DNA of 64,000 bases from an uncultured Spirochaetota bacterium. Its GTDB lineage: Bacteria > Spirochaetota > Spirochaetia > SZUA-6 > Fen-1364. The position numbers and the translations under genes were made by a program. The stretch lies in contig CAWGAA010000001.1 in assembly GCA_963820525.1 (NCBI GenBank), positions 736,001 to 800,000 of the forward strand. The letters are read 5' to 3'. Under the pieces are notes generated by a model that saw only the letters and a list, made by a program, of their open reading frames with translations, had not been told where the DNA came from and ran no database searches. Shown here piece after piece: positions 1 through 64,000 of the stretch; positions within the stretch are counted from its first letter, which is position 1, and each line of letters opens with the position of its first letter.

Positions 1-32
1 TGTCCCGCGCATATTGTTCTGTTTCCGCGTAG

Positions 33-149
33 ATGTAACATGCGGTTGGAGCAGACCGCTTGAACTACGCATCGTTACTTATAGCTACGCGTGTTAAAAC
101 CAATTGTACCTGGATGATGCGGCGCGGCTGCTCAACCGCGTCGTTAGGC
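33..149 (+). repeat. attC site (first of 75)
   Basis: R'' ATGTAAC, L'' GTTGGAGC, L' GCTCAAC, R' GTTAGGC. G of the R' GTT for the set: 143,1132,1904,2298,3197,3623,4042,4832,5250,5671,6094,6519,6914,7308,10545,10967,11865,12287,13170,13562,14437,15379,16388,17381,20617,21009,21847,22274,23116,23509,25465,27275,27666,28088,28480,29286,31454,31845,32238,32663,33103,33542,33934,34359,34778,35169,36709,37134,38662,39054,39493,39883,40275,41238,41661,42638,43028,43794(mutated),44221,46197,47146,48607,51603,52030,53439,53831,55827,56669,57539,59479,59901,60665,61060,63082,63473. Confidence 0.95.
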
Positions 150-190
150 TTTTTCAAGGCTATTCTATCAAATTTAAGAAGGAGGTTTTT

Positions 191-1027
191 ATGGCTACAT
201 GTAAGTATTGCGGAAAAAAGGCTGGTTTTCTGCGAAGTGCCCATAAACAGTGCAGGCAAGCTAACGAGCAAGGAATCATCCAAATTATTCAATTAATCAC
301 CGATAATTCGACAAAAGATTCCGCTTCTTCAATTAAAGATTCTATTCTAACACTTGCACAAGCATCACATATTGATAAAGCCGCTTTTACGGCTGCTTGC
401 ATTAAAGGATGGGAAAATGCTGTATCTAAGGCACTTGAAGATGATGTTCTCACAGCTGAAGAGGAGCAGTCACTCGTTCAAGTTAAGGATGCACTTGAAC
501 TCAGCCAGGAACAGCTGGATAAAAATGGCGCCTACTTGAAATTGGTTAAAGCAACAATCATTAGGGAATTGCTTGAAGGTAAGATACCGCAAGTTGCTAA
601 AATAGATGGTAACATTCCTTTTAATCTTCAAAAAAACGAGCAGATAGTATGGCTTTTCAATGATGCAAAATACTACGAGGAAAGGACGTACACCAGATAC
701 GGTGGCGCATATAGTGGTGTTAGCATCCGAGTTATGAAAGGCGTTTACTATAGGACAGGTGCTTTTAAAGGTAATCCTGTTGTCACTTCAAATATTGTTC
801 ATATTGATGATGGACAAGTTGCAATAACTGATAAGCATATTTATTTCGCTGGTTCAAAAAAGGCATTTCGTGTTCCATATAATAAGATAGTTGCTTTCAA
901 GCCGTATAATGATGGACTAGGAATCCAGAGAGATGCGCAGTCAGCAAAACCTCAAATCTTTGTTGTTGATGATGGATGGTTTATTCATAATCTAGTAGTG
1001 AACCTTTCAAAATTGGAAAAAGCCTAA
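191..1027 (+). CDS. Hypothetical protein; N-terminal CxxC zinc-ribbon-like motif, TerB-like helical segment, possible C-terminal PH-like domain
   Basis: GGAGG RBS at 181 before ATG 191 (track start 104 lies inside attC); stop TAA within R''; domain guesses are by eye. Confidence 0.75.
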   Translation: MATCKYCGKKAGFLRSAHKQCRQANEQGIIQIIQLITDNSTKDSASSIKDSILTLAQASHIDKAAFTAACIKGWENAVSKALEDDVLTAEEEQSLVQVKDALELSQEQLDKNGAYLKLVKATIIRELLEGKIPQVAKIDGNIPFNLQKNEQIVWLFNDAKYYEERTYTRYGGAYSGVSIRVMKGVYYRTGAFKGNPVVTSNIVHIDDGQVAITDKHIYFAGSKKAFRVPYNKIVAFKPYNDGLGIQRDAQSAKPQIFVVDDGWFIHNLVVNLSKLEKA

Positions 1028-1138
1028 CATGCTGTTGGAGTTGACCCCTTAGCCTACGTTTGGAAAGTCATAGCTTACGTTGTTAAACCTCCACTACTCT
1101 GCTTCGGGCGGCGGGGCAACTCAACAGCGTCGTTATAG
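1022..1138 (+). repeat. attC site (most common L''/L' type)
   Basis: GCCTAAC-ATGCT-GTTGGAGTTGACCCC...GGGGCAACTCAAC-AGCGTC-GTTATAG. Confidence 0.95.
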
Positions 1139-1210
1139 CGCTTCAAGAACTCTGCTTCATAATCATTTTGATAATGACTATAAATATTACTTCTCCTAAA
1201 AAGGAAACCT

Positions 1211-1708
1211 ATGAATGCAATCAGCTTCAATGTGAATGACAAAGTACTTCGAGACGATTTCCTAAACAGCCATCTTCCAAATGCTATTCTCTCTCTCAAA
1301 GAAGATACTCAAGCTCTCTGGGGCAAGATGACACCACAACAAATGGTAGAGCATTTGATATGGTCTTTAAAATTATCAAATGGAATAACCTTTGTACAGT
1401 GTGTACTTCCTACTCATCTAGCAAATAGATCTAAATCATTCATAAACAATAACCAACATACTCCGCACGATTTCATGAACCCATATTTGAAAGAAGGCCT
1501 TCCACCGCTAGAACATACAAGCTTACACGAAGCACGTACTTCACTGCTAGAGCAGATTAGGATTTCTATTAGGCAATACTCTGAATCTCCAGATTCAATT
1601 CGTGTACATCCTCTTTTTGGGTAATTGAATCTCGAAGAATGGTCCCGGGTCCATTTCAAACATTCTTACCACCATCTATTACAATTTGGCCTAATCAAAG
1701 AGGAATAA
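1211..1708 (+). pseudogene. DinB-superfamily (DUF1569-like) protein with in-frame TAA at 1622-1624
   Basis: WGKMTPQQMVEHL N-terminal motif; frame continues HPLFG*LNLEEWSRVHFKHSYHHLLQFG to a stop at 1708. Confidence 0.75.
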
Positions 1709-1904
1709 ATATTTTTCAAAGACTAACTTATCAATAATATTGTTCTTGCTTTCCTGAATTGCTTACTTTGCACATTTATAGCTTTAAAGAAAGCGCTATA
1801 ACATGCTGTTGGAGTTGACCGCCTGGGCTACTCTTCGTTAGCAATAATCACTTGCGTTGAACCTTTGCACCTGGATGATTCGGGCCGGCAACTCAACAGC
1901 GTCG

Positions 1905-2194
1905 TTATATCCATCTAGATTTATATTGATTAGCAAATAAGCAACGAATTATTAATTCAAGAATAGAAGATAAGAAGCTTTTCAATATCTTTATTTCCCA
2001 TGATGGCGTTGGCATTGTTCTGGAAGTATGGTGGTGTTGTACTAGTTTGCCAGCCTGTTTTTAGTTTCAAGGCATGGCACGTCACCTTGCCTTATTATCA
2101 CCGATTACACTCTACGGCTTAGATCAAGCTCTTTCAATTGATTCGATAGATCTTTTCTGCTTTCCTCAACGCCATCATACTTGATGGATATAAC
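1905..2194. other. Gene-less cassette family B (exemplar; 22 copies)
   Basis: ~290 bp body with ATGATGGCGTTG (2000-2011) / CAACGCCATCAT (2167-2178) inverted repeat. Copies: 1905-2194, 6520-6812, 6915-7205, 7309-10444(IS), 13171-13460, 17382-20516(IS), 20618-20908, 23117-23407, 27276-27563, 28089-28378, 31455-31744, 31846-32134, 33543-33833, 34779-35068, 38663-38952, 39494-39783, 39884-40172, 42639-42926, 52031-53337(IS), 53440-53729, 60666-60958, 63083-63372. Confidence 0.9.
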
Positions 2195-2358
2195 ATGCTG
2201 TTGGAGTTGACCCCTTAACACACGTTTGGAAACGTGCAGCATATGTTGTTAAACCGCCGCTACCCTGCTTCGGGCGGCGGGGCAACTCAACAGCGTCGTT
2301 ATGCGTATTTTAAATATTCCATTATGCTAAGATGATACCTTAATTAAAGGGGTGATTT

Positions 2359-3075
2359 ATGGAATACAGTTCTAAGAAAAAATGCTTTGTATTAATGCCA
2401 TTTGAGGTAAAATATGTCGAAATTTATTCAGAAGTATATAAGTCAGTTTGCGAAAGCAATGGTGTTTCCTGCTGGCGTGTTGACGAAATATCTCGTCCTG
2501 GTTCAATAACAAAAGATATTGTTGATGGAATTCTTGATGCAGATTTAATTATTGCAGATTTAACTAGCAGAAATCCTAATGTTTTTTATGAATTGGGTAT
2601 TGCTCATAGTACAGGAAATAAGACAATAATGACATCCCAGAATAAGGGAGATGTTCCTTTCGATATATCAAATTATAGAATTATTTTCTATGAACAGTCA
2701 ATTCTAGGAAGTAAAAAGTTATTTCGTGATCTCGATCATGCGATAAAAGAATTGCTTAAAAGTCTTTTAAATACAAACAACCCTGTTCAAGAAGTATTAT
2801 CTAACCGTTCAATAATTGGCCTGCGAAAGAGAATTCCAATAATGAGTGTTATTAGTCCCAAAAGGACATATAATCAGATTAGACAATTAATTATCAAAGA
2901 AAATATCCAATACGTTGATGAATTAAAGAGATTAAACCTAGAAGGAATTAAAAGAAAATATAAAATGGGACCAATAATAATGGGTACTCTTGTTCGGGTA
3001 ATGCTAGATAACGATGCTTATGATGATTTATCAGAATTACAAAAGTTTATTTTAAAATACAATCTTGATACCTAA
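2359..3075 (+). CDS. Nucleoside 2-deoxyribosyltransferase-like (TIR-related fold) domain protein
   Basis: CFVLMPF...RVDE...ADLIIADLTSRNPNVFYELGIAH...VPFDI motif series. Confidence 0.8.
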   Translation: MEYSSKKKCFVLMPFEVKYVEIYSEVYKSVCESNGVSCWRVDEISRPGSITKDIVDGILDADLIIADLTSRNPNVFYELGIAHSTGNKTIMTSQNKGDVPFDISNYRIIFYEQSILGSKKLFRDLDHAIKELLKSLLNTNNPVQEVLSNRSIIGLRKRIPIMSVISPKRTYNQIRQLIIKENIQYVDELKRLNLEGIKRKYKMGPIIMGTLVRVMLDNDAYDDLSELQKFILKYNLDT

Positions 3076-3197
3076 ATATCAAAATACGCATAACATGCTG
3101 TTGGAGTTGACCGCCTAGGCTACGCGTCGTGACTGATAGCTATGCGCGCTTAAGTCTTTGTACTTGGATGATTCGGGGCGGCAACTCAACAGCGTCG

Positions 3198-3519
3198 TTA
3201 CATCCACGCTAATAATTTCTTTGAGAGAATATTTTGCCTGTTCTGTTTTGAATTATTCAAAGCAAATAAAGAATTCGATTTAGCAATCTTGCAGGTTTTA
3301 CTTTGGTGAATTCCTCTGATACTTTTGCGCGGGCCATGTAAGTTCCCATTGGAACAGCTCGCGCTCATTAGCTGAAAGGGCGTTATTAACCTTTCTGGAA
3401 TCGTATTCTTTCGCTATTGGTTGAATTCTATCATCAATCAACTAACCTTATATTTTTTTCATATCGTGAAGCTTCTTTGCTGGCCCGCGCATATTGTTCT
3501 GTTTCCGCGTAGATGTAAC
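3198..3519. other. Gene-less cassette family A (exemplar; 20 complete copies plus a partial at 1-39)
   Basis: ~320 bp body with TGCGCGGGCCA (3326-3336) / TGGCCCGCGCA (3481-3491) inverted repeat and a GTTCC-N4-GGAAC hairpin. Copies: 3198-3519, 3624-3940, 4833-5147, 5251-5569, 5672-5992, 6095-6417, 10546-10864, 11866-12184, 21848-22170, 27667-27985, 29287-29605, 32239-32561, 33935-34257, 34360-34675, 35170-36605(IS), 36710-37032, 41239-41557, 43795-44117, 51604-51926, 59480-59798. Confidence 0.9.
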
Positions 3520-4066
3520 ATGCGGTTGGAGCAGACCGCTTTGACTACGCATCGTTACTGATAGCTACGCGTGTTAAAACCAATTGTACCTTGATGATGC
3601 GGCGCGGCTGCTCAACCGCGTCGTTACATCCAACGCTAAGAAATATCTTATTGAAGATTCCATATGGCTGCTTAGGATTACTCAAGATAAATGAAGACTA
3701 TTCGATTCAGCTGCATATGCTACCTTGTTGAATTCTTGTCTTACTTTTGCGCGGGCCATGTAAGTTCCTATTGGAACAGCTCTCGCCCATTAGCTGAAAG
3801 GGCATTATTAACCTTTCCTGCATCATTTTCTTTCGCTTTGCCTGAATTCTATCATCAATCAACTAACCTTAGATTTCCTTCATATCTTGAAGCTTCTTTG
3901 TTGGCCCGCGCATATTGTTCTGTTTCCGCGTAGATGTAACATTCGGTTGGAGCAGACCGCTTAGCCTACGCTTCGTTACTTATTCCTACGTGTGTTAAAG
4001 CAATTGTACCTGTATTATGCGGAGCGGCTGCTCAACCGGGCGTTATGCGGCTTTAAGGGGCAATAA

Positions 4067-4687
4067 TTGAAGCGTTTATTAACACCACTATTCATCTTCA
4101 TATTATTCATGAATAGACTTGCAGCACAGGATATTCGCATAGAAGGAATTTCATTTCATGCAAAGCTGAAATCTCAAAATCTCGATCTCATTGTTAAAAA
4201 AGACGTTGGTGTTTTCAAATTGATGAAGTTTGTTGTTTCGCCTATGCATTCAATCGAGTGTATTTCTTCACAATTCATTTTAAGTGATCAACTTCGGCAA
4301 CTTCATCGCGAATGGGGTATAGATCAGGTTAAAGAAGACAAGGCTTTTCATGATTCTATCGAAAAGCAATTAGCATTCTGGCAGAAAGAACTTGAGAATT
4401 CTATCTTTTCAGTTTTTGGAATCCAAGAAGCCCTTAATCTATACATAATCAGCCGTTCCACTTTTAATGACCGTGACTATATAATTTATCAATATAGCGG
4501 CAGTGACGCTATCTATGGCGGTTACCTTGCATTTCTAGATAAAAAAGGAATGCTTTTAGAAAATATTCCACTCGTCGAGGATCAAGCTCGTGAAACGATC
4601 GGTACTGCATTTTTGATAGATGAACATTCAGTACTTGTATTACGGCAAGGCCTTAATATGATATTTATTTACCTGGAGTATTTTTAG
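4067..4687 (+). CDS. Hypothetical exported protein
   Basis: Fills its cassette; AAGGGG RBS; signal-peptide-like N-terminus MKRLLTPLFIFILFMNRLAA. Confidence 0.75.
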   Translation: MKRLLTPLFIFILFMNRLAAQDIRIEGISFHAKLKSQNLDLIVKKDVGVFKLMKFVVSPMHSIECISSQFILSDQLRQLHREWGIDQVKEDKAFHDSIEKQLAFWQKELENSIFSVFGIQEALNLYIISRSTFNDRDYIIYQYSGSDAIYGGYLAFLDKKGMLLENIPLVEDQARETIGTAFLIDEHSVLVLRQGLNMIFIYLEYF

Positions 4688-7366
4688 TATTCTTTGTACT
4701 ATTTATCAAGCATATAGTAGCCGCATAACATGCTGTTGGAGTTGACCGCCTAGGCTACGCTTCGTCACCAATAACGACGCGCGCTAAAGCCTTTGTACTT
4801 GGATGATTCGGGGCGGCAACTCAACAGCGTCGTTACATTCAACGCTAAGATAGATCTTTTGGAATATTCCCTATATTCTGCGTAGAATCACTCAAGATAA
4901 AGAAGACTATACGATTTAGCTTTATATGTTACTTTGTCGAATTCTTGTTTTACTTTTGCGCGGGCCATGTAAGTTCCCATTGGAACAGCTCGCGCTCATT
5001 AGCTTAAAGGGCATTATTACCTTTTAAAATCCTTTTATTTCACTATTGCTTGAATTCTATCTTCAATCAACCAACCTTGTATTTTGTTCCTATCTTAGAC
5101 TTCTCTGTCGGCCCGCGCATATTGTTCTGTTTCCGCGTAAATGTAACAAGTCGTTGCAGCTGACCGCCTGGGCTACGCGTCGTTACAAATAATTACGCGT
5201 GCTGTAGCATATACACTTTTCCTGATTCGGGGCGGCAGCTGAACTCCATGTTACATTCAACGCTAAGAATTTGTAGGAAGATTCCCTTTGTTTTTCTATT
5301 ATAACTCAAGATAAATGAAGACTATTCAATTTAGCTATATTGCATATTTTACCTCGTTGAATTCTTGTCTTACTTTTGCGCGGGCCATGTAAGTTCCCAT
5401 TGGAACAGCTCGCGCTCATTAGCTGAAAGGGCGTTATTAACCTTTCTGGAATCGTATTCTTTCGCTATTGGTTGAATTCTATCATCAATCAATCAACCTT
5501 GTATTTCGTTCATATCTTAGACTTCTCTGTTGGCCCGCGCATATTGTTCTGTTTCCGCGTAGATGTAACATTCGGTTGGAGCAGACCGCTTAGCCTACGC
5601 TTCGTTACTTATTCCTAGGTGTGTTAAAGCAATTGTACCTGTATTATGCGGCACGGCTGCTCAACCGGGCGTTACATCCACGCTAATAATTTCTTTGAGA
5701 GAATATTTTGCCTGTTCTGTTTTGAATTATTCAAAGCAAATAAAGAATTCGATTTAGCAATCTTGCAGGTTTTACTTTGGTGAATTCCTCTGATACTTTT
5801 GCGCGGGCCATGTAAGTTCCCATTGGAACAGCTCGCGCCCATTAGCTTAAAGGGCATTATTAACCTTTTTAGAATCGTATTCTTTCGCTATTGGTTGAAT
5901 TCTATCATCAATCAACTAACCTTGTATTTCATTCATATCTTAGACTTCTCTGTTGGCCCGCGCATATTGTTTTGTTTCCGCGTAAATGTAACATTCGGTT
6001 GGAGCAGACCGCTTAGCCTACGCGTCGTTACTGATTGTTACGCTTGCTAAAATAATTGTACCTGGATGATGCGGCGCGGCTGCTCAACCGTGCGTTACAT
6101 TCAACGCTAAGAATTCTTTTATAGGAAGATTCCCTTTGTTTTTCTATTATAACTCAAGATAGATGAAGACTATTTAATTTAGCTATATTGCATATTTTAC
6201 CTCGTTGAATTCTTGTCTTACTTTTGCGCGGGCCATGTAAGTTCCCATTGGAACAGCTCGCGCTCATTAGCTGAAAGGGCGTTATTAACCTTTCTGGAAT
6301 CTTATTCTTTCGCTATTGGTTGAATTCTATCATCAATCAATCAACCTTGTATTTCGTTCATATCTTAGACTTCTCTGTTGGCCCGCGCATATTGTTTTGT
6401 TTCCGCGTAAATGTAACATTCGGTTGGAGCAGACCGCTTGGGCTACGCATCGTTACTAATTGCTACGCTTGCTAAAATAATTGTACCTAGATGATTCGGC
6501 GCGGCTGCTCAACCGTGCGTTATATCCAATCTAGATTTATATTGATTATCGAATAGGCAACGAATTAGTAATTCAATAAAAAGAGATAATACGTGTTTCA
6601 ATAGCTTGTTTAACCATGATGGCGTTGGCATTGCTCTGGAAGGATGGCGGTGTTGTACTAATGTTGCTTGCTTGCTCTTAGTTTCAATACACTGCACGTC
6701 ACCGTGGCTTAATGGTCAACGATTTCATTATAGGGCTCGGATCAAGCTCTTTCTCTTGAAACAACAACTCTTTTCTGTTGTCCTCAACGCCATCATACTG
6801 GATGGATATAACATGCTGTTGGAGTTGTCCGCCTAGGCTACGCGTCGTTACTTATAGCTACGTTTGCTAGGGTTCCTTCGGTTGCTGATTCGGGGCGGCA
6901 ACTCAACAGCGTCGTTATATCCGATCAAATTTATGGTGATTAGCAATGAATTAAATAATTATTAATTCAATAATATTGGAGAAGAGGTTTTTCAATAACT
7001 TGCTTTTCCATGATGGCGTTGTCATTTCTCTGGAAGATTGGCGGTGTTGTACTACATTTCCTGCTTATTGCTAGCTTCAATACCCTGCACGTCACCTTGG
7101 CGTATTATCACCGATTACATTCAACGGCTCGGATCAAGTTCATTTTATTGATTCGATAGCATTTTTTCTGCTTTCCTCAACGCCATCATACTTGATGGAT
7201 ATAACATGCTGTTGGAGTTGTCCGCCTAGGCTACGCGTCGTGACTTATAGCTACGCGCTGTAAAGCCTTTGTACTTGGATGAATCGGGGCGGCAACTCAA
7301 CAGCGTCGTTATCTCCATCTAAAATTATGCTTATTAGCAATGAAACAATGAATTATACATAGCGTC

Positions 7367-7909
7367 CTAAGTAATTGCGCATAGACGACGTAATGTTTCA
7401 TTTGGAGCCTCCCACTGAGCGAAGCGGTCTTCAACCGCGGACGTGACATCGCTCATAGTAGGGAAGTATCTGTTATGCAGACAGAGCCGTCTGGTGAGCT
7501 TCCACATCCTTTCGATTGGGTTCAGATCGGGACTATACGGCGGCAGATAATCGAGTATGAAAGATGCACTGTGCTCCTCGCGCCACTGCTTGTGGAGCTT
7601 TGCATGGTGGTATCTAGCATTATCAGTGATCACGACGATGCGCCTTTGACTCTTTGAAGTTCTGAAGCGCAATTGCTTCATGAACACGAAGAATGTATTC
7701 GCGTCGAAACTATCCTCTTCGCGTTTGAAGAAGAATTTGCCGTCGCGCAGACGAACGGCACCGAAGTATCCCACGCTCTTTCGCCCGGGATAATGTAACA
7801 GTACCGGATCTTTGACTTCGGGTGGAACCCACATTCGGCATCGTGAGCCGTACTGCTGAAAGTGTACCTCATCCGTCGCCCACAAATCTATCTCTTCATC
7901 CAGCATCAA
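7367..7909 (-). CDS. IS630 transposase, DDE part (orfB)
   Basis: DEVHF, DNARYH, LPPYSPDLNPIERMW motifs. Confidence 0.9.
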   Translation of the reverse strand: MMLDEEIDLWATDEVHFQQYGSRCRMWVPPEVKDPVLLHYPGRKSVGYFGAVRLRDGKFFFKREEDSFDANTFFVFMKQLRFRTSKSQRRIVVITDNARYHHAKLHKQWREEHSASFILDYLPPYSPDLNPIERMWKLTRRLCLHNRYFPTMSDVTSAVEDRFAQWEAPNETLRRLCAIT

Positions 7910-8304
7910 CGCCTTGAGTTTTTTTTATAATCGGTCTGGCGAGCCGGATCGGCTCGCGCAATTATTGGGCGAGGCTTGCGTAGTCGGAAGTTGAGTTGTC
8001 GAAAGACGCGTTGACATTGACGTACACCCAATCTGACTTTATAGCGCTGTACAATGAAGGCGGAGAGTGTCTTTCCATCCCATAGGTTACCAGACAATCC
8101 AGCAGCAGTTGGTGATTGTCGAAGAGCGCGGCTTACTTCTTGTATTTGCTCAGGTTTGAGGCGTGTGGGTCGTCCAGTTCGGTCGCCTTCAACAATGCCC
8201 GCGAGTCCCTCCGCCTCGAAGCGGCGAATCCAATACTGCACGGTTCGGGGTGCATCGCCAAGAAAATGCGCAACCTCAATACAGCTCATTCCCTGGGCTA
8301 CTAG

Positions 8305-10033
8305 CCCGGATTTCTCATACTCCTACTATTAAAAAGCCTTTCGCCCTGGTATAATTGCTTTGCAAACAACAAAATACACCAGAACAGAAAGGCTTCAAGA
8401 TGCAAACAGACTGTATTCCAAACCTCTTCGGATTTCAAGACCTCGGGGACAGAAAAGTCATCACAAGCTTCGACGGCGGAATGATCAGTTCGGATGCAGG
8501 GGCACTACTCCTTCGTGAAGTCGCACTGACAACGGACTATTTGCGTCAGTTCGCAGACTGTTTCTGTGATTTCCGTAATCAGCGGTTCGTCGAGCACAGC
8601 GTGCGGGAGTTGGTGAGCCAGAAGGTGATCGGGTTGTGCCTGGGCTATGAGGACACCAACGATCAGGACATGCTGCGCCACGATCCGCTTTTCGCCACCC
8701 TTTGCGGCAAGGCCGATCCCAGCGGGCAGGATAGAAGTCATGCCAGGGACAAGGGCAAGGCATGTGCGGGGAAAAGCACGCTCAACCGGCTTGAAACCTG
8801 TGAGGGGTTTTGGAAGATCACAGGGGCGAAAAAGATCGTTAGCGATGAGACAATGATCGAGAAGTTCTTCGTGAAGTCCTTCCTGAAAAGCTACCCGGGG
8901 CGACCCAAGCAAATCGTGCTGGACCTGGATGTGACGAACAACGAGCTTCACGGCAAGCAGGAGGGGCGGTTCTTCCATGGACACTACGATTGCTACTGCT
9001 ATCTGCCGCTGTACATCTTCTGCGGGGATTACCTGTTGTGCGCGAAGCTGCGCACGGCTGACGTGGACCCTGCCAAGGGAGTGACGAAGGAGCTGGAACG
9101 TATCGTGGGCATGATCCGCTCGCGGTGGAAGCAGGTTCGAATCATCATCCGTGGGGACAGTGGCTTCTGCCGGGATGAGCTGATGAGCTGGTGCGAGAAG
9201 CATGGCCTTTTCTATGTCATTGGCCTGGCGAGAAATACGCGACTTGTCCAGCGGATCAAGAAACAGCTTCGACTGGCTTGTGTGGAGCACGTACGCACGG
9301 GAAAGCCGGCTCGCCGCTTCAGCAGTTTCGGGTATCGTACCCGAAAGACCTGGAGCCGTACCCGACGGATTGTGGCCAAAGCGGAGTACACCGAGGGCAA
9401 GGAGAATCCGCGTTTTATAGTGACCAATCTCCCGGCTGAGCTCCATGATCCCGGGGAGCTCTACGAGGATGTCTATTGTGCTCGCGGCGAGATGGAAAAC
9501 CGCATCAAGGAGCAGCAGCTCTACCTTTTCGCGGACCGTAGCTCATGCTCGCTGATGAAGGCGAACCAGCTTCGACTTTGGTTCTCTGCCGTTGGATATG
9601 TGCTGATGAGTGAGTTCCGTCGACGTGCTTTGCGCGGCACGGAACTTGCCAACGCGACCTGCCAGACGATCCGGTTAAAGCTTTTCAAGATAGGCGCCCT
9701 GGTGAGAGTGAGTGTTCGCCGTGTGCTTATAAGTATGTCGACAGGATATCCGTATCGAGAACTTTTTCTGACGGCATATCGCGCACTTCAAGCCTCGCCT
9801 CCGTTATTGAACTGAAGGAACAGGAGGGTACCGCTTGCAATGCCAAGGCAGAGGTCTGTCCTGGAAATATGAAAACTGCCTGGCAGGAGGCGTATCAGGC
9901 GGAAAGCGCACATTCGCCAGGGATTCTGCCGGGCTTTTTGCTTCGGTAAATAGACGTTTCTCTGGTAACAAGAATATTTACCCGTTTCTATCGCAAACCG
10001 GCTAAAACCGGTGAGGGGTATGAGAAATCCGGG
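8305..10033 (+). mobile_element. IS1380-family element (type 1, copy 1)
   Basis: 16-bp perfect IRs CCCGGATTTCTCATAC; CTAG duplication at 8301-04 and 10034-37. Confidence 0.94.
8355..9815 (+). CDS. IS1380-family transposase
   Basis: FDGGMISSDAGALLL, LDLDVT, RGDSGF, YCARGEMENRIKE motifs; true start may be ATG 8400. Confidence 0.93.
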   Translation: MLCKQQNTPEQKGFKMQTDCIPNLFGFQDLGDRKVITSFDGGMISSDAGALLLREVALTTDYLRQFADCFCDFRNQRFVEHSVRELVSQKVIGLCLGYEDTNDQDMLRHDPLFATLCGKADPSGQDRSHARDKGKACAGKSTLNRLETCEGFWKITGAKKIVSDETMIEKFFVKSFLKSYPGRPKQIVLDLDVTNNELHGKQEGRFFHGHYDCYCYLPLYIFCGDYLLCAKLRTADVDPAKGVTKELERIVGMIRSRWKQVRIIIRGDSGFCRDELMSWCEKHGLFYVIGLARNTRLVQRIKKQLRLACVEHVRTGKPARRFSSFGYRTRKTWSRTRRIVAKAEYTEGKENPRFIVTNLPAELHDPGELYEDVYCARGEMENRIKEQQLYLFADRSSCSLMKANQLRLWFSAVGYVLMSEFRRRALRGTELANATCQTIRLKLFKIGALVRVSVRRVLISMSTGYPYRELFLTAYRALQASPPLLN

Positions 10034-11035
10034 CTAGCAGAATGCCATGAAGTCGATGATCATAGCGGGATTCCTGTGAACGACGGATTTCGTCTTGCAG
10101 TCCAAGGATGATAGTGGGGGCATCCGCGATAATCAGTTGTTTCATTCCTATATAAAATCACATTATGCAATTATGCGCAATTACTTAAGACGCTCTGTAT
10201 AATAATTCAATAATATAGGATAAGACGTTTTTCAATTTCATGTTTGCCCATGATGGCGTTGGCATTGCTCTGGAAGGATGGCGGTGTTGTACTACATTGC
10301 CTGCTTGTCTTTAATTTCAATGCATGGCACGTCACCTTGGCTTATTATCACCGATTACATTCTACGGCTCGGATCAAGCTCTTTCAATTGATTCGATAGA
10401 TCTTTTCTGCTTTCCTCAACGCCATCATACTGGATGGAGATAACATGTCGTTGCAGCTGACCGCCCAAGCTACGCGTCGTTACCGTAAACTACGCTCACT
10501 CAAGCATTTGTTTATTCTTATGCGGGGCGGCAGCTGAACTCATCGTTACATCCACGCTAATAATTTCTTTGAGAGAATATTTTGCCTGTTCTGTTTTGAA
10601 TTATTCAAAGCAAATAAAGAATTCTATTTAGCAATCTTGCAGGTTTTACTTTGGTGAATTCCTCTGATACTTTTGCGCGGGCCATGTAAGTTCCCATTGG
10701 AACAGCTCGCGCCCATTAGCTGAAAGGGTATCATCAACTTTTAACATCATTTTCTTTCGCTATGCCCGAATTCTATCATCAATCAATTAACCTTATATTT
10801 TCTTTATATCGTGAAGCTTCTTTGCTGGCCCGCGCATATTGTTCTGTTTCCGCGTAGATGTAACATGCTGTTGGAGTTGTCCGCCTAGGCTACGCGTCGT
10901 TACTGATAGCTACGCGTGTTGAAGTATTTGTACTTAGATGATTCGGGGCGGCAACTCAACAGCGTCGTTACACGGCTCTAAAAAACTATATTTACAGAAG
11001 TATCTCATTCTCTGCAATAAGAGGATTAAGCAAAC

Positions 11036-11761
11036 GTGATCAAACTAGTAACAGAATATAGTGATGTTGGCGATGCTAGAATTGCATATAGACAAAATGG
11101 AACTGGGCCTGTCTTGTTTCTACTACATGGAAACTCCGCTAGCAAGAAAGAGTTTACAAAGTATCAACTAGATTATTTCAAGGACTTCAATACAATCGCT
11201 TTAGACTCTAGAGGACATGGTGAAACTATCTCTACTGATACAGAATATACCTTTGATAAATATAGTGATGACGTTATCGCTTTTTGTGCTAGCAAGCAAA
11301 TCTCTAATGCATATATTATCGGTTATAGTGATGGAGGGAATCTAGCACTGCATCTAGCTAAAAAAGCTCCACACATATTTAAAAAGATTATTGCAATATC
11401 TCCTAACTATTTAGCTGATGGACTTAAAGAAAAGTTTAGTAATAACCTCAAGAAAATTATGAAAGTATTATCATTCCTTAGGCAAATAGGAATTCCAACA
11501 AAAATAATTATGATGCGCTTTGAATTAATGACAAATGATATTGGCTTAACAGAAGACGATTTGAAAGGTATTAATACTAGTGTAAAGATCTTATATGCCG
11601 AAAATGATTTAATTAAGGAACAACATATTATTAAATTAGCATGCTTAATTCCGGAGTCCATTGTGAACAAGATAATGAAGTCAAATCATTTGACAATATT
11701 CTATAAGAAAGAAACTATAGAATGCATTCGAGAATATCTAAAGGCTGAAAGAGCCGTGTAA
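11036..11761 (+). CDS. Alpha/beta fold hydrolase
   Basis: LLHGN, DSRGHG, GYSDGG nucleophile elbow. Confidence 0.92.
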   Translation: MIKLVTEYSDVGDARIAYRQNGTGPVLFLLHGNSASKKEFTKYQLDYFKDFNTIALDSRGHGETISTDTEYTFDKYSDDVIAFCASKQISNAYIIGYSDGGNLALHLAKKAPHIFKKIIAISPNYLADGLKEKFSNNLKKIMKVLSFLRQIGIPTKIIMMRFELMTNDIGLTEDDLKGINTSVKILYAENDLIKEQHIIKLACLIPESIVNKIMKSNHLTIFYKKETIECIREYLKAERAV

Positions 11762-12470
11762 CATGCTGTTGGAGTTGACCGCCTAGGCTACGCTTCGTCA
11801 CTGATAGCTACGCTCATTGGAGCCTTTGTACTTGGATGATTCGGGGCGGCAACTCAACAGCGTCGTTACATCCACGCTAATAATTTCTTTGAGAGAATAT
11901 TTTGCCTATTCTGTTTTGAATTATTCAAAGCAAATAAAGAATTCGATTTAGCAATCTTGCAGGTTTTACTTTGTTGAATTCCTCTGATACTTTTGCGCGG
12001 GCCATGTAAGTTCCCATTGGAACAGCTTGCGCCCATTAGCTGAAAGGGCATCATCAACTTTTAACATCATTTTCTTTCGCTATGCCCGAATTCTATCATC
12101 AATCAACTAACCTTATATTTTCTTCATATCGTGAAGCTTCTTTGCTGGCCCGCGCATATTGTTCTGTTTCCGCGTAGATGTAACATGCGGTTGGAGCAGA
12201 CCGCTTGGACTACGCGTCGTTACTGATTGCTACGCAAGTTAAAGTAATTGTACCTGTATGATACGGCGCGGCTGCTCAACCGCGTCGTTAGACGCTTAAA
12301 AGTAAAGGCGCCAAGTATCAGCAGACCGGACAGGTAGTTTCTTTTCAGCGGACGAATTGGCTCGCTAAGATTCCGATCATCCGAGGCTTTAGCTTATGAT
12401 GCCTGAGTAGAGGGCATAGCCTTATGGCTGAACTATGGATTGAGGAACGTTTTTGGCGTAGGATCCAACC

Positions 12471-12941
12471 ATGAGCCGAAAGCAATCAAACACGCAGTAC
12501 CTACTGAAGGTAAACCTGAAAGGGGCAAAAAGGATCTGGCGTTTAATAGCCCTGCGAGGTGACCAGACTCTTAATGATCTGCACGAAACGATTTATAGCG
12601 CATTCGACCGGGACGATGAACACCTATATTCGTTTTACTTTCCAAAGGCATTAACTGGCAGGGAAAGACATACATTTAGATCAAAGGAATATACGTCTCC
12701 AATTGCGCTACAGGAACCAAATCCACTTTCGGATGAGAGGCCATTTAACGCGGCTCGTACAAGGCTTGATGATTTACATCTCCACGTAGGGCAAACATTC
12801 GAATACCTATTTGATTTTGGAGATATGTGGTGGCACGAACTAAAGATTGTTGCCATAAAACCCGTGGAAACTAATGAGAATCTGCCAAAGGTATTAGAGA
12901 GTCATGGCGACTCCCCACAACAATATCCCTCTAACGAATAG
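12471..12941 (+). CDS. Plasmid pRiA4b ORF-3 family protein
   Basis: IWRLI...TLNDLHETI...HLYSF...YLFDFGDMWWH motifs. Confidence 0.88.
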   Translation: MSRKQSNTQYLLKVNLKGAKRIWRLIALRGDQTLNDLHETIYSAFDRDDEHLYSFYFPKALTGRERHTFRSKEYTSPIALQEPNPLSDERPFNAARTRLDDLHLHVGQTFEYLFDFGDMWWHELKIVAIKPVETNENLPKVLESHGDSPQQYPSNE

Positions 12942-13678
12942 TGATGCCGAAAGAAAGGAGAAAGTTACTATAGTGCATTCTTGCCACATTATTTCCGAGT
13001 TAAAGTAAATAATATATTATTATTAGAAGCTATTACTAGGAATAGAAATTAAAGTTACGCGTCTAACATGCTGTTGGAGTTGACCCCTTAGCCTACGTTT
13101 GTAAAGTGCAGCATATGTTGCTAAACCGCCGCTACCCTGCTTCGGGCGGCGGGGCAACTCAACAGCGTCGTTATCTCCATCTCAATTTATCTTGATTAGA
13201 AATGAAGTAAAGAATTATTAATTCAATGATCTTTGATAAGACGTTTTTCAATAGCTTGTTTGCACATGATGGCGTTGGCATTGCTCTGGAAGGATGGCGG
13301 TGTTGTACTACATTGGTTGCTTGTTTTTAGTTTCAATGTATGGCACGTCACCTTGGCTTATTGTCACCGATTACATTCAACGGCTCGTATCAAGCTCTTT
13401 CAATTGATTCGATAGATCTCTTCTGCTTTCCTCAACGCCATCATACTGGATGGACATAACATGCGGTTGGAGTTGTCCGCCTAGGTTACGCGTCGTTACC
13501 GATTGTTACGCTTGCTATGGTTCCTTCGGTTGCTGATTCGGGGCGGCAACTCAACCGCGTCGTTATAGCTCATAAGAATGGTGGAGAGTTATTCTGTTGC
13601 TGTTCGATTCTTTAGCTTGACAAGTTGTATCAAATGGTAAAGGGTTGCTCCCATAATAATCCTTATTGGAGGCTCAAA

Positions 13679-14248
13679 GTGAAACTGGCTCTATATGCAT
13701 TAATCTTTTCTATAGTCACTCTTGAAGGTTGTATTTCATTTCGCAATGGTGACATGTCTCAGGCGGAAAGCCAAGAAAATGTTACTTATCAAAAGAAAAG
13801 CTGCAATTATGAACTTGTATTAGACTATCCTTCCGATACCGGTGCCTTATCGAAGAATGAAATAATCAAACTCACAAATTCCCTTCTTATACATTCTGGA
13901 TACTTCTCCAATGTTAAGGAATCTAAGGACCCGGCTGATCTCAATCTAATAATAAGAATAAATGTAATGCTTTCAAGAAGTGCGGTCAGTCTTTCTGCGA
14001 TAATATCCGGCGCAACCCTCGGACTTATTCCATCTTGGTTTTCTCAAGATATTGAGGTTTATATAGATGCTAATAATGCAGCAATAAATAAGAAGTCGTA
14101 TATTTATAGGGAACGTGCAACAACCGTAGCATGGCTGCCCTTTTTAATCGTTTCTCCCTTTTTTACTGTTGAAAATATGCGCAACGAACTCATTAAAAAT
14201 ATGTTCAATCATCTAATAATTGATATGAAAGGGGATAATATATTATAA
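13679..14248 (+). CDS. Putative lipoprotein
   Basis: GGAGG RBS then GTG 13679; lipobox-like LEGC; SGATLGLIP motif. Confidence 0.75.
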   Translation: MKLALYALIFSIVTLEGCISFRNGDMSQAESQENVTYQKKSCNYELVLDYPSDTGALSKNEIIKLTNSLLIHSGYFSNVKESKDPADLNLIIRINVMLSRSAVSLSAIISGATLGLIPSWFSQDIEVYIDANNAAINKKSYIYRERATTVAWLPFLIVSPFFTVENMRNELIKNMFNHLIIDMKGDNIL

Positions 14249-14619
14249 CCCTGCCGGGGACTATTGCCTTGCTTGCTCTTTGATTTTGCTATAAGAAACT
14301 ACATATAGGTCAATATTAAAATATGAGCTATAACAAGTCGTTGCAGCTGACCGCCTAGGCGACGCGTCATTACCAAATAGTTACGCGTGCTCATGTATTT
14401 GTTCTTTCTTGATTCGGGGCGGCAGCTGAACTCCATGTTATCTCTCTCAAAGATCTTCTAATAGATAGGCCTTATTGATACTTTTAGCTGCATCTTGCGA
14501 ATTCTATATATCTGAGATATCCTAGCCACGCCTTCTGGGATTTCTTTTCAAACTGTCAGATGTAGGGCTGACGATTACGCTCAAACTGTTGGATTTGTAG
14601 GCCAACTGTAAACCACCAA

Positions 14620-15171
14620 ATGGAGCATGATATGGATTTCTCCAAAGTAGCCACGCCCGAAAAGGGCAATTTTCTAATCGCGTTCATAGATATCCAAAAT
14701 TTCTTGGTCATTTCAAAAGCGCTGCCAGATCCAGTACAGCTATTTGAGCTCTTAAACTCTTGGGCCAATGTCATCATCAAGGAAATTGATAAGACTCCAG
14801 GCCGAGTACTTAAGTTTATCGGTGACGCATGTCTTATCATTTTTCCAGATGATTCAGTTGATTTAGGAGTACTGTCTTTGCTATCAATAAAGGATCAAGC
14901 CGAGAAGCACTTAAAAAACAATGGTTTTCACAACAAAATACGTATTACAGCTCACTTCGGAGAAGCTGCCATAGGTCAATTTGGCACTGGACTCACAAAA
15001 ATAATAGATATAATCGGAGATACAGTGAATGTAGCTGCTTCCTTGTCGCGAGGGGATCATCGCGGCAGGCTCATTATCTCACCACAGGTTTTCCGAAAGT
15101 TGGCTGCATCAACAAGGAAGTTATTCCACAAGTACACACCGCCTGTTGTGTACTTAGCTCTAGAGAATTGA
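14620..15171 (+). CDS. Stand-alone class III nucleotide (adenylate/guanylate) cyclase domain protein
   Basis: FIDIQNF, KFIGDA, IGDTVNVAASL motifs. Confidence 0.88.
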   Translation: MEHDMDFSKVATPEKGNFLIAFIDIQNFLVISKALPDPVQLFELLNSWANVIIKEIDKTPGRVLKFIGDACLIIFPDDSVDLGVLSLLSIKDQAEKHLKNNGFHNKIRITAHFGEAAIGQFGTGLTKIIDIIGDTVNVAASLSRGDHRGRLIISPQVFRKLAASTRKLFHKYTPPVVYLALEN

Positions 15172-15486
15172 TTTTACTGTAATCCCCAAGGCTAGCAATA
15201 GAAATAAAGCAAAGGCTAATCATCGAATTAGAAGGAATGAGTGAAATGCCATTTTTTAAAACTGGAGAGAGATAACAAGTCGTTGCAGCTGACCGCCCAG
15301 GCTTCGTTTCGTTACAGATAACTACGCGTGTTTGAAGTTTTTGTTCTTTCATGATTCGGGGCGGCAGCTGAACTCCATGTTAAACGGCCATAGAAGGTTT
15401 CACATAGCGGATGTACACAAACATCAGTTGCAATAGAGATTGAGCTCTGAGAAGTAAAGTCACTATACCGTCAGAAAAGGGGAAGG

Positions 15487-16236
15487 GTGATGAGCATTAC
15501 GGATCAAATACAATTTGGTAGGAATGTGTTGAGGCCTATTTGGAAAGATATTGACTTTAATCATACAGATCAGGCAATGGGTATTCCTGTTCCGGAAAAG
15601 GTAAAGCCGGCACAAGATTGTGCGCTAAAAATCGACCTCGTGCCTAAGGAAAAGTGGGTTTATGGCAACATATCAATGCTTCAGGCCATTCTCCAACGTG
15701 AGAGTAGAAGGCATTACTCTTCAGATTCACTGAGTCTAGATGAATTGTCGTTATTACTTTATTGCACTCAAGGAATCCGCCGAATAGCCGAGAAGGGAAG
15801 CTTTCGCACAGTGCCCTCAGCAGGTGCACGTCATAGCTTTGAAACCTATCTGTATATTGACAGGGTGCAAAATGTTGGAAAGGGTTTATATAGATATTTG
15901 CCAGATCAAAATAAAATCTGCCTTCATGAAAACTACAGACCAAATATGGAAAATGAATTAAATCAGGCCATGCAGGAGCAATTGTACAGTGCGGCTATAT
16001 GCTTCATTTGGACGGCCATCCCATATAGAATGGAGTGGCGTTATTCGACAGCATCGGCTAAGCTTATAGCAATTGATGTTGGGCATGTATGCGAGAATCT
16101 CTATCTTGCATGTGAAACAATTAAGGCTGGTACATGCGCCATCGGGGCATATGAGCAAGCCGAAATCGACAGATTTTTAGGAATAGACGGATTTGATGAG
16201 TTTGTAATCTATATGGCTACAGTTGGTAAACTGTAA
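15487..16236 (+). CDS. SagB/ThcOx-type nitroreductase family protein
   Basis: RESRRHY, RTVPSAGARHSFETY, DVGHVCENLYL, GTCAIGAY. Confidence 0.92.
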   Translation: MMSITDQIQFGRNVLRPIWKDIDFNHTDQAMGIPVPEKVKPAQDCALKIDLVPKEKWVYGNISMLQAILQRESRRHYSSDSLSLDELSLLLYCTQGIRRIAEKGSFRTVPSAGARHSFETYLYIDRVQNVGKGLYRYLPDQNKICLHENYRPNMENELNQAMQEQLYSAAICFIWTAIPYRMEWRYSTASAKLIAIDVGHVCENLYLACETIKAGTCAIGAYEQAEIDRFLGIDGFDEFVIYMATVGKL

Positions 16237-16442
16237 TAATAGGGCAACTAAGCGTTTAATTAATATTAAGGATGGCCGCTTAACATGCTGTTGGAGTTGA
16301 CCCCTTAAGTTACGTCCTGAAAGTGCGACATACGCTCGCTAAACCTTCACTACCCTGCTTCGGGCGGCGGGGCAACTCAACAGCGTCGTTATGCGTGGCT
16401 AGGAGGACGGTCTCTATCCGTTGTTGATAGGAAAAGCAGTCA

Positions 16443-17276
16443 ATGACTCGCGAAGAGATTCTTGACTTGGACGACTTCATCATGTCAGAGAAGTTGCCTT
16501 CTCCGCTCGTGCAGCTGCATAGAGGGGCTATCGGCTGCCCATTCAAGAAGACTATGGCTGCATTGGTATCCCTGAGCGATGCAGCTTCATTCTTAAAGAC
16601 TGGTGTTTTCACCAGCACGGACAATGAGGATCCGTATAGCGCGGGCATCCTTGTACGGTCCATCATTGAGCACTTTCTCCTGCATAGTCTGGTCTTTTTT
16701 CAGTTCATTGAACGCAGAAATGATACTCCTGGCGAAGACTTTGCTGCACTTGCAGACATCAAGGAAACGATTGAGTTCTCAAGGGCTTTGGGCAAAAGCC
16801 TAAAGATGTTTAGGGGGATAGAACAGCCAAAGAACCTAAAGGAAGCTGTATTCAAGCAATACCCGAAATATGAGTCACTCACCACAAAGGAATTCGAGCA
16901 AAAAGCCGCGGAATACTCGGTCACCAATATGATTAGATTCCTTTGGTCCTTCCTCAAGACGGATGATGCTGCACCTAAGCTAGTTGAGTCTCTTCCCCTA
17001 GACTATTCGGACTTGTCGTTGAGGGTACACGGAGGGCCATATGCAAGTAAGCTCATGCTTTGGTGGTCTACACACGAACAGGAGAAACAAGCTGAGCTTC
17101 AGGCTCTATGCATGAAGGCATTCTTTTTCTCTACCACTATGGTAATGCAAACCTTTATCGCGGCAAGTCAATATGACGGCGCTTTTGAACCCGTCATAGC
17201 TGGACTGAAGGGCATATTGCAGAACGTCACGATCGAAACTCCTGAGCAGAATCAATCAAAACCGGGCCACGCATAA
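16443..17276 (+). CDS. Hypothetical helical protein (DUF5677/HEPN-like)
   Basis: AGILVRSIIEH and YSDLSLRVHG motifs; stop in R''. Confidence 0.65.
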   Translation: MTREEILDLDDFIMSEKLPSPLVQLHRGAIGCPFKKTMAALVSLSDAASFLKTGVFTSTDNEDPYSAGILVRSIIEHFLLHSLVFFQFIERRNDTPGEDFAALADIKETIEFSRALGKSLKMFRGIEQPKNLKEAVFKQYPKYESLTTKEFEQKAAEYSVTNMIRFLWSFLKTDDAAPKLVESLPLDYSDLSLRVHGGPYASKLMLWWSTHEQEKQAELQALCMKAFFFSTTMVMQTFIAASQYDGAFEPVIAGLKGILQNVTIETPEQNQSKPGHA

Positions 17277-17575
17277 CAAGTCGTTGAAGCCGACCCCTTA
17301 AGTTGCGCACGGAAAGTGGGGCGTAAGCTCCGTATAAGCCATCACGGCTGTGATGATGCGGCGGGGCGGCTTAACTCCATGTTATCTCCATCTAAAATTA
17401 TGCTTATTATACAGAGCGTCTTAAGTAATTGCGCATAATTGCATAATGTGATTTTATATAGGAATGAAACAACTGATTATCGCGGATGCCCCCACTATCA
17501 TCCTTGGACTGCAAGACGAAATCCGTCGTTCACAGGAATCCCGCTATGATCATCGACTTCATGGCATTCTGCTAG

Positions 17576-19303
17576 CCCGGATTTCTCATACCCCTCACCG
17601 GTTTTAGCCGGTTTGCGATAGAAACGGGTAAATATTCTTGTTACCAGAGAAACGTCTATTTACCGAAGCAAAAAGCCCGGCAGAATCCCTGGCGAATGTG
17701 CGCTTTCCGCCTGATACGCCTCCTGCCAGGCAGTTTTCATATTTCCAGGACAGACCTCTGCCTTGGCATTGCAAGCGGTACCCTCCTGTTCCTTCAGTTC
17801 AATAACGGAGGCGAGGCTTGAAGTGCGCGATATGCCGTCAGAAAAAGTTCTCGATACGGATATCCTGTCGACATACTTATAAGCACACGGCGAACACTCA
17901 CTCTCACCAGGGCGCCTATCTTGAAAAGCTTTAACCGGATCGTCTGGCAGGTCGCGTTGGCAAGTTCCGTGCCGCGCAAAGCACGTCGACGGAACTCACT
18001 CATCAGCACATATCCAACGGCAGAGAACCAAAGTCGAAGCTGGTTCGCCTTCATCAGCGAGCATGAGCTACGGTCCGCGAAAAGGTAGAGCTGCTGCTCC
18101 TTGATGCGGTTTTCCATCTCGCCGCGAGCACAATAGACATCCTCGTAGAGCTCCCCGGGATCATGGAGTCAGCCGGGAGATTGGTCACTATAAAACGCGG
18201 ATTCTCCTTGCCCTCGGTGTACTCCGCTTTGGCCACAATCCGTCGGGTACGGCTCCAGGTCTTTCGGGTACGATACCCGAAACTGCTGAAGCGGCGAGCC
18301 GGCTTTCCCGTGCGTACGTGCTCCACACAAGCCAGTCGAAGCTGTTTCTTGATCCGCTGGACAAGTCGCGTATTTCTCGCCAGGCCAATGACATAGAAAA
18401 GGCCATGCTTCTCGCACCAGCTCATCAGCTCATCCCGGCAGAAGCCACTGTCCCCACGGATGATGATTCGAACCTGCTTCCACCGCGAGCGGATCATGCC
18501 CACGATACGTTCCAGCTCCTTCGTCACTCCCTTGGCAGGGTCCACGTCAGCCGTGCGCAGCTTCGCGCACAACAGGTAATCCCCGCAGAAGATGTACAGC
18601 GGCAGATAGCAGTAGCAATCGTAGTGTCCATGGAAGAACCGCCCCTCCTGCTTGCCGTGAAGCTCGTTGTTCGTCACATCCAGGTCCAGCACGATTTGCT
18701 TGGGTCGCCCCGGGTAGCTTTTCAGGAAGGACTTCACGAAGAACTTCTCGATCATTGTCTCATCGCTAACGATCTTTTTCGCCCCTGTGATCTTCCAAAA
18801 CCCCTCACAGGTTTCAAGCCGGTTGAGCGTGCTTTTCCCCGCACATGCCTTGCCCTTGTCCCTGGCATGACTTCTATCCTGCCCGCTGGGATCGGCCTTG
18901 CCGCAAAGGGTGGCGAAAAGCGGATCGTGGCGCAGCATGTCCTGATCGTTGGTGTCCTCATAGCCCAGGCACAACCCGATCACCTTCTGGCTCACCAACT
19001 CCCGCACGCTGTGCTCGACGAACCGCTGATTACGGAAATCACAGAAACAGTCTGCGAACTGACGCAAATAGTCCGTTGTCAGTGCGACTTCACGAAGGAG
19101 TAGTGCCCCTGCATCCGAACTGATCATTCCGCCGTCGAAGCTTGTGATGACTTTTCTGTCCCCGAGGTCTTGAAATCCGAAGAGGTTTGGAATACAGTCT
19201 GTTTGCATCTTGAAGCCTTTCTGTTCTGGTGTATTTTGTTGTTTGCAAAGCAATTATACCAGGGCGAAAGGCTTTTTAATAGTAGGAGTATGAGAAATCC
19301 GGG
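17576..19303 (-). mobile_element. IS1380-family element (type 1, copy 2)
   Basis: IRs CCCGGATTTCTCATAC; CTAG duplication at 17572-75 and 19304-07. Confidence 0.93.
17794..19253 (-). pseudogene. IS1380 transposase with 1-bp deletion frameshift near 18168
   Basis: GCTGAGCTCC in copy 1 vs GCTGACTCC here; split into 399 aa and 107 aa ORFs (could be a sequencing error). Confidence 0.85.
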
Positions 19304-19698
19304 CTAGTAGCCCAGGGAATGAGCTGTATTGAGGTTGCGCATTTTCTTGGCGATGCACCCCGAACCGTGCAGTATTGGATTCGCCGCTTCGAGGCGGAGG
19401 GACTCGCGGGCATTGTTGAAGGCGACCGAACTGGACGACCCACACGCCTCAAACCTGAGCAAATACAAGAAGTAAGCCGCGCTCTTCGACAATCACCAAC
19501 TGCTGCTGGATTGTCTGGTAACCTATGGGATGGAAAGACACTCTCCGCCTTCATTGTACAGCGCTATAAAGTCAGATTGGGTGTACGTCAATGTCAACGC
19601 GTCTTTCGACAACTCAACTTCCGACTACGCAAGCCTCGCCCAATAATTGCGCGAGCCGATCCGGCTCGCCAGACCGATTATAAAAAAAACTCAAGGCG

Positions 19699-20241
19699 TT
19701 GATGCTGGATGAAGAGATAGATTTGTGGGCGACGGATGAGGTACACTTTCAGCAGTACGGCTCACGATGCCGAATGTGGGTTCCACCCGAAGTCAAAGAT
19801 CCGGTACTGTTACATTATCCCGGGCGAAAGAGCGTGGGATACTTCGGTGCCGTTCGTCTGCGCGACGGCAAATTCTTCTTCAAACGCGAAGAGGATAGTT
19901 TCGACGCGAATACATTCTTCGTGTTCATGAAGCAATTGCGCTTCAGAACTTCAAAGAGTCAAAGGCGCATCGTCGTGATCACTGATAATGCTAGATACCA
20001 CCATGCAAAGCTCCACAAGCAGTGGCGCGAGGAGCACAGTGCATCTTTCATACTCGATTATCTGCCGCCGTATAGTCCCGATCTGAACCCAATCGAAAGG
20101 ATGTGGAAGCTCACCAGACGGCTCTGTCTGCATAACAGATACTTCCCTACTATGAGCGATGTCACGTCCGCGGTTGAAGACCGCTTCGCTCAGTGGGAGG
20201 CTCCAAATGAAACATTACGTCGTCTATGCGCAATTACTTAG
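19699..20241 (+). CDS. IS630 transposase DDE part (orfB)
   Basis: Protein identical to 7367-7909. Confidence 0.9.
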   Translation: MMLDEEIDLWATDEVHFQQYGSRCRMWVPPEVKDPVLLHYPGRKSVGYFGAVRLRDGKFFFKREEDSFDANTFFVFMKQLRFRTSKSQRRIVVITDNARYHHAKLHKQWREEHSASFILDYLPPYSPDLNPIERMWKLTRRLCLHNRYFPTMSDVTSAVEDRFAQWEAPNETLRRLCAIT

Positions 20242-21111
20242 GACGCTATGTATAGCAATGAAACAATGAATTAATAATTCAATAATATAGGATAAGACGT
20301 TTTTCAATTTCATGTTTGCCCATGATGGCGTTGGCATTGCTCTGGAAGGATGGCGGTGTTGTACTACATTGCCTGCTTGTCTTTAATTTCAATGCATGGC
20401 ACGTCACCTTGGCTTATTATCACCGATTACATTCTACGGCTCGGATCAAGCTCTTTCAATTGATTCGATAGATCTTTTCTGCTTTCCTCAACGCCATCAT
20501 ACTGGATGGAGATAACATGTCGTTGCAGCTGACCGCCCAAGCTACGCGTCGTTACCGTAAACTACGCTCACTCAAGCATTTGTTTATTCTTATGCGGGGC
20601 GGCAGCTGAACTCATCGTTATCTCCATCTAGATTTATATTGATTAGCAAATAAGCAACGAATTATCAATTCAAGAATATTTGATAAGACGTTTTTCAATA
20701 TTTTGCTTTCCCATGATGGCGTTGGCATTGGGCGGGAAGGATGGCGGTGTTGTACTAGTTTGCCTGCTTGTTTTTAGGTTCAACACACTGCGCGTCACCT
20801 TGGCTTATTGTCACCGATTACACTATTGGGCTCGGATCAAGCTCCTTTAATTGATTCGATTGCTCTTTTTCTGCTTTCCTCAACGCCATCATACCGGATG
20901 GAGATAACATGTCGTTGCAGCTGACCGCCCAAGCTACGCGCCGTTATTCGAAACTACGCGCGCTCAGGTATTTCCTCTTTTTGAGGCGGGGCGGCAGCTG
21001 AACTCCTTGTTATCCCGCTTCGGACATAAAATACTTCGGTATTTTATGGCATGCAATTGCATTTCTCAAATAGAACAATCCTTGTCCAGATTGAAAGACA
21101 TCGAAACTACC

Positions 21112-21438
21112 TTACTCTATTCCCAAAGCAATTGCTAAAGCTTTGTCCAGTTCCCAAACCTTACCTGGGTTGAGACGGCCAACGAAATCCGTTAAAGCTG
21201 ATTTCGGAATACTGATCAACTCATCACAGTGAATCGAACTCGCATGTTTGAGACCAACCTCAATCCCAATAGGAACCTGTGTAGACAAGCCATCATAGGA
21301 GGTGTAGATCGGGGCGCATGTTACAGAAGAAAACTGGGAATCAATCAGAACTTGACGACTGACAATTACGAAAACACGAGAACGGCGTGGATCGTTACGA
21401 TTCCCCTTATAGACCCGATAAAGCTCCGCTCTCTTCAA
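21112..21438 (-). CDS. mazF: MazF/PemK family toxin
   Basis: MKRAELYRV...RVFVIVSR...VTCAPI...[13 protein letters not shown]; cassette genes in reverse orientation. Confidence 0.88.
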
Positions 21439-21671
21439 CCTCGGAACTCCACCTGGTACCCGAGTACATCCTCTGCCTCTTTATTCAGTTTCGCAGACAG
21501 TTTGTTGATCGTCTGGAGATCCGTATTGTCCCTCTTTCTTCTCTTGAGTATTTCAAGGTACGTCCGAACAGCTAACTCTATGAAGGCAGAACGGTTGTTC
21601 TCACCTTCTGAATGCTGATCGATCAAAGCGATAATATTCTTAGAAAGCGTAACGGATGTCTTTACCTTCAT
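21435..21671 (-). CDS. Ribbon-helix-helix antitoxin (MazE-like)
   Basis: [10 protein letters not shown]...[10 protein letters not shown]; 4-bp overlap with the toxin start. Confidence 0.82.
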
Positions 21672-22320
21672 ACCACCATTGTACCACCAGTACTTATTAA
21701 AGTCAATAGCTGGATACAATGATAGAAAAAAAGAGCGGGATAACAAGTCGTTGCAGTTGACCGCCTGGGTTCAGCCTTTCACGGAGGAACGACGTCCGTC
21801 GAACTGGCGCATAATCATCTGATTCGGGGCGGCAACTGAACTCTATGTTATATCCACGCTAAAGAAATTCTTTGTGAGAATATTTTGCTTCTTCTGTTTT
21901 GAATTACTCAAAGCAAATGAAGAATTCTCTTTCACAATCTTGCGGGTTTTACCTTGTTGAATTCTTTTGATACCTGTGCGCGGGCCATCTACGTTCCTGT
22001 TGGAACAGCTCGCGCATGTTAGCAAAAGGGGCATTAATTACCTTTTTTAGCATCACTTTCTTTCGCTTTTCCTGAATTCTATCATCAATCAACTAACCTG
22101 ATATTTTATCCATATCGTGAAGCTTGTCCTTCGGCCCGCGCATATTGGTCTGTTTCCACGTAGATATAACATGCTGTTGGAGTTGACCGCCTAGGCTACG
22201 CTTCATTACCAATAGCTACGGGCGGTAAAGCATTTTGTACTTGGATGATTCGGGGCGGCAACTCAACAGCGTCGTTATGACGCCCAAATTTTCAGTAGCT
22301 TGAATTGCTAATCTGATGAC

Positions 22321-22375
22321 TTGACTTCATGCCTATTGATCGATAAGATTATAGTTGTACGTAGAACTTATCGAT
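22321..22375 (+). promoter_or_regulatory. Sigma70 promoter and palindromic operator of the vapBC cassette
   Basis: TTGACT-17 bp-TAAGAT; inverted repeat ATCGATAAG...CTTATCGAT overlapping the -10. Confidence 0.7.
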
Positions 22376-22386
22376 CGGAGGCTACT

Positions 22387-22593
22387 ATGGCTACAGTAAC
22401 CATATCCCCTAAGTTTCAAGTTGTGATTCCTAAGGATGTCAGACAGAAACTTGGACTTACTCCTGGCCAGAAAGTGCAGACCATCCTTTTTGAAGATCGA
22501 ATTGAACTAATTCCCGTGAAGGCCATTAAAAAGATGAAAGGTTTCCTTAAAGGAATTGATACTCATATTCCTAGAGAATCTGATAGAATATGA
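22387..22593 (+). CDS. vapB: AbrB/MazE/SpoVT family antitoxin
   Basis: MATVTISPKFQVVIPKDVRQKLGL; GGAGG RBS. Confidence 0.9.
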   Translation: MATVTISPKFQVVIPKDVRQKLGLTPGQKVQTILFEDRIELIPVKAIKKMKGFLKGIDTHIPRESDRI

Positions 22594-22967
22594 ATGTTGT
22601 TGATTCTAGCGCTTGGCTTGAATATTTAGCTGCTGGTCCAAATGCTTCATTCTTCTCTGAACCAATTGAGAATATAGCTGAACTAATAGTTCCTACTATT
22701 AGTTTATATGAAGTATTCAAGCGCATAGTCCAACAAAGATCAGAGAATGAAGCTCTTCAAGTAATAGCTGTCATGCAACAAGGCAGGCTAGCAGAATTGG
22801 ATCAAAGAACTGCATTAAGCGCAGCTCGTATAAGTATAGATCATCAATTACCCATGGCAGACAGCATAATATTGGCAACAGCAAGAATAAATAATGCAAT
22901 TCTATGGACTCAAGATTCTCATTTTAAAGGAATTCAAAATGTAAAATATGCTAAATCACAAACCTAA
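22590..22967 (+). CDS. vapC: VapC PIN-domain toxin
   Basis: VVDSSAWLE, YEV, MADSII, WTQD PIN motifs. Confidence 0.92.
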   Translation: MNVVDSSAWLEYLAAGPNASFFSEPIENIAELIVPTISLYEVFKRIVQQRSENEALQVIAVMQQGRLAELDQRTALSAARISIDHQLPMADSIILATARINNAILWTQDSHFKGIQNVKYAKSQT

Positions 22968-23532
22968 TATTTAATAGTTTTTAATTATAAGATTTTTCGG
23001 GGGCGTCATAACATGCTGTTGGAGTTGACCGCCTAGCCTACGTGTCGTGACTTAGAGCTACGCGCGGTAGAGCCTTTTGTACTTGGATGACTCGGGGCGG
23101 CAACTCAACAGCGTCGTTATATCCATCTAGATTTATATTGAGTAGCAAATAAGCAACGAATCATTAATTCAATAATAGAATATAAGACGCTTTTCAATGG
23201 CTTTTTTGCCCATGATGGCGTTGGCATTGTTCTGGAAGGATGGCGGTGTTGTACTACATTTGGTTGCTTGTTTTTAGTTTCAATGTATGGCACGTCACCT
23301 TGGCTTATTGTCACCGATTACATTCGACGGCTCGTATCTAGCTCTTTCAATTGATTCGATAGATCTTTTCTGCTTTCCTCAACTCCATCATACTGGATGG
23401 ACATAACATGCGGTTGGAGTTGTCCGCCTAGGTTACGCGTCGTTACTGATTGTTACGCTTGCTATGGTTCCTTCGGTTGCTGATTCGGGGCGGCAACTCA
23501 ACCGCGTCGTTACACGGCGCTAATTCAATCGC

Positions 23533-23573
23533 TTGACTTCCAAATCAAACTGGTATATATTACGATATATACC
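23533..23573 (+). promoter_or_regulatory. Sigma70 promoter and operator of the second vapBC cassette
   Basis: TTGACT-17 bp-TATATT; palindrome GGTATATAT-TACG-ATATATACC. Confidence 0.65.
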
Positions 23574-23586
23574 TTTGGAGGGAATT

Positions 23587-23823
23587 ATGGATACTGCAAA
23601 GCTTTTCAAGAACGGCCGCAGTCAAGCCGTGCGTCTCCCAAAAGAATACTCGTTTCCGGGAGATGAGGTTTATGTTCGTAAAATAGATGGGGTTGTCATT
23701 CTAATTCCAAAGGATGAAGATCCATGGCAGCCACTTATAGATAGCCTTAACAAATTTACAGATGACTTCTTTACATTTCCAAGAGAACAAGGCTTACCTG
23801 AAAAGCGTACAGATATTGAATGA
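23587..23823 (+). CDS. vapB: VapB antitoxin (VagC-like)
   Basis: MDTAKLFKNGRSQAVRLPKEY. Confidence 0.92.
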   Translation: MDTAKLFKNGRSQAVRLPKEYSFPGDEVYVRKIDGVVILIPKDEDPWQPLIDSLNKFTDDFFTFPREQGLPEKRTDIE

Positions 23824-23862
23824 CTTACCTATTGGATACAAATATATGTATTTACCTCATTA

Positions 23863-24973
23863 TACATAGCGTCCTAAGTAATTGCGCATAGACGACGTAA
23901 TGTTTCATTTGGAGCCTCCCACTGAGCGAAGCGGTCTTCAACCGCGGACGTGACATCGCTCATAGTAGGGAAGTATCTGTTATGCAGACAGAGCCGTCTG
24001 GTGAGCTTCCACATCCTTTCGATTGGGTTCAGATCGGGACTATACGGCGGCAGATAATCGAGTATGAAAGATGCACTGTGCTCCTCGCGCCACTGCTTGT
24101 GGAGCTTTGCATGGTGGTATCTAGCATTATCAGTGATCACGACGATGCGCCTTTGACTCTTTGAAGTTCTGAAGCGCAATTGCTTCATGAACACGAAGAA
24201 TGTATTCGCGTCGAAACTATCCTCTTCGCGTTTGAAGAAGAATTTGCCGTCGCGCAGACGAACGGCACCGAAGTATCCCACGCTCTTTCGCCCGGGATAA
24301 TGTAACAGTACCGGATCTTTGACTTCGGGTGGAACCCACATTCGGCATCGTGAGCCGTACTGCTGAAAGTGTACCTCATCCGTCGCCCACAAATCTATCT
24401 CTTCATCCAGCATCAACGCCTTGAGTTTTTTTTATAATCGGTCTGGCGAGCCGGATCGGCTCGCGCAATTATTGGGCGAGGCTTGCGTAGTCGGAAGTTG
24501 AGTTGTCGAAAGACGCGTTGACATTGACGTACACCCAATCTGACTTTATAGCGCTGTACAATGAAGGCGGAGAGTGTCTTTCCATCCCATAGGTTACCAG
24601 ACAATCCAGCAGCAGTTGGTGATTGTCGAAGAGCGCGGCTTACTTCTTGTATTTGCTCAGGTTTGAGGCGTGTGGGTCGTCCAGTTCGGTCGCCTTCAAC
24701 AATGCCCGCGAGTCCCTCCGCCTCGAAGCGGCGAATCCAATACTGCACGGTTCGGGGTGCATCGCCGAGAAAATGCGCAACCTCAATACAGCTCATTCCC
24801 TGGGCTACTAGCAGAATGCCATGAAGTCGATGATCATAGCGGGATTCCTGTGAACGACGGATTTCGTCTTGCAGTCCAAGGATGATAGTGGGGGCATCCG
24901 CGATAATCAGTTGTTTCATTCCTATATAAAATCACATTATGCAATTATGCGCAATTACTTAAGACGCTCTGTA
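23863..24973 (-). mobile_element. IS630-family element, intact (1111 bp)
   Basis: IRs; TA duplication at 23861-62 and 24974-75. Confidence 0.94.
23874..24919 (-). CDS. IS630 transposase (orfA 24413-24919 + orfB 23874-24416, probably fused by -1 frameshift at an A8C run)
   Basis: HTH and DDE halves; TATAAAAAAAAC near the end of orfA, orfB in the -1 frame. Confidence 0.88.
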
Positions 24974-25534
24974 TAACAAGAAACCGCCTATAGTTCTTGA
25001 TCATATTCGTTCAAAACGCCCAGATGAGGTAGCAATCTCAGCCATTACAATAGCAGAATTAGAATATGGAGTCTTGCGTAGCAAATATCCAGATCAAAAT
25101 AGAATAGCGCTTCTTGAATTCTTGGTTCCTTTTTCAATTATAGACTTTGACCAAATCTCCGCTACTCAGTATGGATACATTCGCAAGGAATTAGAATCTA
25201 AAGGAAAACCAATTGGACCAATGGATTTACTGCTTGCAGCTCAGGCTATATCGAGAAACCTGATCTTTGTAACAAATAATGAAAAGGAATTTCTAAGGAT
25301 AAAAAATCTAAGAACTGAAAATTGGGCTAAGAAATAATGGATAAATAATGCGCCGTGTAACATGCTGTTGGAGTTGACCCCTTAGACTACGTTCGGAAAG
25401 TGCAGCATACGCACGCTAAACCTCCGCTGCCCTGCTTCGGGCGGCGGGGCAACTCAACAGCGTCGTTAGGCAGACACAAGAGAGCTATTTCATATATCCT
25501 TGAGTTTCTCTTCTCACGTTTCCGGGTAGAATAG

Positions 25535-26017
25535 ATGAATATTGCTCTTGAATCACTTGCAGAATTCCTTGTTAAAGCAAAACAAATAACCTATGCCTCA
25601 GGCGGCTCGAATAGCTCTTACACTGTCCCTCCCCTTTTCAAAGATTCTCATCAACTCGAGTATACGATCGATGATCTTCATTATGAAGATGTCTATTTTG
25701 GACAATCACATTTTGCTGGACAAGAAGTAGTTTTTTTCAAAGATAAATGTATCTGGTCAATGTGCTATTCGGGCGGATGGACTGATCTGTTGACCGATAA
25801 GAATGAAATACTTTCAATTGCTTCCGTCCTTCAAGCTTCTCTTCGCCAAGTACCTTCTGAAATCCCATTCCGAGGTCCAAAGTTCTTGAACCTCACGCCT
25901 TACACATATAATAATCACGTCATTGGAGATATAAGATTATTTCAAGGAATAGAAGATATTCAGAGAGATAATATCATTTTGTATAAGCTTTCATATTCTG
26001 GCGGACTAATAGATTAG
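25535..26017 (+). CDS. DUF5680-like protein
   Basis: FLVKAKQITYA, YEDVYFG, FAGQEVV, WSMCYSG, PFRGP. Confidence 0.8.
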   Translation: MNIALESLAEFLVKAKQITYASGGSNSSYTVPPLFKDSHQLEYTIDDLHYEDVYFGQSHFAGQEVVFFKDKCIWSMCYSGGWTDLLTDKNEILSIASVLQASLRQVPSEIPFRGPKFLNLTPYTYNNHVIGDIRLFQGIEDIQRDNIILYKLSYSGGLID

Positions 26018-26076
26018 AAGATTTCTGGTTTGAAGAGAAAGAAAAGAAGGAATTATTGTTAAGAAAATAGTGTCTG

Positions 26077-27162
26077 CCTGAATTCAACCTCGAAGTGCAA
26101 CGATTCTTATTTTTCATGATACACCTCCTGGAGCGTTCTGTAGCCGTGCCGTTTTCTAGGCCTTGAGTTTAGGCTAAAGGCAATCTGCTCGCATAGAGCT
26201 TGAGTGACATCCCTCATGCAGGTTTTCTTTGGAAGATACTGACGGATCAAACCGTTTAGGTTCTCGTTGCTGCCTCGCTCCCAGGAATGATAAGGCGTTG
26301 CAAAGTAGCATTTCAGTTCGGAATGATCCTCCAGGGGCCTGTAGTCATGGAATTCTGTACCGTTGTCCAAGGTGAGTGTCTTGAAGTTGGCTACGTTCTC
26401 CCTAATAGCCGGCAGTGCTGCCTCTGTTACTGAGGCTGCTGTTCTTGAGCTCATTTTCCTTATGATAGCAAATCCCGACTTTCGTTCCACCAGAGTGAGG
26501 ATGCAGTGATGAAGGTCCCTGCCCATGACGGTGTCGCCCTCCCAATGACCCAATTCTTTACGAGTTTCAACCTCTGGAGGCCTCGTTGAAATATGGCGTT
26601 TTCCTGGGAGAATTCCTCTTGAATCCCTTGAATTGTAACGTTTTCGCCGCAGTTTCGGCATGATTCGAAGGTTCTTAAATAGCGTTCCTCCATGTTTCTT
26701 ATCGTTCAGGATGTACTTGTAGATGGTCTCGTGACTGATTGTGAATGATCCATTCTTCTTCTGGTAAGCAGATATCTGTTCAGGGCTCCATTTCTCTTTC
26801 AAAAGAACAGTTACTTGCTGCATTTGTTCTGGGCTGAAGCGCGAACCGCGCCTTTCACGTCGCCGTCTTGCAGTTGAATAGCTTTGGGCAAGCTCAGCTC
26901 GGTACCTCAAGTCATGGTTAGTTCGGTTTCGATGAAGTTCCCTGCTGATCGTGCTAGCTGAGCGACCTAGCTCACGTGCAATGTCAGCTTTAGATCTTCG
27001 GCTTACTAAAAAAGCTGTTATGGTGTATCTTTCTTCTCGAGAGAGTTGGTGATAGTTATTCATGTATGAATCCCCTTTCTTGGCGGAAAATGGAGGCATA
27101 CAATAATATCTCAGCTCTCTCATTTTTAATCCATATCGTTGCGCTTACTATTTGAACCTGCG
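26077..27162 (-). mobile_element. IS30-family element copy 1 (1086 bp; transposase 26107-27123)
   Basis: Imperfect IRs CCTGAATTCAACCTCGAAGTGCAACGAT / CGCAGGTTCAAATAGTAAGCGCAACGAT; CTG duplication; WSPEQI, GHWEGDTV, DNGTEF, WERGSNENLNGLIRQYLPK. Confidence 0.95.
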
Positions 27163-28597
27163 CTGCCTAACATGCTGTTGGAGTTGACCGCCAAGGTTAC
27201 GCTTCGTGACTTTTAACTACGCGCGCTAAAGCCTTTTGTACTTAGATGATTCGGGGCGGCAACTCAACAGCGTCGTTATATCCATCTTGATTTATATTGA
27301 TTAGTGAAGAAGCATAGGATTATTAATTCGATAATAATAAAAGACGTTTTTCAATTGCCTATTTGCCTATGATGGCGTTGACATTGCTCTGTAAGGATGG
27401 CGGTGTTGTACTACATTGCTTGCTTTTCTTTAGTTTCAATACATGGCACGTCACCTCGGCTTGCCAACACCGATTGCATTCAACGGCTCGGATCAAGCTC
27501 CTTCAATTGATTCGATAGATCTTTTCTGCTATCCTCAACGCCATCATACTGGATGGATATAACATGCTGTTGGAGTTGTCCGCCTAGGCTACGCGTCGTT
27601 ACCAATAGCTACGCGCATTGAAGTCTTGGTACTTGGATGATTCGGGGCGGCAACTCAACAGCGTCGTTACATCCACGCTAATAATTTCTTTGAGAGAATA
27701 TTTTGCCTGTTCTGTTTTGAATTATTCAAAGCAAATAAAGAATTCTATTTAGCAATCTTGCAGGTTTTACTTTGGTGAATTCCTCTGATACTTTTGCGCG
27801 GGCCATGTAAGTTCCCATTGGAACAGCTCGCGCCCATTAGCTGAAAGGGTATCATCAACTTTTAACATCATTTTCTTTCGCTATGCCCGAATTCTATCAT
27901 CAATCAATTAACCTTATATTTTCTTTATATCGTGAAGCTTCTTTGCTGGCCCGCGCATATTGTTCTGTTTCCGCGTAGATGTAACATGCTGTTGGAGTTG
28001 TCCGCCTAGGCTACGCGTCGTTACTGATAGCTACGCGTGTTGAAGTATTTGTACTTAGATGATTCGGGGCGGCAACTCAACAGCGTCGTTATATCCATCT
28101 AGATTTATATTGATTAGCAAATAAGCAACGAATTATTAATTCAATAATAGAAGATAAGACGCTTTTCAATAGCTTTTTGCCCATGATGGCGTTGGCATTG
28201 TTCTGGAAGGATGGCGGTGTTGTACTACATTTGGTTGCTTGTTTTTAGTTTCAATGTATGGCACGTCACCTTGGCTTATTATCACCGATTACATTCAACG
28301 GCTCGTATCAAGCTCTTTCAATTGATTCGATAGATCTTTCCTGCTTTCCTCAACGCCATCATACTGGATGGACATAACATGCGGTTGGAGTTGTCCGCCT
28401 AGGTTACGCGTCGTTACTGATTGTTACGCTTGCTATGGTTCCTTCGGTTGCTGATTCGGGGCGGCAACTCAACCGCGTCGTTATACGTTTTAGAAATCGA
28501 AAGCAAAACATTATATTTCAATTTATAAGGTATTTTGTTGACTCCAATCATTTTAAAGCACATCCTATAGTCAGACCTAAACCTTTGCTTAAGTGTT

Positions 28598-29131
28598 ATG
28601 AAATGTTCTGTTTTCATAGCAACAAGCCTTGACGGCTGCATATCACGTGCAAACGGAAACATTGACTGGCTAATTAGCATATCTGATGCAAAAGAAGACT
28701 ATGGATACAATGCTTTTTACCAATCCACAGATTGTCTAGTAATTGGGCGCAAAACATATGAAACAGCCCTGTCATTTGGACAATGGCCTTACGAAAACAA
28801 AAAGGTCATAGTACTCACATCTAATCCGAGTACCATAAACAAGAGATTGGGTTTAGATGTTCAAACGATGTCTTTATCTCCTTTAGAGATTTTAAAAACA
28901 CTAGAATCAAACGGATATAAGCATGCGTATATTGATGGAGGAAAAACAATACAATCCTTTTTAAATGAAGGCCTTATCAATGAAATCACAATTACCTTTA
29001 TACCAATACTAATAGGAGACGGGATCCGATTATTTGGTCCTCTGAATTCCGATATAATACTCAAACACATTGAAACCAAAACTTATTCAAATGGCTTTGT
29101 ACAAATCAAATACGCATTATCAATTTTTTAA
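28598..29131 (+). CDS. Dihydrofolate reductase/RibD C-terminal family protein
   Basis: IATSLDGCI, IGRKTYE, YIDGG, PILIGDGIRLF. Confidence 0.9.
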   Translation: MKCSVFIATSLDGCISRANGNIDWLISISDAKEDYGYNAFYQSTDCLVIGRKTYETALSFGQWPYENKKVIVLTSNPSTINKRLGLDVQTMSLSPLEILKTLESNGYKHAYIDGGKTIQSFLNEGLINEITITFIPILIGDGIRLFGPLNSDIILKHIETKTYSNGFVQIKYALSIF

Positions 29132-29629
29132 ATGACTATAATTTATCAGTATTCATAATTTTAAAACAAAGGAAAACGTATAACATGCTGTTGGAGCAGA
29201 CCGCTTAAGCTACGCGTCGTGACTTATTACTACGCGTGCTAAATTAATTGTTCCTGGTTGATGCGGCGCGGCTGCTCAACTCATTGTTACATCCACGCTA
29301 ATAATTTCTTTGAGAGAATATTTTGCCTGTTCTGTTTTGAATTATTCAAAGCAAATAAAGAATTCTATTTAGCAATCTTGCAGGTTTTACTTTGGTGAAT
29401 TCCTCTGATACTTTTGCTCGGGCCATGTAAGTTCCCATTGGAACAGCTCGCGCCCATTAGCTGAAAGGGCATCATCAACTTTTAACATCATTTTCTTTCG
29501 CTATGCCCGAATTCTATCATCAATCAATTAACCTTATATTTTCTTTATATCGTGAAGCTTCTTTGCTGGCCCGCGCATATTGTTCTGTTTCCGCGTAGAT
29601 GTAACATGCTGTTGGAGTTGACCGCCTAG

Positions 29630-31371
29630 CCCGCATTTCTCACAAACGGCACTCTGCGCAGTCTAATCATCATGAGGCGGGGCTCAACTTTGAAAAACGG
29701 TCTATTCCTTGCTGTCAGCCCCTACACGTAGATCGATTTCGTGACCCGAGTCAGTTCAATCGCCCGATTGAGCGCACTTTACAGTTCATAAGGGAAGATT
29801 CGGCGACTTCAGGACAGTCTTCTCCCAATAAACTACTCAAGACAAGGCTCAATACACGCTAACCCGATTGAAGGGAGAGTTCGTGAATACTCAGAATCAC
29901 CTGACGGAAAAGCTCTTGATATGGATAACCGCTTGCGAAGCTCACATAGATCCGGCGCACACTGACGCGCACCTGTGCGCCAATCTTCAATAGCTTCAAA
30001 CGAATCGTGTCGCACTGTGCCGAGGCCAGCTCTGTCCCCTTCAAAGCGGTCCTTCTGAGGGCACTCATGATTACGTAGGCCGCAGAGGAGAACCACAACC
30101 GAAGCTGATTCGCCCTCATCGTGGCGGAACTGGTTCGATCTGCAAAAAGGTAAAGCTGCTGTTCTTTGATACGATTCTCCATGTCTCCGCGAGCACAATA
30201 GAGCTGCTCGTACAGCTGCTGGCCAGGGAAGCGGTCCTGCATAAGTGAAGTCACCACAAACCGAGGGTTCTCTCCCTTGCGCAGATACTCCGCCTTGGCG
30301 ACAACACGTCTGCTTTTCGACCATGTCTTTTTCGTCCGATAGATCAGCTCCGCGTACTTTCGCGACGGCTCACCAGTGGACAGATACTGCCTGCGGGCTT
30401 CTGAAAGCTCCTTGCGGATCTTGCGTAAGAGGCGTGCGTTTTTCGCGATTCCGAACAGGAAATCCACGTCGTTGGACTCGCACCACACCATGATCGCTTC
30501 CCGGCAGAACCCGCTGTCGGCCCGCACAACAATACGTACCTGCGGCCATCGCTCACGGATCTGCGCAACGATCCTCGCCAACTCCTTCTCGGCACCCGAA
30601 CATGCGTCTATATTGGAGGGACGTAGCTTCGCACATAAAAGATGATCCCCGCAGAAGATGTACAACGGCAGGTAGCAATAACAATCATAATAGCCATGAA
30701 AGAACCTGCCCTCTTGATTGCCGTGCAGAGGGTCGTCGGTTGCATCCAGATCCAACACGATTTCTTCAGGAGCTTGCTCATAACTGGCCAGGAATGTGTT
30801 CACCAGGAACATCCCAACCATTGTTTCGTTCACCGTGATTTTCTTGTATCGATGCGTAGAGAGGCTTGCCCCGCCGGCGGTCTCAAGCCGATTCAGCGTG
30901 CTTTTTCCGGCAAGGGCTTTGCCTCTGTCCCGTTTCTGCCTCCTCGTTTCCCCGTTGACATCGAGTTTCCCGCAAACGGCAGCCAGAACGGGATCTTTGC
31001 GCAGCTGGTCGTGATCGTTGAGGTCTTCGTATCCCAGGCAAATGCCGAATACCCTTTGGCTTATCAATTGCTCGATGGAATGCTCGATATAGCCTTTCTC
31101 TCGATAGTCTGTGAAACAGCCCGCGAATGCTTTGATGATGCCTGTGGCGCGTTCGACCTCTCGAAGAATGAGAGCGCCGGCATCGGAACTGATCGCGCCT
31201 CCGTCGAAGTTTCCGACTACCTTTTTCTTGCCAAGGTCTTGAAAGCTAAACAGGGATGGTGTACAGTCTGTTTGCATCGTATAGCCTTTCTGTTCTGGTT
31301 TATTTTGTTTGTTGCAAAGCAATTATACCAGAGCGAAAGGCTTTTTCATATCCATTTGTGAGAAATGCGGG
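29630..31371 (-). mobile_element. IS1380-family element (type 2) inserted inside an attC site
   Basis: IRs CCCGCATTTCTCACAAA; CTAG duplication at 29626-29 and 31372-75. Confidence 0.93.
29859..31322 (-). CDS. IS1380-family transposase
   Basis: Homologous to 8355-9815; LDLDATDD, RADSGF, RGDMENRIKE. Confidence 0.93.
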   Translation of the reverse strand: MLCNKQNKPEQKGYTMQTDCTPSLFSFQDLGKKKVVGNFDGGAISSDAGALILREVERATGIIKAFAGCFTDYREKGYIEHSIEQLISQRVFGICLGYEDLNDHDQLRKDPVLAAVCGKLDVNGETRRQKRDRGKALAGKSTLNRLETAGGASLSTHRYKKITVNETMVGMFLVNTFLASYEQAPEEIVLDLDATDDPLHGNQEGRFFHGYYDCYCYLPLYIFCGDHLLCAKLRPSNIDACSGAEKELARIVAQIRERWPQVRIVVRADSGFCREAIMVWCESNDVDFLFGIAKNARLLRKIRKELSEARRQYLSTGEPSRKYAELIYRTKKTWSKSRRVVAKAEYLRKGENPRFVVTSLMQDRFPGQQLYEQLYCARGDMENRIKEQQLYLFADRTSSATMRANQLRLWFSSAAYVIMSALRRTALKGTELASAQCDTIRLKLLKIGAQVRVSVRRIYVSFASGYPYQELFRQVILSIHELSLQSG

Positions 31372-32663
31372 CTAGGCTACGCGTCGTTACTGATAGCTAC
31401 GCGTGTTGAAGTATTTGTACTTAGATGATTCGGGGCGGCAACTCAACAGCGTCGTTATCTCCATCTCAATTTATCTTGATTAGAAATGAAGTAAAGAATT
31501 ATTAATTCAATGATCTTTGATAAGACGTTTTTCAATAGCTTGTTTGCACATGATGGCGTTGGCATTGCTCTGGAAGGATGGCGATGTTGTACTACATTGC
31601 CTGCTTGTCTTTAGTTTCAATGCATGGCACGCCACCTTGGCTTATTATCACCGATTACATTCTACGGCTTAGATCAAGCTCTTTCAAATGATTCGCTAGA
31701 TCTTTTCTGCTTTCCTCAACGCCATCATACTGGATGGAGATAACATGTCGTTGCAGCTGACCGCCCAAGTTACGCGTCGTCACTTGAAACTACGCGTTCT
31801 CAGGTATTTCATTTTCTTGAGGCGGGGCGGCAGCTGAACTCCTTGTTATATCCAATCAAATTTATGATGATTAGAAATGATGTAAAGAATTATAATTCAA
31901 TAATATTGGATAGGAGGTTTTTCAATAGATTGCTTTCCCATGATGGCGTTGACATTGCTCTGGAAGGATGGCGGTGTTGTACTACTTTTCATGCTTGTCT
32001 TTAGTTTCAATGCATGGTACGTCACCTTGGCTTATTATCACCGATTACATTCTACGGCTTGGATCAAGCTCTTTCAATTGATTCGCTATATCTTTTCTGC
32101 TTTCCTCAACGCCATCATACTGGATGGATATAACATGCTGTTGGAGTTGACCGCCTAGGCTACGCACCGTGACTAGTAGCTACGCGCGGTAAAACCTTTT
32201 GTACTTGGATGATTCGGGGCGGCAACTCAACAGCGTCGTTACATTCAACGCTAAGAATTCTTTTATAGGAAGATTCCCTTTGTTTTTCTATTATAACTCA
32301 AGATAAATGAAGACTATTCAATTTAGCTATATTGCATATTTTACCTCGTTGAATTCTTGTCTTACTTTTGCGCGGGCCATGTAAGTTCCCATTGGAACAG
32401 CTCGCGCTCATTAGCTGAAAGGGCGTTATTAACCTTTCTGGAATCGTATTCTTTCGCTATTGGTTGAATTCTATCATCAATCAATCAACCTTGTATTTCG
32501 TTCATGTCTTAGACTTCTCTGTTGGCCCGCGCATATTGTTTTGTTTCCGCGTAAATGTAACATTCGGTTGGAGCAGACCGCTTGGGCTACGCATCGTTAC
32601 TAATTGCTACGCTTGCTAAAATAATTGTACCTAGATGATTCGGCGCGGCTGCTCAACCGTGCG

Positions 32664-33000
32664 TTATATTCACGCATATTGAAGATTCTTAGATAATTTC
32701 AGTATTAGTTCCCTGTATACGTATGCTTGAGTATTGCTATCATAAAGGGCTTTTTTCCTATTTGAGTAATGTTGTGAGATTCACCTCTTTCATTTCTTTT
32801 CTTTCCTTTGCGCGGGCCCTGGTAGTCACTAGGTCAAAGCTCGCGCCACTCTTTTGGTGGCCTCTCTTACCTTTTAACCTTGTTTTCTTTCGTTCAAGGT
32901 TGAAGTCTAGATTCAACCTGTTGCGGTCAGCTTTTTTCACTCTCTTATAGTTCTCTGCATCGGCCCGCGCTAGTCTCTTATGTTTCCGCGTAAATATAAC
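32664..33000. other. Gene-less cassette family C (diverged relative of A; 4 copies)
   Basis: Shares GCGCGGGCC/GGCCCGCGC, AGCTCGCGC and TGTTTCCGCGTA with family A. Copies: 32664-33000, 33104-33440, 37135-38560(IS30), 39055-39391. Confidence 0.85.
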
Positions 33001-35358
33001 AAGTCGTTGAAGCCGACCCCTTGACGTCCGGCTGAAAGTGTAGCAGCGGATTCGTAACAGCCGTCACGGTTGATCTGATGCGGCGGGGCGGCTTAACTCC
33101 ATGTTATATTCACGCATATTGAAGATTCTTAGATAATTTCAGTATTAGTTCCCTGTATACGTATGCTTGAGTATTGCTATCATAAAGGGCTTTTTTCCTA
33201 TTTGAGTAATGTTGTGAGATTCACCTCTTTCATTTCTTTTCTTTCCTTTGCGCGGGCCCTGGTAGTCACTAGGTCAAAGCTCGCGCCACTCTTTTGGTGG
33301 CCTCTCTTACCTTTTAACCTTGTTTTCTTTCGTTCAAGGTTGAAGTCTAGATTCAACCTGTTGCGGTCAGCTTTTTTCACTCTCTTATAGTTCTCTGCAT
33401 CGGCCCGCGCTAGTCTCTTATGTTTCCGCGTAAATATAACAAGTCGTTGCAGCTGACCGCCTAGGCTACGCGTCGTTAGAAATAACTACGCTCGTTCAAG
33501 TATTTGTTCTTTCTTGATTCGGGGCGGCAGCTGAACTCCATGTTATCTCCATCTAAATTTATATTGATTATCAATGAAGCACCAAATTATCAATTCAAGG
33601 ATATGGTATAAGACTTTTTTCAATTTCATATTTACTCATGATGGCGTTGGCATTGTTCTGGAAGGATGGCGGTGTTGTACTAGTTTGCCTGCTTGTTTTT
33701 AGGTTCAATACACTGCGCGTCACCTTGGCTTATTGTCACCGATTACATTATAGGGCTCGGATCAAGCTCTTTTAATTGATTCGATTGCTCTTTTTCTGCT
33801 TTCCTCAACGCCATCATACTGGATGGAGATAACATGTCGTTGCAGCTGACCGCCCAAGCTACGCGTCGTCACTTAGAACTACGCGCGCTCAGGTATTTCA
33901 TTTTTTTGATACGGGGCGGCAGCTGAACTCCTTGTTACATTCAACGCTAAGAATTCTTTTGTAGGAAGATTCCCTTTGTTTTTCTATTATAACTCAAGAT
34001 AAATGAAGACTATTCAATTTAGCTATATTGCATATTTTACCTCGTTGAATTCTTGTCTTACTTTTGCGCGGGCCATGTAAGTTCCCATTGGAACAGCTCG
34101 CGCTCATTAGCTGAAAGGGCGTTATTAACCTTTCTGGAATCGTATTCTTTCGCTATTGGTTGAATTCTATCATCAATCAATCAACCTTGTATTTCGTTCA
34201 TATCTTAGACTTCTCTGTTGGCCCGCGCATATTGTTTTGTTTCCGCGTAAATGTAACATTCGGTTGGAGCAGACCGCTTGGGCTACGCATCGTTACTAAT
34301 TGCTACGCTTGCTAAAATAATTGTACCTAGATGATTCGGCGCGGCTGCTCAACCGTGCGTTACATTCAACGCTAAGATATATCTTGTGGAATATTCGCTA
34401 TATTCTGCATAGAATCACTCAAGATAAAGAAGACTATACGATTTAGCTTTATATGTTACTTTGTCGAATTCTTGTTTTACTTTTGCGCGGGCCATGTAAG
34501 TTCCCATTGGAACAGCTCGCGCTCATTAGCTTAAAGGGCATTATTACCTTATAAAATCCTTTTATTTCACTATTGGTTGAATTCTATCTTCAATCAACTA
34601 ACCTTATATTTTTATCATATCGTGAAGCTTCTCTGTCGGCCCGCGCATATTGTTCTGTTTCCGCGTAAATGTAACAAGTCGTTGCAGCTGACCGCCTGGG
34701 CTACGCGTCGTTACAAATAATTACGCGTGCTGTAGTATATACACTTTTCCTGATTCGGGGCGGCAGCTGAACTCCATGTTATCTCCATCTAGATTTGTAT
34801 TGATTAGCAATGAAGCAACGTATTATTAATTCAATAATATTGGATAAGACATTTTTCAATAGATTTCTTACCCATGATAGCGTTGTCATTGCTCTGGAAG
34901 GATGGCGGTGTTGTACTAGTTTGCCTGCTTGTTTTTAGTTTCAATACACTGCACGTCACCTTGGCTTGTTGGTAACGATTACATTTTAGGGCTCGGATCA
35001 AGCTCTTTCAATTGATTCAATAGATCTTTTCTGCTTTCCTCAACGCCATCATACTTGATGGAGATAACATGTCGTTGCAGCTGACCGCCCAAGCTACGCG
35101 TCGTCACTTAGAACTACGCGTGCTCAGGTATTTCCTCTTTTTGAGGCGGGGCGGCAGCTGAACTCCTTGTTATATCCACGCTAAAGAAATTCTTTGGGAG
35201 AATGTTTTGCTTGTTCTGTTTTGAATTACTCAAAGCAAATAAAGAATTCTCTTTCACAATCTTGCGGGTTTTACCTTGTTGAATTCTTTTGATACCTTTG
35301 CGCGGGCCATCTACGTTCCTGTTGGAACAGCTCGCGCACGTTAGCTAAAGGGGCATTA

Positions 35359-36469
35359 TACAGAGCGTCTTAAGTAATTGCGCATAATTGCATAATGTGA
35401 TTTTATATAGGAATGAAACAACTGATTATCGCGGATGCCCCCACTATCATCCTTGGACTGCAAGACGAAATCCGTCGTTCACAGGAATCCCGCTATGATC
35501 ATCGACTTCATGGCATTCTGCTCGTAGCACAGGGAATGAGCTGTATTGAGGTTGCGCATTTTCTCGGCGATGCACCACGAACCGTGCAGTATTGGATTCG
35601 CCGCTTCGAGGCGGAAGGACTCGCGGGCATTGTTGAAGGCGATCGAACTGGACGACCCACACGCCTCAAACCTGAACAAATACAAGAAGTGAGCCGCGCT
35701 CTTCGACAACCACCAGCTGCCGCTGGGTTGTCTGGTAACCTATGGGATGGAAAGACACTCTCCGCCTTCATTGTACAGCGCTATAAAGTCAGGTTGGGTG
35801 TACGTCAATGTCAACGCGTCTTTCGACAACTCAACTTCCGACTGCGCAAGCCTCGTCCAGTAATTGCGCGAGCCGATCCGACTCGCCAGACCGAGTATAA
35901 AAAAAACTCAAGGCGTTGATGCTGGATGAACAGATAGATTTGTGGGCGACGGATGAGGTACACTTTCAGCAGTACGGCTCACGATGCCGAATGTGGGTTC
36001 CACCCGAAGTCAAAGATCCGGTACTGCTACATTATCCCGGGCGAAAGAGCGTGGGATACTTCGGTGCCGTTCGTCTGCGCGACGGCAAATTCTTCTTCAA
36101 ACGCGAAGAGGATAGTTTCGACGCGAATACATTCTTCGTGTTCATGAAGCAATTGCGCTTCAGAGCTTCAAAGAGTCAAAGGCGCATCGTCGTGATCACT
36201 GATAATGCCAGATACCACCATGCAAAGCTCCACAAGCAGTGGCGCGAGGAGCACAGCGCATCTTTCATACTGGATTATCTGCCGCCGTATAGTCCCGATC
36301 TGAACCCAATCGAAAGAATGTGGAAGCTCACTAGACGGCTCTGTCTGCATAACAGATACTTCCCTACTATGGGCGATGTCACGTACGCGGTTGAAGACCG
36401 CTTCGCTCAGTGGGAGGCGCCAAATGAAACATTACGTCGTTTATGCGCAATTACTTAGGACGCTATGTA
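35359..36469 (+). mobile_element. IS630-family element, intact, slightly diverged variant (orfA 35413-35919, orfB 35916-36458)
   Basis: IRs; TA duplication at 35357-58 and 36470-71; inside a family A cassette. Confidence 0.94.
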
Positions 36470-37465
36470 TAATTACCTTTTTTAGCATCACTTTCTTTCG
36501 CTTTGCCTGAATTCTATCATCAATCAACTAACCTGATATTTTATCCATATCGTGAAGCTTGTCCTTCGGCCCGCGCATATTGGTCTGTTTCCGCGTAGAT
36601 ATAACATGCTGTTGGAGTTGACCGCCTAGGCGACGCTCCCCTACTTTCAACTACGCGCGGTAATGCATTTTGTGCTTGGATGATTCGGGGCGGCAACTCA
36701 ACAGCGTCGTTACATTCAACGCTAAGAATTCTTTTATAGGAAGATTCCCTTTGTTTTTCTATTATAACTCAAGATAGATTAAGACTATTCAATTTAGCTA
36801 TATTGCATATTTTACCTCGTTGAATTCTTGTCTTACTTTTGCGCGGGCCATGTAAGTTCCCATTGGAGCAGCTCGCGCTAATTAGCTGAAAGGGCGTTAT
36901 TAACCTTTCTGGAATCGTATTCTTTCGCTATTGGTTGAATTCTATCATCAATCAATCAACCTTGTATTTCGTTCATGTCTTAGACTTCTCTGTTGGCCCG
37001 CGCATATTGTTTTGTTTCCGCGTAAATGTAACATTCGGTTGGAGCAGACCGCTTGGGCTACGCATCGTTACTAATTGCTACGCTTGCTAAAATAATTGTA
37101 CCTAGATGATTCGGCGCGGCTGCTCAACCGTGCGTTATATTCACGCATATTGATGATTCTTAGATAATTTCAGTATTAGTTCCCTGTATACGTATGCTTG
37201 AGTATTGCTATCATAAAGGGCTTTTTTCCTATTTGAGTAATGTTGTGAGATTCACCTCTTTCATTTCTTTTCTTTCCTTTGCGCGGGCCCTGGTAGTCAC
37301 TAGCTCAAAGCTCGCGCCACTCTTTTGGTGGCCTCTATTACCTTTTAACCTTGTTTTCTTTCGTTCAAGGTTGAAGTCTAGATTCAACCTGTTGCGGTCA
37401 GCTTTTTTCACTCTCTTATAGTTCTCTGCATCGGCCCGCGCTAGTCTCTTATGTTTCCGCGTAAA

Positions 37466-38551
37466 CCTGAATTCAACCTCGAAGTGCAACGATTCTTATT
37501 TTTCATGATACACCTCCTGGGGCGTTCTGTAGCCGTGCCGTTTTCTAGGCCTTGAGTTTAGGCTAAAGGCAATCTGCTCGCATAGAGCTTGAGTGACATC
37601 CCTCATGCAGGTTTTCTTTGGAAGATACTGACGGATCAAACCGTTTAGGTTCTCGTTGCTGCCTCGCTCCCAGGAATGATAAGGCGTTGCAAAGTAGCAT
37701 TTCAGTTCGGAATGATCCTCCAGGGTCCTGTAGTCATGGAATTCTGTACCGTTGTCCAAGGTGAGTGTCTTGAAGTTGGCTACGTTCTCCCTAATAGCCG
37801 GCAGTGCTGCCTCTGTTACTGAGGCTGCTGTTCTTGAGCTCATTTTCCTTATGATAGCAAATCCCGACTTTCGTTCCACCAGAGTGAGGATGCAGTGATG
37901 AAGGTCCCTGCCCATGACGGTGTCGCCCTCCCAATGACCCAATTCTTTACGAGTTTCAACCTCTGGAGGCCTCGTTGAAATATGGCGTTTTCCTGGGAGA
38001 ATTCCTCTTGAATCCCTTGAATTGTAACGTTTTCGCCGCAGTTTCGGCATGATTCGAAGGTTCTTAAATAGCGTTCCTCCATGTTTCTTATCGTTCAGGA
38101 TGTACTTGTAGATGGTCTCGTGACTGATTGTGAATGATCCATTCTTCTTCTGGTAAGCAGATATCTGTTCAGGGCTCCATTTCTCTTTCAAAAGAACAGT
38201 TACTTGCTGCATTTGTTCTGGGCTGAAGCGCGAACCGCGCCTTTCACGTCGCCGTCTTGCAGTTGAATAGCTTTGGGCAAGCTCAGCTCGGTACCTCAAG
38301 TCATGGTTAGTTCGGTTTCGATGAAGTTCCCTGCTGATCGTGCTAGCTGAGCGACCTAGCTCACGTGCAATGTCAGCTTTAGATCTTCGGCTTACTAAAA
38401 AAGCTGTTATGGTGTATCTTTCTTCTCGAGAGAGTTGGTGATAGTTATTCATGTATGAATCCCCTTTCTTGGCGGAAAATGGAGGCATACAATAATATCT
38501 CAGCTCTCTCATTTTTAATCCATATCGTTGCGCTTACTATTTGAACCTGCG
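37466..38551 (-). mobile_element. IS30-family element copy 2 (transposase 37496-38512)
   Basis: Same IRs; AAA duplication. Confidence 0.95.
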
Positions 38552-40299
38552 AAATATAACAAGTCGTTGCAGCTGACCGCCTAGGCTACGCGTCGTTAGA
38601 AATAACTACGCTCGTTCAAGTATTTGTTCTTTCTTGATTCGGGGCGGCAGCTGAACTCCATGTTATATCCAATCAAATTTATGGTGATTAGCAATGAATT
38701 AAAGAATTATTAATTCAATAATATTGGAGAAGATGTTTTTCAATAGCTTCCTTTCACATGATGGCGTTGGCATTTGGCGGGAAGGTTGGCGGCGTTGTAC
38801 TACATTGCCTGCTTATCTTTAGCTTCAATTCATGGCACGTCACTTTGGCTTGTTATCACCGATTACATTCAACGGCTCAGATCAAGCTCTTTCAAATGAT
38901 TCGATAGATCTTTTCTGCTTTCCTCAACGCCATCATACCTGATGGATATAACATGCGGTTGGAGTTGTCCGCCTATGTCACGCTTCGTTACATTTTGTTT
39001 CATTTGCTAGGGTTCCTTCGGTTGATGATTCGGGGCGGCAACTCAACAGCGTCGTTATATTCACGCATATTGAAGATTCTTAGATAATTTCAGTATTAGT
39101 TCCCTGTATACGTATGCTTGAGTATTGCTATCCTAAAGGGCTTTTTTCCTATTTGAGTAATGTTGTGAGATTCACCTCTTTCATTTCTTTTCTTTCCTTT
39201 GCGCGGGCCCTGGTAGTCACTAGGTAAAAGCTCGCGCCACTCTTTTGGTGGCCTCTATTACCTTTTAACCTTGTTTTCTTTCGTTCAAGGTTGAAGTCTA
39301 GATTCAACCTGTTGCGGTCAGCTTTTTTCACTCTCTTATAGTTCTCTGCATCGGCCCGCGCTAGTCTCTTATGTTTCCGCGTAAATATAACAAGTCGTTG
39401 CAGCTGACCGCCTAGGCTACGCGTCGTTAGAAATAACTACGCTCGTTCAAGTATTTGTTCTTTCTTGATTCGGGGCGGCAGCTGAACTCCATGTTATCTC
39501 TATCTAGATTTATATTGGTTAGCAATGAAGTTAAGAATTATTAATTCAATAATCTTGGATAAGACGTTTTTCACTAGCTTGCTTTCCCATGATGGCGTTG
39601 GCTTTGCTCTGGAAGGATGGCGGTGTTGTACTAGGGTGCATGCTTATTTTTAGTTTCAATACTCTGCACATCACCTTGGCTTATTATCACCGATTGCATT
39701 CTACGGCTCGTATCAAGCTCTTTCAATTGATTCGCTAGATCTTTTCTGCTTTCCGCAACGCCATCATACTGGATAGAGATAACATGTCGTTGCAGCTGAC
39801 CGCCTAGGATACGCGTCATCACTGATAATTACGCGCGCTCAAGTATTTGTTTTTCCTATGCGGGGCGGCAGCTGAACTCTGTGTTATATCCAATCAAATT
39901 TATGATGATTAGAAATGATGTAAAGAATTATAATTCAATAATATTGGATAGGAGGTTTTTCAATAGATTGCTTTCCCATGATGGCGTTGACATTGCTCTG
40001 GAAGGATGGCGGTGTTGTACTACTTTTCATGCTTGTCTTTAGTTTCAATGCATGGTACGTCACCTTGGCTTATTATCACCGATTACATTCTACGGCTTGG
40101 ATCAAGCTCTTTCAATTGATTCGCTATATCTTTTCTGCTTTCCTCAACGCCATCATACTGGATGGATATAACATGCTGTTGGAGTTGACCGCCTAGGCTA
40201 CGCTTCGTTGCCATTGACTACGCGCGTTGAAGCAATTGTACTTGGATGATTCGGGGCGGCAACTCAACAGCGTCGTTAGCCTGCTTTAAGGATGAGAAA

Positions 40300-41133
40300 A
40301 TGAAAGTATTCATGACAGGAAATCGTGGATTCATTGGACAAATAGTTGAAAAAGAACTGCTTTCCTCTGGTTTTCAAGTGAAAGGTTATGATATTGAAGA
40401 TGATCAGGATGTTCTTGATTACGGGAAACTAGAACAAGAAATGTCTGGCTGTAAACTCGTTATTCATCTTGCATCTATCGAAACAGAACATGAAATTGAA
40501 ACAATGGATGTCAACTTATTAGGAACATGGAATGTTCTTCAAATCGCTAAACGGAATAATGTACAGAAAATAGTCTATATAAGTAGCGTAGATGCTCTTG
40601 GAGTATTTCAAGGAGAAGGGATACCCAAATATTTGCCTCTTGATGATGATTATCCTTGCCACCCGAGAGCTACATATTCTATATCAAAACTTCTTTCAGA
40701 GGAGATGTGCTATCATTATTTTCGTGCTACTGGAACTAGCATTATCATTCTCAGACCTCCAGGCGTTTGGAATAAAGAAACATACTCTGAAATAAAGACT
40801 TACCGTCAGATTAGGCCTGAATATGAATGGGATCCATATTGGGAATATGGGGCATTTATAGATGTTAGGGACCTGTCAAAAGCAATTGTATTATCACTTG
40901 ATGGTGAAATAAAGGGATTCCATAAACATCTTATTGCATCAGATGATATCACAACATCCGGAATGACAAGCATGGAATTGGTACATAAATTAATGCCTCA
41001 AGTTGAATGGCGTGGCAATGATGAATATGTAAAAGAACCATATAAATCATTATTGAATACAAATGCGATTAAGAAATTATTAAAATGGAGTCCGAAGTAT
41101 TCATGGAAATTGAGTGAAAAGAAAGCAGGCTAA
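40300..41133 (+). CDS. NAD-dependent epimerase/dehydratase family protein
   Basis: MKVFMTGNRGFIG, VIHLA, YISS, YSISK, ILRP; track start 40246 lies in attC. Confidence 0.92.
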   Translation: MKVFMTGNRGFIGQIVEKELLSSGFQVKGYDIEDDQDVLDYGKLEQEMSGCKLVIHLASIETEHEIETMDVNLLGTWNVLQIAKRNNVQKIVYISSVDALGVFQGEGIPKYLPLDDDYPCHPRATYSISKLLSEEMCYHYFRATGTSIIILRPPGVWNKETYSEIKTYRQIRPEYEWDPYWEYGAFIDVRDLSKAIVLSLDGEIKGFHKHLIASDDITTSGMTSMELVHKLMPQVEWRGNDEYVKEPYKSLLNTNAIKKLLKWSPKYSWKLSEKKAG

Positions 41134-41688
41134 CATGCTGTTGGAGTTGACCGCCCAGGCTACGCGTCGTGACTATTAGCTACATGCGGTAAAGCCTGTT
41201 GTACTTGGATGATTCGGGGCGGCAACTCAACAGCGTCGTTACATCCACGCTAATAATTTCTTTGAGAGAATATTTTGCCTGTTCTGTTTTGAATTATTCA
41301 AAGCAAATAAAGAATTCGATTTAGCAATCTTGCAGGTTTTACTTTGGTGAATTCCTCTGATACTTTTGCACGGGCCATGTAAGTTCCCATTGGAACAGCT
41401 CGCGCCCATTAGCTGAAAGGGCATCATCAACTTTTAACATTATTTTCTTTCGATATGCCCGAATTCTATTATCAATCAACTAACCTTATTTTTTCTTCAT
41501 ATCGTGAAGCTTCTTTGCTGGCCCGCGCATATTGTTCTTTTTCCGCGTAGATGTAACATGCGGTTGGAGCAGACCGCTTGGACTACGCATCGTTACTTAT
41601 AGCTACGCGTGTTAAAACCAATTGTACCTGGATGATGCGGCGCGGCTGCTCAACCGCGTCGTTATGCCGTCTTGATGGAGGTGTCAAA

Positions 41689-42534
41689 GTGAGTGAGTAC
41701 TTCCTGCAAGTTGAATACTGGCCTCAAAAGCTGCCGAATGCGCATCGAGAGCTACTGCAAGGAATCATCAGGAACATTTCTGCACGTTCAGATCTACTAG
41801 GACTGGCCATCGGTGGTTCCTTCGTATCCGGAGAAATGGACGAGTATTCAGACCTGGGCCTAAAGGTTATCGCGGACGCAAAGGAATGGCAAGCGGTAAA
41901 CGAAGCTCGGAAGCAGATAGCCGCGTCCGTCGGCCCCTTGCTCGCTACATTCACGGCGGAGCATATTGGCGTTCCACAGATGCTCATATGCCTGTACGGC
42001 GAGCTTCCCATACATGTAGATCTGCACTTCATGGTTCCTGAGCAATTTGCTTCAAGGCCGGAGGATCCGGTGATACTGTGGGATCGCAATGGGATGTTGC
42101 ATGCCGTATTGTCCCACAGCAAACCATACTCAACGTCGGTGGACTGGCAGTGGATCGAAGATAGGTTTTGGACTTGGATACACTACGTAGCAACAAGAGT
42201 CGCACGGGGAGAATTGTTTGAAACGATTCGATTCCTGTCACTTATAGGAGAGAAAGTACTTGGGCCGATAGCTGTCGAGATCTCAGGTGGCAAGTCACAC
42301 GGACTACGTCGTTTTGAGCAGATTGCAGGCAAATACCTTGACCCAATGCGATCAACAGTCGTCTCTTACAATAGGGATGAGATGGTTCAAGCGCTTTTCA
42401 ACGTGGTGGATATCTACAGGTCCTTTCGGAAGAACCATGCGCCAGGTACCCTGAGAATTAACGAGAAAGCGGAAGAAGTAGTCATTCACTATCTTGAGAA
42501 CATATCAAGGCAAGTCGCTGCAGAGACGGCATAA
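41689..42534 (+). CDS. Nucleotidyltransferase domain protein (Lnu/AadE-like architecture)
   Basis: GGSFVSGEMDEYSDL motif, HVDL, helical C-terminus RGELFE; GGAGG RBS then GTG 41689. Confidence 0.8.
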   Translation: MSEYFLQVEYWPQKLPNAHRELLQGIIRNISARSDLLGLAIGGSFVSGEMDEYSDLGLKVIADAKEWQAVNEARKQIAASVGPLLATFTAEHIGVPQMLICLYGELPIHVDLHFMVPEQFASRPEDPVILWDRNGMLHAVLSHSKPYSTSVDWQWIEDRFWTWIHYVATRVARGELFETIRFLSLIGEKVLGPIAVEISGGKSHGLRRFEQIAGKYLDPMRSTVVSYNRDEMVQALFNVVDIYRSFRKNHAPGTLRINEKAEEVVIHYLENISRQVAAETA

Positions 42535-43225
42535 CATCTCGTTGCAGTTGACGCCTTAGGTGGTCTTCTGTTTCGAGGGACTGTCGTCGCCGGGGTTCGC
42601 TTCGCGCTGGTGAATCGGCGGCGCAACTGAACTCGGCGTTATATCCATCTAAATTTATATTGATTAGTGAAGAAGCATCGGATTATTAATTCGATAATAA
42701 TAAAAGACGTATTTCAATTGCCTATTTGCCTATGATGGCGTTGGCATTGCTCTGGAAGGATGGCTGTGTTGTACTACATTGCTTGCTTTTCTTTAGTTTC
42801 AGTACATGGCACGTCACCTCGGCTTGCCAACACCGATTGCATTCAACGGCTCGGATCAAGCTCCTTCAATTGATTAGATAGATCTTTTCTGCTTTCCTCA
42901 ACGCCATCATACTGGATGGATATAACATGCTGTTGGAGTTGTCCGCCTTGGCTACGCTTCGTTACTGATGCTACGCGCGCTTAAGCATTTGTACTTGGAT
43001 GATTCGGGGCGGCAACTCAACAGCGTCGTTACGCGGCTTTGATAGAATTATATAAGCATGAATGGAGAATGTCTCGAGTCTAATCTGGCAATGAAAGAAT
43101 GCGGGCTAGAAACAAACGGGTAAAAAGATTCAATCGAATCGACATTAGGGAAATATGAAACGTTGATGATTTGACTTTAATCGCGGGGTGGTGCACCATT
43201 AATTTCTTTCGGAGGAGGAGTAGTC

Positions 43226-43519
43226 ATGGTAAGAAGAATTCTGCTTATGAAAATGACAGACCAGGGAGCAAAGGACATCAAGGGAGCGCCTCAGCGAGTT
43301 GAACAGGCAATAGCTACCTTCGAAAAGATGGGTGGCAAGATAGTCGGCTTCTATCTTGTCACTGGAGAGTATGACTATATTGCCATTGGGGAAGCGCCGA
43401 CTGATGAGGTCGCCATGTCTTTCGCCATGGGGCTGAGCGCCCTGGGGAATGTCAGAACCGTATCAATCCAGGCATACACCAAGGAAGAGTTTGCTGGTAT
43501 GGTCAAGAAGCTACCGTAG
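43226..43519 (+). CDS. GYD domain protein
   Basis: TDQGAKDIK...GGKIVGFYLVTGEYD. Confidence 0.9.
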   Translation: MVRRILLMKMTDQGAKDIKGAPQRVEQAIATFEKMGGKIVGFYLVTGEYDYIAIGEAPTDEVAMSFAMGLSALGNVRTVSIQAYTKEEFAGMVKKLP

Positions 43520-44257
43520 CCTAATAAAAAGTAGATGCTGGTGCACCACCAGACAAATACCCGGTATGGCCTTCATTCTATTTATGTCGACACTCATCAA
43601 GCATAGATTGTTTTCACAAGTGTGGAGGATCTATCCACAAATAAGCTAAATGCGAAATAGATTGTCTATATAAGAAATAAAAGAGCCGCGTAACAAGTCG
43701 TTGCAGTTGACGCCTTTGATTGTAGGTGGAACGGAATGTTGGCTTAGAAGAACCGCTAGGCTTGACTGAATCGGCGGCGCAACTGAACTCCATTTTACAT
43801 TCAACGCTAAGAATTCTTTTGTAGGAAGATTCCCTTTGTTCTTTTATTATTCCTCAAGACAAATGAAGACTATTCAATTTAGCTGTTTTTCATATTTTAC
43901 TTCGTTGAATTCTTGTTTTACTTTTGCGCGGGCCATGTAAGTTCCCATTGGAACAGCTCGCGCTCATTAGCTGAAAGGGCGTTATTAACCTTTCTGGAAT
44001 CGTATTCTTTCGCTATTGCTTGAATTCTATCATCAATCAACCAACCTTGTATTTCGTTCATATCTTAGACTTCTTTGTTGGCCCGCGCATATTGTTTTGT
44101 TTCCGCGTAAATGTAACATTCGGTTGGAGCAGACCGCTTGGACTACGCATCGTTGCTGATAGCTACGCGTGCTAAAACCAATTGTACCTGGATGATGCGG
44201 CGCGGCTGCTCAACCGCGTCGTTAGACGGCAAAAGTTTTAAATAATAGAGGTGCAAT

Positions 44258-44989
44258 ATGATTACTGAATTCCCTAAGAACATTCATGACAAGCTGAAAA
44301 CCTATGTCTACTTATATATTGATCCAAGAGATAATAGCATATTCTATGTAGGAAAAGGTGTCGGTAATCGTGCTTTTTCTCATCTAAAAGATTTTTCTGA
44401 AACATAAAAGTCTGAACGTATCCAAGAAATTACCCAACATGGCTCATGTCCAAGAATCGAAATATTAATCCACGGCCTTGATGATGAAACGGCAAAGAGG
44501 GTTGAAGCTTCGTTAATCGATTTGCTTGGAATTGATACTTTATTAAATCAAGTTAGAGGATACCAATCAAAAGAGTATGGCAGAATGTCACCAGAACAAT
44601 TAATCGCAGTCTATGACGTGGAAAAGGTTGAAATAGAAGAACCCTCGATACTTATAACTATCAATAAATCCTTTCACTACGGAATGCAGCCTATTGAACT
44701 ATATGATGCAACCAGATCAGCGTGGGTTATTGGTGAAAGGAAACGTGCCGCAAAATATGCATTAGCTGTCTATTCGGGAGTTGTTCAAGAAGTTTATGAA
44801 ATTAAGGATTGGTACCCATCACATTCTACTTTCAATACAAAAAACTATGAAGATGAAATTGAATCAAATGAGGATAGATGGGAATTTGTAGGAAAATTAG
44901 CTGACAATAAAATTAGAAATAAATATAAATTTAAAAATGTATCTGAATATGTTGGAGCTCAGAACCCTATAAAATATGTAAAATGCTAG
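44258..44989 (+). pseudogene. LEM-3-like GIY-YIG nuclease with in-frame TAA at 44405-44407
   Basis: [27 protein letters not shown] ... * ... AKRVEASLIDLLG, same frame as the 44522-44989 ORF. Confidence 0.85.
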
Positions 44990-44997
44990 ATTTGCCG

Positions 44998-46083
44998 CCT
45001 GAATTCAACCTCGAAGTGCAACGATTCTTATTTTTCATGATACACCTCCTGGGGCGTTCTGTAGCCGTGCCGTTTTCTAGGCCTTGAGTTTAGGCTAAAG
45101 GCAATCTGCTCGCATAGAGCTTGAGTGACATCCCTCATGCAGGTTTTCTTTGGAAGATACTGACGGATCAAACCGTTTAGGTTCTCGTTGCTGCCTCGCT
45201 CCCAGGAATGATAAGGCGTTGCAAAGTAGCATTTCAGTTCGGAATGATCCTCCAGGGTCCTGTAGTCATGGAATTCTGTACCGTTGTCCAAGGTGAGTGT
45301 CTTGAAGTTGGCTACGTTCTCCCTAATAGCCGGCAGTGCTGCCTCTGTTACTGAGGCTGCTGTTCTTGAGCTCATTTTCCTTATGATAGCAAATCCCGAC
45401 TTTCGTTCCACCAGAGTGAGGATGCAGTGATGAAGGTCCCTGCCCATGACGGTGTCGCCCTCCCAATGACCCAATTCTTTACGAGTTTCAACCTCTGGAG
45501 GCCTCGTTGAAATATGGCGTTTTCCTGGGAGAATTCCTCTTGAATCCCTTGAATTGTAACGTTTTCGCCGCAGTTTCGGCATGATTCGAAGGTTCTTAAA
45601 TAGCGTTCCTCCATGTTTCTTATCGTTCAGGATGTACTTGTAGATGGTCTCGTGACTGATTGTGAATGATCCATTCTTCTTCTGGTAAGCAGATATCTGT
45701 TCAGGGCTCCATTTCTCTTTCAAAAGAACAGTTACTTGCTGCATTTGTTCTGGGCTGAAGCGCGAACCGCGCCTTTCACGTCGCCGTCTTGCAGTTGAAT
45801 AGCTTTGGGCAAGCTCAGCTCGGTACCTCAAGTCATGGTTAGTTCGGTTTCGATGAAGTTCCCTGCTGATCGTGCTAGCTGAGCGACCTAGCTCACGTGC
45901 AATGTCAGCTTTAGATCTTCGGCTTACTAAAAAAGCTGTTATGGTGTATCTTTCTTCTCGAGAGAGTTGGTGATAGTTATTCATGTATGAATCCCCTTTC
46001 TTGGCGGAAAATGGAGGCATACAATAATATCTCAGCTCTCTCATTTTTAATCCATATCGTTGCGCTTACTATTTGAACCTGCG
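44998..46083 (-). mobile_element. IS30-family element copy 3 (transposase 45028-46044)
   Basis: Same IRs; CCG duplication. Confidence 0.95.
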
Positions 46084-46246
46084 CCGTCTAACATGCTGTT
46101 GGAGTTGACCCCTGGAATTTCAATTTGAACTGCTGCTTGCTTCTCGGACTCTACTGTAGCTTGGCCCTTCGGGCGGCGGGGCAACTCAACAGCGTTGTTA
46201 TGTGGATATAAGTTACTTCTAGTATATTAGGTTATAGGAGAATACT

Positions 46247-47023
46247 ATGCGCAAACTTATCGTAATCATTCTTTTTCTTTCTAGTTCAACTTGCTTTTCA
46301 TTGGACATCAACAAATTTCATTACTATTTCTACGACATCTCAATATTTAGTGAGAAATTTGCTCCTTCTTCTTCAGGAAACCAGATTAATGAAGGCGTGC
46401 TGAGTTACTTGTCTCTTAAACTCGTAGAGGATCACATTGGATTTGACATTTACAGTGATACAATACTTGATTCTTTAAAAATGATGTTGTCCTCCATTCC
46501 ATCACAAATAATGCCTAATGAGTATTATAGAATTATTATTTCCCGTAATAACATAGTACTCATGACTATCGCTGCCAAATTGATTGAAAATATAAATGTT
46601 AACTATGATTATAAACTAGAGTTCTCATTTAAGACTTCAATCAATTCTGCCAAATCGTACTTCTACAAATTAAGGAATATGAATATTATTCTCAACGATA
46701 ACCAGTATAGTCAATACCTATTAAAGAAGGATCTATCCAGCATATTTTCGACTGAAGAGCTCCTCTATTATGCAATTTCAAATCAATTGCAACACAATGC
46801 ATTAGATAGTGCTGTATTGATTAATCATTCTTCTTTACAGCCCTTTCACGCAGACATCTCCAAACTTCAGCTTCCTAAAGATGATATTTCAAGTGATCCT
46901 CATTTCAGTTTGATTAATGACATAATATCAATATTCTCAAAGTCCAATTTCTCTGATTCTTATCAACATTCAGAATCTATTTCAAATTTAGTTAGGACTC
47001 TTGAGGGCGAAAGCATTAAATGA
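46247..47023 (+). CDS. Hypothetical exported protein
   Basis: AGGAG RBS; signal-peptide-like MRKLIVIILFLSSSTCFS. Confidence 0.75.
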   Translation: MRKLIVIILFLSSSTCFSLDINKFHYYFYDISIFSEKFAPSSSGNQINEGVLSYLSLKLVEDHIGFDIYSDTILDSLKMMLSSIPSQIMPNEYYRIIISRNNIVLMTIAAKLIENINVNYDYKLEFSFKTSINSAKSYFYKLRNMNIILNDNQYSQYLLKKDLSSIFSTEELLYYAISNQLQHNALDSAVLINHSSLQPFHADISKLQLPKDDISSDPHFSLINDIISIFSKSNFSDSYQHSESISNLVRTLEGESIK

Positions 47024-47209
47024 TTCGATATTATCCACATAACATGCTGTTGGAGTTGACCGCCTAGGCTACGCGTCGTTACTGATAGCTACGCGTGTTT
47101 AAGTATTTGTACTTGGATGATTCGGTGCGGCAACTCAACAGCGTCGTTATGTCCAGCAAAATCAGGTCCGTGACTTCTGTTAGCATCAACAAACGTTCGG
47201 AGGTGGCTT

Positions 47210-47449
47210 GTGAAAAGGAACAAGGTGCTCGCGGTCTACGACAAGGAACTAGACTCGCTCATGAAGAGGCTGGGTATCCTTGGAGACTTCAAAGCGGGGC
47301 GCCTAAGGTGCGCCTTCTCCGGCGACGTGATCACCGCAGAAAACCTTCATTCGTTCTTTCCTGACAGCGGCGCAGTCAAGGCCTGCTGCGCGAAGCTTGA
47401 TTGCACTCTGAGGCTCCCGGCCCGAATGGAGGAGCTAAACCATGGATGA
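47210..47449 (+). CDS. Small Cys-containing hypothetical protein
   Basis: GGAGG RBS; overlaps the next start; CAFSG...CCAKLDC. Confidence 0.7.
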   Translation: MKRNKVLAVYDKELDSLMKRLGILGDFKAGRLRCAFSGDVITAENLHSFFPDSGAVKACCAKLDCTLRLPARMEELNHG

Positions 47450-48488
47450 ACTGTGGAAGGTGATCGTTCCGGTGGTGACAGCGCCGACCGCCATTGTGAT
47501 CTTGCTACTCTTTTTTCCGGACAAGATCGAAAAGTGGTCGTCACTGCTGTGGAAGCTCCTGCGAAACGCCAAGCTAATCTACGACTTTGCGAACCGGAGA
47601 TACATAAAGCATGATCTTCAGTCAAGGATAAACGAGTTTGTCTCGCGCATGGGCAGAATCGTGCCGAACCTCGAGACCAACAGAATCGCTCTCGAATGGG
47701 TTGAGGGAAAGGTCGACAAGTCTAGCTTCCTTCGGGATGGGAAAGTGATTCTCCGACTTCGGCAAAATGATCCCAAGGACGAGAATTTTGTCCATGGTGC
47801 ATATCACTTTGTCGCCACCTCCTTACTCTACAAGGTAAAAAGGTACATTACCCTTACGCAAAAAGAGTGCCTGGATCTGTATGTCACCGCGGAATTGCTA
47901 AGGGACGAAAAGCCCGGCATCCTTGGCTATTACTTGGACGAGTACATCCATCCAAAGCTGGCCGACGCGAAGCGTCTCAAGTACTACGACAAGTATGACA
48001 AGATCAACAAGGGAGGCTACTTCTATCCAGTCTACATTCACGAGCTCGACTTTCTTGGAAATCGTGTGTTCGGAAAGCGGCGGGACGACCTAATCCATTC
48101 CGAAGTGGATGCGTTGATTGACTTTCTCCTGAAAGTCTCTAGCCGCAAGATTGGAGACGAAAGCGATCTAGATTTCAGCCAGGGGTACTGCAAATTCGGA
48201 ATAATGATAATCGGCAAGCCAAGCAAGATTCACAGCATTGATCCGTACGTATCCTTTGTGAGAAACCATTTGGTGTCTCAAAGGATAAACAGCGTCTACC
48301 TCATTGCTGTGAAGGACAACAAGGAGAAAGTTGATCAGATCTGTGCCCAACTCAAAGACGCCTTCGACGTAGTCCATACGGGTCTCTCCAGCGCACTGCT
48401 ATCGTATCCGAATGGTCAGGAGCTAAGGCGAAGTCAGTACTACGCTGTGCTACGAAGAGTGGGTCTAGACTTCTATCAAGCGTCGTAA
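47442..48488 (+). CDS. Hypothetical protein with N-terminal membrane anchor
   Basis: 348 aa ORF, GGAGGAG RBS, hydrophobic residues 7-25. Confidence 0.8.
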   Translation: MDELWKVIVPVVTAPTAIVILLLFFPDKIEKWSSLLWKLLRNAKLIYDFANRRYIKHDLQSRINEFVSRMGRIVPNLETNRIALEWVEGKVDKSSFLRDGKVILRLRQNDPKDENFVHGAYHFVATSLLYKVKRYITLTQKECLDLYVTAELLRDEKPGILGYYLDEYIHPKLADAKRLKYYDKYDKINKGGYFYPVYIHELDFLGNRVFGKRRDDLIHSEVDALIDFLLKVSSRKIGDESDLDFSQGYCKFGIMIIGKPSKIHSIDPYVSFVRNHLVSQRINSVYLIAVKDNKEKVDQICAQLKDAFDVVHTGLSSALLSYPNGQELRRSQYYAVLRRVGLDFYQAS

Positions 48489-48636
48489 TGAGCTGGACAT
48501 AACAAGTCGCTGAAGCTGACCCCTAAGGTGCATCTCTGTTTCGAAGGTGGGCCGCTTGCTGGGGTTCGCTTCGCGTTGGTGATTCGGCGGGGCAGCTTAG
48601 CTCTATGTTATCCTGCATATTCAAAAGGAGACCATA

Positions 48637-49722
48637 ATGATACGCAATCGCTTTTCTAAGATTCTCACTCAAATGTTTAGCATAATATTTGCTTTTTTTA
48701 TTCTCGCTAATACTGTTTTTGCAGATGATTCACATATTTATATGGGTTCCATTATTAACAGAAACAAGATATTCTTATCAATTGATAATGGGTCAACGAC
48801 TATTCGTATTCCAGAAGCTTATAATATTATTTCTCCATCTTCATATAATCCATTATCAAGACTTATCTTATTGAGCAAGAGCAATTCTTTGTATGTATTT
48901 AATTGCGACTCATCTAAAATAAATCCCATTTTGACCAATTTTAAACCAAATAATAGCGAAATTGAAATTATTCAATCTGTTAGCGATGATAATTCCTTTC
49001 TAATTTCTACATATTCTATCAGTGAAGATTCTATTTATTCAGAAAAACACTATAATGATTATTACTTCCTTAATGCAATTTACAAACGCTATAGTAAAGT
49101 ACCAGAATTCCTAAATGCGATATTGAAAGATAATACAAATCAAATAGTCTATGATTCAGCTAATTCTTCAATTATAAAATGGCTTGCTGGTGAAGGTCGC
49201 TATATGCCCTTGCCAATAGAAATCATTGATCTAAAAACTGGTCTCTCTAGTGAGTTAATACGCGAAACCGATTTTCCAGTAGATCCACTGTTTAATATTA
49301 ATTATTATAATAATTTTCTTATTGGCACTCCTAAGAACATTTCTATAACTAATCAAGTATTTGTATACTCAATTAGAAGCAGCTTACTTAAGAAATATAC
49401 ATTATCTAACATTGAACATTTCGACTATGCATATTCTTCCATTTATGATGATAGTAGTGATTCTTTACTAATTGGTCAAAAAGATAGCATATTAAGGCTA
49501 AAACTACAGACTGCAAAAATAAGTGATGTATTAATTCATTCTGATAATAAAGTCTATCTAAATAAGATGTACTTAATATCTAATAGACTTGTTTATCAAA
49601 GTAATAATAAGATTGTCATCTTAGATCCAAACAACTTATCAATTATAAATACATATACTCTTATGGGAATCGACAAATCAAAACCGAATACCGAATTTGG
49701 GATTTTCAATTTGTCTGACTAA
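48637..49722 (+). CDS. Hypothetical exported protein (possible beta-propeller)
   Basis: AAAGGAG RBS; signal peptide ending VFA; AT-rich. Confidence 0.75.
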   Translation: MIRNRFSKILTQMFSIIFAFFILANTVFADDSHIYMGSIINRNKIFLSIDNGSTTIRIPEAYNIISPSSYNPLSRLILLSKSNSLYVFNCDSSKINPILTNFKPNNSEIEIIQSVSDDNSFLISTYSISEDSIYSEKHYNDYYFLNAIYKRYSKVPEFLNAILKDNTNQIVYDSANSSIIKWLAGEGRYMPLPIEIIDLKTGLSSELIRETDFPVDPLFNINYYNNFLIGTPKNISITNQVFVYSIRSSLLKKYTLSNIEHFDYAYSSIYDDSSDSLLIGQKDSILRLKLQTAKISDVLIHSDNKVYLNKMYLISNRLVYQSNNKIVILDPNNLSIINTYTLMGIDKSKPNTEFGIFNLSD

Positions 49723-49787
49723 TTTTTTTGAGTTCTTGCATGATTCGGATGCAGGATAACATGCTGTTGGAGATTGTTTTAGAAATG

Positions 49788-51194
49788 TCAAGCAGTTTTT
49801 TTCGTGACCGCTTGTTTTTTCCTCCCCCCTTTTGTTCGCGTACCTTGAGCCTTGCAGTTCTTGACCTTCTTAGTACTCTTCGATTTATTTAATCTTGGGG
49901 ATGAGGGCGATATGTTGCTTTTGCGACTTTGATCGCCGCGGGTAACACCGCTTGCCATATCGCCTTCTCCCTCTTTCAGAATCTTTTGTCCCAAATCGTT
50001 TGCCTTCGATTCATTGAGGGCAGAAAGCTCACGAAAGATCACGCGTACAAGCGCTCGTGCCACCCTCTTAGTCGCCTCCAGGGGCCGCATTCCCGCCTTC
50101 ACAAGGTTCCTGTAATAACCCGCCAGGTGAGAGCCGGGATCGTAGAAGACCACGTTGCGCGCCGCCGTCATAAAAGCGTCCTTCAATCGATGGTTAAACA
50201 ACCGCGTAGGGATCATCATGGTGGTGTTGCCCGTTGTATGTTCCCTCATTCCCAAGCCACTGTAGCAGGCCAGGCTGTCCTCACGGGCGAATCGGCGAAT
50301 GTCGATGATCTCGGCAATCATCTTCGCCGCGGTGAGGGTCGCAATACCGCGGCGGCTTTTCAGGCACTGCACTGCGAGGTTCCCTTGAGTAAGGCTATCC
50401 AGCATCCCAAGAAGCTCGCTCTGCTCCCCTTTGAACCGCTCGATCTGTTGGGCGCTGTTTCTGATCACCAACGCGATCCCCGCGGAGATCGAGGGAAAGC
50501 TTTCGGCTGCCTCTCGCAGCTCCGCGATGAGCTCGCCCCGTCCCTTGTAGTTGCCTCCCCCCATCGCCTCCCGCATATCCGTCTGCGAAAGGCGTTTCCA
50601 TTCTCCAATGTCCGGCTTGGAGATAAAAAGAGTGAGAATCCCCTGGTTTTTGAGCACTTTTCCCCGCTGCTCGTTCTCCCTATTCTTGCCCCCGAGCAGC
50701 AGATACAGATCCGGGCAGGCGTACCGCAAAAGCTTCCACAGCCGGTTCATTTCCCCCGTCAGTTGATCGCTGAGGCTCTCCCAGCGGCGAGTAAGAGCTT
50801 GCAGCTCCATATCCGCGATCCACACACGCCGATACTGATCAAGCTTGCCCTGCGCCTCCAAGGCTAGAGCATACCTCGCAACCGATTCCGCGTCCCGCTC
50901 GTTATTCTTGTTCTGGCCCAGCACCGCCTTCCTGAACTTTTCCGTGTCCGCGGGTTTGAAGGAATGAAAGATCACTCCCCCTTCCCGCAGCGCCTTCTCG
51001 ATAGGTCGGCTCTGCCCATGAGTGCCTTCGATCCCCACGATCGGCTTCCCTTCGGCTTTCACCCAGCGAAGGAACTCACTCAAGCCATTCTGGCTCACCG
51101 AAAATCGTTTCGTAATCACCTGAGCTTTGCTGTCCTTGACCAACGCGCAGACAAATCCTGTGGAGTCCGGGTCTATTCCGATCGAACTGTTCAC
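49788..51194 (-). CDS. IS110-family recombinase/transposase
   Basis: GIDPD, VGIEGT, KNNERDA (RuvC-like); LKSRRGIATLTAAKMIAEIIDIRRF, CYSGL, ARALVRVIF (Tnp domain). Confidence 0.93.
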   Translation of the reverse strand: MNSSIGIDPDSTGFVCALVKDSKAQVITKRFSVSQNGLSEFLRWVKAEGKPIVGIEGTHGQSRPIEKALREGGVIFHSFKPADTEKFRKAVLGQNKNNERDAESVARYALALEAQGKLDQYRRVWIADMELQALTRRWESLSDQLTGEMNRLWKLLRYACPDLYLLLGGKNRENEQRGKVLKNQGILTLFISKPDIGEWKRLSQTDMREAMGGGNYKGRGELIAELREAAESFPSISAGIALVIRNSAQQIERFKGEQSELLGMLDSLTQGNLAVQCLKSRRGIATLTAAKMIAEIIDIRRFAREDSLACYSGLGMREHTTGNTTMMIPTRLFNHRLKDAFMTAARNVVFYDPGSHLAGYYRNLVKAGMRPLEATKRVARALVRVIFRELSALNESKANDLGQKILKEGEGDMASGVTRGDQSRKSNISPSSPRLNKSKSTKKVKNCKAQGTRTKGGRKKQAVTKKTA

Positions 51195-51227
51195 ACACTC
51201 ACCCCCAAATCCTTAAGGCGTATATAC

Positions 51228-51495
51228 CCGTTCCGTCATCCTTGTAGGGAGCCACTGCCTCGCGTGGAGGGCAGGCATTTGTTTTACATGACAAGAACGG
51301 CCCTTGTGGCGCTGGCAATCTCCAACAAGTCGTCTCCAGGACGGCAGCTGACAGCCCGAGCAACAACGCCACAAGGTGTTCTCTATTCATACCGATCCAT
51401 GAGCGTCAATCCCCTTTTCCCACATATCCACAATCTGTTAGTCTCCCTCCCCCAGACCCCCTCCCTCGCTTACCGCCGTTGTCATTCTCTCCTCA
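51228..51495 (-). ncRNA. Putative IS110 bridge RNA (target-binding loop 51302-51376, donor-binding loop 51228-51300)
   Basis: Two stem-closed internal loops whose guide segments match the attC target and the element junction; 5' end inferred from the junction promoter. Confidence 0.85.
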
Positions 51496-52065
51496 TGCAT
51501 ATATCCTACAAGTTGACGCCTTAGGTTGGTTTTACAACTGCTACCCTACTCCTTAGAACTATTTGTGCCGTGCTTTGGGCGGCGGCGCAACTCAACAGCG
51601 TCGTTATATCCACGCTAAAGAAATTCTTTGGGAGAATGTTTTGCTTGTTCTGTTTTGAATTACTCAAAGCAAATAAAGAATTCTCTTTCACAATCTTGCG
51701 GGTTTTACCTTGTTGAATTCTTTTGATACCTTTGCGCGGGCCATCTACGTTCCTGTTGGAACAGCTCGCGCACGTTAGCTAAAGGGGCATTAATTACCTT
51801 TTTTAGCATCACTTTCTTTCGCTTTGCCTGAATTCTATCATCAATCAACTAACCTGATATTTTATCCATATCGTGAAGCTTGTCCTTCGGCCCGCGCATA
51901 TTGGTCTGTTTCCGCGTAGATATAACATGCTGTTGGAGTTGACCGCCTAGGCGACGCTCCCCTACTTTCAACTACGCGCGGTAATGCATTTTGTGCTTGG
52001 ATGATTCGGGGCGGCAACTCAACAGCGTCGTTATATCCATCTAGATTTATATTGATTAGCGAAGA

Positions 52066-53073
52066 AAGGGGTATTTACTTGACTCTACCAATCTTTGTCT
52101 GGCCGACGCCAGCACGAACAAGCTCTCTGAAAGGCGCTGGGTCAACGGCCACTGCCTGTTGCAGAAGCCTATAGAATAGTTTTCCACGATGGGTTGAGGT
52201 GCGCCGATTGAACCGGAAGGTGAACTCGTCGAGGTAGAACTCAAGATGATCCCGAGATACCCCACCCTGATGAGTTCCCAACAACCATCTCTTCAGCAAG
52301 GATGCCACCCTGTGAACTCTGGGCATCAAAGTAGACGCGGACTTTCCGCTTCCGCTGATCAGTCGTAATTTATGCCGGTAGCCATGCTCATTGAGCCACT
52401 CATAACCTTCCCAGCCATCGGTGATCACAATGGATCCTGGCTCCACAGCATCTTGCACAAAAGGGCGGAGACTGTTCGCAGAAGCATCATCGATGCGACT
52501 CAATCTGATCCGACCGATGCCATTTCCATCCACTTGGGCTGCAATTACTACAAGGGCCTTGTTTCCGAGGTGCCGGCGGCCTCCTTCAGGCTCCACCCCA
52601 CCAACATAGGTTTCATCCACTTCGATCTTGCCCGTAAGGCGATCCCTGCCGGGCCGCACCATAGCTCGCCTGAGTTTCTGTAGACAGGCCCAAGCCGTTT
52701 TATAGCTTCCAAGCCCCAGCAAACGCTGGAGTCCCAAGGCACTGATCCCTTGTTTCTGATTCGTAACCCACCATATAGCTCTGAACCATGTTCGAAGGGG
52801 AAGATGGCTACGATGGAAGATTGTACCCGCAAGTGCGGAAGCCTGGTAACCGCAATTCGAGCACTTCAGAAGCCCTCGTCCCAACGACCAATATGCTACG
52901 CTGCGGCACCGCGGGCAGTGAAAGCCTTTAGGCCAGCGCAATTGGAGCAGGTAGGTACGGCAGTCCTCTTCATTCGAGAATCGTTCCTCGAACTCGCTGA
53001 GATTCTGAGGGAAATCCTCCATACCTCCAATATCCTAGCCCGGAAAGCTGGTAGAGTCAAGTAAATACCCCTT
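52066..53073 (-). mobile_element. IS1595-family element
   Basis: 25-bp IRs AAGGGGTATTTACTTGACTCTACCA; 8-bp duplication AGCGAAGA at 52058-65 and 53074-81; inside a family B cassette. Confidence 0.94.
52075..53022 (-). CDS. IS1595-family transposase
   Basis: RWPKGFHCPRC zinc finger, EVDETYVGG, ITDGW, YLDEFTFRFN. Confidence 0.93.
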   Translation of the reverse strand: MEDFPQNLSEFEERFSNEEDCRTYLLQLRWPKGFHCPRCRSVAYWSLGRGLLKCSNCGYQASALAGTIFHRSHLPLRTWFRAIWWVTNQKQGISALGLQRLLGLGSYKTAWACLQKLRRAMVRPGRDRLTGKIEVDETYVGGVEPEGGRRHLGNKALVVIAAQVDGNGIGRIRLSRIDDASANSLRPFVQDAVEPGSIVITDGWEGYEWLNEHGYRHKLRLISGSGKSASTLMPRVHRVASLLKRWLLGTHQGGVSRDHLEFYLDEFTFRFNRRTSTHRGKLFYRLLQQAVAVDPAPFRELVRAGVGQTKIGRVK

Positions 53074-54146
53074 AGCGAAGAGACAACGAATTATTAATTC
53101 AATAATAGAAGATAAGACGCTTTTCAGTAGCTTTTTTGCCCATGATGGCGTTGGCATTGTTCTGGAAGGATGGCGGTGTTGTACTACATTTGGTTGCTTG
53201 TTTTTAGTTTCAATGTATGGCACGTCACCTTGGCTTATTGTCACCGATTACATTCAACGGCTCGTATCAAGCTCTTTCAATTGATTCGATAGATCTTTTC
53301 TGCTTTCCTCAACGCCATCATACTGGATGGACATAACATGCGGTTGGAGTTGTCCGCCTAGGTTACGCGTCGCTACCGATTGTTACGCTTGATATGGTTC
53401 CTTCGGTTGCTGATTCGGGGCGGCAACTCAACCGCGTCGTTATATCCATCTAGATTTATATTGATTAGAAAATAAGCAACGAATTATTAATTCAATAATA
53501 GAAAATAAGACGCTTTTCAATAGCTTTTTGCCCATCATGGCGTTGGCATTGTTCTGGAAGGATGGCGGTGTTGTACTACATTTGGTTGCTTGTTTTTAGT
53601 TTCAATGTATGGCACGTCACCTTGGCTTATTATCACCGATTACATTCAACGGCTCGTATCAAGCTCTTTCAATTGATTCGATAGATCTTTCCTGCTTTCC
53701 TCAACGCCATCATACTGGATGGACATAACATGCGGTTGGAGTTGTCCGCCTAGGTTACGCGTCGTTACTGATTGTTACGCTTGCTATGGTTCCTTCGGTT
53801 GCTGATTCGGGGCGGCAACTCAACCGCGTCGTTAGGTTGTTCTAGGGCTCCTGCTCAATCGTCCTATTAATCTTATTACTACCTAGAAATACCAAGATTT
53901 ACTGCTTTCTTTGACCTTCTCAGTTCCATATGCTCTCAGAATGAACATCTCTTTGCATCTAGTTCCTGAATGAAAGCAATCCCATAGACTGATAGCCACA
54001 TTAGTTTCTTTCATTCTTAATTGATTGAATCAATTACAGACTATGAGCCTTAAGCATATTCCAGACAAATGAGGCCCCAGTTGATGATTTAACTAGTATG
54101 TGTCATAGTATTAAAGGATTTGATTTTTCTTTCAAGGGAGTGCTGA

Positions 54147-54425
54147 GTGCCTCTTCTCTTCCAGTGGGATCCAAGGAAAGCACATGCAAACGAAAGAAAA
54201 CATGGCATATCTTTTGAAGAAGCTTCTTCGGCATTCGGCGACCCTCTCTCAATCACAATTTATGATCCTGATCACTCTCGAGATGAAAAAAGGTATATTC
54301 TAGTAGGAGAAACATTGAGTCGTCGACTTGTTGTTATCTCCCATACTGAAGATGGAGATCTTATACGGATTATAAGCGCTCGTTTGGCTACAAAACGAGA
54401 ACGGAAAGCATATGAACAAGATTAA
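54147..54425 (+). CDS. brnT: BrnT family toxin
   Basis: FQWDPRKAHANERKHGISFEEA...IRIISARLATKRER. Confidence 0.92.
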   Translation: MPLLFQWDPRKAHANERKHGISFEEASSAFGDPLSITIYDPDHSRDEKRYILVGETLSRRLVVISHTEDGDLIRIISARLATKRERKAYEQD

Positions 54426-54624
54426 AGGAAGATCCGGAGGTACATACATGCGTTCTGAGTATGATTTTTCTAAGGGGATAAGAGGTAAGTACTCAAAACG
54501 CTTTTCTAAAGGAACAAATATCATTGTATTAGATCCAGATGTCGCTAAGGTATTTAAAGATTCCAAATCAGTTAATAATATCCTTCGTACTCTTGCCAAA
54601 ATAGCCGCACAAAAAGCCAAATAG
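54412..54624 (+). CDS. BrnA-type antitoxin
   Basis: EYDFSKGIRGKY...LDPDVAKVF...VNNILR; overlaps the toxin stop; start may be ATG 54448. Confidence 0.82.
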   Translation: MNKIKGRSGGTYMRSEYDFSKGIRGKYSKRFSKGTNIIVLDPDVAKVFKDSKSVNNILRTLAKIAAQKAK

Positions 54625-54629
54625 AACAA

Positions 54630-55715
54630 CCTGAATTCAACCTCGAAGTGCAACGATTCTTATTTTTCATGATACACCTCCTGGGGCGTTCTGTAGCCGT
54701 GCCGTTTTCTAGGCCTTGAGTTTAGGCTAAAGGCAATCTGCTCGCATAGAGCTTGAGTGACATCCCTCATGCAGGTTTTCTTTGGAAGATACTGACGGAT
54801 CAAACCGTTTAGGTTCTCGTTGCTGCCTCGCTCCCAGGAATGATAAGGCGTTGCAAAGTAGCATTTCAGTTCGGAATGATCCTCCAGGGTCCTGTAGTCA
54901 TGGAATTCTGTACCGTTGTCCAAGGTGAGTGTCTTGAAGTTGGCTACGTTCTCCCTAATAGCCGGCAGTGCTGCCTCTGTTACTGAGGCTGCTGTTCTTG
55001 AGCTCATTTTCCTTATGATAGCAAATCCCGACTTTCGTTCCACCAGAGTGAGGATGCAGTGATGAAGGTCCCTGCCCATGACGGTGTCGCCCTCCCAATG
55101 ACCCAATTCTTTACGAGTTTCAACCTCTGGAGGCCTCGTTGAAATATGGCGTTTTCCTGGGAGAATTCCTCTTGAATCCCTTGAATTGTAACGTTTTCGC
55201 CGCAGTTTCGGCATGATTCGAAGGTTCTTAAATAGCGTTCCTCCATGTTTCTTATCGTTCAGGATGTACTTGTAGATGGTCTCGTGACTGATTGTGAATG
55301 ATCCATTCTTCTTCTGGTAAGCAGATATCTGTTCAGGGCTCCATTTCTCTTTCAAAAGAACAGTTACTTGCTGCATTTGTTCTGGGCTGAAGCGCGAACC
55401 GCGCCTTTCACGTCGCCGTCTTGCAGTTGAATAGCTTTGGGCAAGCTCAGCTCGGTACCTCAAGTCATGGTTAGTTCGGTTTCGATGAAGTTCCCTGCTG
55501 ATCGTGCTAGCTGAGCGACCTAGCTCACGTGCAATGTCAGCTTTAGATCTTCGGCTTACTAAAAAAGCTGTTATGGTGTATCTTTCTTCTCGAGAGAGTT
55601 GGTGATAGTTATTCATGTATGAATCCCCTTTCTTGGCGGAAAATGGAGGCATACAATAATATCTCAGCTCTCTCATTTTTAATCCATATCGTTGCGCTTA
55701 CTATTTGAACCTGCG
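54630..55715 (-). mobile_element. IS30-family element copy 4 (transposase 54660-55676)
   Basis: Same IRs; CAA duplication. Confidence 0.95.
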
Positions 55716-55863
55716 CAACCTAACATGCTGTTGGAGTTGACCGCCTAGGCTACTCTTCGTTACCAATAACTACGCGCATTAAATAATTTGTACTTGGATG
55801 AATCGGGGCGGCAACTCAACAGCGTCGTTACGCGCTCATAAATTAAACACATTGTGAAAATAG

Positions 55864-56556
55864 ATGAGTATTGCAATCTTTGCATTCATAAAAATAGACA
55901 ATAATTTGAGCCATCTTGAGTTCTTTCAAGAAGGTCGTCTATTTATGCGGACGCTAAGGTATTTCAAGAATTATGAAGACAAATGCCTTCATGGTCGTGG
56001 TGATAAACTTGAAGGAAGTATAGGTGTTTTTCAGCCCTCTCAAGTTAAATTAGAACTCAATGGAATTCCACTAAATTCATTTCAATTTCAGGATCAAATA
56101 ATTGTTCATAGTGAAAGCCTTCTCGAAAAGCATACCTTTTGTCTTATAACATCATATATAAATGACGAAAGTCCGATGATTTCAGATGAAAAGTCTAAAC
56201 ACTTCAAACTTGATTCTAAAAACTACAAATTTGGCGGGTGGCTTCTTATCATCAGAGATCCACAAGAATTTCTTAACAGAGTAAAACAATCTTTTAAGCA
56301 GCAACATATCATTTATCGAATTGGAATGGTTAAATATTATAACTTCGTTGAAACTAATACAATGTTTGATGACATTGAGACAGGCTTTCAAAAACCGTTT
56401 GAGTTCAGCCATCAAAATGAATTCCGAATTTTAATAGACTCTCCTATTATTGATGAACAGTGCATAATTGTAAAAATTCCCTCTATAAAGGATATATCAC
56501 TGATCATAAAAACTGATGAATTGAATGATCATCTTCATCTAAATATGAATCAGTGA
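55864..56556 (+). CDS. Hypothetical protein (DUF2971-like C-terminal KxxxFxxQxExR motif)
   Basis: Fills its cassette; FQKPFEFSHQNEFRI. Confidence 0.7.
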   Translation: MSIAIFAFIKIDNNLSHLEFFQEGRLFMRTLRYFKNYEDKCLHGRGDKLEGSIGVFQPSQVKLELNGIPLNSFQFQDQIIVHSESLLEKHTFCLITSYINDESPMISDEKSKHFKLDSKNYKFGGWLLIIRDPQEFLNRVKQSFKQQHIIYRIGMVKYYNFVETNTMFDDIETGFQKPFEFSHQNEFRILIDSPIIDEQCIIVKIPSIKDISLIIKTDELNDHLHLNMNQ

Positions 56557-56692
56557 GCGCGTAACATGCTGTTGGAGTTGACCGCCCAGGCTACGCTTCG
56601 TTACCAATAACTACGCGCGGTAAAGCCTTTTGTACTTTTATGATTCGGGGCGGCAACTCAACAGCGTCGTTAGACGTTTCTAGGAGCCTGAA

Positions 56693-57436
56693 GTGAGCCT
56701 GGTAATTACAGAGATACATACCCTTCGGGGACTGGCAAAAACATGTATAGTCTTTGCGGCAGACCGTAGAATCTCTCGGGGTGGCGTGTATATCGGTACT
56801 CGGAAGAAGATATTCCAAATACCATTTCTACCCGGGGGGGTCGGCTATTTTGGACTGGCGGAAGTCCCGGCTCGTACGGCGTCGCTCCCAATGAGCGACT
56901 GGCTTCATCGCTTCATGAACCAAAACAATGCCATCAAGGACATGAAGACCTTCGCTTCGCAACTTGCAGCGGCCCTAAATGCCGACGTACCACTGCGATA
57001 TAGAAGCCGGTACGTCTCAGGGCTACACGTTTGCGGGTACAATGATTCCAATCTTCCGGAGTTCTGGTTCGTCAGTAACGTAAAGGACGATGGCGTCACC
57101 GTTACCGGTAACTTTAGCCCGCGGGAAGAATTCCTAAGGAGAGACGCAAAGCAATTGGGATTCAATGGCACCGACCCGAAAACCGCAAGATCAGGGGCCG
57201 TGCAGATATACAGGAATGGAGACATTCGCGCACACATCGCAGCATGGGGGAAAATAGATGACGCGTTTGGCGTCCTATTTGGTCAAAGCGGTTTTCGGCG
57301 GCTGCGGTCTATGGAAGACTATAAGGAATGGGTAAGGTTCAAAATGGAGGTCATTGCTCTCTTCTACAAGAAGTATTGCAATGTATCACTAATTGCCAGG
57401 CCAATAGATGCCTTTCTCATTCAAAGAAACGTCTAA
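56693..57436 (+). CDS. Hypothetical protein, possible Ntn-hydrolase/proteasome-beta-like fold
   Basis: AGGAG RBS; N-terminal Ser then IVFAADRRIS...KKIF; stop in R''. Confidence 0.65.
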   Translation: MSLVITEIHTLRGLAKTCIVFAADRRISRGGVYIGTRKKIFQIPFLPGGVGYFGLAEVPARTASLPMSDWLHRFMNQNNAIKDMKTFASQLAAALNADVPLRYRSRYVSGLHVCGYNDSNLPEFWFVSNVKDDGVTVTGNFSPREEFLRRDAKQLGFNGTDPKTARSGAVQIYRNGDIRAHIAAWGKIDDAFGVLFGQSGFRRLRSMEDYKEWVRFKMEVIALFYKKYCNVSLIARPIDAFLIQRNV

Positions 57437-57548
57437 CATGTCGTTGGAGCAGACCGCTTGAACTACGCTTCGTTACTGATAGCTACGCTTGCTAAAGTAC
57501 ATATACTTTTCTGATGCGGCGCGGCTGCTCAACTCAATGTTATATGGC

Positions 57549-58184
57549 TTATTTTGAGCTCACAGCTTTTGCTCCGTTCTTAATTATTTCATAACGCGAA
57601 TGAATCATTCCTTCAGCATCAATTGAACCCATTTTTCTCAATTGAATCGCTTCATCACCTATATTTTCAAATAGCTTAACCCCATCACCTATCAAAATCG
57701 GAGCTATATGTAGATATATTTCATCTACCAGACCAGCTCTTAATGCTTGTTGTGCAACGCTTGCGCTGCCAATTCCTACATATCTCTCTTTAGCAAGCTC
57801 CTTAGCTTTACTAACTGCTGAAATAATTCCATCAGTAACAAATAAAATTGTTGATTTGCCTTTAGGAACATCTTTAGGCGGATTATGAGTCAGAATAATA
57901 ATAGGGATTCCATTAACAGGATGTGTACCATTCCATCCATTGGCAATCTCATATGTCTTGCGCCCAGTTAGCATAGCACCAGCTTTTTTGTACATTTCGG
58001 CAACGATTTTTCTATTGTTGCCTTTAGGCTTAAACATAGTATTCTCATATGGTTTTTCATCTTCAAAGTACCAATCAAATATATGCTCACCGCCACGACC
58101 ACCGAGGGGAAATTCACGACTATCTCCTGGTCCAGCAATGTATCCATCCAAAGATATTGATAAATCAATGACAACCTTTGCCAT
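57549..58184 (-). CDS. Dihydrofolate reductase/RibD C-terminal family protein (reverse-oriented cassette gene)
   Basis: SISLDGYIAG, GRKTYE, GLVDEIYLHIAPILIGDGVKLF. Confidence 0.9.
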   Translation of the reverse strand: MAKVVIDLSISLDGYIAGPGDSREFPLGGRGGEHIFDWYFEDEKPYENTMFKPKGNNRKIVAEMYKKAGAMLTGRKTYEIANGWNGTHPVNGIPIIILTHNPPKDVPKGKSTILFVTDGIISAVSKAKELAKERYVGIGSASVAQQALRAGLVDEIYLHIAPILIGDGVKLFENIGDEAIQLRKMGSIDAEGMIHSRYEIIKNGAKAVSSK

Positions 58185-58283
58185 TTCAAGACCTCCAATA
58201 ACTCATATAGTTTAAGAACTAATATTCTATTGATTAACAATTTACTAAAACTAGTTGGTATTTGTAAAATAATATGAAAGCCA

Positions 58284-59369
58284 CCTGAATTCAACCTCGA
58301 AGTGCAACGATTCTTATTTTTCATGATACACCTCCTGGGGCGTTCTGTAGCCGTGCCGTTTTCTAGGCCTTGAGTTTAGGCTAAAGGCAATCTGCTCGCA
58401 TAGAGCTTGAGTGACATCCCTCATGCAGGTTTTCTTTGGAAGATACTGACGGATCAAACCGTTTAGGTTCTCGTTGCTGCCTCGCTCCCAGGAATGATAA
58501 GGCGTTGCAAAGTAGCATTTCAGTTCGGAATGATCCTCCAGGGTCCTGTAGTCATGGAATTCTGTACCGTTGTCCAAGGTGAGTGTCTTGAAGTTGGCTA
58601 CGTTCTCCCTAATAGCCGGCAGTGCTGCCTCTGTTACTGAGGCTGCTGTTCTTGAGCTCATTTTCCTTATGATAGCAAATCCCGACTTTCGTTCCACCAG
58701 AGTGAGGATGCAGTGATGAAGGTCCCTGCCCATGACGGTGTCGCCCTCCCAATGACCCAATTCTTTACGAGTTTCAACCTCTGGAGGCCTCGTTGAAATA
58801 TGGCGTTTTCCTGGGAGAATTCCTCTTGAATCCCTTGAATTGTAACGTTTTCGCCGCAGTTTCGGCATGATTCGAAGGTTCTTAAATAGCGTTCCTCCAT
58901 GTTTCTTATCGTTCAGGATGTACTTGTAGATGGTCTCGTGACTGATTGTGAATGATCCATTCTTCTTCTGGTAAGCAGATATCTGTTCAGGGCTCCATTT
59001 CTCTTTCAAAAGAACAGTTACTTGCTGCATTTGTTCTGGGCTGAAGCGCGAACCGCGCCTTTCACGTCGCCGTCTTGCAGTTGAATAGCTTTGGGCAAGC
59101 TCAGCTCGGTACCTCAAGTCATGGTTAGTTCGGTTTCGATGAAGTTCCCTGCTGATCGTGCTAGCTGAGCGACCTAGCTCACGTGCAATGTCAGCTTTAG
59201 ATCTTCGGCTTACTAAAAAAGCTGTTATGGTGTATCTTTCTTCTCGAGAGAGTTGGTGATAGTTATTCATGTATGAATCCCCTTTCTTGGCGGAAAATGG
59301 AGGCATACAATAATATCTCAGCTCTCTCATTTTTAATCCATATCGTTGCGCTTACTATTTGAACCTGCG
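58284..59369 (-). mobile_element. IS30-family element copy 5 (transposase 58314-59330)
   Basis: Same IRs; CCA duplication. Confidence 0.95.
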
Positions 59370-59936
59370 CCATATAACATGCTGTTGGAGTTGACCGCCC
59401 AGGTTCCTGGCCTTTCGAATGATTCTTCTTGCTAGGGTTTCTTCGGTTGCTGATTCGGGGCGGCAACTCAACAGCGTCGTTACATCCACGCTAATAATTT
59501 CTTTGAGAGAATATTTTGCCTATTCTGTTTTGAATTATTCAAAGCAAATAAAGAATTCGATTTAGCAATCTTGCAGGTTTTACTTTGTTGAATTCCTCTG
59601 ATACTTTTGCGCGGGCCATGTAAGTTCCCATTGGAACAGCTTGCGCCCATTAGCTGAAAGGGCATCATCAACTTTTAACATCATTTTCTTTCGCTATGCC
59701 CGAATTCTATCATCAATCAACTAACCTTATATTTTCTTCATATCGTGAAGCTTCTTTGCTGGCCCGCGCATATTGTTCTGTTTCCGCGTAGATGTAACAT
59801 GCGGTTGGAGCAGACCGCTTGGACTACGCGTCGTTACTGATTGCTACGCAAGTTAAAGTAATTGTACCTGTATGATACGGCGCGGCTGCTCAACCGCGTC
59901 GTTATGCGTCATTCTATTCACGCCTTGAGGTATAGT

Positions 59937-60422
59937 ATGATCGATGAGATAGCAGCTGCGTTCCGCGAGACACTGCAGATGTTCGAGGACGGGATTCATA
60001 AAATACCAGATGAGTACTGGCGGCAGGGGAGCGGCGACTTCCTTATTCCTGCACGTATCGCCTACCATATCATGATTGGATTGGAGTGGTTTGTCACATC
60101 ATTACCGGAAGATGAGCACCGGAAGACACGCCGCTATAACCTTAATTGGAAAGGGCCAGTCAAAGATTTGCCTGACCGACAGGTGATGCTCGAAGATTTT
60201 GCCTGGATTAGCGGACGCATTTTGGAGTGGTTTTCTGACTGGGAGCGCGAATCGGTGGAAGGTGTGGAACATCCATTCCGATTAAATAAGGCGCTCTACT
60301 TCCTACGGCACACCCAACACCACGTTGGAGAATTTTCCGCTACGGCCCGACTTCTTTATTTAGAGCGTCCCTCTTGGATCTACCCTAAAACTGTGCCGGA
60401 CTCGATTAGAAATAATCCGTAA
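59937..60422 (+). CDS. DinB-family protein
   Basis: IPDEYW...IAYH...LRHTQHHVGE; GAGG RBS before ATG 59937. Confidence 0.8.
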   Translation: MIDEIAAAFRETLQMFEDGIHKIPDEYWRQGSGDFLIPARIAYHIMIGLEWFVTSLPEDEHRKTRRYNLNWKGPVKDLPDRQVMLEDFAWISGRILEWFSDWERESVEGVEHPFRLNKALYFLRHTQHHVGEFSATARLLYLERPSWIYPKTVPDSIRNNP

Positions 60423-61230
60423 AATATTGAAAGGACTATACAGTTATTCCTAATAGCTTAAGACAAATATGAATTAATTAATTCCATTTAAAATCATCTA
60501 AGATTTAGATGAATGTTATTATTTCAATATATTAGAGAATTGATGATAAAATGACGCATAACATGCTGTTGGAGTTGTCCGCCTAGGCTACGCTTCGTTA
60601 CTGATAGCTACGCGCATTGAAGCACCTGTACCTGGATGATTCGGGGCGGCAACTCAACAGCGTCGTTATATCCAATCTAGATTTATATTGATTATCGAAT
60701 AGGCAACGAATTAGTAATTCAATAAAAAGAGATAATACGTGTTTCAATAGCTTGTTTAACCATGATGGCGTTGGCATTGGGCGGGAAGGATGGCGGTGTT
60801 GTACTAATGTTGCTTGCTTGCTCTTAGTTTCAATACACTGCACGTCACCGTGGCTTAATGGTCAACGATTTCATTATAGGGCTCGGATCAAGCTCTTTCT
60901 CTTGAAACAACAACTCTTTTCTGTTGTCCTCAACGCCATCATACTGGATGGATATAACATGCTGTTGGAGTTGTCCGCCTAGGCTACGCGTCGTTACTTA
61001 TAGCTACGTTTGCTAGGGTTCCTTCGGTTGCTGATTCGGGGCGGCAACTCAACAGCGTCGTTATGTCTCATCAAAGCTGTTTTCCACGTCGTTCGTCGCG
61101 TGTCAGGCTATTCAGTTCCGCCACATACATGTATGAACAAGCGCGGGCAATATCGCGGTTGCTTTACCCTGCCGTTCCAAGATATACTGTGAACTGCGAT
61201 TTATCCTTTTGAGAGGACGTTCAGAGCAGT

Positions 61231-61800
61231 ATGACTGTTTGCCAACTCAAATTGACTGTTAAGCATATTGAGCCTCAGATCTGGAGGAGGATACTGATCC
61301 ATCCAGAAATCACGCTCAAGCGGCTTCATCAAATCATTCAGAAACTTATGGGATGGTACGATTACCACCTCTACCAATTCCGAATCAAGCAACAGTACTT
61401 CGCCCCTCCAGGAGAGGAAATCGATCTGATGGCGAGGAGACCGCAGTCCGTCAATGTGCCGGTTTCATGGCTTTTGACCTACGGCGTCAAGAGTTTCGTT
61501 TACGAATACGACTTTGGAGATGGCTGGGAAATAAACATCAGAATCGAAAGAAAACTTGAGAAACCGGACTTCAATCAAGCGGCCGTTTGCATAGATGGTA
61601 AACGGTCCGGTCCGCTTGAAGACAGCGGCGGTCCATTCGGATATATGGAAAAACTTGAAATTATGAAAGATCCGAACCATGAAGAATACGCCGAACTGTC
61701 GGAGTGGATGCCACCTAATTACGACGCGGATAGATTCGACGTTGAAGCTGTTAACAAGCTACTTGCAAGACTTAAGCCGCCAAGATCTAAAGTCATCTGA
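61231..61800 (+). CDS. Plasmid pRiA4b ORF-3 family protein
   Basis: IWRRILI, LHQIIQKLMGWYDYHLYQF, YEYDFGDGW, PLEDSGG. Confidence 0.92.
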   Translation: MTVCQLKLTVKHIEPQIWRRILIHPEITLKRLHQIIQKLMGWYDYHLYQFRIKQQYFAPPGEEIDLMARRPQSVNVPVSWLLTYGVKSFVYEYDFGDGWEINIRIERKLEKPDFNQAAVCIDGKRSGPLEDSGGPFGYMEKLEIMKDPNHEEYAELSEWMPPNYDADRFDVEAVNKLLARLKPPRSKVI

Positions 61801-61884
61801 GATCTTAGGATGTATCTGAGAATATTCTTGTATTTGAATTAAGCATTACCTCTCGATAAGTTGCATGTCTTATTCTGGATGAGA

Positions 61885-62970
61885 CCTGAATTCAACCTCG
61901 AAGTGCAACGATTCTTATTTTTCATGATACACCTCCTGGGGCGTTCTGTAGCCGTGCCGTTTTCTAGGCCTTGAGTTTAGGCTAAAGGCAATCTGCTCGC
62001 ATAGAGCTTGAGTGACATCCCTCATGCAGGTTTTCTTTGGAAGATACTGACGGATCAAACCGTTTAGGTTCTCGTTGCTGCCTCGCTCCCAGGAATGATA
62101 AGGCGTTGCAAAGTAGCATTTCAGTTCGGAATGATCCTCCAGGGTCCTGTAGTCATGGAATTCTGTACCGTTGTCCAAGGTGAGTGTCTTGAAGTTGGCT
62201 ACGTTCTCCCTAATAGCCGGCAGTGCTGCCTCTGTTACTGAGGCTGCTGTTCTTGAGCTCATTTTCCTTATGATAGCAAATCCCGACTTTCGTTCCACCA
62301 GAGTGAGGATGCAGTGATGAAGGTCCCTGCCCATGACGGTGTCGCCCTCCCAATGACCCAATTCTTTACGAGTTTCAACCTCTGGAGGCCTCGTTGAAAT
62401 ATGGCGTTTTCCTGGGAGAATTCCTCTTGAATCCCTTGAATTGTAACGTTTTCGCCGCAGTTTCGGCATGATTCGAAGGTTCTTAAATAGCGTTCCTCCA
62501 TGTTTCTTATCGTTCAGGATGTACTTGTAGATGGTCTCGTGACTGATTGTGAATGATCCATTCTTCTTCTGGTAAGCAGATATCTGTTCAGGGCTCCATT
62601 TCTCTTTCAAAAGAACAGTTACTTGCTGCATTTGTTCTGGGCTGAAGCGCGAACCGCGCCTTTCACGTCGCCGTCTTGCAGTTGAATAGCTTTGGGCAAG
62701 CTCAGCTCGGTACCTCAAGTCATGGTTAGTTCGGTTTCGATGAAGTTCCCTGCTGATCGTGCTAGCTGAGCGACCTAGCTCACGTGCAATGTCAGCTTTA
62801 GATCTTCGGCTTACTAAAAAAGCTGTTATGGTGTATCTTTCTTCTCGAGAGAGTTGGTGATAGTTATTCATGTATGAATCCCCTTTCTTGGCGGAAAATG
62901 GAGGCATACAATAATATCTCAGCTCTCTCATTTTTAATCCATATCGTTGCGCTTACTATTTGAACCTGCG
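61885..62970 (-). mobile_element. IS30-family element copy 6 (transposase 61915-62931)
   Basis: Same IRs; AGA duplication. Confidence 0.95.
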
Positions 62971-63542
62971 AGACATAACATGCTGTTGGAGTTGACCGCC
63001 TAGATTCCTGGCCTTTCGTGAAATCCCTCTTGCTAGAGTTCGCTTCGCGTTGCTGATTCGGGGCGGCAACTCAACAGCGTCGTTATCTCCATCTAAAATT
63101 TTGTTGATTAGCAATGAAGCAACAAATTAATAATTCAATAATATAGGATAAAACGTTTTTCAATTTCATGTTTGCCCATGATGGCGTTGGCATTGCTCTG
63201 GAAGGATGGCGGTGTTGTACTACATTGCCTGCTTGTCTTTAGTTTCAAGGCATGGCACGCCACCTTGGCTTATTATCACTGATTACATTCTACGGCTTAG
63301 ATCAAGCTCTTTCAAATGATTCGCTAGATCTTTTCTGCTTTCCTCAACGCCATCATACTGGATGGAGATAACATGTCGTTGCAGCTGACCGCCCAAGTTA
63401 CGCGTCGTCACTTGAAACTACGCGTTCTCAGGTATTTCATTTTCTTGAGGCGGGGCGGCAGCTGAACTCCTTGTTAGGCAGCCACAAGAGAGCTATTTCA
63501 TATATCCTTGAGTTTCTCTTCTCACGTTTCCGGGTAGAATAT

Positions 63543-64000
63543 ATGAATATTGCTCTTGAATCACTTGCAGAATTCCTTGTTAAGGCAAAACAAATAACCT
63601 ATGCCTCAGGCGGCTCGAATAGCTCTTACACTGTCCCTCCCCTTTTCAAAGATTCTCATCAACTCGAGTATACGATCGATGATCTTCATTATAGAGATGT
63701 CTATTTTGGACAATCACATTTTGCTGGACAAGAAGTAGTTTTTTTCAAAGATAAATGTATCTGGTCAATGTGCTATTCGGGCGGATGGACTGATCTGTTG
63801 ACCGGTAAGAATCAAATACTTTCTATTTCTTCCGTCCTTCAAGCTTCTCTTCGCCAAGTACCTTCTAAAATCCCATTCCGAGGTCCAAAGTTCTTGAACC
63901 TCACGCCTTACACATATAATAATCACGCCATTGGAGATATAAGATTATTCCAAGGAACAGAAGATATTCAGAGAGATAATATCATTTTGTATAAACTTTC
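63543..64000 (+). CDS. DUF5680-like protein, near-identical second copy of 25535-26017 (cut by window end)
   Basis: Cassette start GTTAGGCAG and coding sequence almost identical to the cassette at 25466. Confidence 0.85.
   Translation, partial: MNIALESLAEFLVKAKQITYASGGSNSSYTVPPLFKDSHQLEYTIDDLHYRDVYFGQSHFAGQEVVFFKDKCIWSMCYSGGWTDLLTGKNQILSISSVLQASLRQVPSKIPFRGPKFLNLTPYTYNNHAIGDIRLFQGTEDIQRDNIILYKL

Follow-up and report, generated by a model that had tools for sequence, protein, structure and literature searches.

Gene-less cassettes that recur many times within one integron are known from Vibrio, where a single family of non-coding cassettes, classed as such by the absence of any ORF longer than 150 bp, is present in 45 and 34 copies in two strains of V. 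vulnificus; the accessible text of that report leaves the function open and proposes a selfish, a promoter or an RNA role (Boucher et al. 2006, PMC1382264). Why large integrons come to be filled by repeated gene-less cassettes has been an open question since 2006. The 64,000-nucleotide stretch of DNA analysed here (the window), from an uncultured Spirochaetota bacterium, belongs to a chromosomal integron with 179 attC sites, in which two gene-less cassette families, A and B, fill 106 of the 179 array slots (59%).

The array is preceded by an intact-looking integrase gene, IntI (411 aa, C1:682092-683324; TIGR02249, 410 bits, above the cut-off), and the first cassette at attI, directly after it, is a family B copy. 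The family A repeat unit is a gene-less cassette body of 316-338 bp that runs from a GTT core to an AAC inverse core; an attC containing L and R boxes comes next, and family A is a true integron cassette. Genome-wide it numbers 40 copies (42 nhmmer matches, two copies each being split in two), every one on the + strand of this single array and none outside the cassette context, with pairwise identities of 52-100%. Each body subtype has its own attC variant, indicating that body and attC move together, and identical bodies lie tens of kilobases apart in 8 groups. Coding cassettes are duplicated too (12 pairs), and mosaic family A copies are present.

Within 3198-6417, six family A copies and one coding cassette follow one another, each unit being closed by an attC. 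Copy 1 (3197..3519, +, subtype S1), which has an identical copy 43.6 kb upstream, opens with a 5' terminal arm (R' plus extension, 3197..3209) that pairs with 3507-3519 and whose first 10 bases are alike in kind in family B. An AT-rich variable leader (3210..3325), with no shared fold of note and a weak promoter-like match (7/12) at its end, leads to arm 1 of a long-range stem, P1 (3326..3335), to the GTTCC-N4-GGAAC hairpin seen in the main type only (3342..3355), and to arm 2 (3356..3364), which is an alternative partner of arm 1 on the + strand and a GC-GNRA-GC mini-hairpin on the - strand. Arm 3 of P1 (3482..3491) is followed by a conserved tail (3492..3519) that holds the 3' terminal arm and R'' at 3507-3519, and the attC travelling with the copy, about 115 bp long, spans 3514..3628. 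The remaining units, all on the + strand, are a copy of subtype S4 (3623..3940), an unrelated coding cassette (4042..4729, with a 206-aa ORF at 4067-4687 and no Pfam match), copies of subtypes S5 (4832..5147) and S3 (5250..5569), a mosaic with an S1 leader and an S3-like 3' part (5671..5992), and a second S3 copy (6094..6417).

Further main-type copies lie on the + strand between 10545 and 59798, starting at 10545, 11865, 21847, 27666, 29286, 32238, 33934, 34359, 36709, 41238, 43795, 51603 and 59479, and one more is split by an IS630 (35169-36605). Together with a tail at 1-39, the 19 whole copies and the split one make up the 21 copies counted in the preliminary description, which is thus the main-type set of the window; missing from that count were four copies of a divergent subtype D, namely the 338-bp copy at 32663..33000 (+) and those starting at 33103, 37134 (with an IS30 in its end) and 39054 (all +). 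The motifs reported there recur where they had been placed, with 22 positions in the window for TGCGCGGGCC, 20 for GGCCCGCGCA, 19 for GTTCC-N4-GGAAC and 23 for TGTTTCCGCGTA, the last also having 35 positions genome-wide, all on the + strand within the array.

Family A is non-coding. No codon signal was found in any of six frames, alleles are spread evenly over codon positions, without a synonymous excess; most indels have lengths not divisible by three, in agreement with the earlier remark that they break reading frames. ATG frames longer than 50 codons occur in 18 of 36 copies and longer than 70 in 6 of 36, but none is kept across subtypes, so that they look like chance. The three longest open frames have no Pfam match, and in protein homologue searches one long frame had no homologue and another had two spurious repeat matches. 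On these grounds (no codon signal, shifting frames, no protein relatives) a coding reading was rejected.

What is conserved instead is GC-rich and paired. The three GC-rich 9-mers carry shared variants in 0 of 27 columns, compared with 67 of the 84 remaining G/C columns, and all three are kept in subtype D at 59% identity to the main consensus. These arms are under purifying selection, and conservation does centre on paired segments, as first proposed. The distant pairing of two arms likewise stands: the long-range inverted repeat was matched in 0 of 2000 dinucleotide shuffles for the main type and 1 of 2000 for D, and the stem has a probability of 1.0 in nine of nine representatives on both strands. 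The unit is also structured in the sense that the core alignment folds more stably than shuffles (z -5.2 on the + strand, -4.8 on the -), although this z does not separate RNA from DNA. The covariation put forward as a check on the structure did not appear, with 0 compensatory changes in the long-range stem in the family A alignment and a covariance term of the core alignment within the range of shuffled alignments; over all helices 1 of 19 pairs is compensatory, as high a value arising in 151 of 500 shuffles, in a comparison whose power is low because the sequences are few and closely related.

The inner helices are less constant, varying among subtypes and between the main type and D, with a longest inner hairpin of 5 bp in the former and 8 bp in the latter. 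The GTTCC-N4-GGAAC hairpin behaves as described in the main type, where the loop varies (CATT in 24, TGTT in 5 and TATT in 3 of 32 whole copies) on a stem that is Watson-Crick in 119 of 120 cells over 24 distinct sequences; it is found in 0 of 6 D copies. The reported GC(C/T)C...GGGC pairing holds for most main-type sequences, but it is broken in 4 of the 24 distinct ones and does not occur in D. Nor does its C/T site identify the + strand as the folding strand, as had been argued from a G-U pair, since the same variation fits an A-U/G-U pair in the bottom-strand GNRA hairpin equally well. On that strand the arm 2 loop reads GCGA in 35, GCAA in 3 and GAGA in 1 of 39 copies, and on the + strand arm 2 pairs with arm 1 including one G-T pair. 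In D, the top-strand alternative hairpin folds (1.0) and the bottom-strand GNRA hairpin does not (0.0). The rare-allele spectrum has no strand bias, the fixed mismatch in the end stem of family A is a G-T on the bottom strand, and the bottom strand of family A is purine-rich like attC sites and unlike coding cassettes. GC skew is weak here, and replication orientation is not readable from it.

Family B, exemplified by a unit of about 291 bp at 1904..2194 (+), has 66 copies unrelated in sequence to A (the alignment of A and B bodies does not go beyond shuffles, and homology between them was rejected), with all 68 search matches on the + strand. It has the same layout and end class: an AT-rich leader, an inverted repeat of 12 bp that encloses 155 nt (by shuffles, p about 1/2000 or less), and arms with shared variants in 0 of 24 columns, against 54 of 92 other G/C columns. 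This layout is missing in coding cassettes and in most of 32 gene-less cassettes from other arrays. The start GTTAY(A/C)TNCA is found in 102 of 104 A and B cassettes versus 0 of 68 others. Because the two families have this end sequence in common, attC sites between gene-less cassettes pair better: where two gene-less cassettes adjoin, 8.7 of 10 R-box pairs form with a mean pairing probability of 0.93 (n=64), compared with 5.5-6.1 of 10 and 0.66-0.80 in other attC sites (n=101). Pairing of the cassette's own ends was considered as a speciality of family A and rejected, since 55 of 58 coding cassettes shorter than 1.5 kb show at least 9 bp. When whole contexts were folded as bottom strands, the end stem locked eight of eight sampled coding cassettes (attC R box below 0.03), and in 14 A and 14 B cassettes the attC R box averaged about 0.5. 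A, B and coding cassettes follow each other in random order (all nine adjacency classes p>0.08), as expected if neighbours do not need A or B.

Family A was sought widely. BLAST gave no homologue in 60 relatives nor, with the D copy, in 400 genomes of the class, and the proposed search with a covariance model found none in 140 relatives; this model covers the arm-to-arm core only, so that leader homologues could be missed. Its sole match in 47 loci (27.8 bits) was set aside, as its stems are broken and it resembles half an attC. Rfam had nothing at gathering score, its weaker matches (E>1) being snoRNA noise. No family A turned up when 40 stretches beside integrases in 18 genomes of the phylum were scanned by profile and for repeats, plasmids gave no match, phages gave no homologue, only one 57-nt piece (E 0.007), and pattern scans returned chance matches only (metagenomes, at least 119 stretches; viral, 17 and 13; genomes, 5). 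As many searched genomes are incomplete and arrays assemble badly, these results mean not found, which is no proof of absence. Several subtypes also occur in sequencing runs of other studies, and no RNA run is among the runs listed as holding family A.

We tentatively favour, at somewhat less than an even chance, the reading in which family A consists of selfish, or nearly neutral, gene-less cassettes copied by the integrase, with a fold selected as single-stranded DNA; among the options first listed for the family, a selfish cassette fits best. The host IntI would excise a single-stranded circle, made of the bottom strand, and re-insert it at attI; selection may act on this single-stranded DNA form of the cassette. 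Its long-range stem, together with the 13-bp end stem, would fold the small circle compactly, and the ends common to A and B would yield a well-paired attC wherever two gene-less cassettes adjoin. Every copy might thus ease further copying of both families, until 59% of the array was filled. Folding probability of attC is reported to govern excision (PMC5371416), and selfishness is one of two options that Boucher et al. give for such families (PMC1382264). The same excision data temper the argument: Loot et al. found excision little affected by length below 1.5 kb, so that compaction may gain little (PMC5371416). A role of the inner stem in helping attC to fold is not supported, as permuting arm 3 did not lower predicted attC folding in 34 of 36 contexts and slightly raised it. 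Other points also count against the selfish reading: equilibrium folding treats the single-stranded DNA as naked, leaving SSB and the timing of replication out of account, the gain in R-box pairing is modest (0.93 versus about 0.75), and the strand evidence is weak, z-scores being alike on both strands. The common ends could reflect a common origin instead of selection, and the long persistence of several subtypes fits host benefit as well. A bolder version strikes us as doubtful: here A and B would have converged, as joint integron parasites, on a stem-closed 165-180-nt domain and compatible ends, in an array whose cassettes all have locking 12-13-bp end repeats, the domain being an active folded nucleic acid with a GNRA/GNNA loop, either RNA from the bottom strand or single-stranded DNA.

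The arm constraint, the stem closed in all nine representatives, the conserved fold and the layout common to two unrelated families would also fit if each cassette were a stand-alone structured ncRNA gene of about 165 nt (about 180 nt in B) closed by the long-range stem, a possibility that we place on the unlikely side. Either the top strand would be transcribed, the leader serving as promoter and arm 2 pairing transiently with arm 1 as transcription proceeds, or the bottom strand would be, where linkers are A-rich and the tetraloop is a GNRA; the preservation of that loop in both natural arm 2 variants speaks for an RNA, as does a cassette-carried small RNA antisense to the array in Xanthomonas (PMC12444791). 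Weighing against it are the long-range stem without compensatory change, the inner helices that differ among subtypes and between main type and D, the lack of an Rfam match and, in the copies scanned, of a terminator or consensus promoter, and the absence of antisense targets outside the array (best E 0.3). In addition, a single functional RNA would not usually be expected in 40 to 66 copies. The antitoxin, decoy or defence role once suggested found no partner in the genome search, which detected no type III toxin, retron RT or TnpB.

That the AT-rich leader transcribes neighbouring cassettes, sense or antisense, with the arms as protein sites or read-through tuners, appears unlikely. Most of 29 gene-less Vibrio cassettes tested were active as promoters, in a way not predictable in silico (PMC11014356), ORF-less Treponema cassettes also show promoter activity (PMC6557892), and 25 of 40 family A copies carry a weak TTTAC(T/C)-17-TAC(T/C)TT just 5' of arm 1. 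This match is broken, however, in D and in four S2 copies, a consensus scan gave 4 sites versus 9.2 in shuffles, only one of the 4 in an A leader, and A precedes coding cassettes 16 times against 16.4 expected; with neither consensus promoter or terminator nor a preference for sites before genes, the suggested internal promoter module loses ground, and the long-range inverted repeat would be left unexplained. A neutral relic, in which a decayed gene or random AT-rich DNA drifted up and was homogenised by recombination, with arms due to chance, would account for the mosaic copies and for an AT and purine skew like that of an antisense reading frame, and some gene-less Vibrio cassettes are pseudogenes (PMC11014356). 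Arms that stay constant over a 59% identity split, far less variable than other G/C columns, an inverted repeat that main type, D and B each show at p about 1/2000 or less, and the lack of a codon signal or of protein relatives for the longest frames make it very improbable, and the arm constraint largely refutes it. We give least credence of all to another known machine, be it a retron-like msr-msd, an invertible switch, a MITE or a short bottom-strand peptide. In a retron msr-msd, short GC-rich inverted arms enclose about 150 nt and small hairpins follow the first arm, and the family A layout, with its pair of arms about 150 nt apart and small hairpins behind arm 1, recalls both retron ncRNAs and invertible switches; yet family A sits in cassettes without a gene, there is no long msd-like hairpin within its arms, and the sole RT found in this 96.7% complete genome is a group II intron RT/maturase (335 bits, cut-off 300). 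A switch is contradicted by the + strand position of all 42 A and all 68 B matches and by no strand-changing joint listed in four sequencing runs, and a MITE by the lack of any copy outside the cassette context and of an empty-site cassette. A bottom-strand ATG frame of 17-30 codons does begin in arm 1 of the main type, but the ATG is missing in D, the frame shifts among subtypes and there is no synonymous excess.

If the selfish-folding model is true, much of what is called a 'superintegron' would be parasite load, not a gene bank; the convergent-parasite reading would supply the first mechanism for the amplification of gene-less cassettes, and a transcript, if found, would represent a new class of cassette-borne RNA. 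The array offers its own handles: selected arms, a natural divergent subtype, a second family built alike, and matching ends, which lead one to expect that excision depends on the neighbour.

Set beside the described systems, family A shares with the promoter cassettes of Vibrionaceae (Blanco et al. 2024, PMC11014356) and Treponema (Tansirichaiya et al. 2019, PMC6557892) that it is AT-rich, gene-less and housed in a large sedentary integron, and differs in its random placement and in a long-range stem that the accessible text of those studies does not report. The sRNA-Xcc1 cassette of Xanthomonas bears a ncRNA, opposite to the array direction, and also encodes symE, whereas family A has neither a gene nor an Rfam match (PMC12444791, PMC8876359). 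Closest are the paralogous non-coding cassettes of Vibrio, which are likewise gene-less, attC-bounded, highly paralogous, conserved over their whole length and matched by homologues only in close kin; they are longer than the 290-340-bp bodies of A and B, and such families fill 6-49% of slots in Vibrio against 59% here (PMC1382264). The accessible text of that report mentions neither a conserved long-range stem nor mutually matching ends ('secondary structure' occurs 0 times), and the openly accessible main texts searched likewise describe neither of them in gene-less cassettes. Family A itself is thus of a kind known since 2006, paralogous non-coding cassettes; its distinctive points are a GC-rich long-range stem unchanged across divergent copies, and ends that match those of the unrelated family B.

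The window (C1:736001-800000) is part of a sedentary integron in a genome of 60% G+C. The integrase gene (C1:682092-683324, minus strand) scores above the TIGR02249 cut-off, and 179 attC sites, each of ~115 bp and on the plus strand, run from after it to C1:824375. Family A occupies 40 of the 179 slots and family B 66, with the remainder mostly single genes or toxin-antitoxin pairs; the cassette directly after attI is a family B copy, and the adjacency of A, B and coding cassettes indicates a random order. Five coding cassettes close to the beginning of the array (C1:699228-707642) recur towards its other end (C1:807376-816593) in exactly reversed order with 99.8-100% identity (600 bases compared), as if copied successively to attI. 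Cassette proteins at window positions 2359-3075, 14620-15171 and 44522-44989 partially match defence models (TIR effector, Pycsar-like cyclase and PD-T4-3). A second integron (C1:1954228-1967486) has its own integrase and ~7 attC sites, and contains neither A nor B copies.

Family A comprises 38 whole copies genome-wide, 32 of the main type and six of the divergent subtype D (59% identity with the main consensus), and two more that insertion sequences interrupt. Every copy is on the plus strand of this array; the second integron and the rest of the genome contain none. The preliminary description placed its motifs correctly throughout, and its 21 copies are those of the main type within the window: 19 whole, one interrupted by an IS630 element and one of which the tail lies at the window start. 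Four D copies were missed. The interval 3198-6417 holds six copies of family A plus a coding cassette that is unrelated to it. Each subtype travels with its own attC variant and identical bodies lie far apart in the array, which shows that whole cassettes have moved. Pieces of several family A subtypes, with small variants, occur in contigs of all four sediment and wetland metagenome runs examined (three studies), two of which may be the source sample. No homologues were found in the genomes, plasmids and phages tried, nor among the metagenome matches listed.

Family A is not a gene, and its open frames look like products of chance. In both A and B, alleles favour no codon position in any of the six frames, and a synonymous share of 0.17-0.29 lies close to the expected 0.21-0.24. 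Open frames reach 80 codons in single subtypes, with frame shifts between subtypes; the three longest had no Pfam match, the 80-aa frame matches only two translated tandem repeats, and no homologue was found for the D frame. Constraint falls instead on three GC-rich 9-mers (arms 1, 2 and 3): across 28 distinct sequences, D included, a variant common to at least two sequences occurs in 0 of 27 arm columns versus 67 of 84 other G/C columns (Fisher p 1e-14, overstated because columns are not independent). Together, arms 1 and 3 make up a perfect inverted repeat with ~147 nt between them, equalled by 0 of 2,000 shuffles for the main type and 1 of 2,000 for D. Whether modelled as RNA or as DNA, the resulting stem has a predicted probability of ~1 on either strand. 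Compared with column shuffles, the core alignment has the more stable fold (z = -5.2 on the plus and -4.8 on the minus strand). Its covariance term does not exceed that of shuffles. In the stem, 236 of 240 cells are Watson-Crick, the other four are unrepaired, and compensatory changes number zero; among 19 pairs overall, a single one has a double change, matched by 151 of 500 shuffles. With so few lineages, the missing covariation argues only weakly in either direction. The inner helices are not as well conserved as the arms. The GTTCC hairpin described earlier is present but confined to the main type, D having hairpins of its own, and neither S2 nor D retains the GC(C/T)C pairing.

The C/T variation, previously taken as G-U pairing on the plus strand, is ambiguous, as it equally fits a bottom-strand A-U or G-U pair. 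On the plus strand, a pairing of arm 2 with arm 1 that includes one G-T pair is possible; modelled as RNA before arm 3 is made, it reaches 0.98-1.0 in seven of nine representatives. On the bottom strand, arm 2 forms a GC-GNRA-GC mini-hairpin whose third pair (A-U or G-U) falls exactly on the C/T site. The GNRA loop is retained in the two natural variants of arm 2 (as GCAA and GAGA), and the top-strand hairpin is lost in them (0.08 and 0.07). Against the bottom strand count the private nature of these two variants and the folding of D, which forms the top-strand hairpin and not the GNRA one. The bottom strand of family A is purine-rich, as are attC sites and unlike coding cassettes. Overall, the bottom strand is tentatively rated slightly ahead.

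The end pairing of family A is real and does covary, but is general in the array rather than special. Of 58 coding cassettes below 1.5 kb, 55 have perfect end repeats of 9-14 bp, each with a sequence of its own (mismatched ends, 4.5 bp), as does nearly every cassette across C1:683476-824375 (mode 12-13); elsewhere in the phylum, arrays have end repeats of mostly 7-9 bp. These long terminal inverted repeats may be relevant to the way in which cassettes arise or are locked in place. What sets the gene-less cassettes apart is that A and B, whose bodies cannot be aligned with each other, have an end class in common (102 of 104 versus 0 of 68 other cassettes). This common class gives better-paired attC sites between two gene-less cassettes, with 8.7 of 10 R-side pairs and a mean pairing probability of 0.93 (n = 64), against 5.5-6.1 of 10 and 0.66-0.80 at other junctions (n = 101). 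Folded with both flanking attC sites, all eight sampled coding cassettes are predicted to close on their own ends, losing both R boxes, and the sampled 14 A and 14 B copies to keep them about half the time. Family B (window 1904-2194, 6519-6812, 6914-7205 and others; 66 gene-less, heavily mosaic copies of ~291 bp) shares the layout of family A, an AT-rich leader followed by an inverted repeat of 12 bp that encloses 155 nt, and its arm columns are likewise constrained (shared variants in 0 of 24 versus 54 of 92). Such a GC-rich inner repeat is missing from the array's coding cassettes and from the majority of a sample of 32 gene-less cassettes in other arrays. In other genomes of the same taxonomic class, arrays (L222 in genome G423, L224 in G471, L231 in G408, L233 and L254) also carry repeated gene-less cassettes, of ~290-790 bp, with no sequence relation to A or B.

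The attC sites also host an IS30-family element (1,086 bp, 338-aa transposase) with nine genome copies, six in the window (26107-27123, 37496-38512, 45028-46044, 54660-55676, 58314-59330 and 61915-62931) and three outside. All nine are inserted at one fixed distance ahead of the AAC of an attC R'' site, irrespective of the sequence there, and have a 3-bp duplication. From its insertion pattern the element is apparently attC-targeting, for which the titles listed in a literature search offered no obvious precedent.

We tentatively regard family A as a selfish cassette copied by the integrase, its stem kept for the single-stranded intermediate. Integrases act on the folded bottom strand, and it is the folding probability of attC that determines excision, according to PMC5371416. 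Excision and re-insertion would duplicate cassettes, matching ends would favour A and B more as both become common, and the inner stem would be kept since it helps the intermediate. This last step is the weakest, because permuting arm 3 in 34 contexts did not reduce predicted attC folding, which counts against it, and because cassette length below 1.5 kb has little effect on excision in the assays of the same source. A structured RNA would account for the arms equally well, yet is doubtful given the absence of covariation, of an Rfam match (a search the preliminary description had proposed), of a target outside the array and of a terminator in the copies scanned. Nor was a partner found: no TnpB domain was detected, no type III toxin occurs among the cassette proteins scanned (part of the cassette ORFs), and the single reverse transcriptase found is of the group II intron type. 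This RT/maturase (C3:234490-235116) has an apparently shortened start and mobile-element ORFs alongside.

A promoter cassette has the best precedent of the readings, promoter activity having been shown for many gene-less cassettes (PMC11014356; PMC6557892), but is unlikely in that it leaves both the stem and the random cassette order unexplained. Neutral decay fails direct tests and is very improbable; a retron, invertible switch, MITE or peptide, failing such tests as well, is scarcely credible.

Literature searches turned up no description of a long-range stem under selection in two unrelated families, nor of matching ends between two gene-less families. A single small RNA carried on a cassette has been described (PMC12444791; PMC8876359). 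Family A itself belongs to a known kind, the paralogous gene-less cassettes. As described in PMC1382264, Vibrio arrays carry highly paralogous non-coding cassettes in up to 45 copies and up to 49% of an array, lacking homologues beyond close kin, for which selfishness, promoters and RNAs were raised as options; on that description, family A is a cassette of the same kind.

Follow-up and report, generated by a model that had tools for sequence, protein, structure and literature searches.

The window, a stretch of 64,000 nucleotides from the genome of an uncultivated spirochaete, carries part of an integron cassette array with six copies of an insertion sequence (IS). The IS is 1086 bp long, with imperfect terminal repeats and 3-bp target site duplications (TSDs). 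The copies, the attC sites beside them and the unoccupied counterparts of one target are as follows.

26077..27162, minus strand: IS copy 1; transposase ORF 26107-27123; TSD CTG at 26074-26076 and 27163-27165
27165..27281, plus strand: attC at copy 1; R'' GCCTAAC ... R' GTTATAT; two 1-nt bulges on the IS-proximal arm
33432..33434 and 39383-39385, plus strand: unoccupied target triplet AAA in two paralogues of the copy-2 cassette
37466..38551, minus strand: IS copy 2; ORF 37496-38512; TSD AAA
38554..38668, plus strand: attC at copy 2; R'' ATATAAC; second attC subtype, AAGTCGTTGCAGCTGACC
44998..46083, minus strand: IS copy 3 (reference copy); ORF 45028-46044; TSD CCG
about 44998-45023 and about 46058-46083: IRR and IRL ends, respectively, of copy 3
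46086..46203, plus strand: attC at copy 3; R'' GTCTAAC; empty paralogue at C1:692204
54630..55715, minus strand: IS copy 4; ORF 54660-55676; TSD CAA
55718..55833, plus strand: attC at copy 4; R'' ACCTAAC
58284..59369, minus strand: IS copy 5; ORF 58314-59330; TSD CCA
59372..59485, plus strand: attC at copy 5; R'' ATATAAC
61885..62970, minus strand: IS copy 6; ORF 61915-62931; TSD AGA
62973..63088, plus strand: attC at copy 6; R'' ACATAAC

The original prediction had placed six minus-strand copies beside R'', and all six coordinates, the TSDs and the NN-TAAC of the attC R'' that follows each right-hand TSD (6/6 window copies) were reproduced. The differing 3-bp duplications, the unrelated flanks upstream of the six copies and the use of two attC subtypes (at least two by our count) were also seen again. 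Copies 2-6 are identical, and copy 1 has 2 nucleotide differences from them, which result in T263P and P331L, the two residue changes that had been noticed in one of six otherwise identical transposases. Eight of the nine copies in the genome are identical, in agreement with the recent spread that had been suggested.

The element is an IS30-family IS with a DDE transposase, as had been proposed. In a profile search, the 338-residue transposase scored 294.3 bits against the IS30 NCBIfam equivalog NF033563 (cut-off 80), and it contains the Pfam domains HTH_38 (residues 24-66), HTH_32 (85-137) and rve (189-280). The catalytic triad D197, D253 and E287 is invariant in 66, 66 and 65, respectively, of 66 aligned subfamily members; about 33-34 residues separate the second D from the E in IS30-family DDE triads. 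The two imperfect ends share the IR core TTCA...AAG(T/C)GCAACGAT, and the ends are borne out by three reference-genome contigs, each of exactly 1083 bp, and by one read-derived contig of exactly 1086 bp. The size, terminal repeats and TSDs lie within the ranges of the family (about 1-1.25 kb, about 20-30 bp and 2-3 bp). Membership of the IS1111-attC group was considered and rejected, since the transposase is of the rve/DDE type and has no IS110-family profile match, and TSDs are present. No abutted IR-IR junction was seen in the read-derived contigs, which cannot show rare forms. An active, recently expanded IS is the best explanation for the home element.

The genome has nine copies, three of them outside the window, and all lie within one integron array of about 141 kb with about 178 co-oriented attCs, each of 112-120 nt. 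Two IntI genes in the genome score above the TIGR02249 cut-off of 265, and the 178 attCs lie downstream of one of them, at C1:682092-683030 (410.7 bits), with the array beginning at 683764. These are attCs of an integron, with inverted R''/R' cores closing an imperfect hairpin, in an array adjacent to the integrase gene.

All nine copies have one orientation, and 3 bp separate IRL from the GTTRRR core of R''. IRL faces the attC, and the transposase gene, on the attC bottom strand, reads away from it. The 3-bp staggered cut spans two bases outside R'' and the first base of RYYYAAC; the last TSD base is therefore the R of the 7-bp core, which is regenerated intact. The precision of the insertion can be seen from the empty paralogues, ...ccgcgtAAA|TATAAC at 33432 and 39383 of the window and ...gatttgCCG|TCTAAC at C1:692204. 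The attC sequences of filled and empty paralogous cassettes are identical, which confirms the original prediction that the 7-bp R'' is left intact. The prediction that the attC, rather than the sequence at the cut, determines the position also holds in 9/9 copies, in which the TSDs and upstream flanks vary and the distance to R'' is constant, and in most relatives. The element ignores the sequence beyond the insertion point on the side away from the attC. Across the genome there are 1864 occurrences of the five R'' 6-mers in use, of which about 125 are at R'', yet 9/9 insertions are at R'', so chance is excluded. None of the 118 R' sites bearing the same 6-mers in the home genome has an insertion. 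Ten different flanking triplets in the home genome indicate about 10 independent events.

It is exceedingly improbable that there is no targeting at all, and that the pattern comes from one IS-bearing cassette multiplied by IntI or by duplication, or from random insertions that selection then sorted. Cassettes are duplicated within the home array and the IS copies are nearly identical, but each copy is bordered by a TSD of its own and, upstream, by an unrelated cassette of its own, and two of the filled cassettes have empty paralogues. Furthermore, selection would be unable to fix one nucleotide position in an array that is dispensable and rich in non-coding DNA, and the same junction is seen again in unrelated genomes and metagenomes.

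The element prefers GTTAGR cores within its array: 5 of 16 are occupied, versus 4 of 158 other cores (Fisher p = 3.5e-4). The copies are confined to the distal part of the array (9/62 sites vs 0/112 elsewhere), a clustering that is not accounted for by the sequence of the target by itself. The nine occupied attCs fold with the R box paired, and two 1-nt bulges are found on the IS-proximal arm in 9/9. Single-base bulges, or extrahelical bases, define the R''-L'' arm, according to the available text of PMC2727003.

The subfamily members are 50-75% identical and include the named elements ISVa6 and ISVvu6. The one-genome-per-species references contain 261 relatives, and we estimate that about 200 metagenome stretches carry one IRL variant. 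Among GTDB genomes, GTT is found at -9 to -7 in 47/64 distinct IRL flanks, with GTTAGR in 30, and 37 of the 65 reference flanks of at least 110 nt have an attC-like fold with a paired R box. The metagenome flanks were chosen solely by the 22-nt IRL core; 84 of the 109 distinct flanks have GTT at this offset, and 74 have GTTAGR, for which about 0.05% would be expected. The attC fold test, which is home-made and is not the model of IntegronFinder for either set, was passed by 51/91 metagenome flanks, and in a crude count the IS-proximal arm of the metagenome attCs has more single-base bulges than its partner in 34, fewer in 11 and the same number in 6. In Vibrio, 13/17 flanks of ISVa6 and ISVvu6 (two records) have GTTA at the offset. 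The flank consensus presumably resembles the attC form of many resistance cassettes. An IntI above the cut-off was found in 5/5 host genomes tested, versus 0/14 control genomes.

Mapping of all genomic copies and homologues relative to attC, as had been proposed, places 9/9 home copies and most relatives at R''. Relatives with the same R''-edge placement span at least eight phyla, and the trait is scattered across every clade of the subfamily tree. Homing to attC is a trait of a large subfamily and not of one IS; that it is site-specific and driven by the transposase, leaving the sub-mechanism apart, is highly probable from the sequences compared. The R''-edge specificity of the subfamily is not absolute, with no GTT at the offset in 17/64 genome, 25/109 metagenome and 4/17 Vibrio flanks. 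A few sites are apparently unrelated to attC; among them, L018 lies beside a terminator-like hairpin, and at L223 the site is plain and the TSD matches. The TSDs of the GTDB relatives are identical in 22/41 and mismatched in 19/41, and 11/16 are mismatched in the Vibrio flanks. Since about half of the relatives' TSDs are mismatched, many present-day junctions have been reshuffled.

There is a second determinant: counted from the junction, GTC stands at -26 to -24 in 61/81 GTT-class flanks and 12/25 non-GTT flanks, over a background of 1.3% per position. The feature is not significant in the home array, 9/138 vs 0/36 (p = 0.21). The G-T-C at these positions is often kept where R'' is missing.

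Sequence, hairpin structure and integrase tethering had been proposed as possible routes of targeting. We suggest that the R''-L'' arm is read by the transposase itself, probably by means of the two helix-turn-helix domains near its N-terminus. It would recognise an asymmetric signal in two parts, GTTAGR at -9 to -4 and G-T-C at -26 to -24, and the T of G-T-C would be the conserved extrahelical base of attC. A copied-out circle would then be pasted at the target, as for IS30 at its hot spots. In the available text of PMC9333248, IS30 is described as transposing by copy-out-paste-in with sequence-specific hot-spot targeting, and an N-terminal H-HTH motif is needed for hot-spot targeting, as cited in PMC1525189. 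That the transposase would read this signal in duplex DNA has, in our estimate, about an even chance of being correct. Because GTC and GTTRRR are both features of attC, their enrichment does not tell whether the bases are read directly or a hairpin or IntI is recognised.

It is quite possible, though we lean against it, that the duplex is not read, and that the transposase recognises the attC fold, as a bottom-strand hairpin or extruded cruciform, or is recruited by IntI or by a replication factor bound there. The roles of GTTRRR and of the extrahelical T would then be limited to defining the structure or complex. Taken separately, it would be unlikely that a hairpin or cruciform of the folded bottom strand is recognised, and decidedly unlikely that the transposase is tethered to IntI or another host factor. 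One 22-nt IRL core serves attCs with widely differing L'', in which only the features that IntI needs are shared, and insertions occur solely at R'' despite R' and R'' being mirror images in sequence; strand-specific extrahelical bases distinguish the strands for IntI, in the available text of PMC2727003. In addition, the off-target copy L018 adjoins a terminator-like hairpin, some non-GTT flanks still close a hairpin at the junction, and IntI is present in all five host genomes tested. However, DDE copy-out-paste-in elements integrate into duplex DNA, and the spacing GTC-N14-GTTAGR is unique to the R'' arm and can separate the arms in duplex. The favouring of GTTAGR over GTTATN in one array points to base reading, and 10 of 22 folded non-GTT flanks have no closing helix.

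The 3-bp spacing between R'' and IRL, equal to the TSD length, would also be expected if R'' acted as a pseudo-IRR in IR-targeting, with R''-3 bp-IRL mimicking the IRR-spacer-IRL junction of the transposition intermediate. IR-targeting by IS30 gives exclusively IRL-IRR junctions, according to the available text of PMC9333248, and here IRL is always beside R''. The IRR tips ...CTAGG, ...CTAAG and ...TCAGG resemble the ...TTAGG of R'', but in a visual end-anchored comparison, made without statistics, the likeness ends after 3-4 tip bases and the rest is chance-like. Clean TSDs indicate instead a simple hot-spot-type insertion, and the same text describes IR-targeting as a separate reaction with single-strand transfer. 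We regard R'' as very unlikely to act as a pseudo-IRR.

To our knowledge, the only attC-specialised parasites recognised in print are the IS1111-attC elements and the group IIC-attC introns. The IS1111-attC elements insert inside attC, whereas the home element is found at the outer edge of R'' and leaves the attC whole. As far as the available parts of the citing papers describe it, the IS1111-attC group of IS110/IS1111 (Tetu & Holmes 2008 and Post & Hall 2009, cited in PMC3971601, PMC11089894 and PMC12444791) also consists of ISs that home to attC in one orientation and live within cassette arrays. However, these have a DEDD transposase and make no target duplication, in contrast to the DDE (rve) and HTH domains and 3-bp TSDs of the home element. 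A guide RNA (seekRNA) is described for the IS110/IS1111 family in the available text of PMC11187229. The group IIC-attC introns, in the available text of PMC3001079, are likewise an attC-specialised lineage of a larger mobile family with one orientation, but they are retroelements that use reverse splicing, whereas the home IS has no RNA component and a different chemistry. Escherichia coli IS30, as described in the available text of PMC9333248, shares with the home element its family, short TSDs, sequence-specific targets and the predicted circle or dimer intermediate, and its IR-targeting has a strict orientation. Its targets are nearly palindromic hot spots cut mid-site, or its own IRs, with a TSD of 2 bp, whereas the home element uses an asymmetric arm of a foreign recombination site, with insertion at the edge and a TSD of 3 bp. 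ISVa6 and ISVvu6 are of the same subfamily (about 52% protein identity), with the same IRL core and R''-side flanks in Vibrio, but they are about 48% diverged from the home element and adjoin Vibrio-type attCs. ISVa6 is named in the available text of PMC4572688, and no target preference is stated for either element in the open-access full text searched.

The original prediction had cited no IS30 (DDE) example of attC targeting, and we likewise found no description of IS30-family attC homing in open-access full text. IS30-type attC homing thus appears to be undescribed, and it appears to let a mobile element live inside gene cassettes. A nucleotide-precise, oriented DDE IS at the R'' edge is a mechanistically different class of attC parasite, and the homing appears to be common, even among named Vibrio elements whose preference has apparently gone unremarked. 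It makes a tractable question of how a helix-turn-helix/DDE transposase separates R'' from its mirror image R'. More tentatively, and with some doubt, we propose that this DDE lineage may read attC as IntI does, telling R'' from R' by the way the extrahelical bases are placed in the folded bottom strand, or by bound IntI. The hundreds of subfamily elements, which are spread over at least eight phyla and include ISVa6 and ISVvu6 of Vibrio superintegrons, would then be obligate integron parasites that ride in cassettes and reshape arrays. If true, attC homing would have arisen independently once more, beyond IS1111 and the group IIC introns, and this would be a rare case of a copy-out-paste-in IS that is guided to its target by a structure or by a partner.

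In Gram-negative bacteria, integrons are the principal system for capturing genes. The IRL junction of these elements can serve as an annotation marker that points to an attC. With the IS within the cassette boundaries, it could travel as cassette cargo, and its copies would supply homology for rearrangement of the array. Deletions and rearrangements of this kind would be part of array dynamics, as in the mismatched duplications of the relatives and of Vibrio, and mobile integrons could in principle also harbour attC-homing IS30-type elements.

Repeat finding and direct comparison place six copies of the IS at window positions 26077, 37466, 44998, 54630, 58284 and 61885, as had been read from the sequence. 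Each copy is 1086 bp long, has imperfect terminal inverted repeats, and is bounded by perfect 3-bp direct repeats that are specific to the copy (CTG, AAA, CCG, CAA, CCA, and AGA, in order), in agreement with the original prediction. The transposase and the integrase of the array, on contig C1, are:

Window, within each of the six copies; minus strand; transposase ORF of 338 codons
C1:682092-683030; integron integrase, matching TIGR02249 with 410.7 bits (cut-off 265)

The transposase has Pfam matches to HTH_38, HTH_32 and rve, and the NCBIfam IS30 equivalog matches it with 294 bits (cut-off 80), which bears out the IS30 assignment. An alignment of 66 relatives shows the catalytic residues D197, D253 and E287 to be invariant; four further rows (L078, L079, L081 and L084) were excluded from it because their ORF was mis-called and their branch very long. 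Copies 2-6 are identical in sequence, and copy 1 has two substitutions, resulting in T263P and P331L. The 338-codon ORF begins about 20 codons upstream of the start in most relatives (317-320 aa; window 46044-45984), and the internal Met in MNNYHQL may be the real start of the transposase. In a public sediment run, one contig of exactly 1086 nt is the IS itself, with a depth of 27.8 vs 4.6-5.8 for the flanks, confirming the IS ends and the multi-copy state. The read-derived contigs are short, and none spans the IS to give the empty site or contains an IRR-IRL junction, which has no bearing on whether the IS is active. A 200-nt contig from a wetland metagenome in a separate study is identical to part of the IS (window 45397-45596), so the IS or a very close copy occurs outside the source sample.

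The constant junction proposed earlier is present to the right of all six copies: the duplicated triplet (TSD), NN, TAAC, and then the remainder of the attC (about 115 nt), ending in GTTAY. The upstream flanks are unrelated to one another, also as predicted. The TSD ends on the R of RYYYAAC, the core of R''; thus, the cut covers two bases outside R'' and the first base of R''. The insertion regenerates the 7-bp core, and R'' is left intact, as anticipated. The unfilled site ...ccgcgtAAA-TATAAC (the hyphen marks the insertion point) occurs four times in IS-free paralogous cassettes, including window 33432 and 39383, and ...gatttgCCG-TCTAAC is found in an IS-free paralogous cassette at C1:692204. 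The attCs of the filled and empty paralogues are identical. The insertions are separate events, and they are precise.

The genome is 5.05 Mb in four contigs, with a G+C content of 60%, vs 44% for the array and 47% for the IS. Mapping of all genomic copies gave nine, which all fall within the 762-823 kb stretch of C1, in one orientation and with one junction. A profile built from the nine IS-adjoining attCs finds 178 co-oriented sites at C1:683764-824376 (about 141 kb). Five further matches accompany a second integrase at about 1.95 Mb, and five are elsewhere. The second integron has IntI at C1:1954228-1955157 and five attCs, and stray attC-like sites are located on contigs C2 and C3. The host is an uncultivated spirochaete, whose nearest relative with a related IS is a MAG of the Spirochaetota. 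Its main array, within which window 1-64000 (C1:736001-800000) falls, is a very large chromosomal integron. Dozens of short, near-repeated cassettes (about 390-420 bp; e.g., window 27557-27672 and 28372-28486), spread over C1:684869-817877, account for much of the array. They end in ...ctggatgg-A(T/G/C)ATAAC or ...ccgcgta(g/a)-AT(G/A)TAAC, and the IS is absent from every ctggatgg-type short cassette of the array. Four cassettes are present near both ends of the array (C1:699201-706170 and 810000-816698) with 91-99% identity, in reversed order and in the same orientation, the pattern that excision followed by re-insertion at attI would leave. GC skew on the four-contig assembly gives too weak a signal to assign the attC bottom strand to the leading-strand or lagging-strand template.

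Five different R'' 6-mers adjoin the insertions; in the outward direction on the bottom strand, they read GTTAGG, GTTAGA, GTTATA, GTTATG and GTTACA. The genome contains 1864 instances of these five, about 125 of them at R'' and 118 at R', the mirror image of R'' in these attCs, and the insertions are at R'' in 9/9 cases and never at R'. The site choice therefore goes beyond chance and beyond the 6-mer alone. Across the array, GTTAGR cores are occupied in 5/16 cases vs 4/158 for other cores (Fisher p = 3.5e-4). The copies are confined to the integrase-distal part (C1:762077-822543; 9/62 attCs vs 0/112 in the proximal part, 683764-761471; p = 6e-5), where occupancy is 5/7 for GTTAGR vs 4/55 for the others; the nine proximal GTTAGR cores are all empty. 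Local hopping and turnover of proximal cassettes are our guesses for the distal bias.

The attC habit is a trait of a subfamily. Relatives were collected by a protein-guided scan with one genome per species, which found 261, of which the best 80 (49-75% identical) were kept. In these best 80 of 261, the IRL is conserved as CGCGGATTCA-nnn-AGTAAGTGCAA, and three reference-genome contigs of exactly 1083 bp consist of the IS alone. Counting negatively from the IS junction into the attC on the bottom strand, GTT is found at -9 to -7 in 47 of the 64 distinct IRL flanks of this set; GTTAGR is seen in 30/64 and GTTA[G/T]N in 39/64. Identical 3-bp repeats are present in 22 of the 41 relatives for which both ends were found. 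When flanks of at least 110 nt were folded with DNA parameters, taking AAC with GTT as the R box, the box closed over 57-143 nt in 37/65. Another 12/65 have GTT only, several being obvious attCs overlooked by the minimum-energy fold, and 16/65 have neither feature, two of them displaced by one base. IntI scores above cut-off in 5/5 tested host genomes vs 0/14 control genomes. The least biased sample comes from metagenomes, scanned with a 22-nt core of the IRL as a query blind to the flank; this returned 120 stretches of an estimated 200 or so. GTT is at the offset in 84/109 distinct flanks and GTTAGR in 74/109, against an expectation of about 0.05% for GTTAGR.

Every clade of the tree has attC-adjacent members (Spirochaetota, Beta-/Gammaproteobacteria, Gemmatimonadota, Acidobacteriota, Verrucomicrobiota, and Cyanobacteriota). 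The attC-adjacent state is not clustered on the subfamily tree (21 changes vs a shuffled mean of 23), and no clade boundary for it was found inside the sampled tree. We read attC adjacency as ancestral with sporadic exceptions. GTTRRR is absent beside both IS18-like copies checked (42% identical), two being too few to set a subfamily boundary. The proteins of the Vibrio elements ISVa6 and ISVvu6 are about 52% identical to the IS transposase, with 14 and 7 copies in one V. campbellii and one V. vulnificus record, respectively, and 13/17 distinct Vibrio flanks adjoin R'' of Vibrio attCs. These copies (L223-L243; NZ_CP050465.1 and NZ_CP016323.1) are clustered, with nine within 50 kb and four within 27 kb, and seven are on one 40.8-kb record filed as a plasmid. 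In open-access full text, we found no published link between IS30-family elements and attC. The passages on attC targeting in recent integron papers cite IS1111-attC elements alone (PMC11089894, PMC12444791), the portion of the paper that names ISVa6 states no target (PMC4572688), and IS elements in arrays are discussed with no mention of IS30 in PMC4889954 and PMC11023631.

What distinguishes R'' from R'? The flank consensus is cGtCcgcTtgA.cG..TTGTTAGgC, which we interpret as the R''-L'' arm that attC sites usually have on the bottom strand. In 9/9 home attCs, the fold places two single-base bulges on the IS-proximal arm, and among 51 folded metagenome attCs, the excess of unpaired bases is proximal in 34, distal in 11, and equal in 6. 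Extrahelical bases define the R''-L'' arm (PMC2727003). G-T-C is located at -26 to -24 in 61/81 GTT flanks and 12/25 non-GTT flanks, against a background of 1.3% per position, and the T of this triplet bulges out in the folds. Since the duplex R' arm has no such T and has shorter spacing than the R'' arm, a bipartite duplex reader could tell the arms apart. They could also be separated by IntI or by a protein that reads the folded strand, and recognition of the attC structure or tethering by IntI is a serious rival explanation for the insertion site. Folding of 22 non-GTT metagenome flanks gave a closing helix at the junction in 12 and none in 10, a split that favours neither structure nor sequence.

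IS30 transposes by a copy-out-paste-in route via an IR-IR junction, and its targets are either near-palindromic hot spots, with a 2-bp duplication, or its own IRs, giving IRL-IRR junctions exclusively (PMC9333248). The use of R'' as a pseudo-IRR is a weaker rival; the attC arm, compared visually with IRR or IRL from the ends, resembles them over only 3-4 nt at the tip. A TTGAA/TTCAA likeness between the attC arm and the IS ends, also judged visually, is offset by about 6 nt at the sites in betaproteobacteria and missing in the home genome. Binding to the hot spot requires the N-terminal H-HTH motif (cited in PMC1525189). By analogy, we favour hot-spot-type insertion, in which the HTH region of the transposase would read GTC-N14-GTTAGR. 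Hot-spot-type insertion fits the clean TSDs and the GTTAGR preference; the duplication is 3 bp for the attC-homing IS and 2 bp for the IS30 hot spot.

The IS is located between the cassette gene and the attC, within the cassette boundaries. With this position and the identical attCs of filled and empty paralogues, it is plausible that the IS travels as cassette cargo. Copies 8 and 9, at C1:818156 and C1:821458 (together C1:818156-822543, beyond the end of the window), have mismatched triplets, GGA-IS-GAG and GAG-IS-AAG, and so attest to three insertions with a later exchange between IS copies. One original insertion accounts for both the right flank of copy 8 and the left flank of copy 9. The 2.2 kb between the two copies is circularly permuted, with an attC, one cassette, and then the body of the interrupted cassette, implying either that the IS copies recombined or that a circle of two cassettes re-integrated. 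In Vibrio, matching repeats are present in just 5/16, and the 11/16 non-matching 3-bp flanks suggest extensive IS-mediated reshuffling of the cassette arrays. The mismatched duplications show that copies of the IS drive array rearrangements, both here and in Vibrio.

Follow-up and report, generated by a model that had tools for sequence, protein, structure and literature searches.

An IS110-type insertion sequence in a spirochaete integron carries a predicted bridge RNA with guides that match one arm of its attC target site

The window analysed here, a stretch of 64,000 nucleotides from an uncultured Spirochaetota bacterium, contains an IS110-type insertion sequence, termed IS-A, that lies within an integron attC site and consists of a recombinase gene preceded by a non-coding leader (Table 1). 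Read along the element, the left flank ends in GGCGTCAA-CT and is followed by TGTAGG from position 51510, while the right end closes with ...CTAAAACAAT at 49773 and is followed by CT-CCAACAGCATGTTAT; the span of IS-A without its CT dinucleotides is set by these junction letters at both flanks. A CT is likewise present at both ends in relatives. An earlier first-pass annotation had described an element on the minus strand that splits the L'' arm of the attC site at CT, and each of its coordinates was recovered when the sequence was read again. The non-coding DNA comprises 316 nt upstream of the gene and 15 nt from the stop codon to the right end. Inverted repeats of IS-A, terminal or sub-terminal, were not found (23 inverted pairs were listed, none of which joins both ends). 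A search of the 5.05-Mb genome revealed one full copy of IS-A. There is also a paralogue, named IS-B.

Table 1. Positions of IS-A, its predicted RNA elements and its target site in the window.
Feature	Position	Strand	Remarks
IS-A, IS110-type insertion sequence	49773-51510	minus	1738 bp without either CT; ends read, length checked by script
Left CT core copy, closing the left target half GGCGTCAA-CT	51511-51512	minus	sequence reading
Right CT core copy, ahead of the right target half CCAACAGC	49771-49772	minus	sequence reading
Interrupted attC site: R'' (GGATAAC, 49754-49760), L'' split by IS-A, L', R' (GTTATAT, 51603-51609)	49754-51609	plus
Recombinase gene, 468 aa, GTG start	49788-51194	minus	open reading frame; PF01548, PF02371, NF033542, 8wt6
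Non-coding end predicted to encode the bridge RNA, 316 nt	51195-51510	minus	reading and folds; conserved in 64 aligned relatives
Target-binding loop, stem CCUUGUGGCG(UUG)/(CAG)CGCCACAAGG	51302-51376	minus	fold and compensatory changes
Left target guide, GUCAG-CU, in the sense of GTCAA-CT	51346-51352	minus	G opposite bottom-strand T; covaries with flank
Right target guide, UGUUGG-AG = UGUUGGAG, exact complement of CT-CCAACA	51320-51327	minus	covaries with flank
Handshake guide, AUUG, complement of the final CAAT of the right end	51316-51319	minus	directly after the right target guide
Donor-binding loop, stems CCGUUC/GAACGG and GUCAU/AUGAC, inner hairpin	51228-51300	minus	fold and compensatory changes
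Left donor guide, UAAAACA(A) = UAAAACAA, sense of the right end CTAAAACAAT	51279-51286	minus
Right donor guide, CCUACA-AG = CCUACAAG, exact complement of CT-TGTAGG	51241-51248	minus	core and left end
TTGACA, -35 half of a putative junction promoter, complete only in the circle	49786-49791	minus	sequence reading
TAGGAT, -10 half of the putative junction promoter	51503-51508	minus	sequence reading only

The product of the recombinase gene matches the DEDD (PF01548, 3.8e-18) and Tnp (PF02371, 5.7e-13) families of Pfam, scores 140.6 bits against the NCBIfam model NF033542 ('IS110 family RNA-guided transposase'; cut-off 140) and has the IS621 transposase as its best match in the PDB (8wt6, E 5.1e-5). 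Together with the 316- and 15-nt non-coding ends and the lack of inverted repeats, these matches bear out the earlier assignment of IS-A to the IS110 type, without inverted repeats and with a bridge RNA that would lie upstream of the gene.

The target fits an attC site of a sedentary chromosomal integron, with R and L boxes in an imperfect inverted repeat and extra bases on one arm. The host array covers ∼140 kb (683.8-823.5 kb of contig C1), has 169 L'' arms on one strand and begins 0.8 kb from an integron integrase (TIGR02249, 410.7 bits; cut-off 265). Open reading frames of at least 80 aa number 23 on the plus strand and 10 on the minus strand. Exact GTCAACTCCAACA sites occur 24 times in the window, all on the minus strand, and 77 sites are found at up to two mismatches, compared with 2.05 expected. 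Besides the interrupted site, 47 intact GTCAACTCCAACA sites are present in the array, and the minus strand carries all 48 matching sites. The L'' arm of the interrupted site contains two extra bases, a T that the left target guide covers and, beneath the right target guide, a C (G on the plus strand), and the CT core sits between these two extrahelical bases. Because each guide covers one extra L'' base, the nearly palindromic L' arm is mismatched, and both arm and orientation would be fixed. The arm specificity of IS-A follows from the two extra bases. The first-pass annotation had come to the same view of arm and orientation from a single L''-only base beneath the right guide; that base is indeed covered by the right guide, but there are two such bases and the other lies under the left guide.

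The non-coding end of IS-A is predicted to encode a bridge RNA with two stem-closed loops. In the target-binding loop, CCUUGUGGCG (51376-51367) pairs with CGCCACAAGG (51311-51302) around an inner hairpin of CGUC (51343-51340) and GACG (51334-51331), while the donor-binding loop is closed by CCGUUC (51300-51295) with GAACGG (51233-51228) and GUCAU (51292-51288) with AUGAC (51239-51235). These are the loops and stems of the earlier description, and folding the 161-nt core (51225-51385, minus strand) yields exactly both of them at −63.3 kcal/mol (z −2.37; 2 of 200 shuffles equally stable). The fold of the whole 316-nt leader is no better than that of shuffled sequences (z +1.03), which counts against the interpretation proposed below. 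About 90 related loci retain the structure with two loops, and an alignment of 64 leaders gives 33 consensus pairs, 18 of which show compensatory changes. These changes affect the target stem (columns 39-56/114-129; for example, pair 48-120 is CG in 28 leaders and AU in 24) and the donor loop (pairs 132-144/205-215 and 158-166/180-190). A search of 4227 Rfam families over positions 49000-52500 (E up to 1) returned a single match, which scored 20.2 bits versus a gathering score of 55 and was to the model of a vertebrate lncRNA. Since this sole match is taken as chance, no Rfam family covers the predicted bridge RNA.

Four short words in the loops correspond to the two halves of the target and the two ends of the element. 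The core CT is contained in the left target, right target and right donor guides, whereas the left donor guide matches 7-8 nt without the core and stops short of it throughout the family. Both right guides are, as first annotated, exact 8-nt complements of the core plus the right target or donor half; the left donor guide was correctly located, but pairs over only ∼7 nt (UAAAACA). The guide that pairs with the bottom strand comes first and the guide that pairs with the top strand second, both including CT, which upholds the earlier claim of an IS621-type loop order and guide logic: bottom-strand guide before top-strand guide is the rule described for IS621 and IS110 elements (Durrant 2024, PMC11208160; Siddiquee 2024, PMC11187229). 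The left target guide has only 5 nt in addition to the core and includes a wobble, which weakens the case. The left target guide of IS621 is itself described as holding a G-T pair (Hiraizumi 2024, PMC11208158). No site in the genome is a perfect fit for GUCAG plus CCAACA, as all 52 matching sites read GTCAA, and this likewise tells against the proposal. The dozens of matching sites reported at first are thus present in the array as 47 intact copies, none of them a perfect fit.

Directly after the right target guide, the AUUG extends the complementarity to the right end of the element, such that 51316-51327 form a perfect 12-nt complement with 49765-49776 across guide and handshake. Of the 57 rows for which the right end is known, 55 fit (AUUG/CAAT in 52, AAUG/CATT in 3) and two are mismatched. 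Under the handshake rule described for IS621, the guides pair with non-cognate DNA after strand exchange (Hiraizumi 2024, PMC11208158). A corresponding handshake in the donor loop of IS-A was not found, as the GA following the right donor guide cannot pair with the AA of the target, a further point against the interpretation; among relatives, the donor-loop handshake is mixed when read by eye.

The matches between leader and flanks could in principle be fortuitous, and the short left target guide lends itself to this reading: in 20,000 dinucleotide shuffles of the 316-nt end, it appeared with at most one mismatch in 4,483. The right target guide, the right donor guide and the 8-mer left donor guide appeared in 296, 41 and 52 shuffles, respectively, and at least three of the four words together in none of the 20,000. 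Because of this result and the covariation within the family described next, a chance origin is rejected as having next to no probability.

Guide/flank covariation was scored on 7 non-core positions, with cognate pairs compared with permuted pairs (10,000 permutations). For the left half, the mean match was 4.37 for cognate and 2.05 for non-cognate pairs (43 distinct pairs; 0 of 10,000 permutations), and for the right half 5.05 and 2.22 (39 pairs; 0 of 10,000 permutations). The first-pass annotation had set covariation among homologues as a check, and it is present in each half. Individual loci illustrate the pattern on the left side, with a GACAGCU guide at a GACAG flank (L021) and GACUGCU guides at GACTG flanks (L023 and L062), and on the right side, with UCGUUGCAG at CT-GCAACGA (L072) and GCUGGAG at CT-CCAGC (L028, L033-35, L059 and L060). 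The donor guides vary too: a left end TGTAAG goes with a UUACAAG guide, and L012 combines the left donor guide AAAACUAU with the end AAAACTAT. Relatives that carry other guides lie at other sites, which match. One element with a non-attC target (L008) has flanks that match its own guides, and three non-attC copies in one genome (L014, L016 and L017 of G216) are at different loci, have one target half in common and each match their own guides. Prediction is imperfect in that 10 of 52 right halves score at most 6 of 9 and L011, L012 and L088 are half-matches, both of which count against the interpretation. Among attC-type rows, guides in which G adjoins the core are found at A in 3 of 8 cases and guides with A are found at G in none of 11, in line with wobble pairing.

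Guides of attC type are present in ∼25 relatives, and all of those with enough flank are inserted at the same spot between extrahelical bases; at 13 loci where the empty site could be rebuilt, the partner arm ∼60-80 nt upstream does not have the same two bases beside CT. This common position in a hairpin-forming site would also suit a target set mainly by the attC hairpin or its extrahelical bases, read by the recombinase or by some host factor, with RNA pairing secondary. The shortness of the left guide points the same way, as does ISPpu10, for which a stem-loop is described as a second layer of specificity (bioRxiv 10.64898/2026.03.19.712850). We nevertheless consider hairpin recognition improbable as the main determinant, since the guides track single-base attC variants and the close relatives L019 and L027, with other guides, lie at sites unlike attC, both of which are predicted if the RNA sets the specificity. 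The attC-aimed interpretation is supported and applies to whole clades. In a quick tree of relatives, two rows (L004 and L010; wrongly picked open reading frames with a branch length of 10) were disregarded.

Because many environmental relatives show matching changes in their guides, IS-A is regarded as a real new member of the bridge-RNA family. We propose that IS-A is very probably an IS110-type (IS621-like) RNA-guided element, the bridge RNA of which is programmed for one arm of attC. IS-A would leave its site as a circle, in which the joined right and left ends place TTGACA before TAGGAT at a spacing of 17 nt, to which the right end contributes 13, the core its CT and the left end 2. By analogy with IS621, this is a candidate promoter rebuilt at the circle junction, and the layout of the two halves recurs in relatives. 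It would drive the 5' leader, as bridge RNA, and the recombinase gene. In the resulting ribonucleoprotein the donor loop would bind the circle junction, UAAAACA pairing with the right end's bottom strand and CCUACAAG with the top strand of CT and the left end. The target loop would bind double-stranded attC through GUCAGCU on the GTCAA-CT bottom strand, one pair being a G-T wobble, and UGUUGGAG on the top strand of CT-CCAACA. Following strand exchange at CT, the AUUG beside the right target guide would then pair with the incoming donor strand.

Contigs from RNA libraries (2 libraries of one study) with 90-95% similarity to IS-A span the gene and stretches of the leader equivalent to 51313-51512 and 51338-51523; they concern relatives of IS-A, and transcription does not follow from them. 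One contig of a public run, which may derive from the source sample, spans the right junction of IS-A. In the contigs of 4 public runs, out of 21 listed, no RNA end, circle junction or empty allele was found, a point against the proposal, although contigs cannot show absence.

This result accords with the same mechanism having become a matter of the past, such that IS-A is now an immobile, fixed relic with guides that record its entry site. A single full copy beside 47 identical empty sites in the same array also suggests as much and counts against the proposal, as does the recombinase at two positions of the IS621 set (D11, E60, D102, D105 and S241). D8, E56 and D101 are retained, but D102 of IS621 aligns with Asn98, which is invariant in the subfamily, and S241-G242 aligns, weakly (4.7 bits), with Thr321-Gly322. 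However, Thr321 is found in 27 of 27 sequences, and both residues are invariant across the whole subfamily, including multicopy members such as that with four copies in G216. The open reading frame is intact and retains all residues invariant in 27 relatives at 63-90% identity (an alignment that includes IS-A itself), and the guides, both ends and both putative promoter halves are intact as well. A relic thus appears unlikely, and IS-A, as an RNA-guided element aimed at attC, may still be active.

As a tentative extension, which we hold to be possible but rather doubtful, IS-A and its relatives may make up a bridge-recombinase subfamily of their own, in which Thr-Gly replaces the Ser-Gly nucleophile loop and Asn the third DEDD residue. 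Its members might be attC specialists that cross over between the extrahelical bases, with the RNA reading on double-stranded DNA the asymmetry that the integrase reads on the folded strand. Guides could co-diversify with the attC families of their hosts, the wobble G could enable a single RNA to fit two attC sub-families, the hairpin might provide a second gate, a structural one, and the element could ride with cassettes moved by the integrase.

Published RNA-guided targeting of attC is of the IS1111 type, and the group of IS1111 elements concerned was reportedly also treated by Tetu and Holmes in 2008 and Post and Hall in 2009. Literature searches yielded no case of RNA-guided attC targeting by an IS110-type element. 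The present analysis would extend such targeting of integron sites beyond IS1111 to a lineage of the IS110 type, in which the two-loop bridge RNA lies upstream and has guides legible directly from the DNA. The family amounts to a natural reprogramming series, with close relatives in which one or a few guide bases are changed and match the attC variant that each occupies, and therefore offers ready guide/target pairs for questions of mismatch, wobble, handshake length and target structure. In large chromosomal integrons, such elements have dozens of places to insert that are nearly identical and do no harm. Once an element has split one arm of an attC site, the integrase should be blocked there and two cassettes would be fused, and such elements may for this reason shape cassette arrays.

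The earlier suggestion that IS-A targets attC independently of IS1111 elements is supported only indirectly, by sequence comparison. In a tblastn search of 72,556 plasmid records, no match exceeded 25% identity among the 15 matches listed; 200 of 200 matching records were below 60%, and none came from genera that carry attC-targeting IS1111 elements. For ISKpn4, ISPst6 and ISPa25, members of that group, a seekRNA has been demonstrated (Siddiquee et al. 2024, PMC11187229). As described there, they share with IS-A an RNA-guided DEDD transposase and insertion at a fixed position near one end of attC, and their choice of target would allow IS-A to be read as one more element of this kind. They differ in a guide RNA downstream of the gene, a reversed order of strand matches and sub-terminal inverted repeats. 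IS-A, in contrast, has only 15 nt after the stop codon, and thus no downstream non-coding region, lacks the repeats and has the guide order of IS110; these differences, and the plasmid search, render an IS1111-type identity very improbable.

The closest parallels of the RNA-guided IS110-type element proposed here are IS621-like elements, which as described (Durrant 2024, PMC11208160; Hiraizumi 2024, PMC11208158) share a DEDD/RuvC-like and Tnp recombinase, an upstream leader with the target loop before the donor loop, a CT core, the lack of inverted repeats, a handshake guide that follows the right target guide and a promoter restored where the ends join in the circle, the last being a prediction for IS-A. 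The proteins are distant (468 aa in IS-A compared with 326-328 aa), and IS-A differs from IS621 in a left donor guide that stops short of the core, a right donor guide that is one unbroken 8-mer, a 4-nt handshake in the target loop, Asn and Thr where IS621 has D102 and S241, and a target that is a structured integron attC arm. ISEc21, by its description in Siddiquee et al. (2024, PMC11187229), is like IS-A in being of the IS110 type with an upstream seekRNA and the bottom-strand match first, but has another target. ISPpu10, according to its preprint (bioRxiv 10.64898/2026.03.19.712850), is an IS110 element with a natural target that, as for IS-A, is repeated and hairpin-forming, although ISPpu10 targets a Pseudomonas intergenic repeat, the stem-loop of which has been demonstrated to act as an extra gate.

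The window is part of a very large array of integron cassettes. It contains the 13-mer GTCARCTCCAACA 77 times at two or fewer mismatches against 2.05 expected (75 on the minus strand, 24 exact). A profile search of the whole genome (5.05 Mb, four contigs) identified an integron integrase (TIGR02249, 410.7 bits against a cut-off of 265) 0.8 kb from the first attC, the integron recombination site, followed by 169 co-oriented L'' arms. At 1.95 Mb there is a small array with a second integrase nearby. The cassettes have a median length of 427 bp, with 23 ORFs of at least 80 aa on the plus strand and 10 on the minus strand. In all six alignments printed, out of 74 sites, the arm adjoining GTTAT (minus strand) carries two extra bases (GG[T/A]CAA-CT-[C]CAACAG versus GG-CAA-CT-CAACAG). 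Since extra bases, integrase position and ORF bias are concordant, the plus strand is taken as the attC top strand and the extra-base arm as L''. A few sequence sub-families (47, 42, 25, 22, 11 and so on) make up the attC sites, and many cassettes of ∼400 bp are repeated with nearly the same ends, suggesting that duplication has been extensive.

Coordinates of the integron, the IS110-type elements and neighbouring genes
Feature	Reference	Position	Strand	Remarks
Integron integrase	G000:C1 (source genome, contig)	682092-683030	minus	
attC array	G000:C1	683787-823468		∼140 kb
IS-B (paralogue of IS-A)	G000:C1	830207-831646	minus	425 aa; PF01548 + PF02371; loci L002 and L013
Gene in cassette of interrupted attC	window	48637-49722	plus	361 aa; signal-like N-terminus
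IS-A (IS110-type element)	window	49773-51510	minus	1738 bp
IS-A recombinase	window	49788-51194	minus	468 aa
IS-A leader (predicted bridge RNA)	window	51195-51510	minus	316 nt
Right target guide + next 4 bases	window	51327-51316	minus	UGUUGGAGAUUG
IS1595-family transposase gene	window	52075-53022	minus	315 aa

IS-A interrupts one L'' arm, its junctions reading GGCGTCAA-CT then TGTAGGATAT... and ...CTAAAACAAT then CT-CCAACAGCATGTTAT on the minus strand. When the element and one CT are excised in silico, a normal attC results, with the 13-mer that is most frequent in the array. The element consists of the leader and an ORF whose stop lies 15 nt from the right end; a repeat search found no terminal or sub-terminal inverted repeats between its ends, and the genome contains one full copy. 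The protein has PF01548 and PF02371 domains, barely passes NF033542 ('IS110 family RNA-guided transposase'; 140.6 versus 140), and has the IS621 transposase as its closest solved structure (E 5.1e-5). Across the joined ends, TTGACA, 17 nt and TAGGAT form the layout of a circle-junction promoter, putative as read from sequence, and the same layout is described for IS621 in part of Hiraizumi 2024 (PMC11208158). The 361-aa protein of the interrupted cassette has no Pfam match at E ≤0.001. The next cassette interval contains the IS1595-family gene (PF12762, 3.9e-30; PF12760, 1.5e-14), and thus a second, unrelated mobile element lies <600 bp from IS-A.

A base-by-base check against the sequence found every leader coordinate of the first-pass annotation correct. 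The two stem-closed loops that it described are reproduced by a 161-nt core that folds at −63.3 kcal/mol (z −2.37; 2 of 200 shuffles); the fold of the full leader has no excess stability relative to shuffles, and Rfam has no model for this RNA. Loop 1 (target) contains GUCAG-CU, facing GTCAA-CT, and UGUUGG-AG, the complement of CT-CCAACA, while loop 2 (donor) contains UAAAACA(A), facing the right end CTAAAACAAT, and CCUACA-AG, the complement of CT-TGTAGG. Three or more of these guide words together were seen in 0 of 20,000 dinucleotide shuffles of the leader. The right target guide and the four bases after it are together complementary to the right junction, CAAT-CT-CCAACA, over 12 nt without a mismatch, a feature that is absent from the first-pass annotation and was found by the repeat search. 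In IS621, the bases immediately 3' to this guide act as a handshake guide, pairing with the incoming donor strand after exchange (part of Hiraizumi 2024, PMC11208158), and the four bases in IS-A match this behaviour. In the donor loop, GA would be unable to pair with the AA of the target, judging from its bases.

The CT core is flanked by both extra bases and each is covered by one guide, so the L' arm would present a one-base mismatch to the left guide and be out of register with the right. The proposal that bases restricted to L'' fix arm and orientation agrees with the array, where GTCA[AG]CTCCAACA matches the minus strand in 48 of 48 cases. The single extra base originally placed under the right guide is indeed there, but L'' has two, the other under the left guide. 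The array contains 47 intact identical sites versus one IS-A copy, and the sequence that would match the two guides without any mismatch (GTCAGCTCCAACA) occurs 0 times in the genome. Contigs from 4 of 21 public sequencing runs, a kind of data that cannot prove absence, yielded neither RNA nor a circle nor an allele lacking the element.

Of 7998 candidates scored, 425 are relatives of the IS-A protein at E ≤1e-30, nearly all of them unnamed metagenome proteins. Loci were gathered from reference genomes (three loci), from a Spirochaetota set in which 6 of 401 genomes, including the source genome, matched at E 1e-40 or better, and from metagenomes (a further 79 loci, from the best 80 of 180). The leader anchor was matched in 75 loci with 62 distinct target loops, the anchor of L008 being false. 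Alignment of 64 distinct leaders gave 33 consensus pairs, 18 with compensatory changes, spanning the outer stems of both loops and the inner stem of loop 2, and the guides fall in variable, unpaired columns. Nearly all members have UAAAACA, two variable bases and UGCC as the left donor guide, so that stopping short of the core is shared across the family. In 52 loci the handshake is AUUG and the right end CAAT, in three loci of one lineage they are AAUG and CATT, and in two loci they are mismatched.

Covariation of guides and flanks, suggested as a check in the first-pass annotation, is borne out for both target halves. Over seven non-core positions, mean agreement is 4.37 for cognate versus 2.05 for non-cognate left halves (43 distinct pairs) and 5.05 versus 2.22 for right halves (39 pairs); the cognate value was reached in 0 of 10,000 permutations for each half, the rows being related and these figures not exact probabilities. 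The rows used have a recognisable end; L008, L012 and the copies in G216, a relative's genome, stand outside the statistic and fit their flanks by eye, with L012 also counted as a half-match. The misfits are right halves matching at 6 or fewer of 9 positions (10 of 52) and the half-matches L011, L012 and L088. A relative with 46% identity is present in G216 as four identical copies. Three of them (L014, L016 and L017) are at TTCCCGC-CT-TCCTGT-like sites, matching guides CCCGCCU and ACAGGAAG, and the fourth, L010, has other sequence at the leader position. L019, L030, L031, L042, L089 and L090 have the left guide GCGGGCU, yet the site is GGCGGGC-CT, the guide plus one base and hence a one-base offset; their right guide (CGUUGUAG or similar) is a good fit to CT-ACAACG, and one of them is 86% identical to IS-A in protein.

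Of the 69 proteins for which a leader was available, 25 have guides of the attC type, the corresponding flanks being GGCGG(T/A)C(A/T)(A/G)-CT-(C/G)CA(A/G)CG...TGTTA. In the 13 loci with sufficient flank, reconstruction of the empty site reveals a partner arm ∼60–80 nt upstream, and this arm lacks the same two bases either side of CT. The guides track the local attC variant (left GTCAA, GACAG, GACTG, GTCTA or GACAA; right CCAAC, GCAAC or CCAGC). A guide G beside the core stands at A in three of eight elements (IS-A, L057 and L065) and a guide A at G in none of 11, which is consistent with a G-T wobble pair to the bottom strand, as also reported for IS621 in part of Hiraizumi 2024 (PMC11208158). 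In a quickly built tree with SH-aLRT as its sole support measure, attC-type guides occupy two well-supported clades plus L088. The first has 16 rows, 15 of attC type plus L019, whose loop 1 differs despite 86% protein identity; the second has 12, seven of attC type and five without a leader in the contig. The starred branches require at least three changes, which may represent one gain and two losses. Judged by guides and flanks, attC targeting is a clade trait.

In the recombinase, IS621 D102 aligns with Asn98, which is invariant in the subfamily, and, in a weak alignment, the nucleophile S241-G242 aligns with Thr321-Gly322. All 27 sequences have Thr321, preceded by S (14), T (11) or A (2). 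Since multicopy relatives share Asn98 and Thr321, these look like a subfamily trait rather than damage, and, if the alignment holds, such recombinases would use a Thr nucleophile with a D-E-N-D site. The paralogue IS-B, 61% identical to IS-A and ∼7 kb beyond the last attC of the array, shares with it the right target guide and handshake of loop 1 (UUGUUGGAGAUUGCC); its left guide ends AU versus CU, and its donor loop is quite unlike that of IS-A. The family right end (TAAAACAATCT) is missing at IS-B, downstream of which is an IS3-type integrase-core fragment.

IS1111-attC elements are common on plasmids. The IS-A protein was matched by 200 plasmid records, all <60%, and no relative at >25% identity was among the 15 matches listed. 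Among the titles and abstracts listed by full-text literature searches, none describes an IS110-type bridge RNA aimed at attC; in Durrant 2024 (PMC11208160) the reference list is the sole place where attC appears, and neither 'integron' nor 'cassette' occurs in a 2026 preprint devoted to large IS110 loci. Assignment of IS-A to the IS1111-attC elements is ruled out: according to part of Siddiquee 2024 (PMC11187229), those have sub-terminal repeats and a downstream RNA region, both lacking in IS-A, and a guide order opposite to that of IS-A. We regard IS-A, as far as its sequence can tell, as a real and unusually legible new IS110 bridge-RNA element, belonging to environmental clades that appear specialised on integron attC sites and, by most of the membership features examined, predicted to work like IS621.
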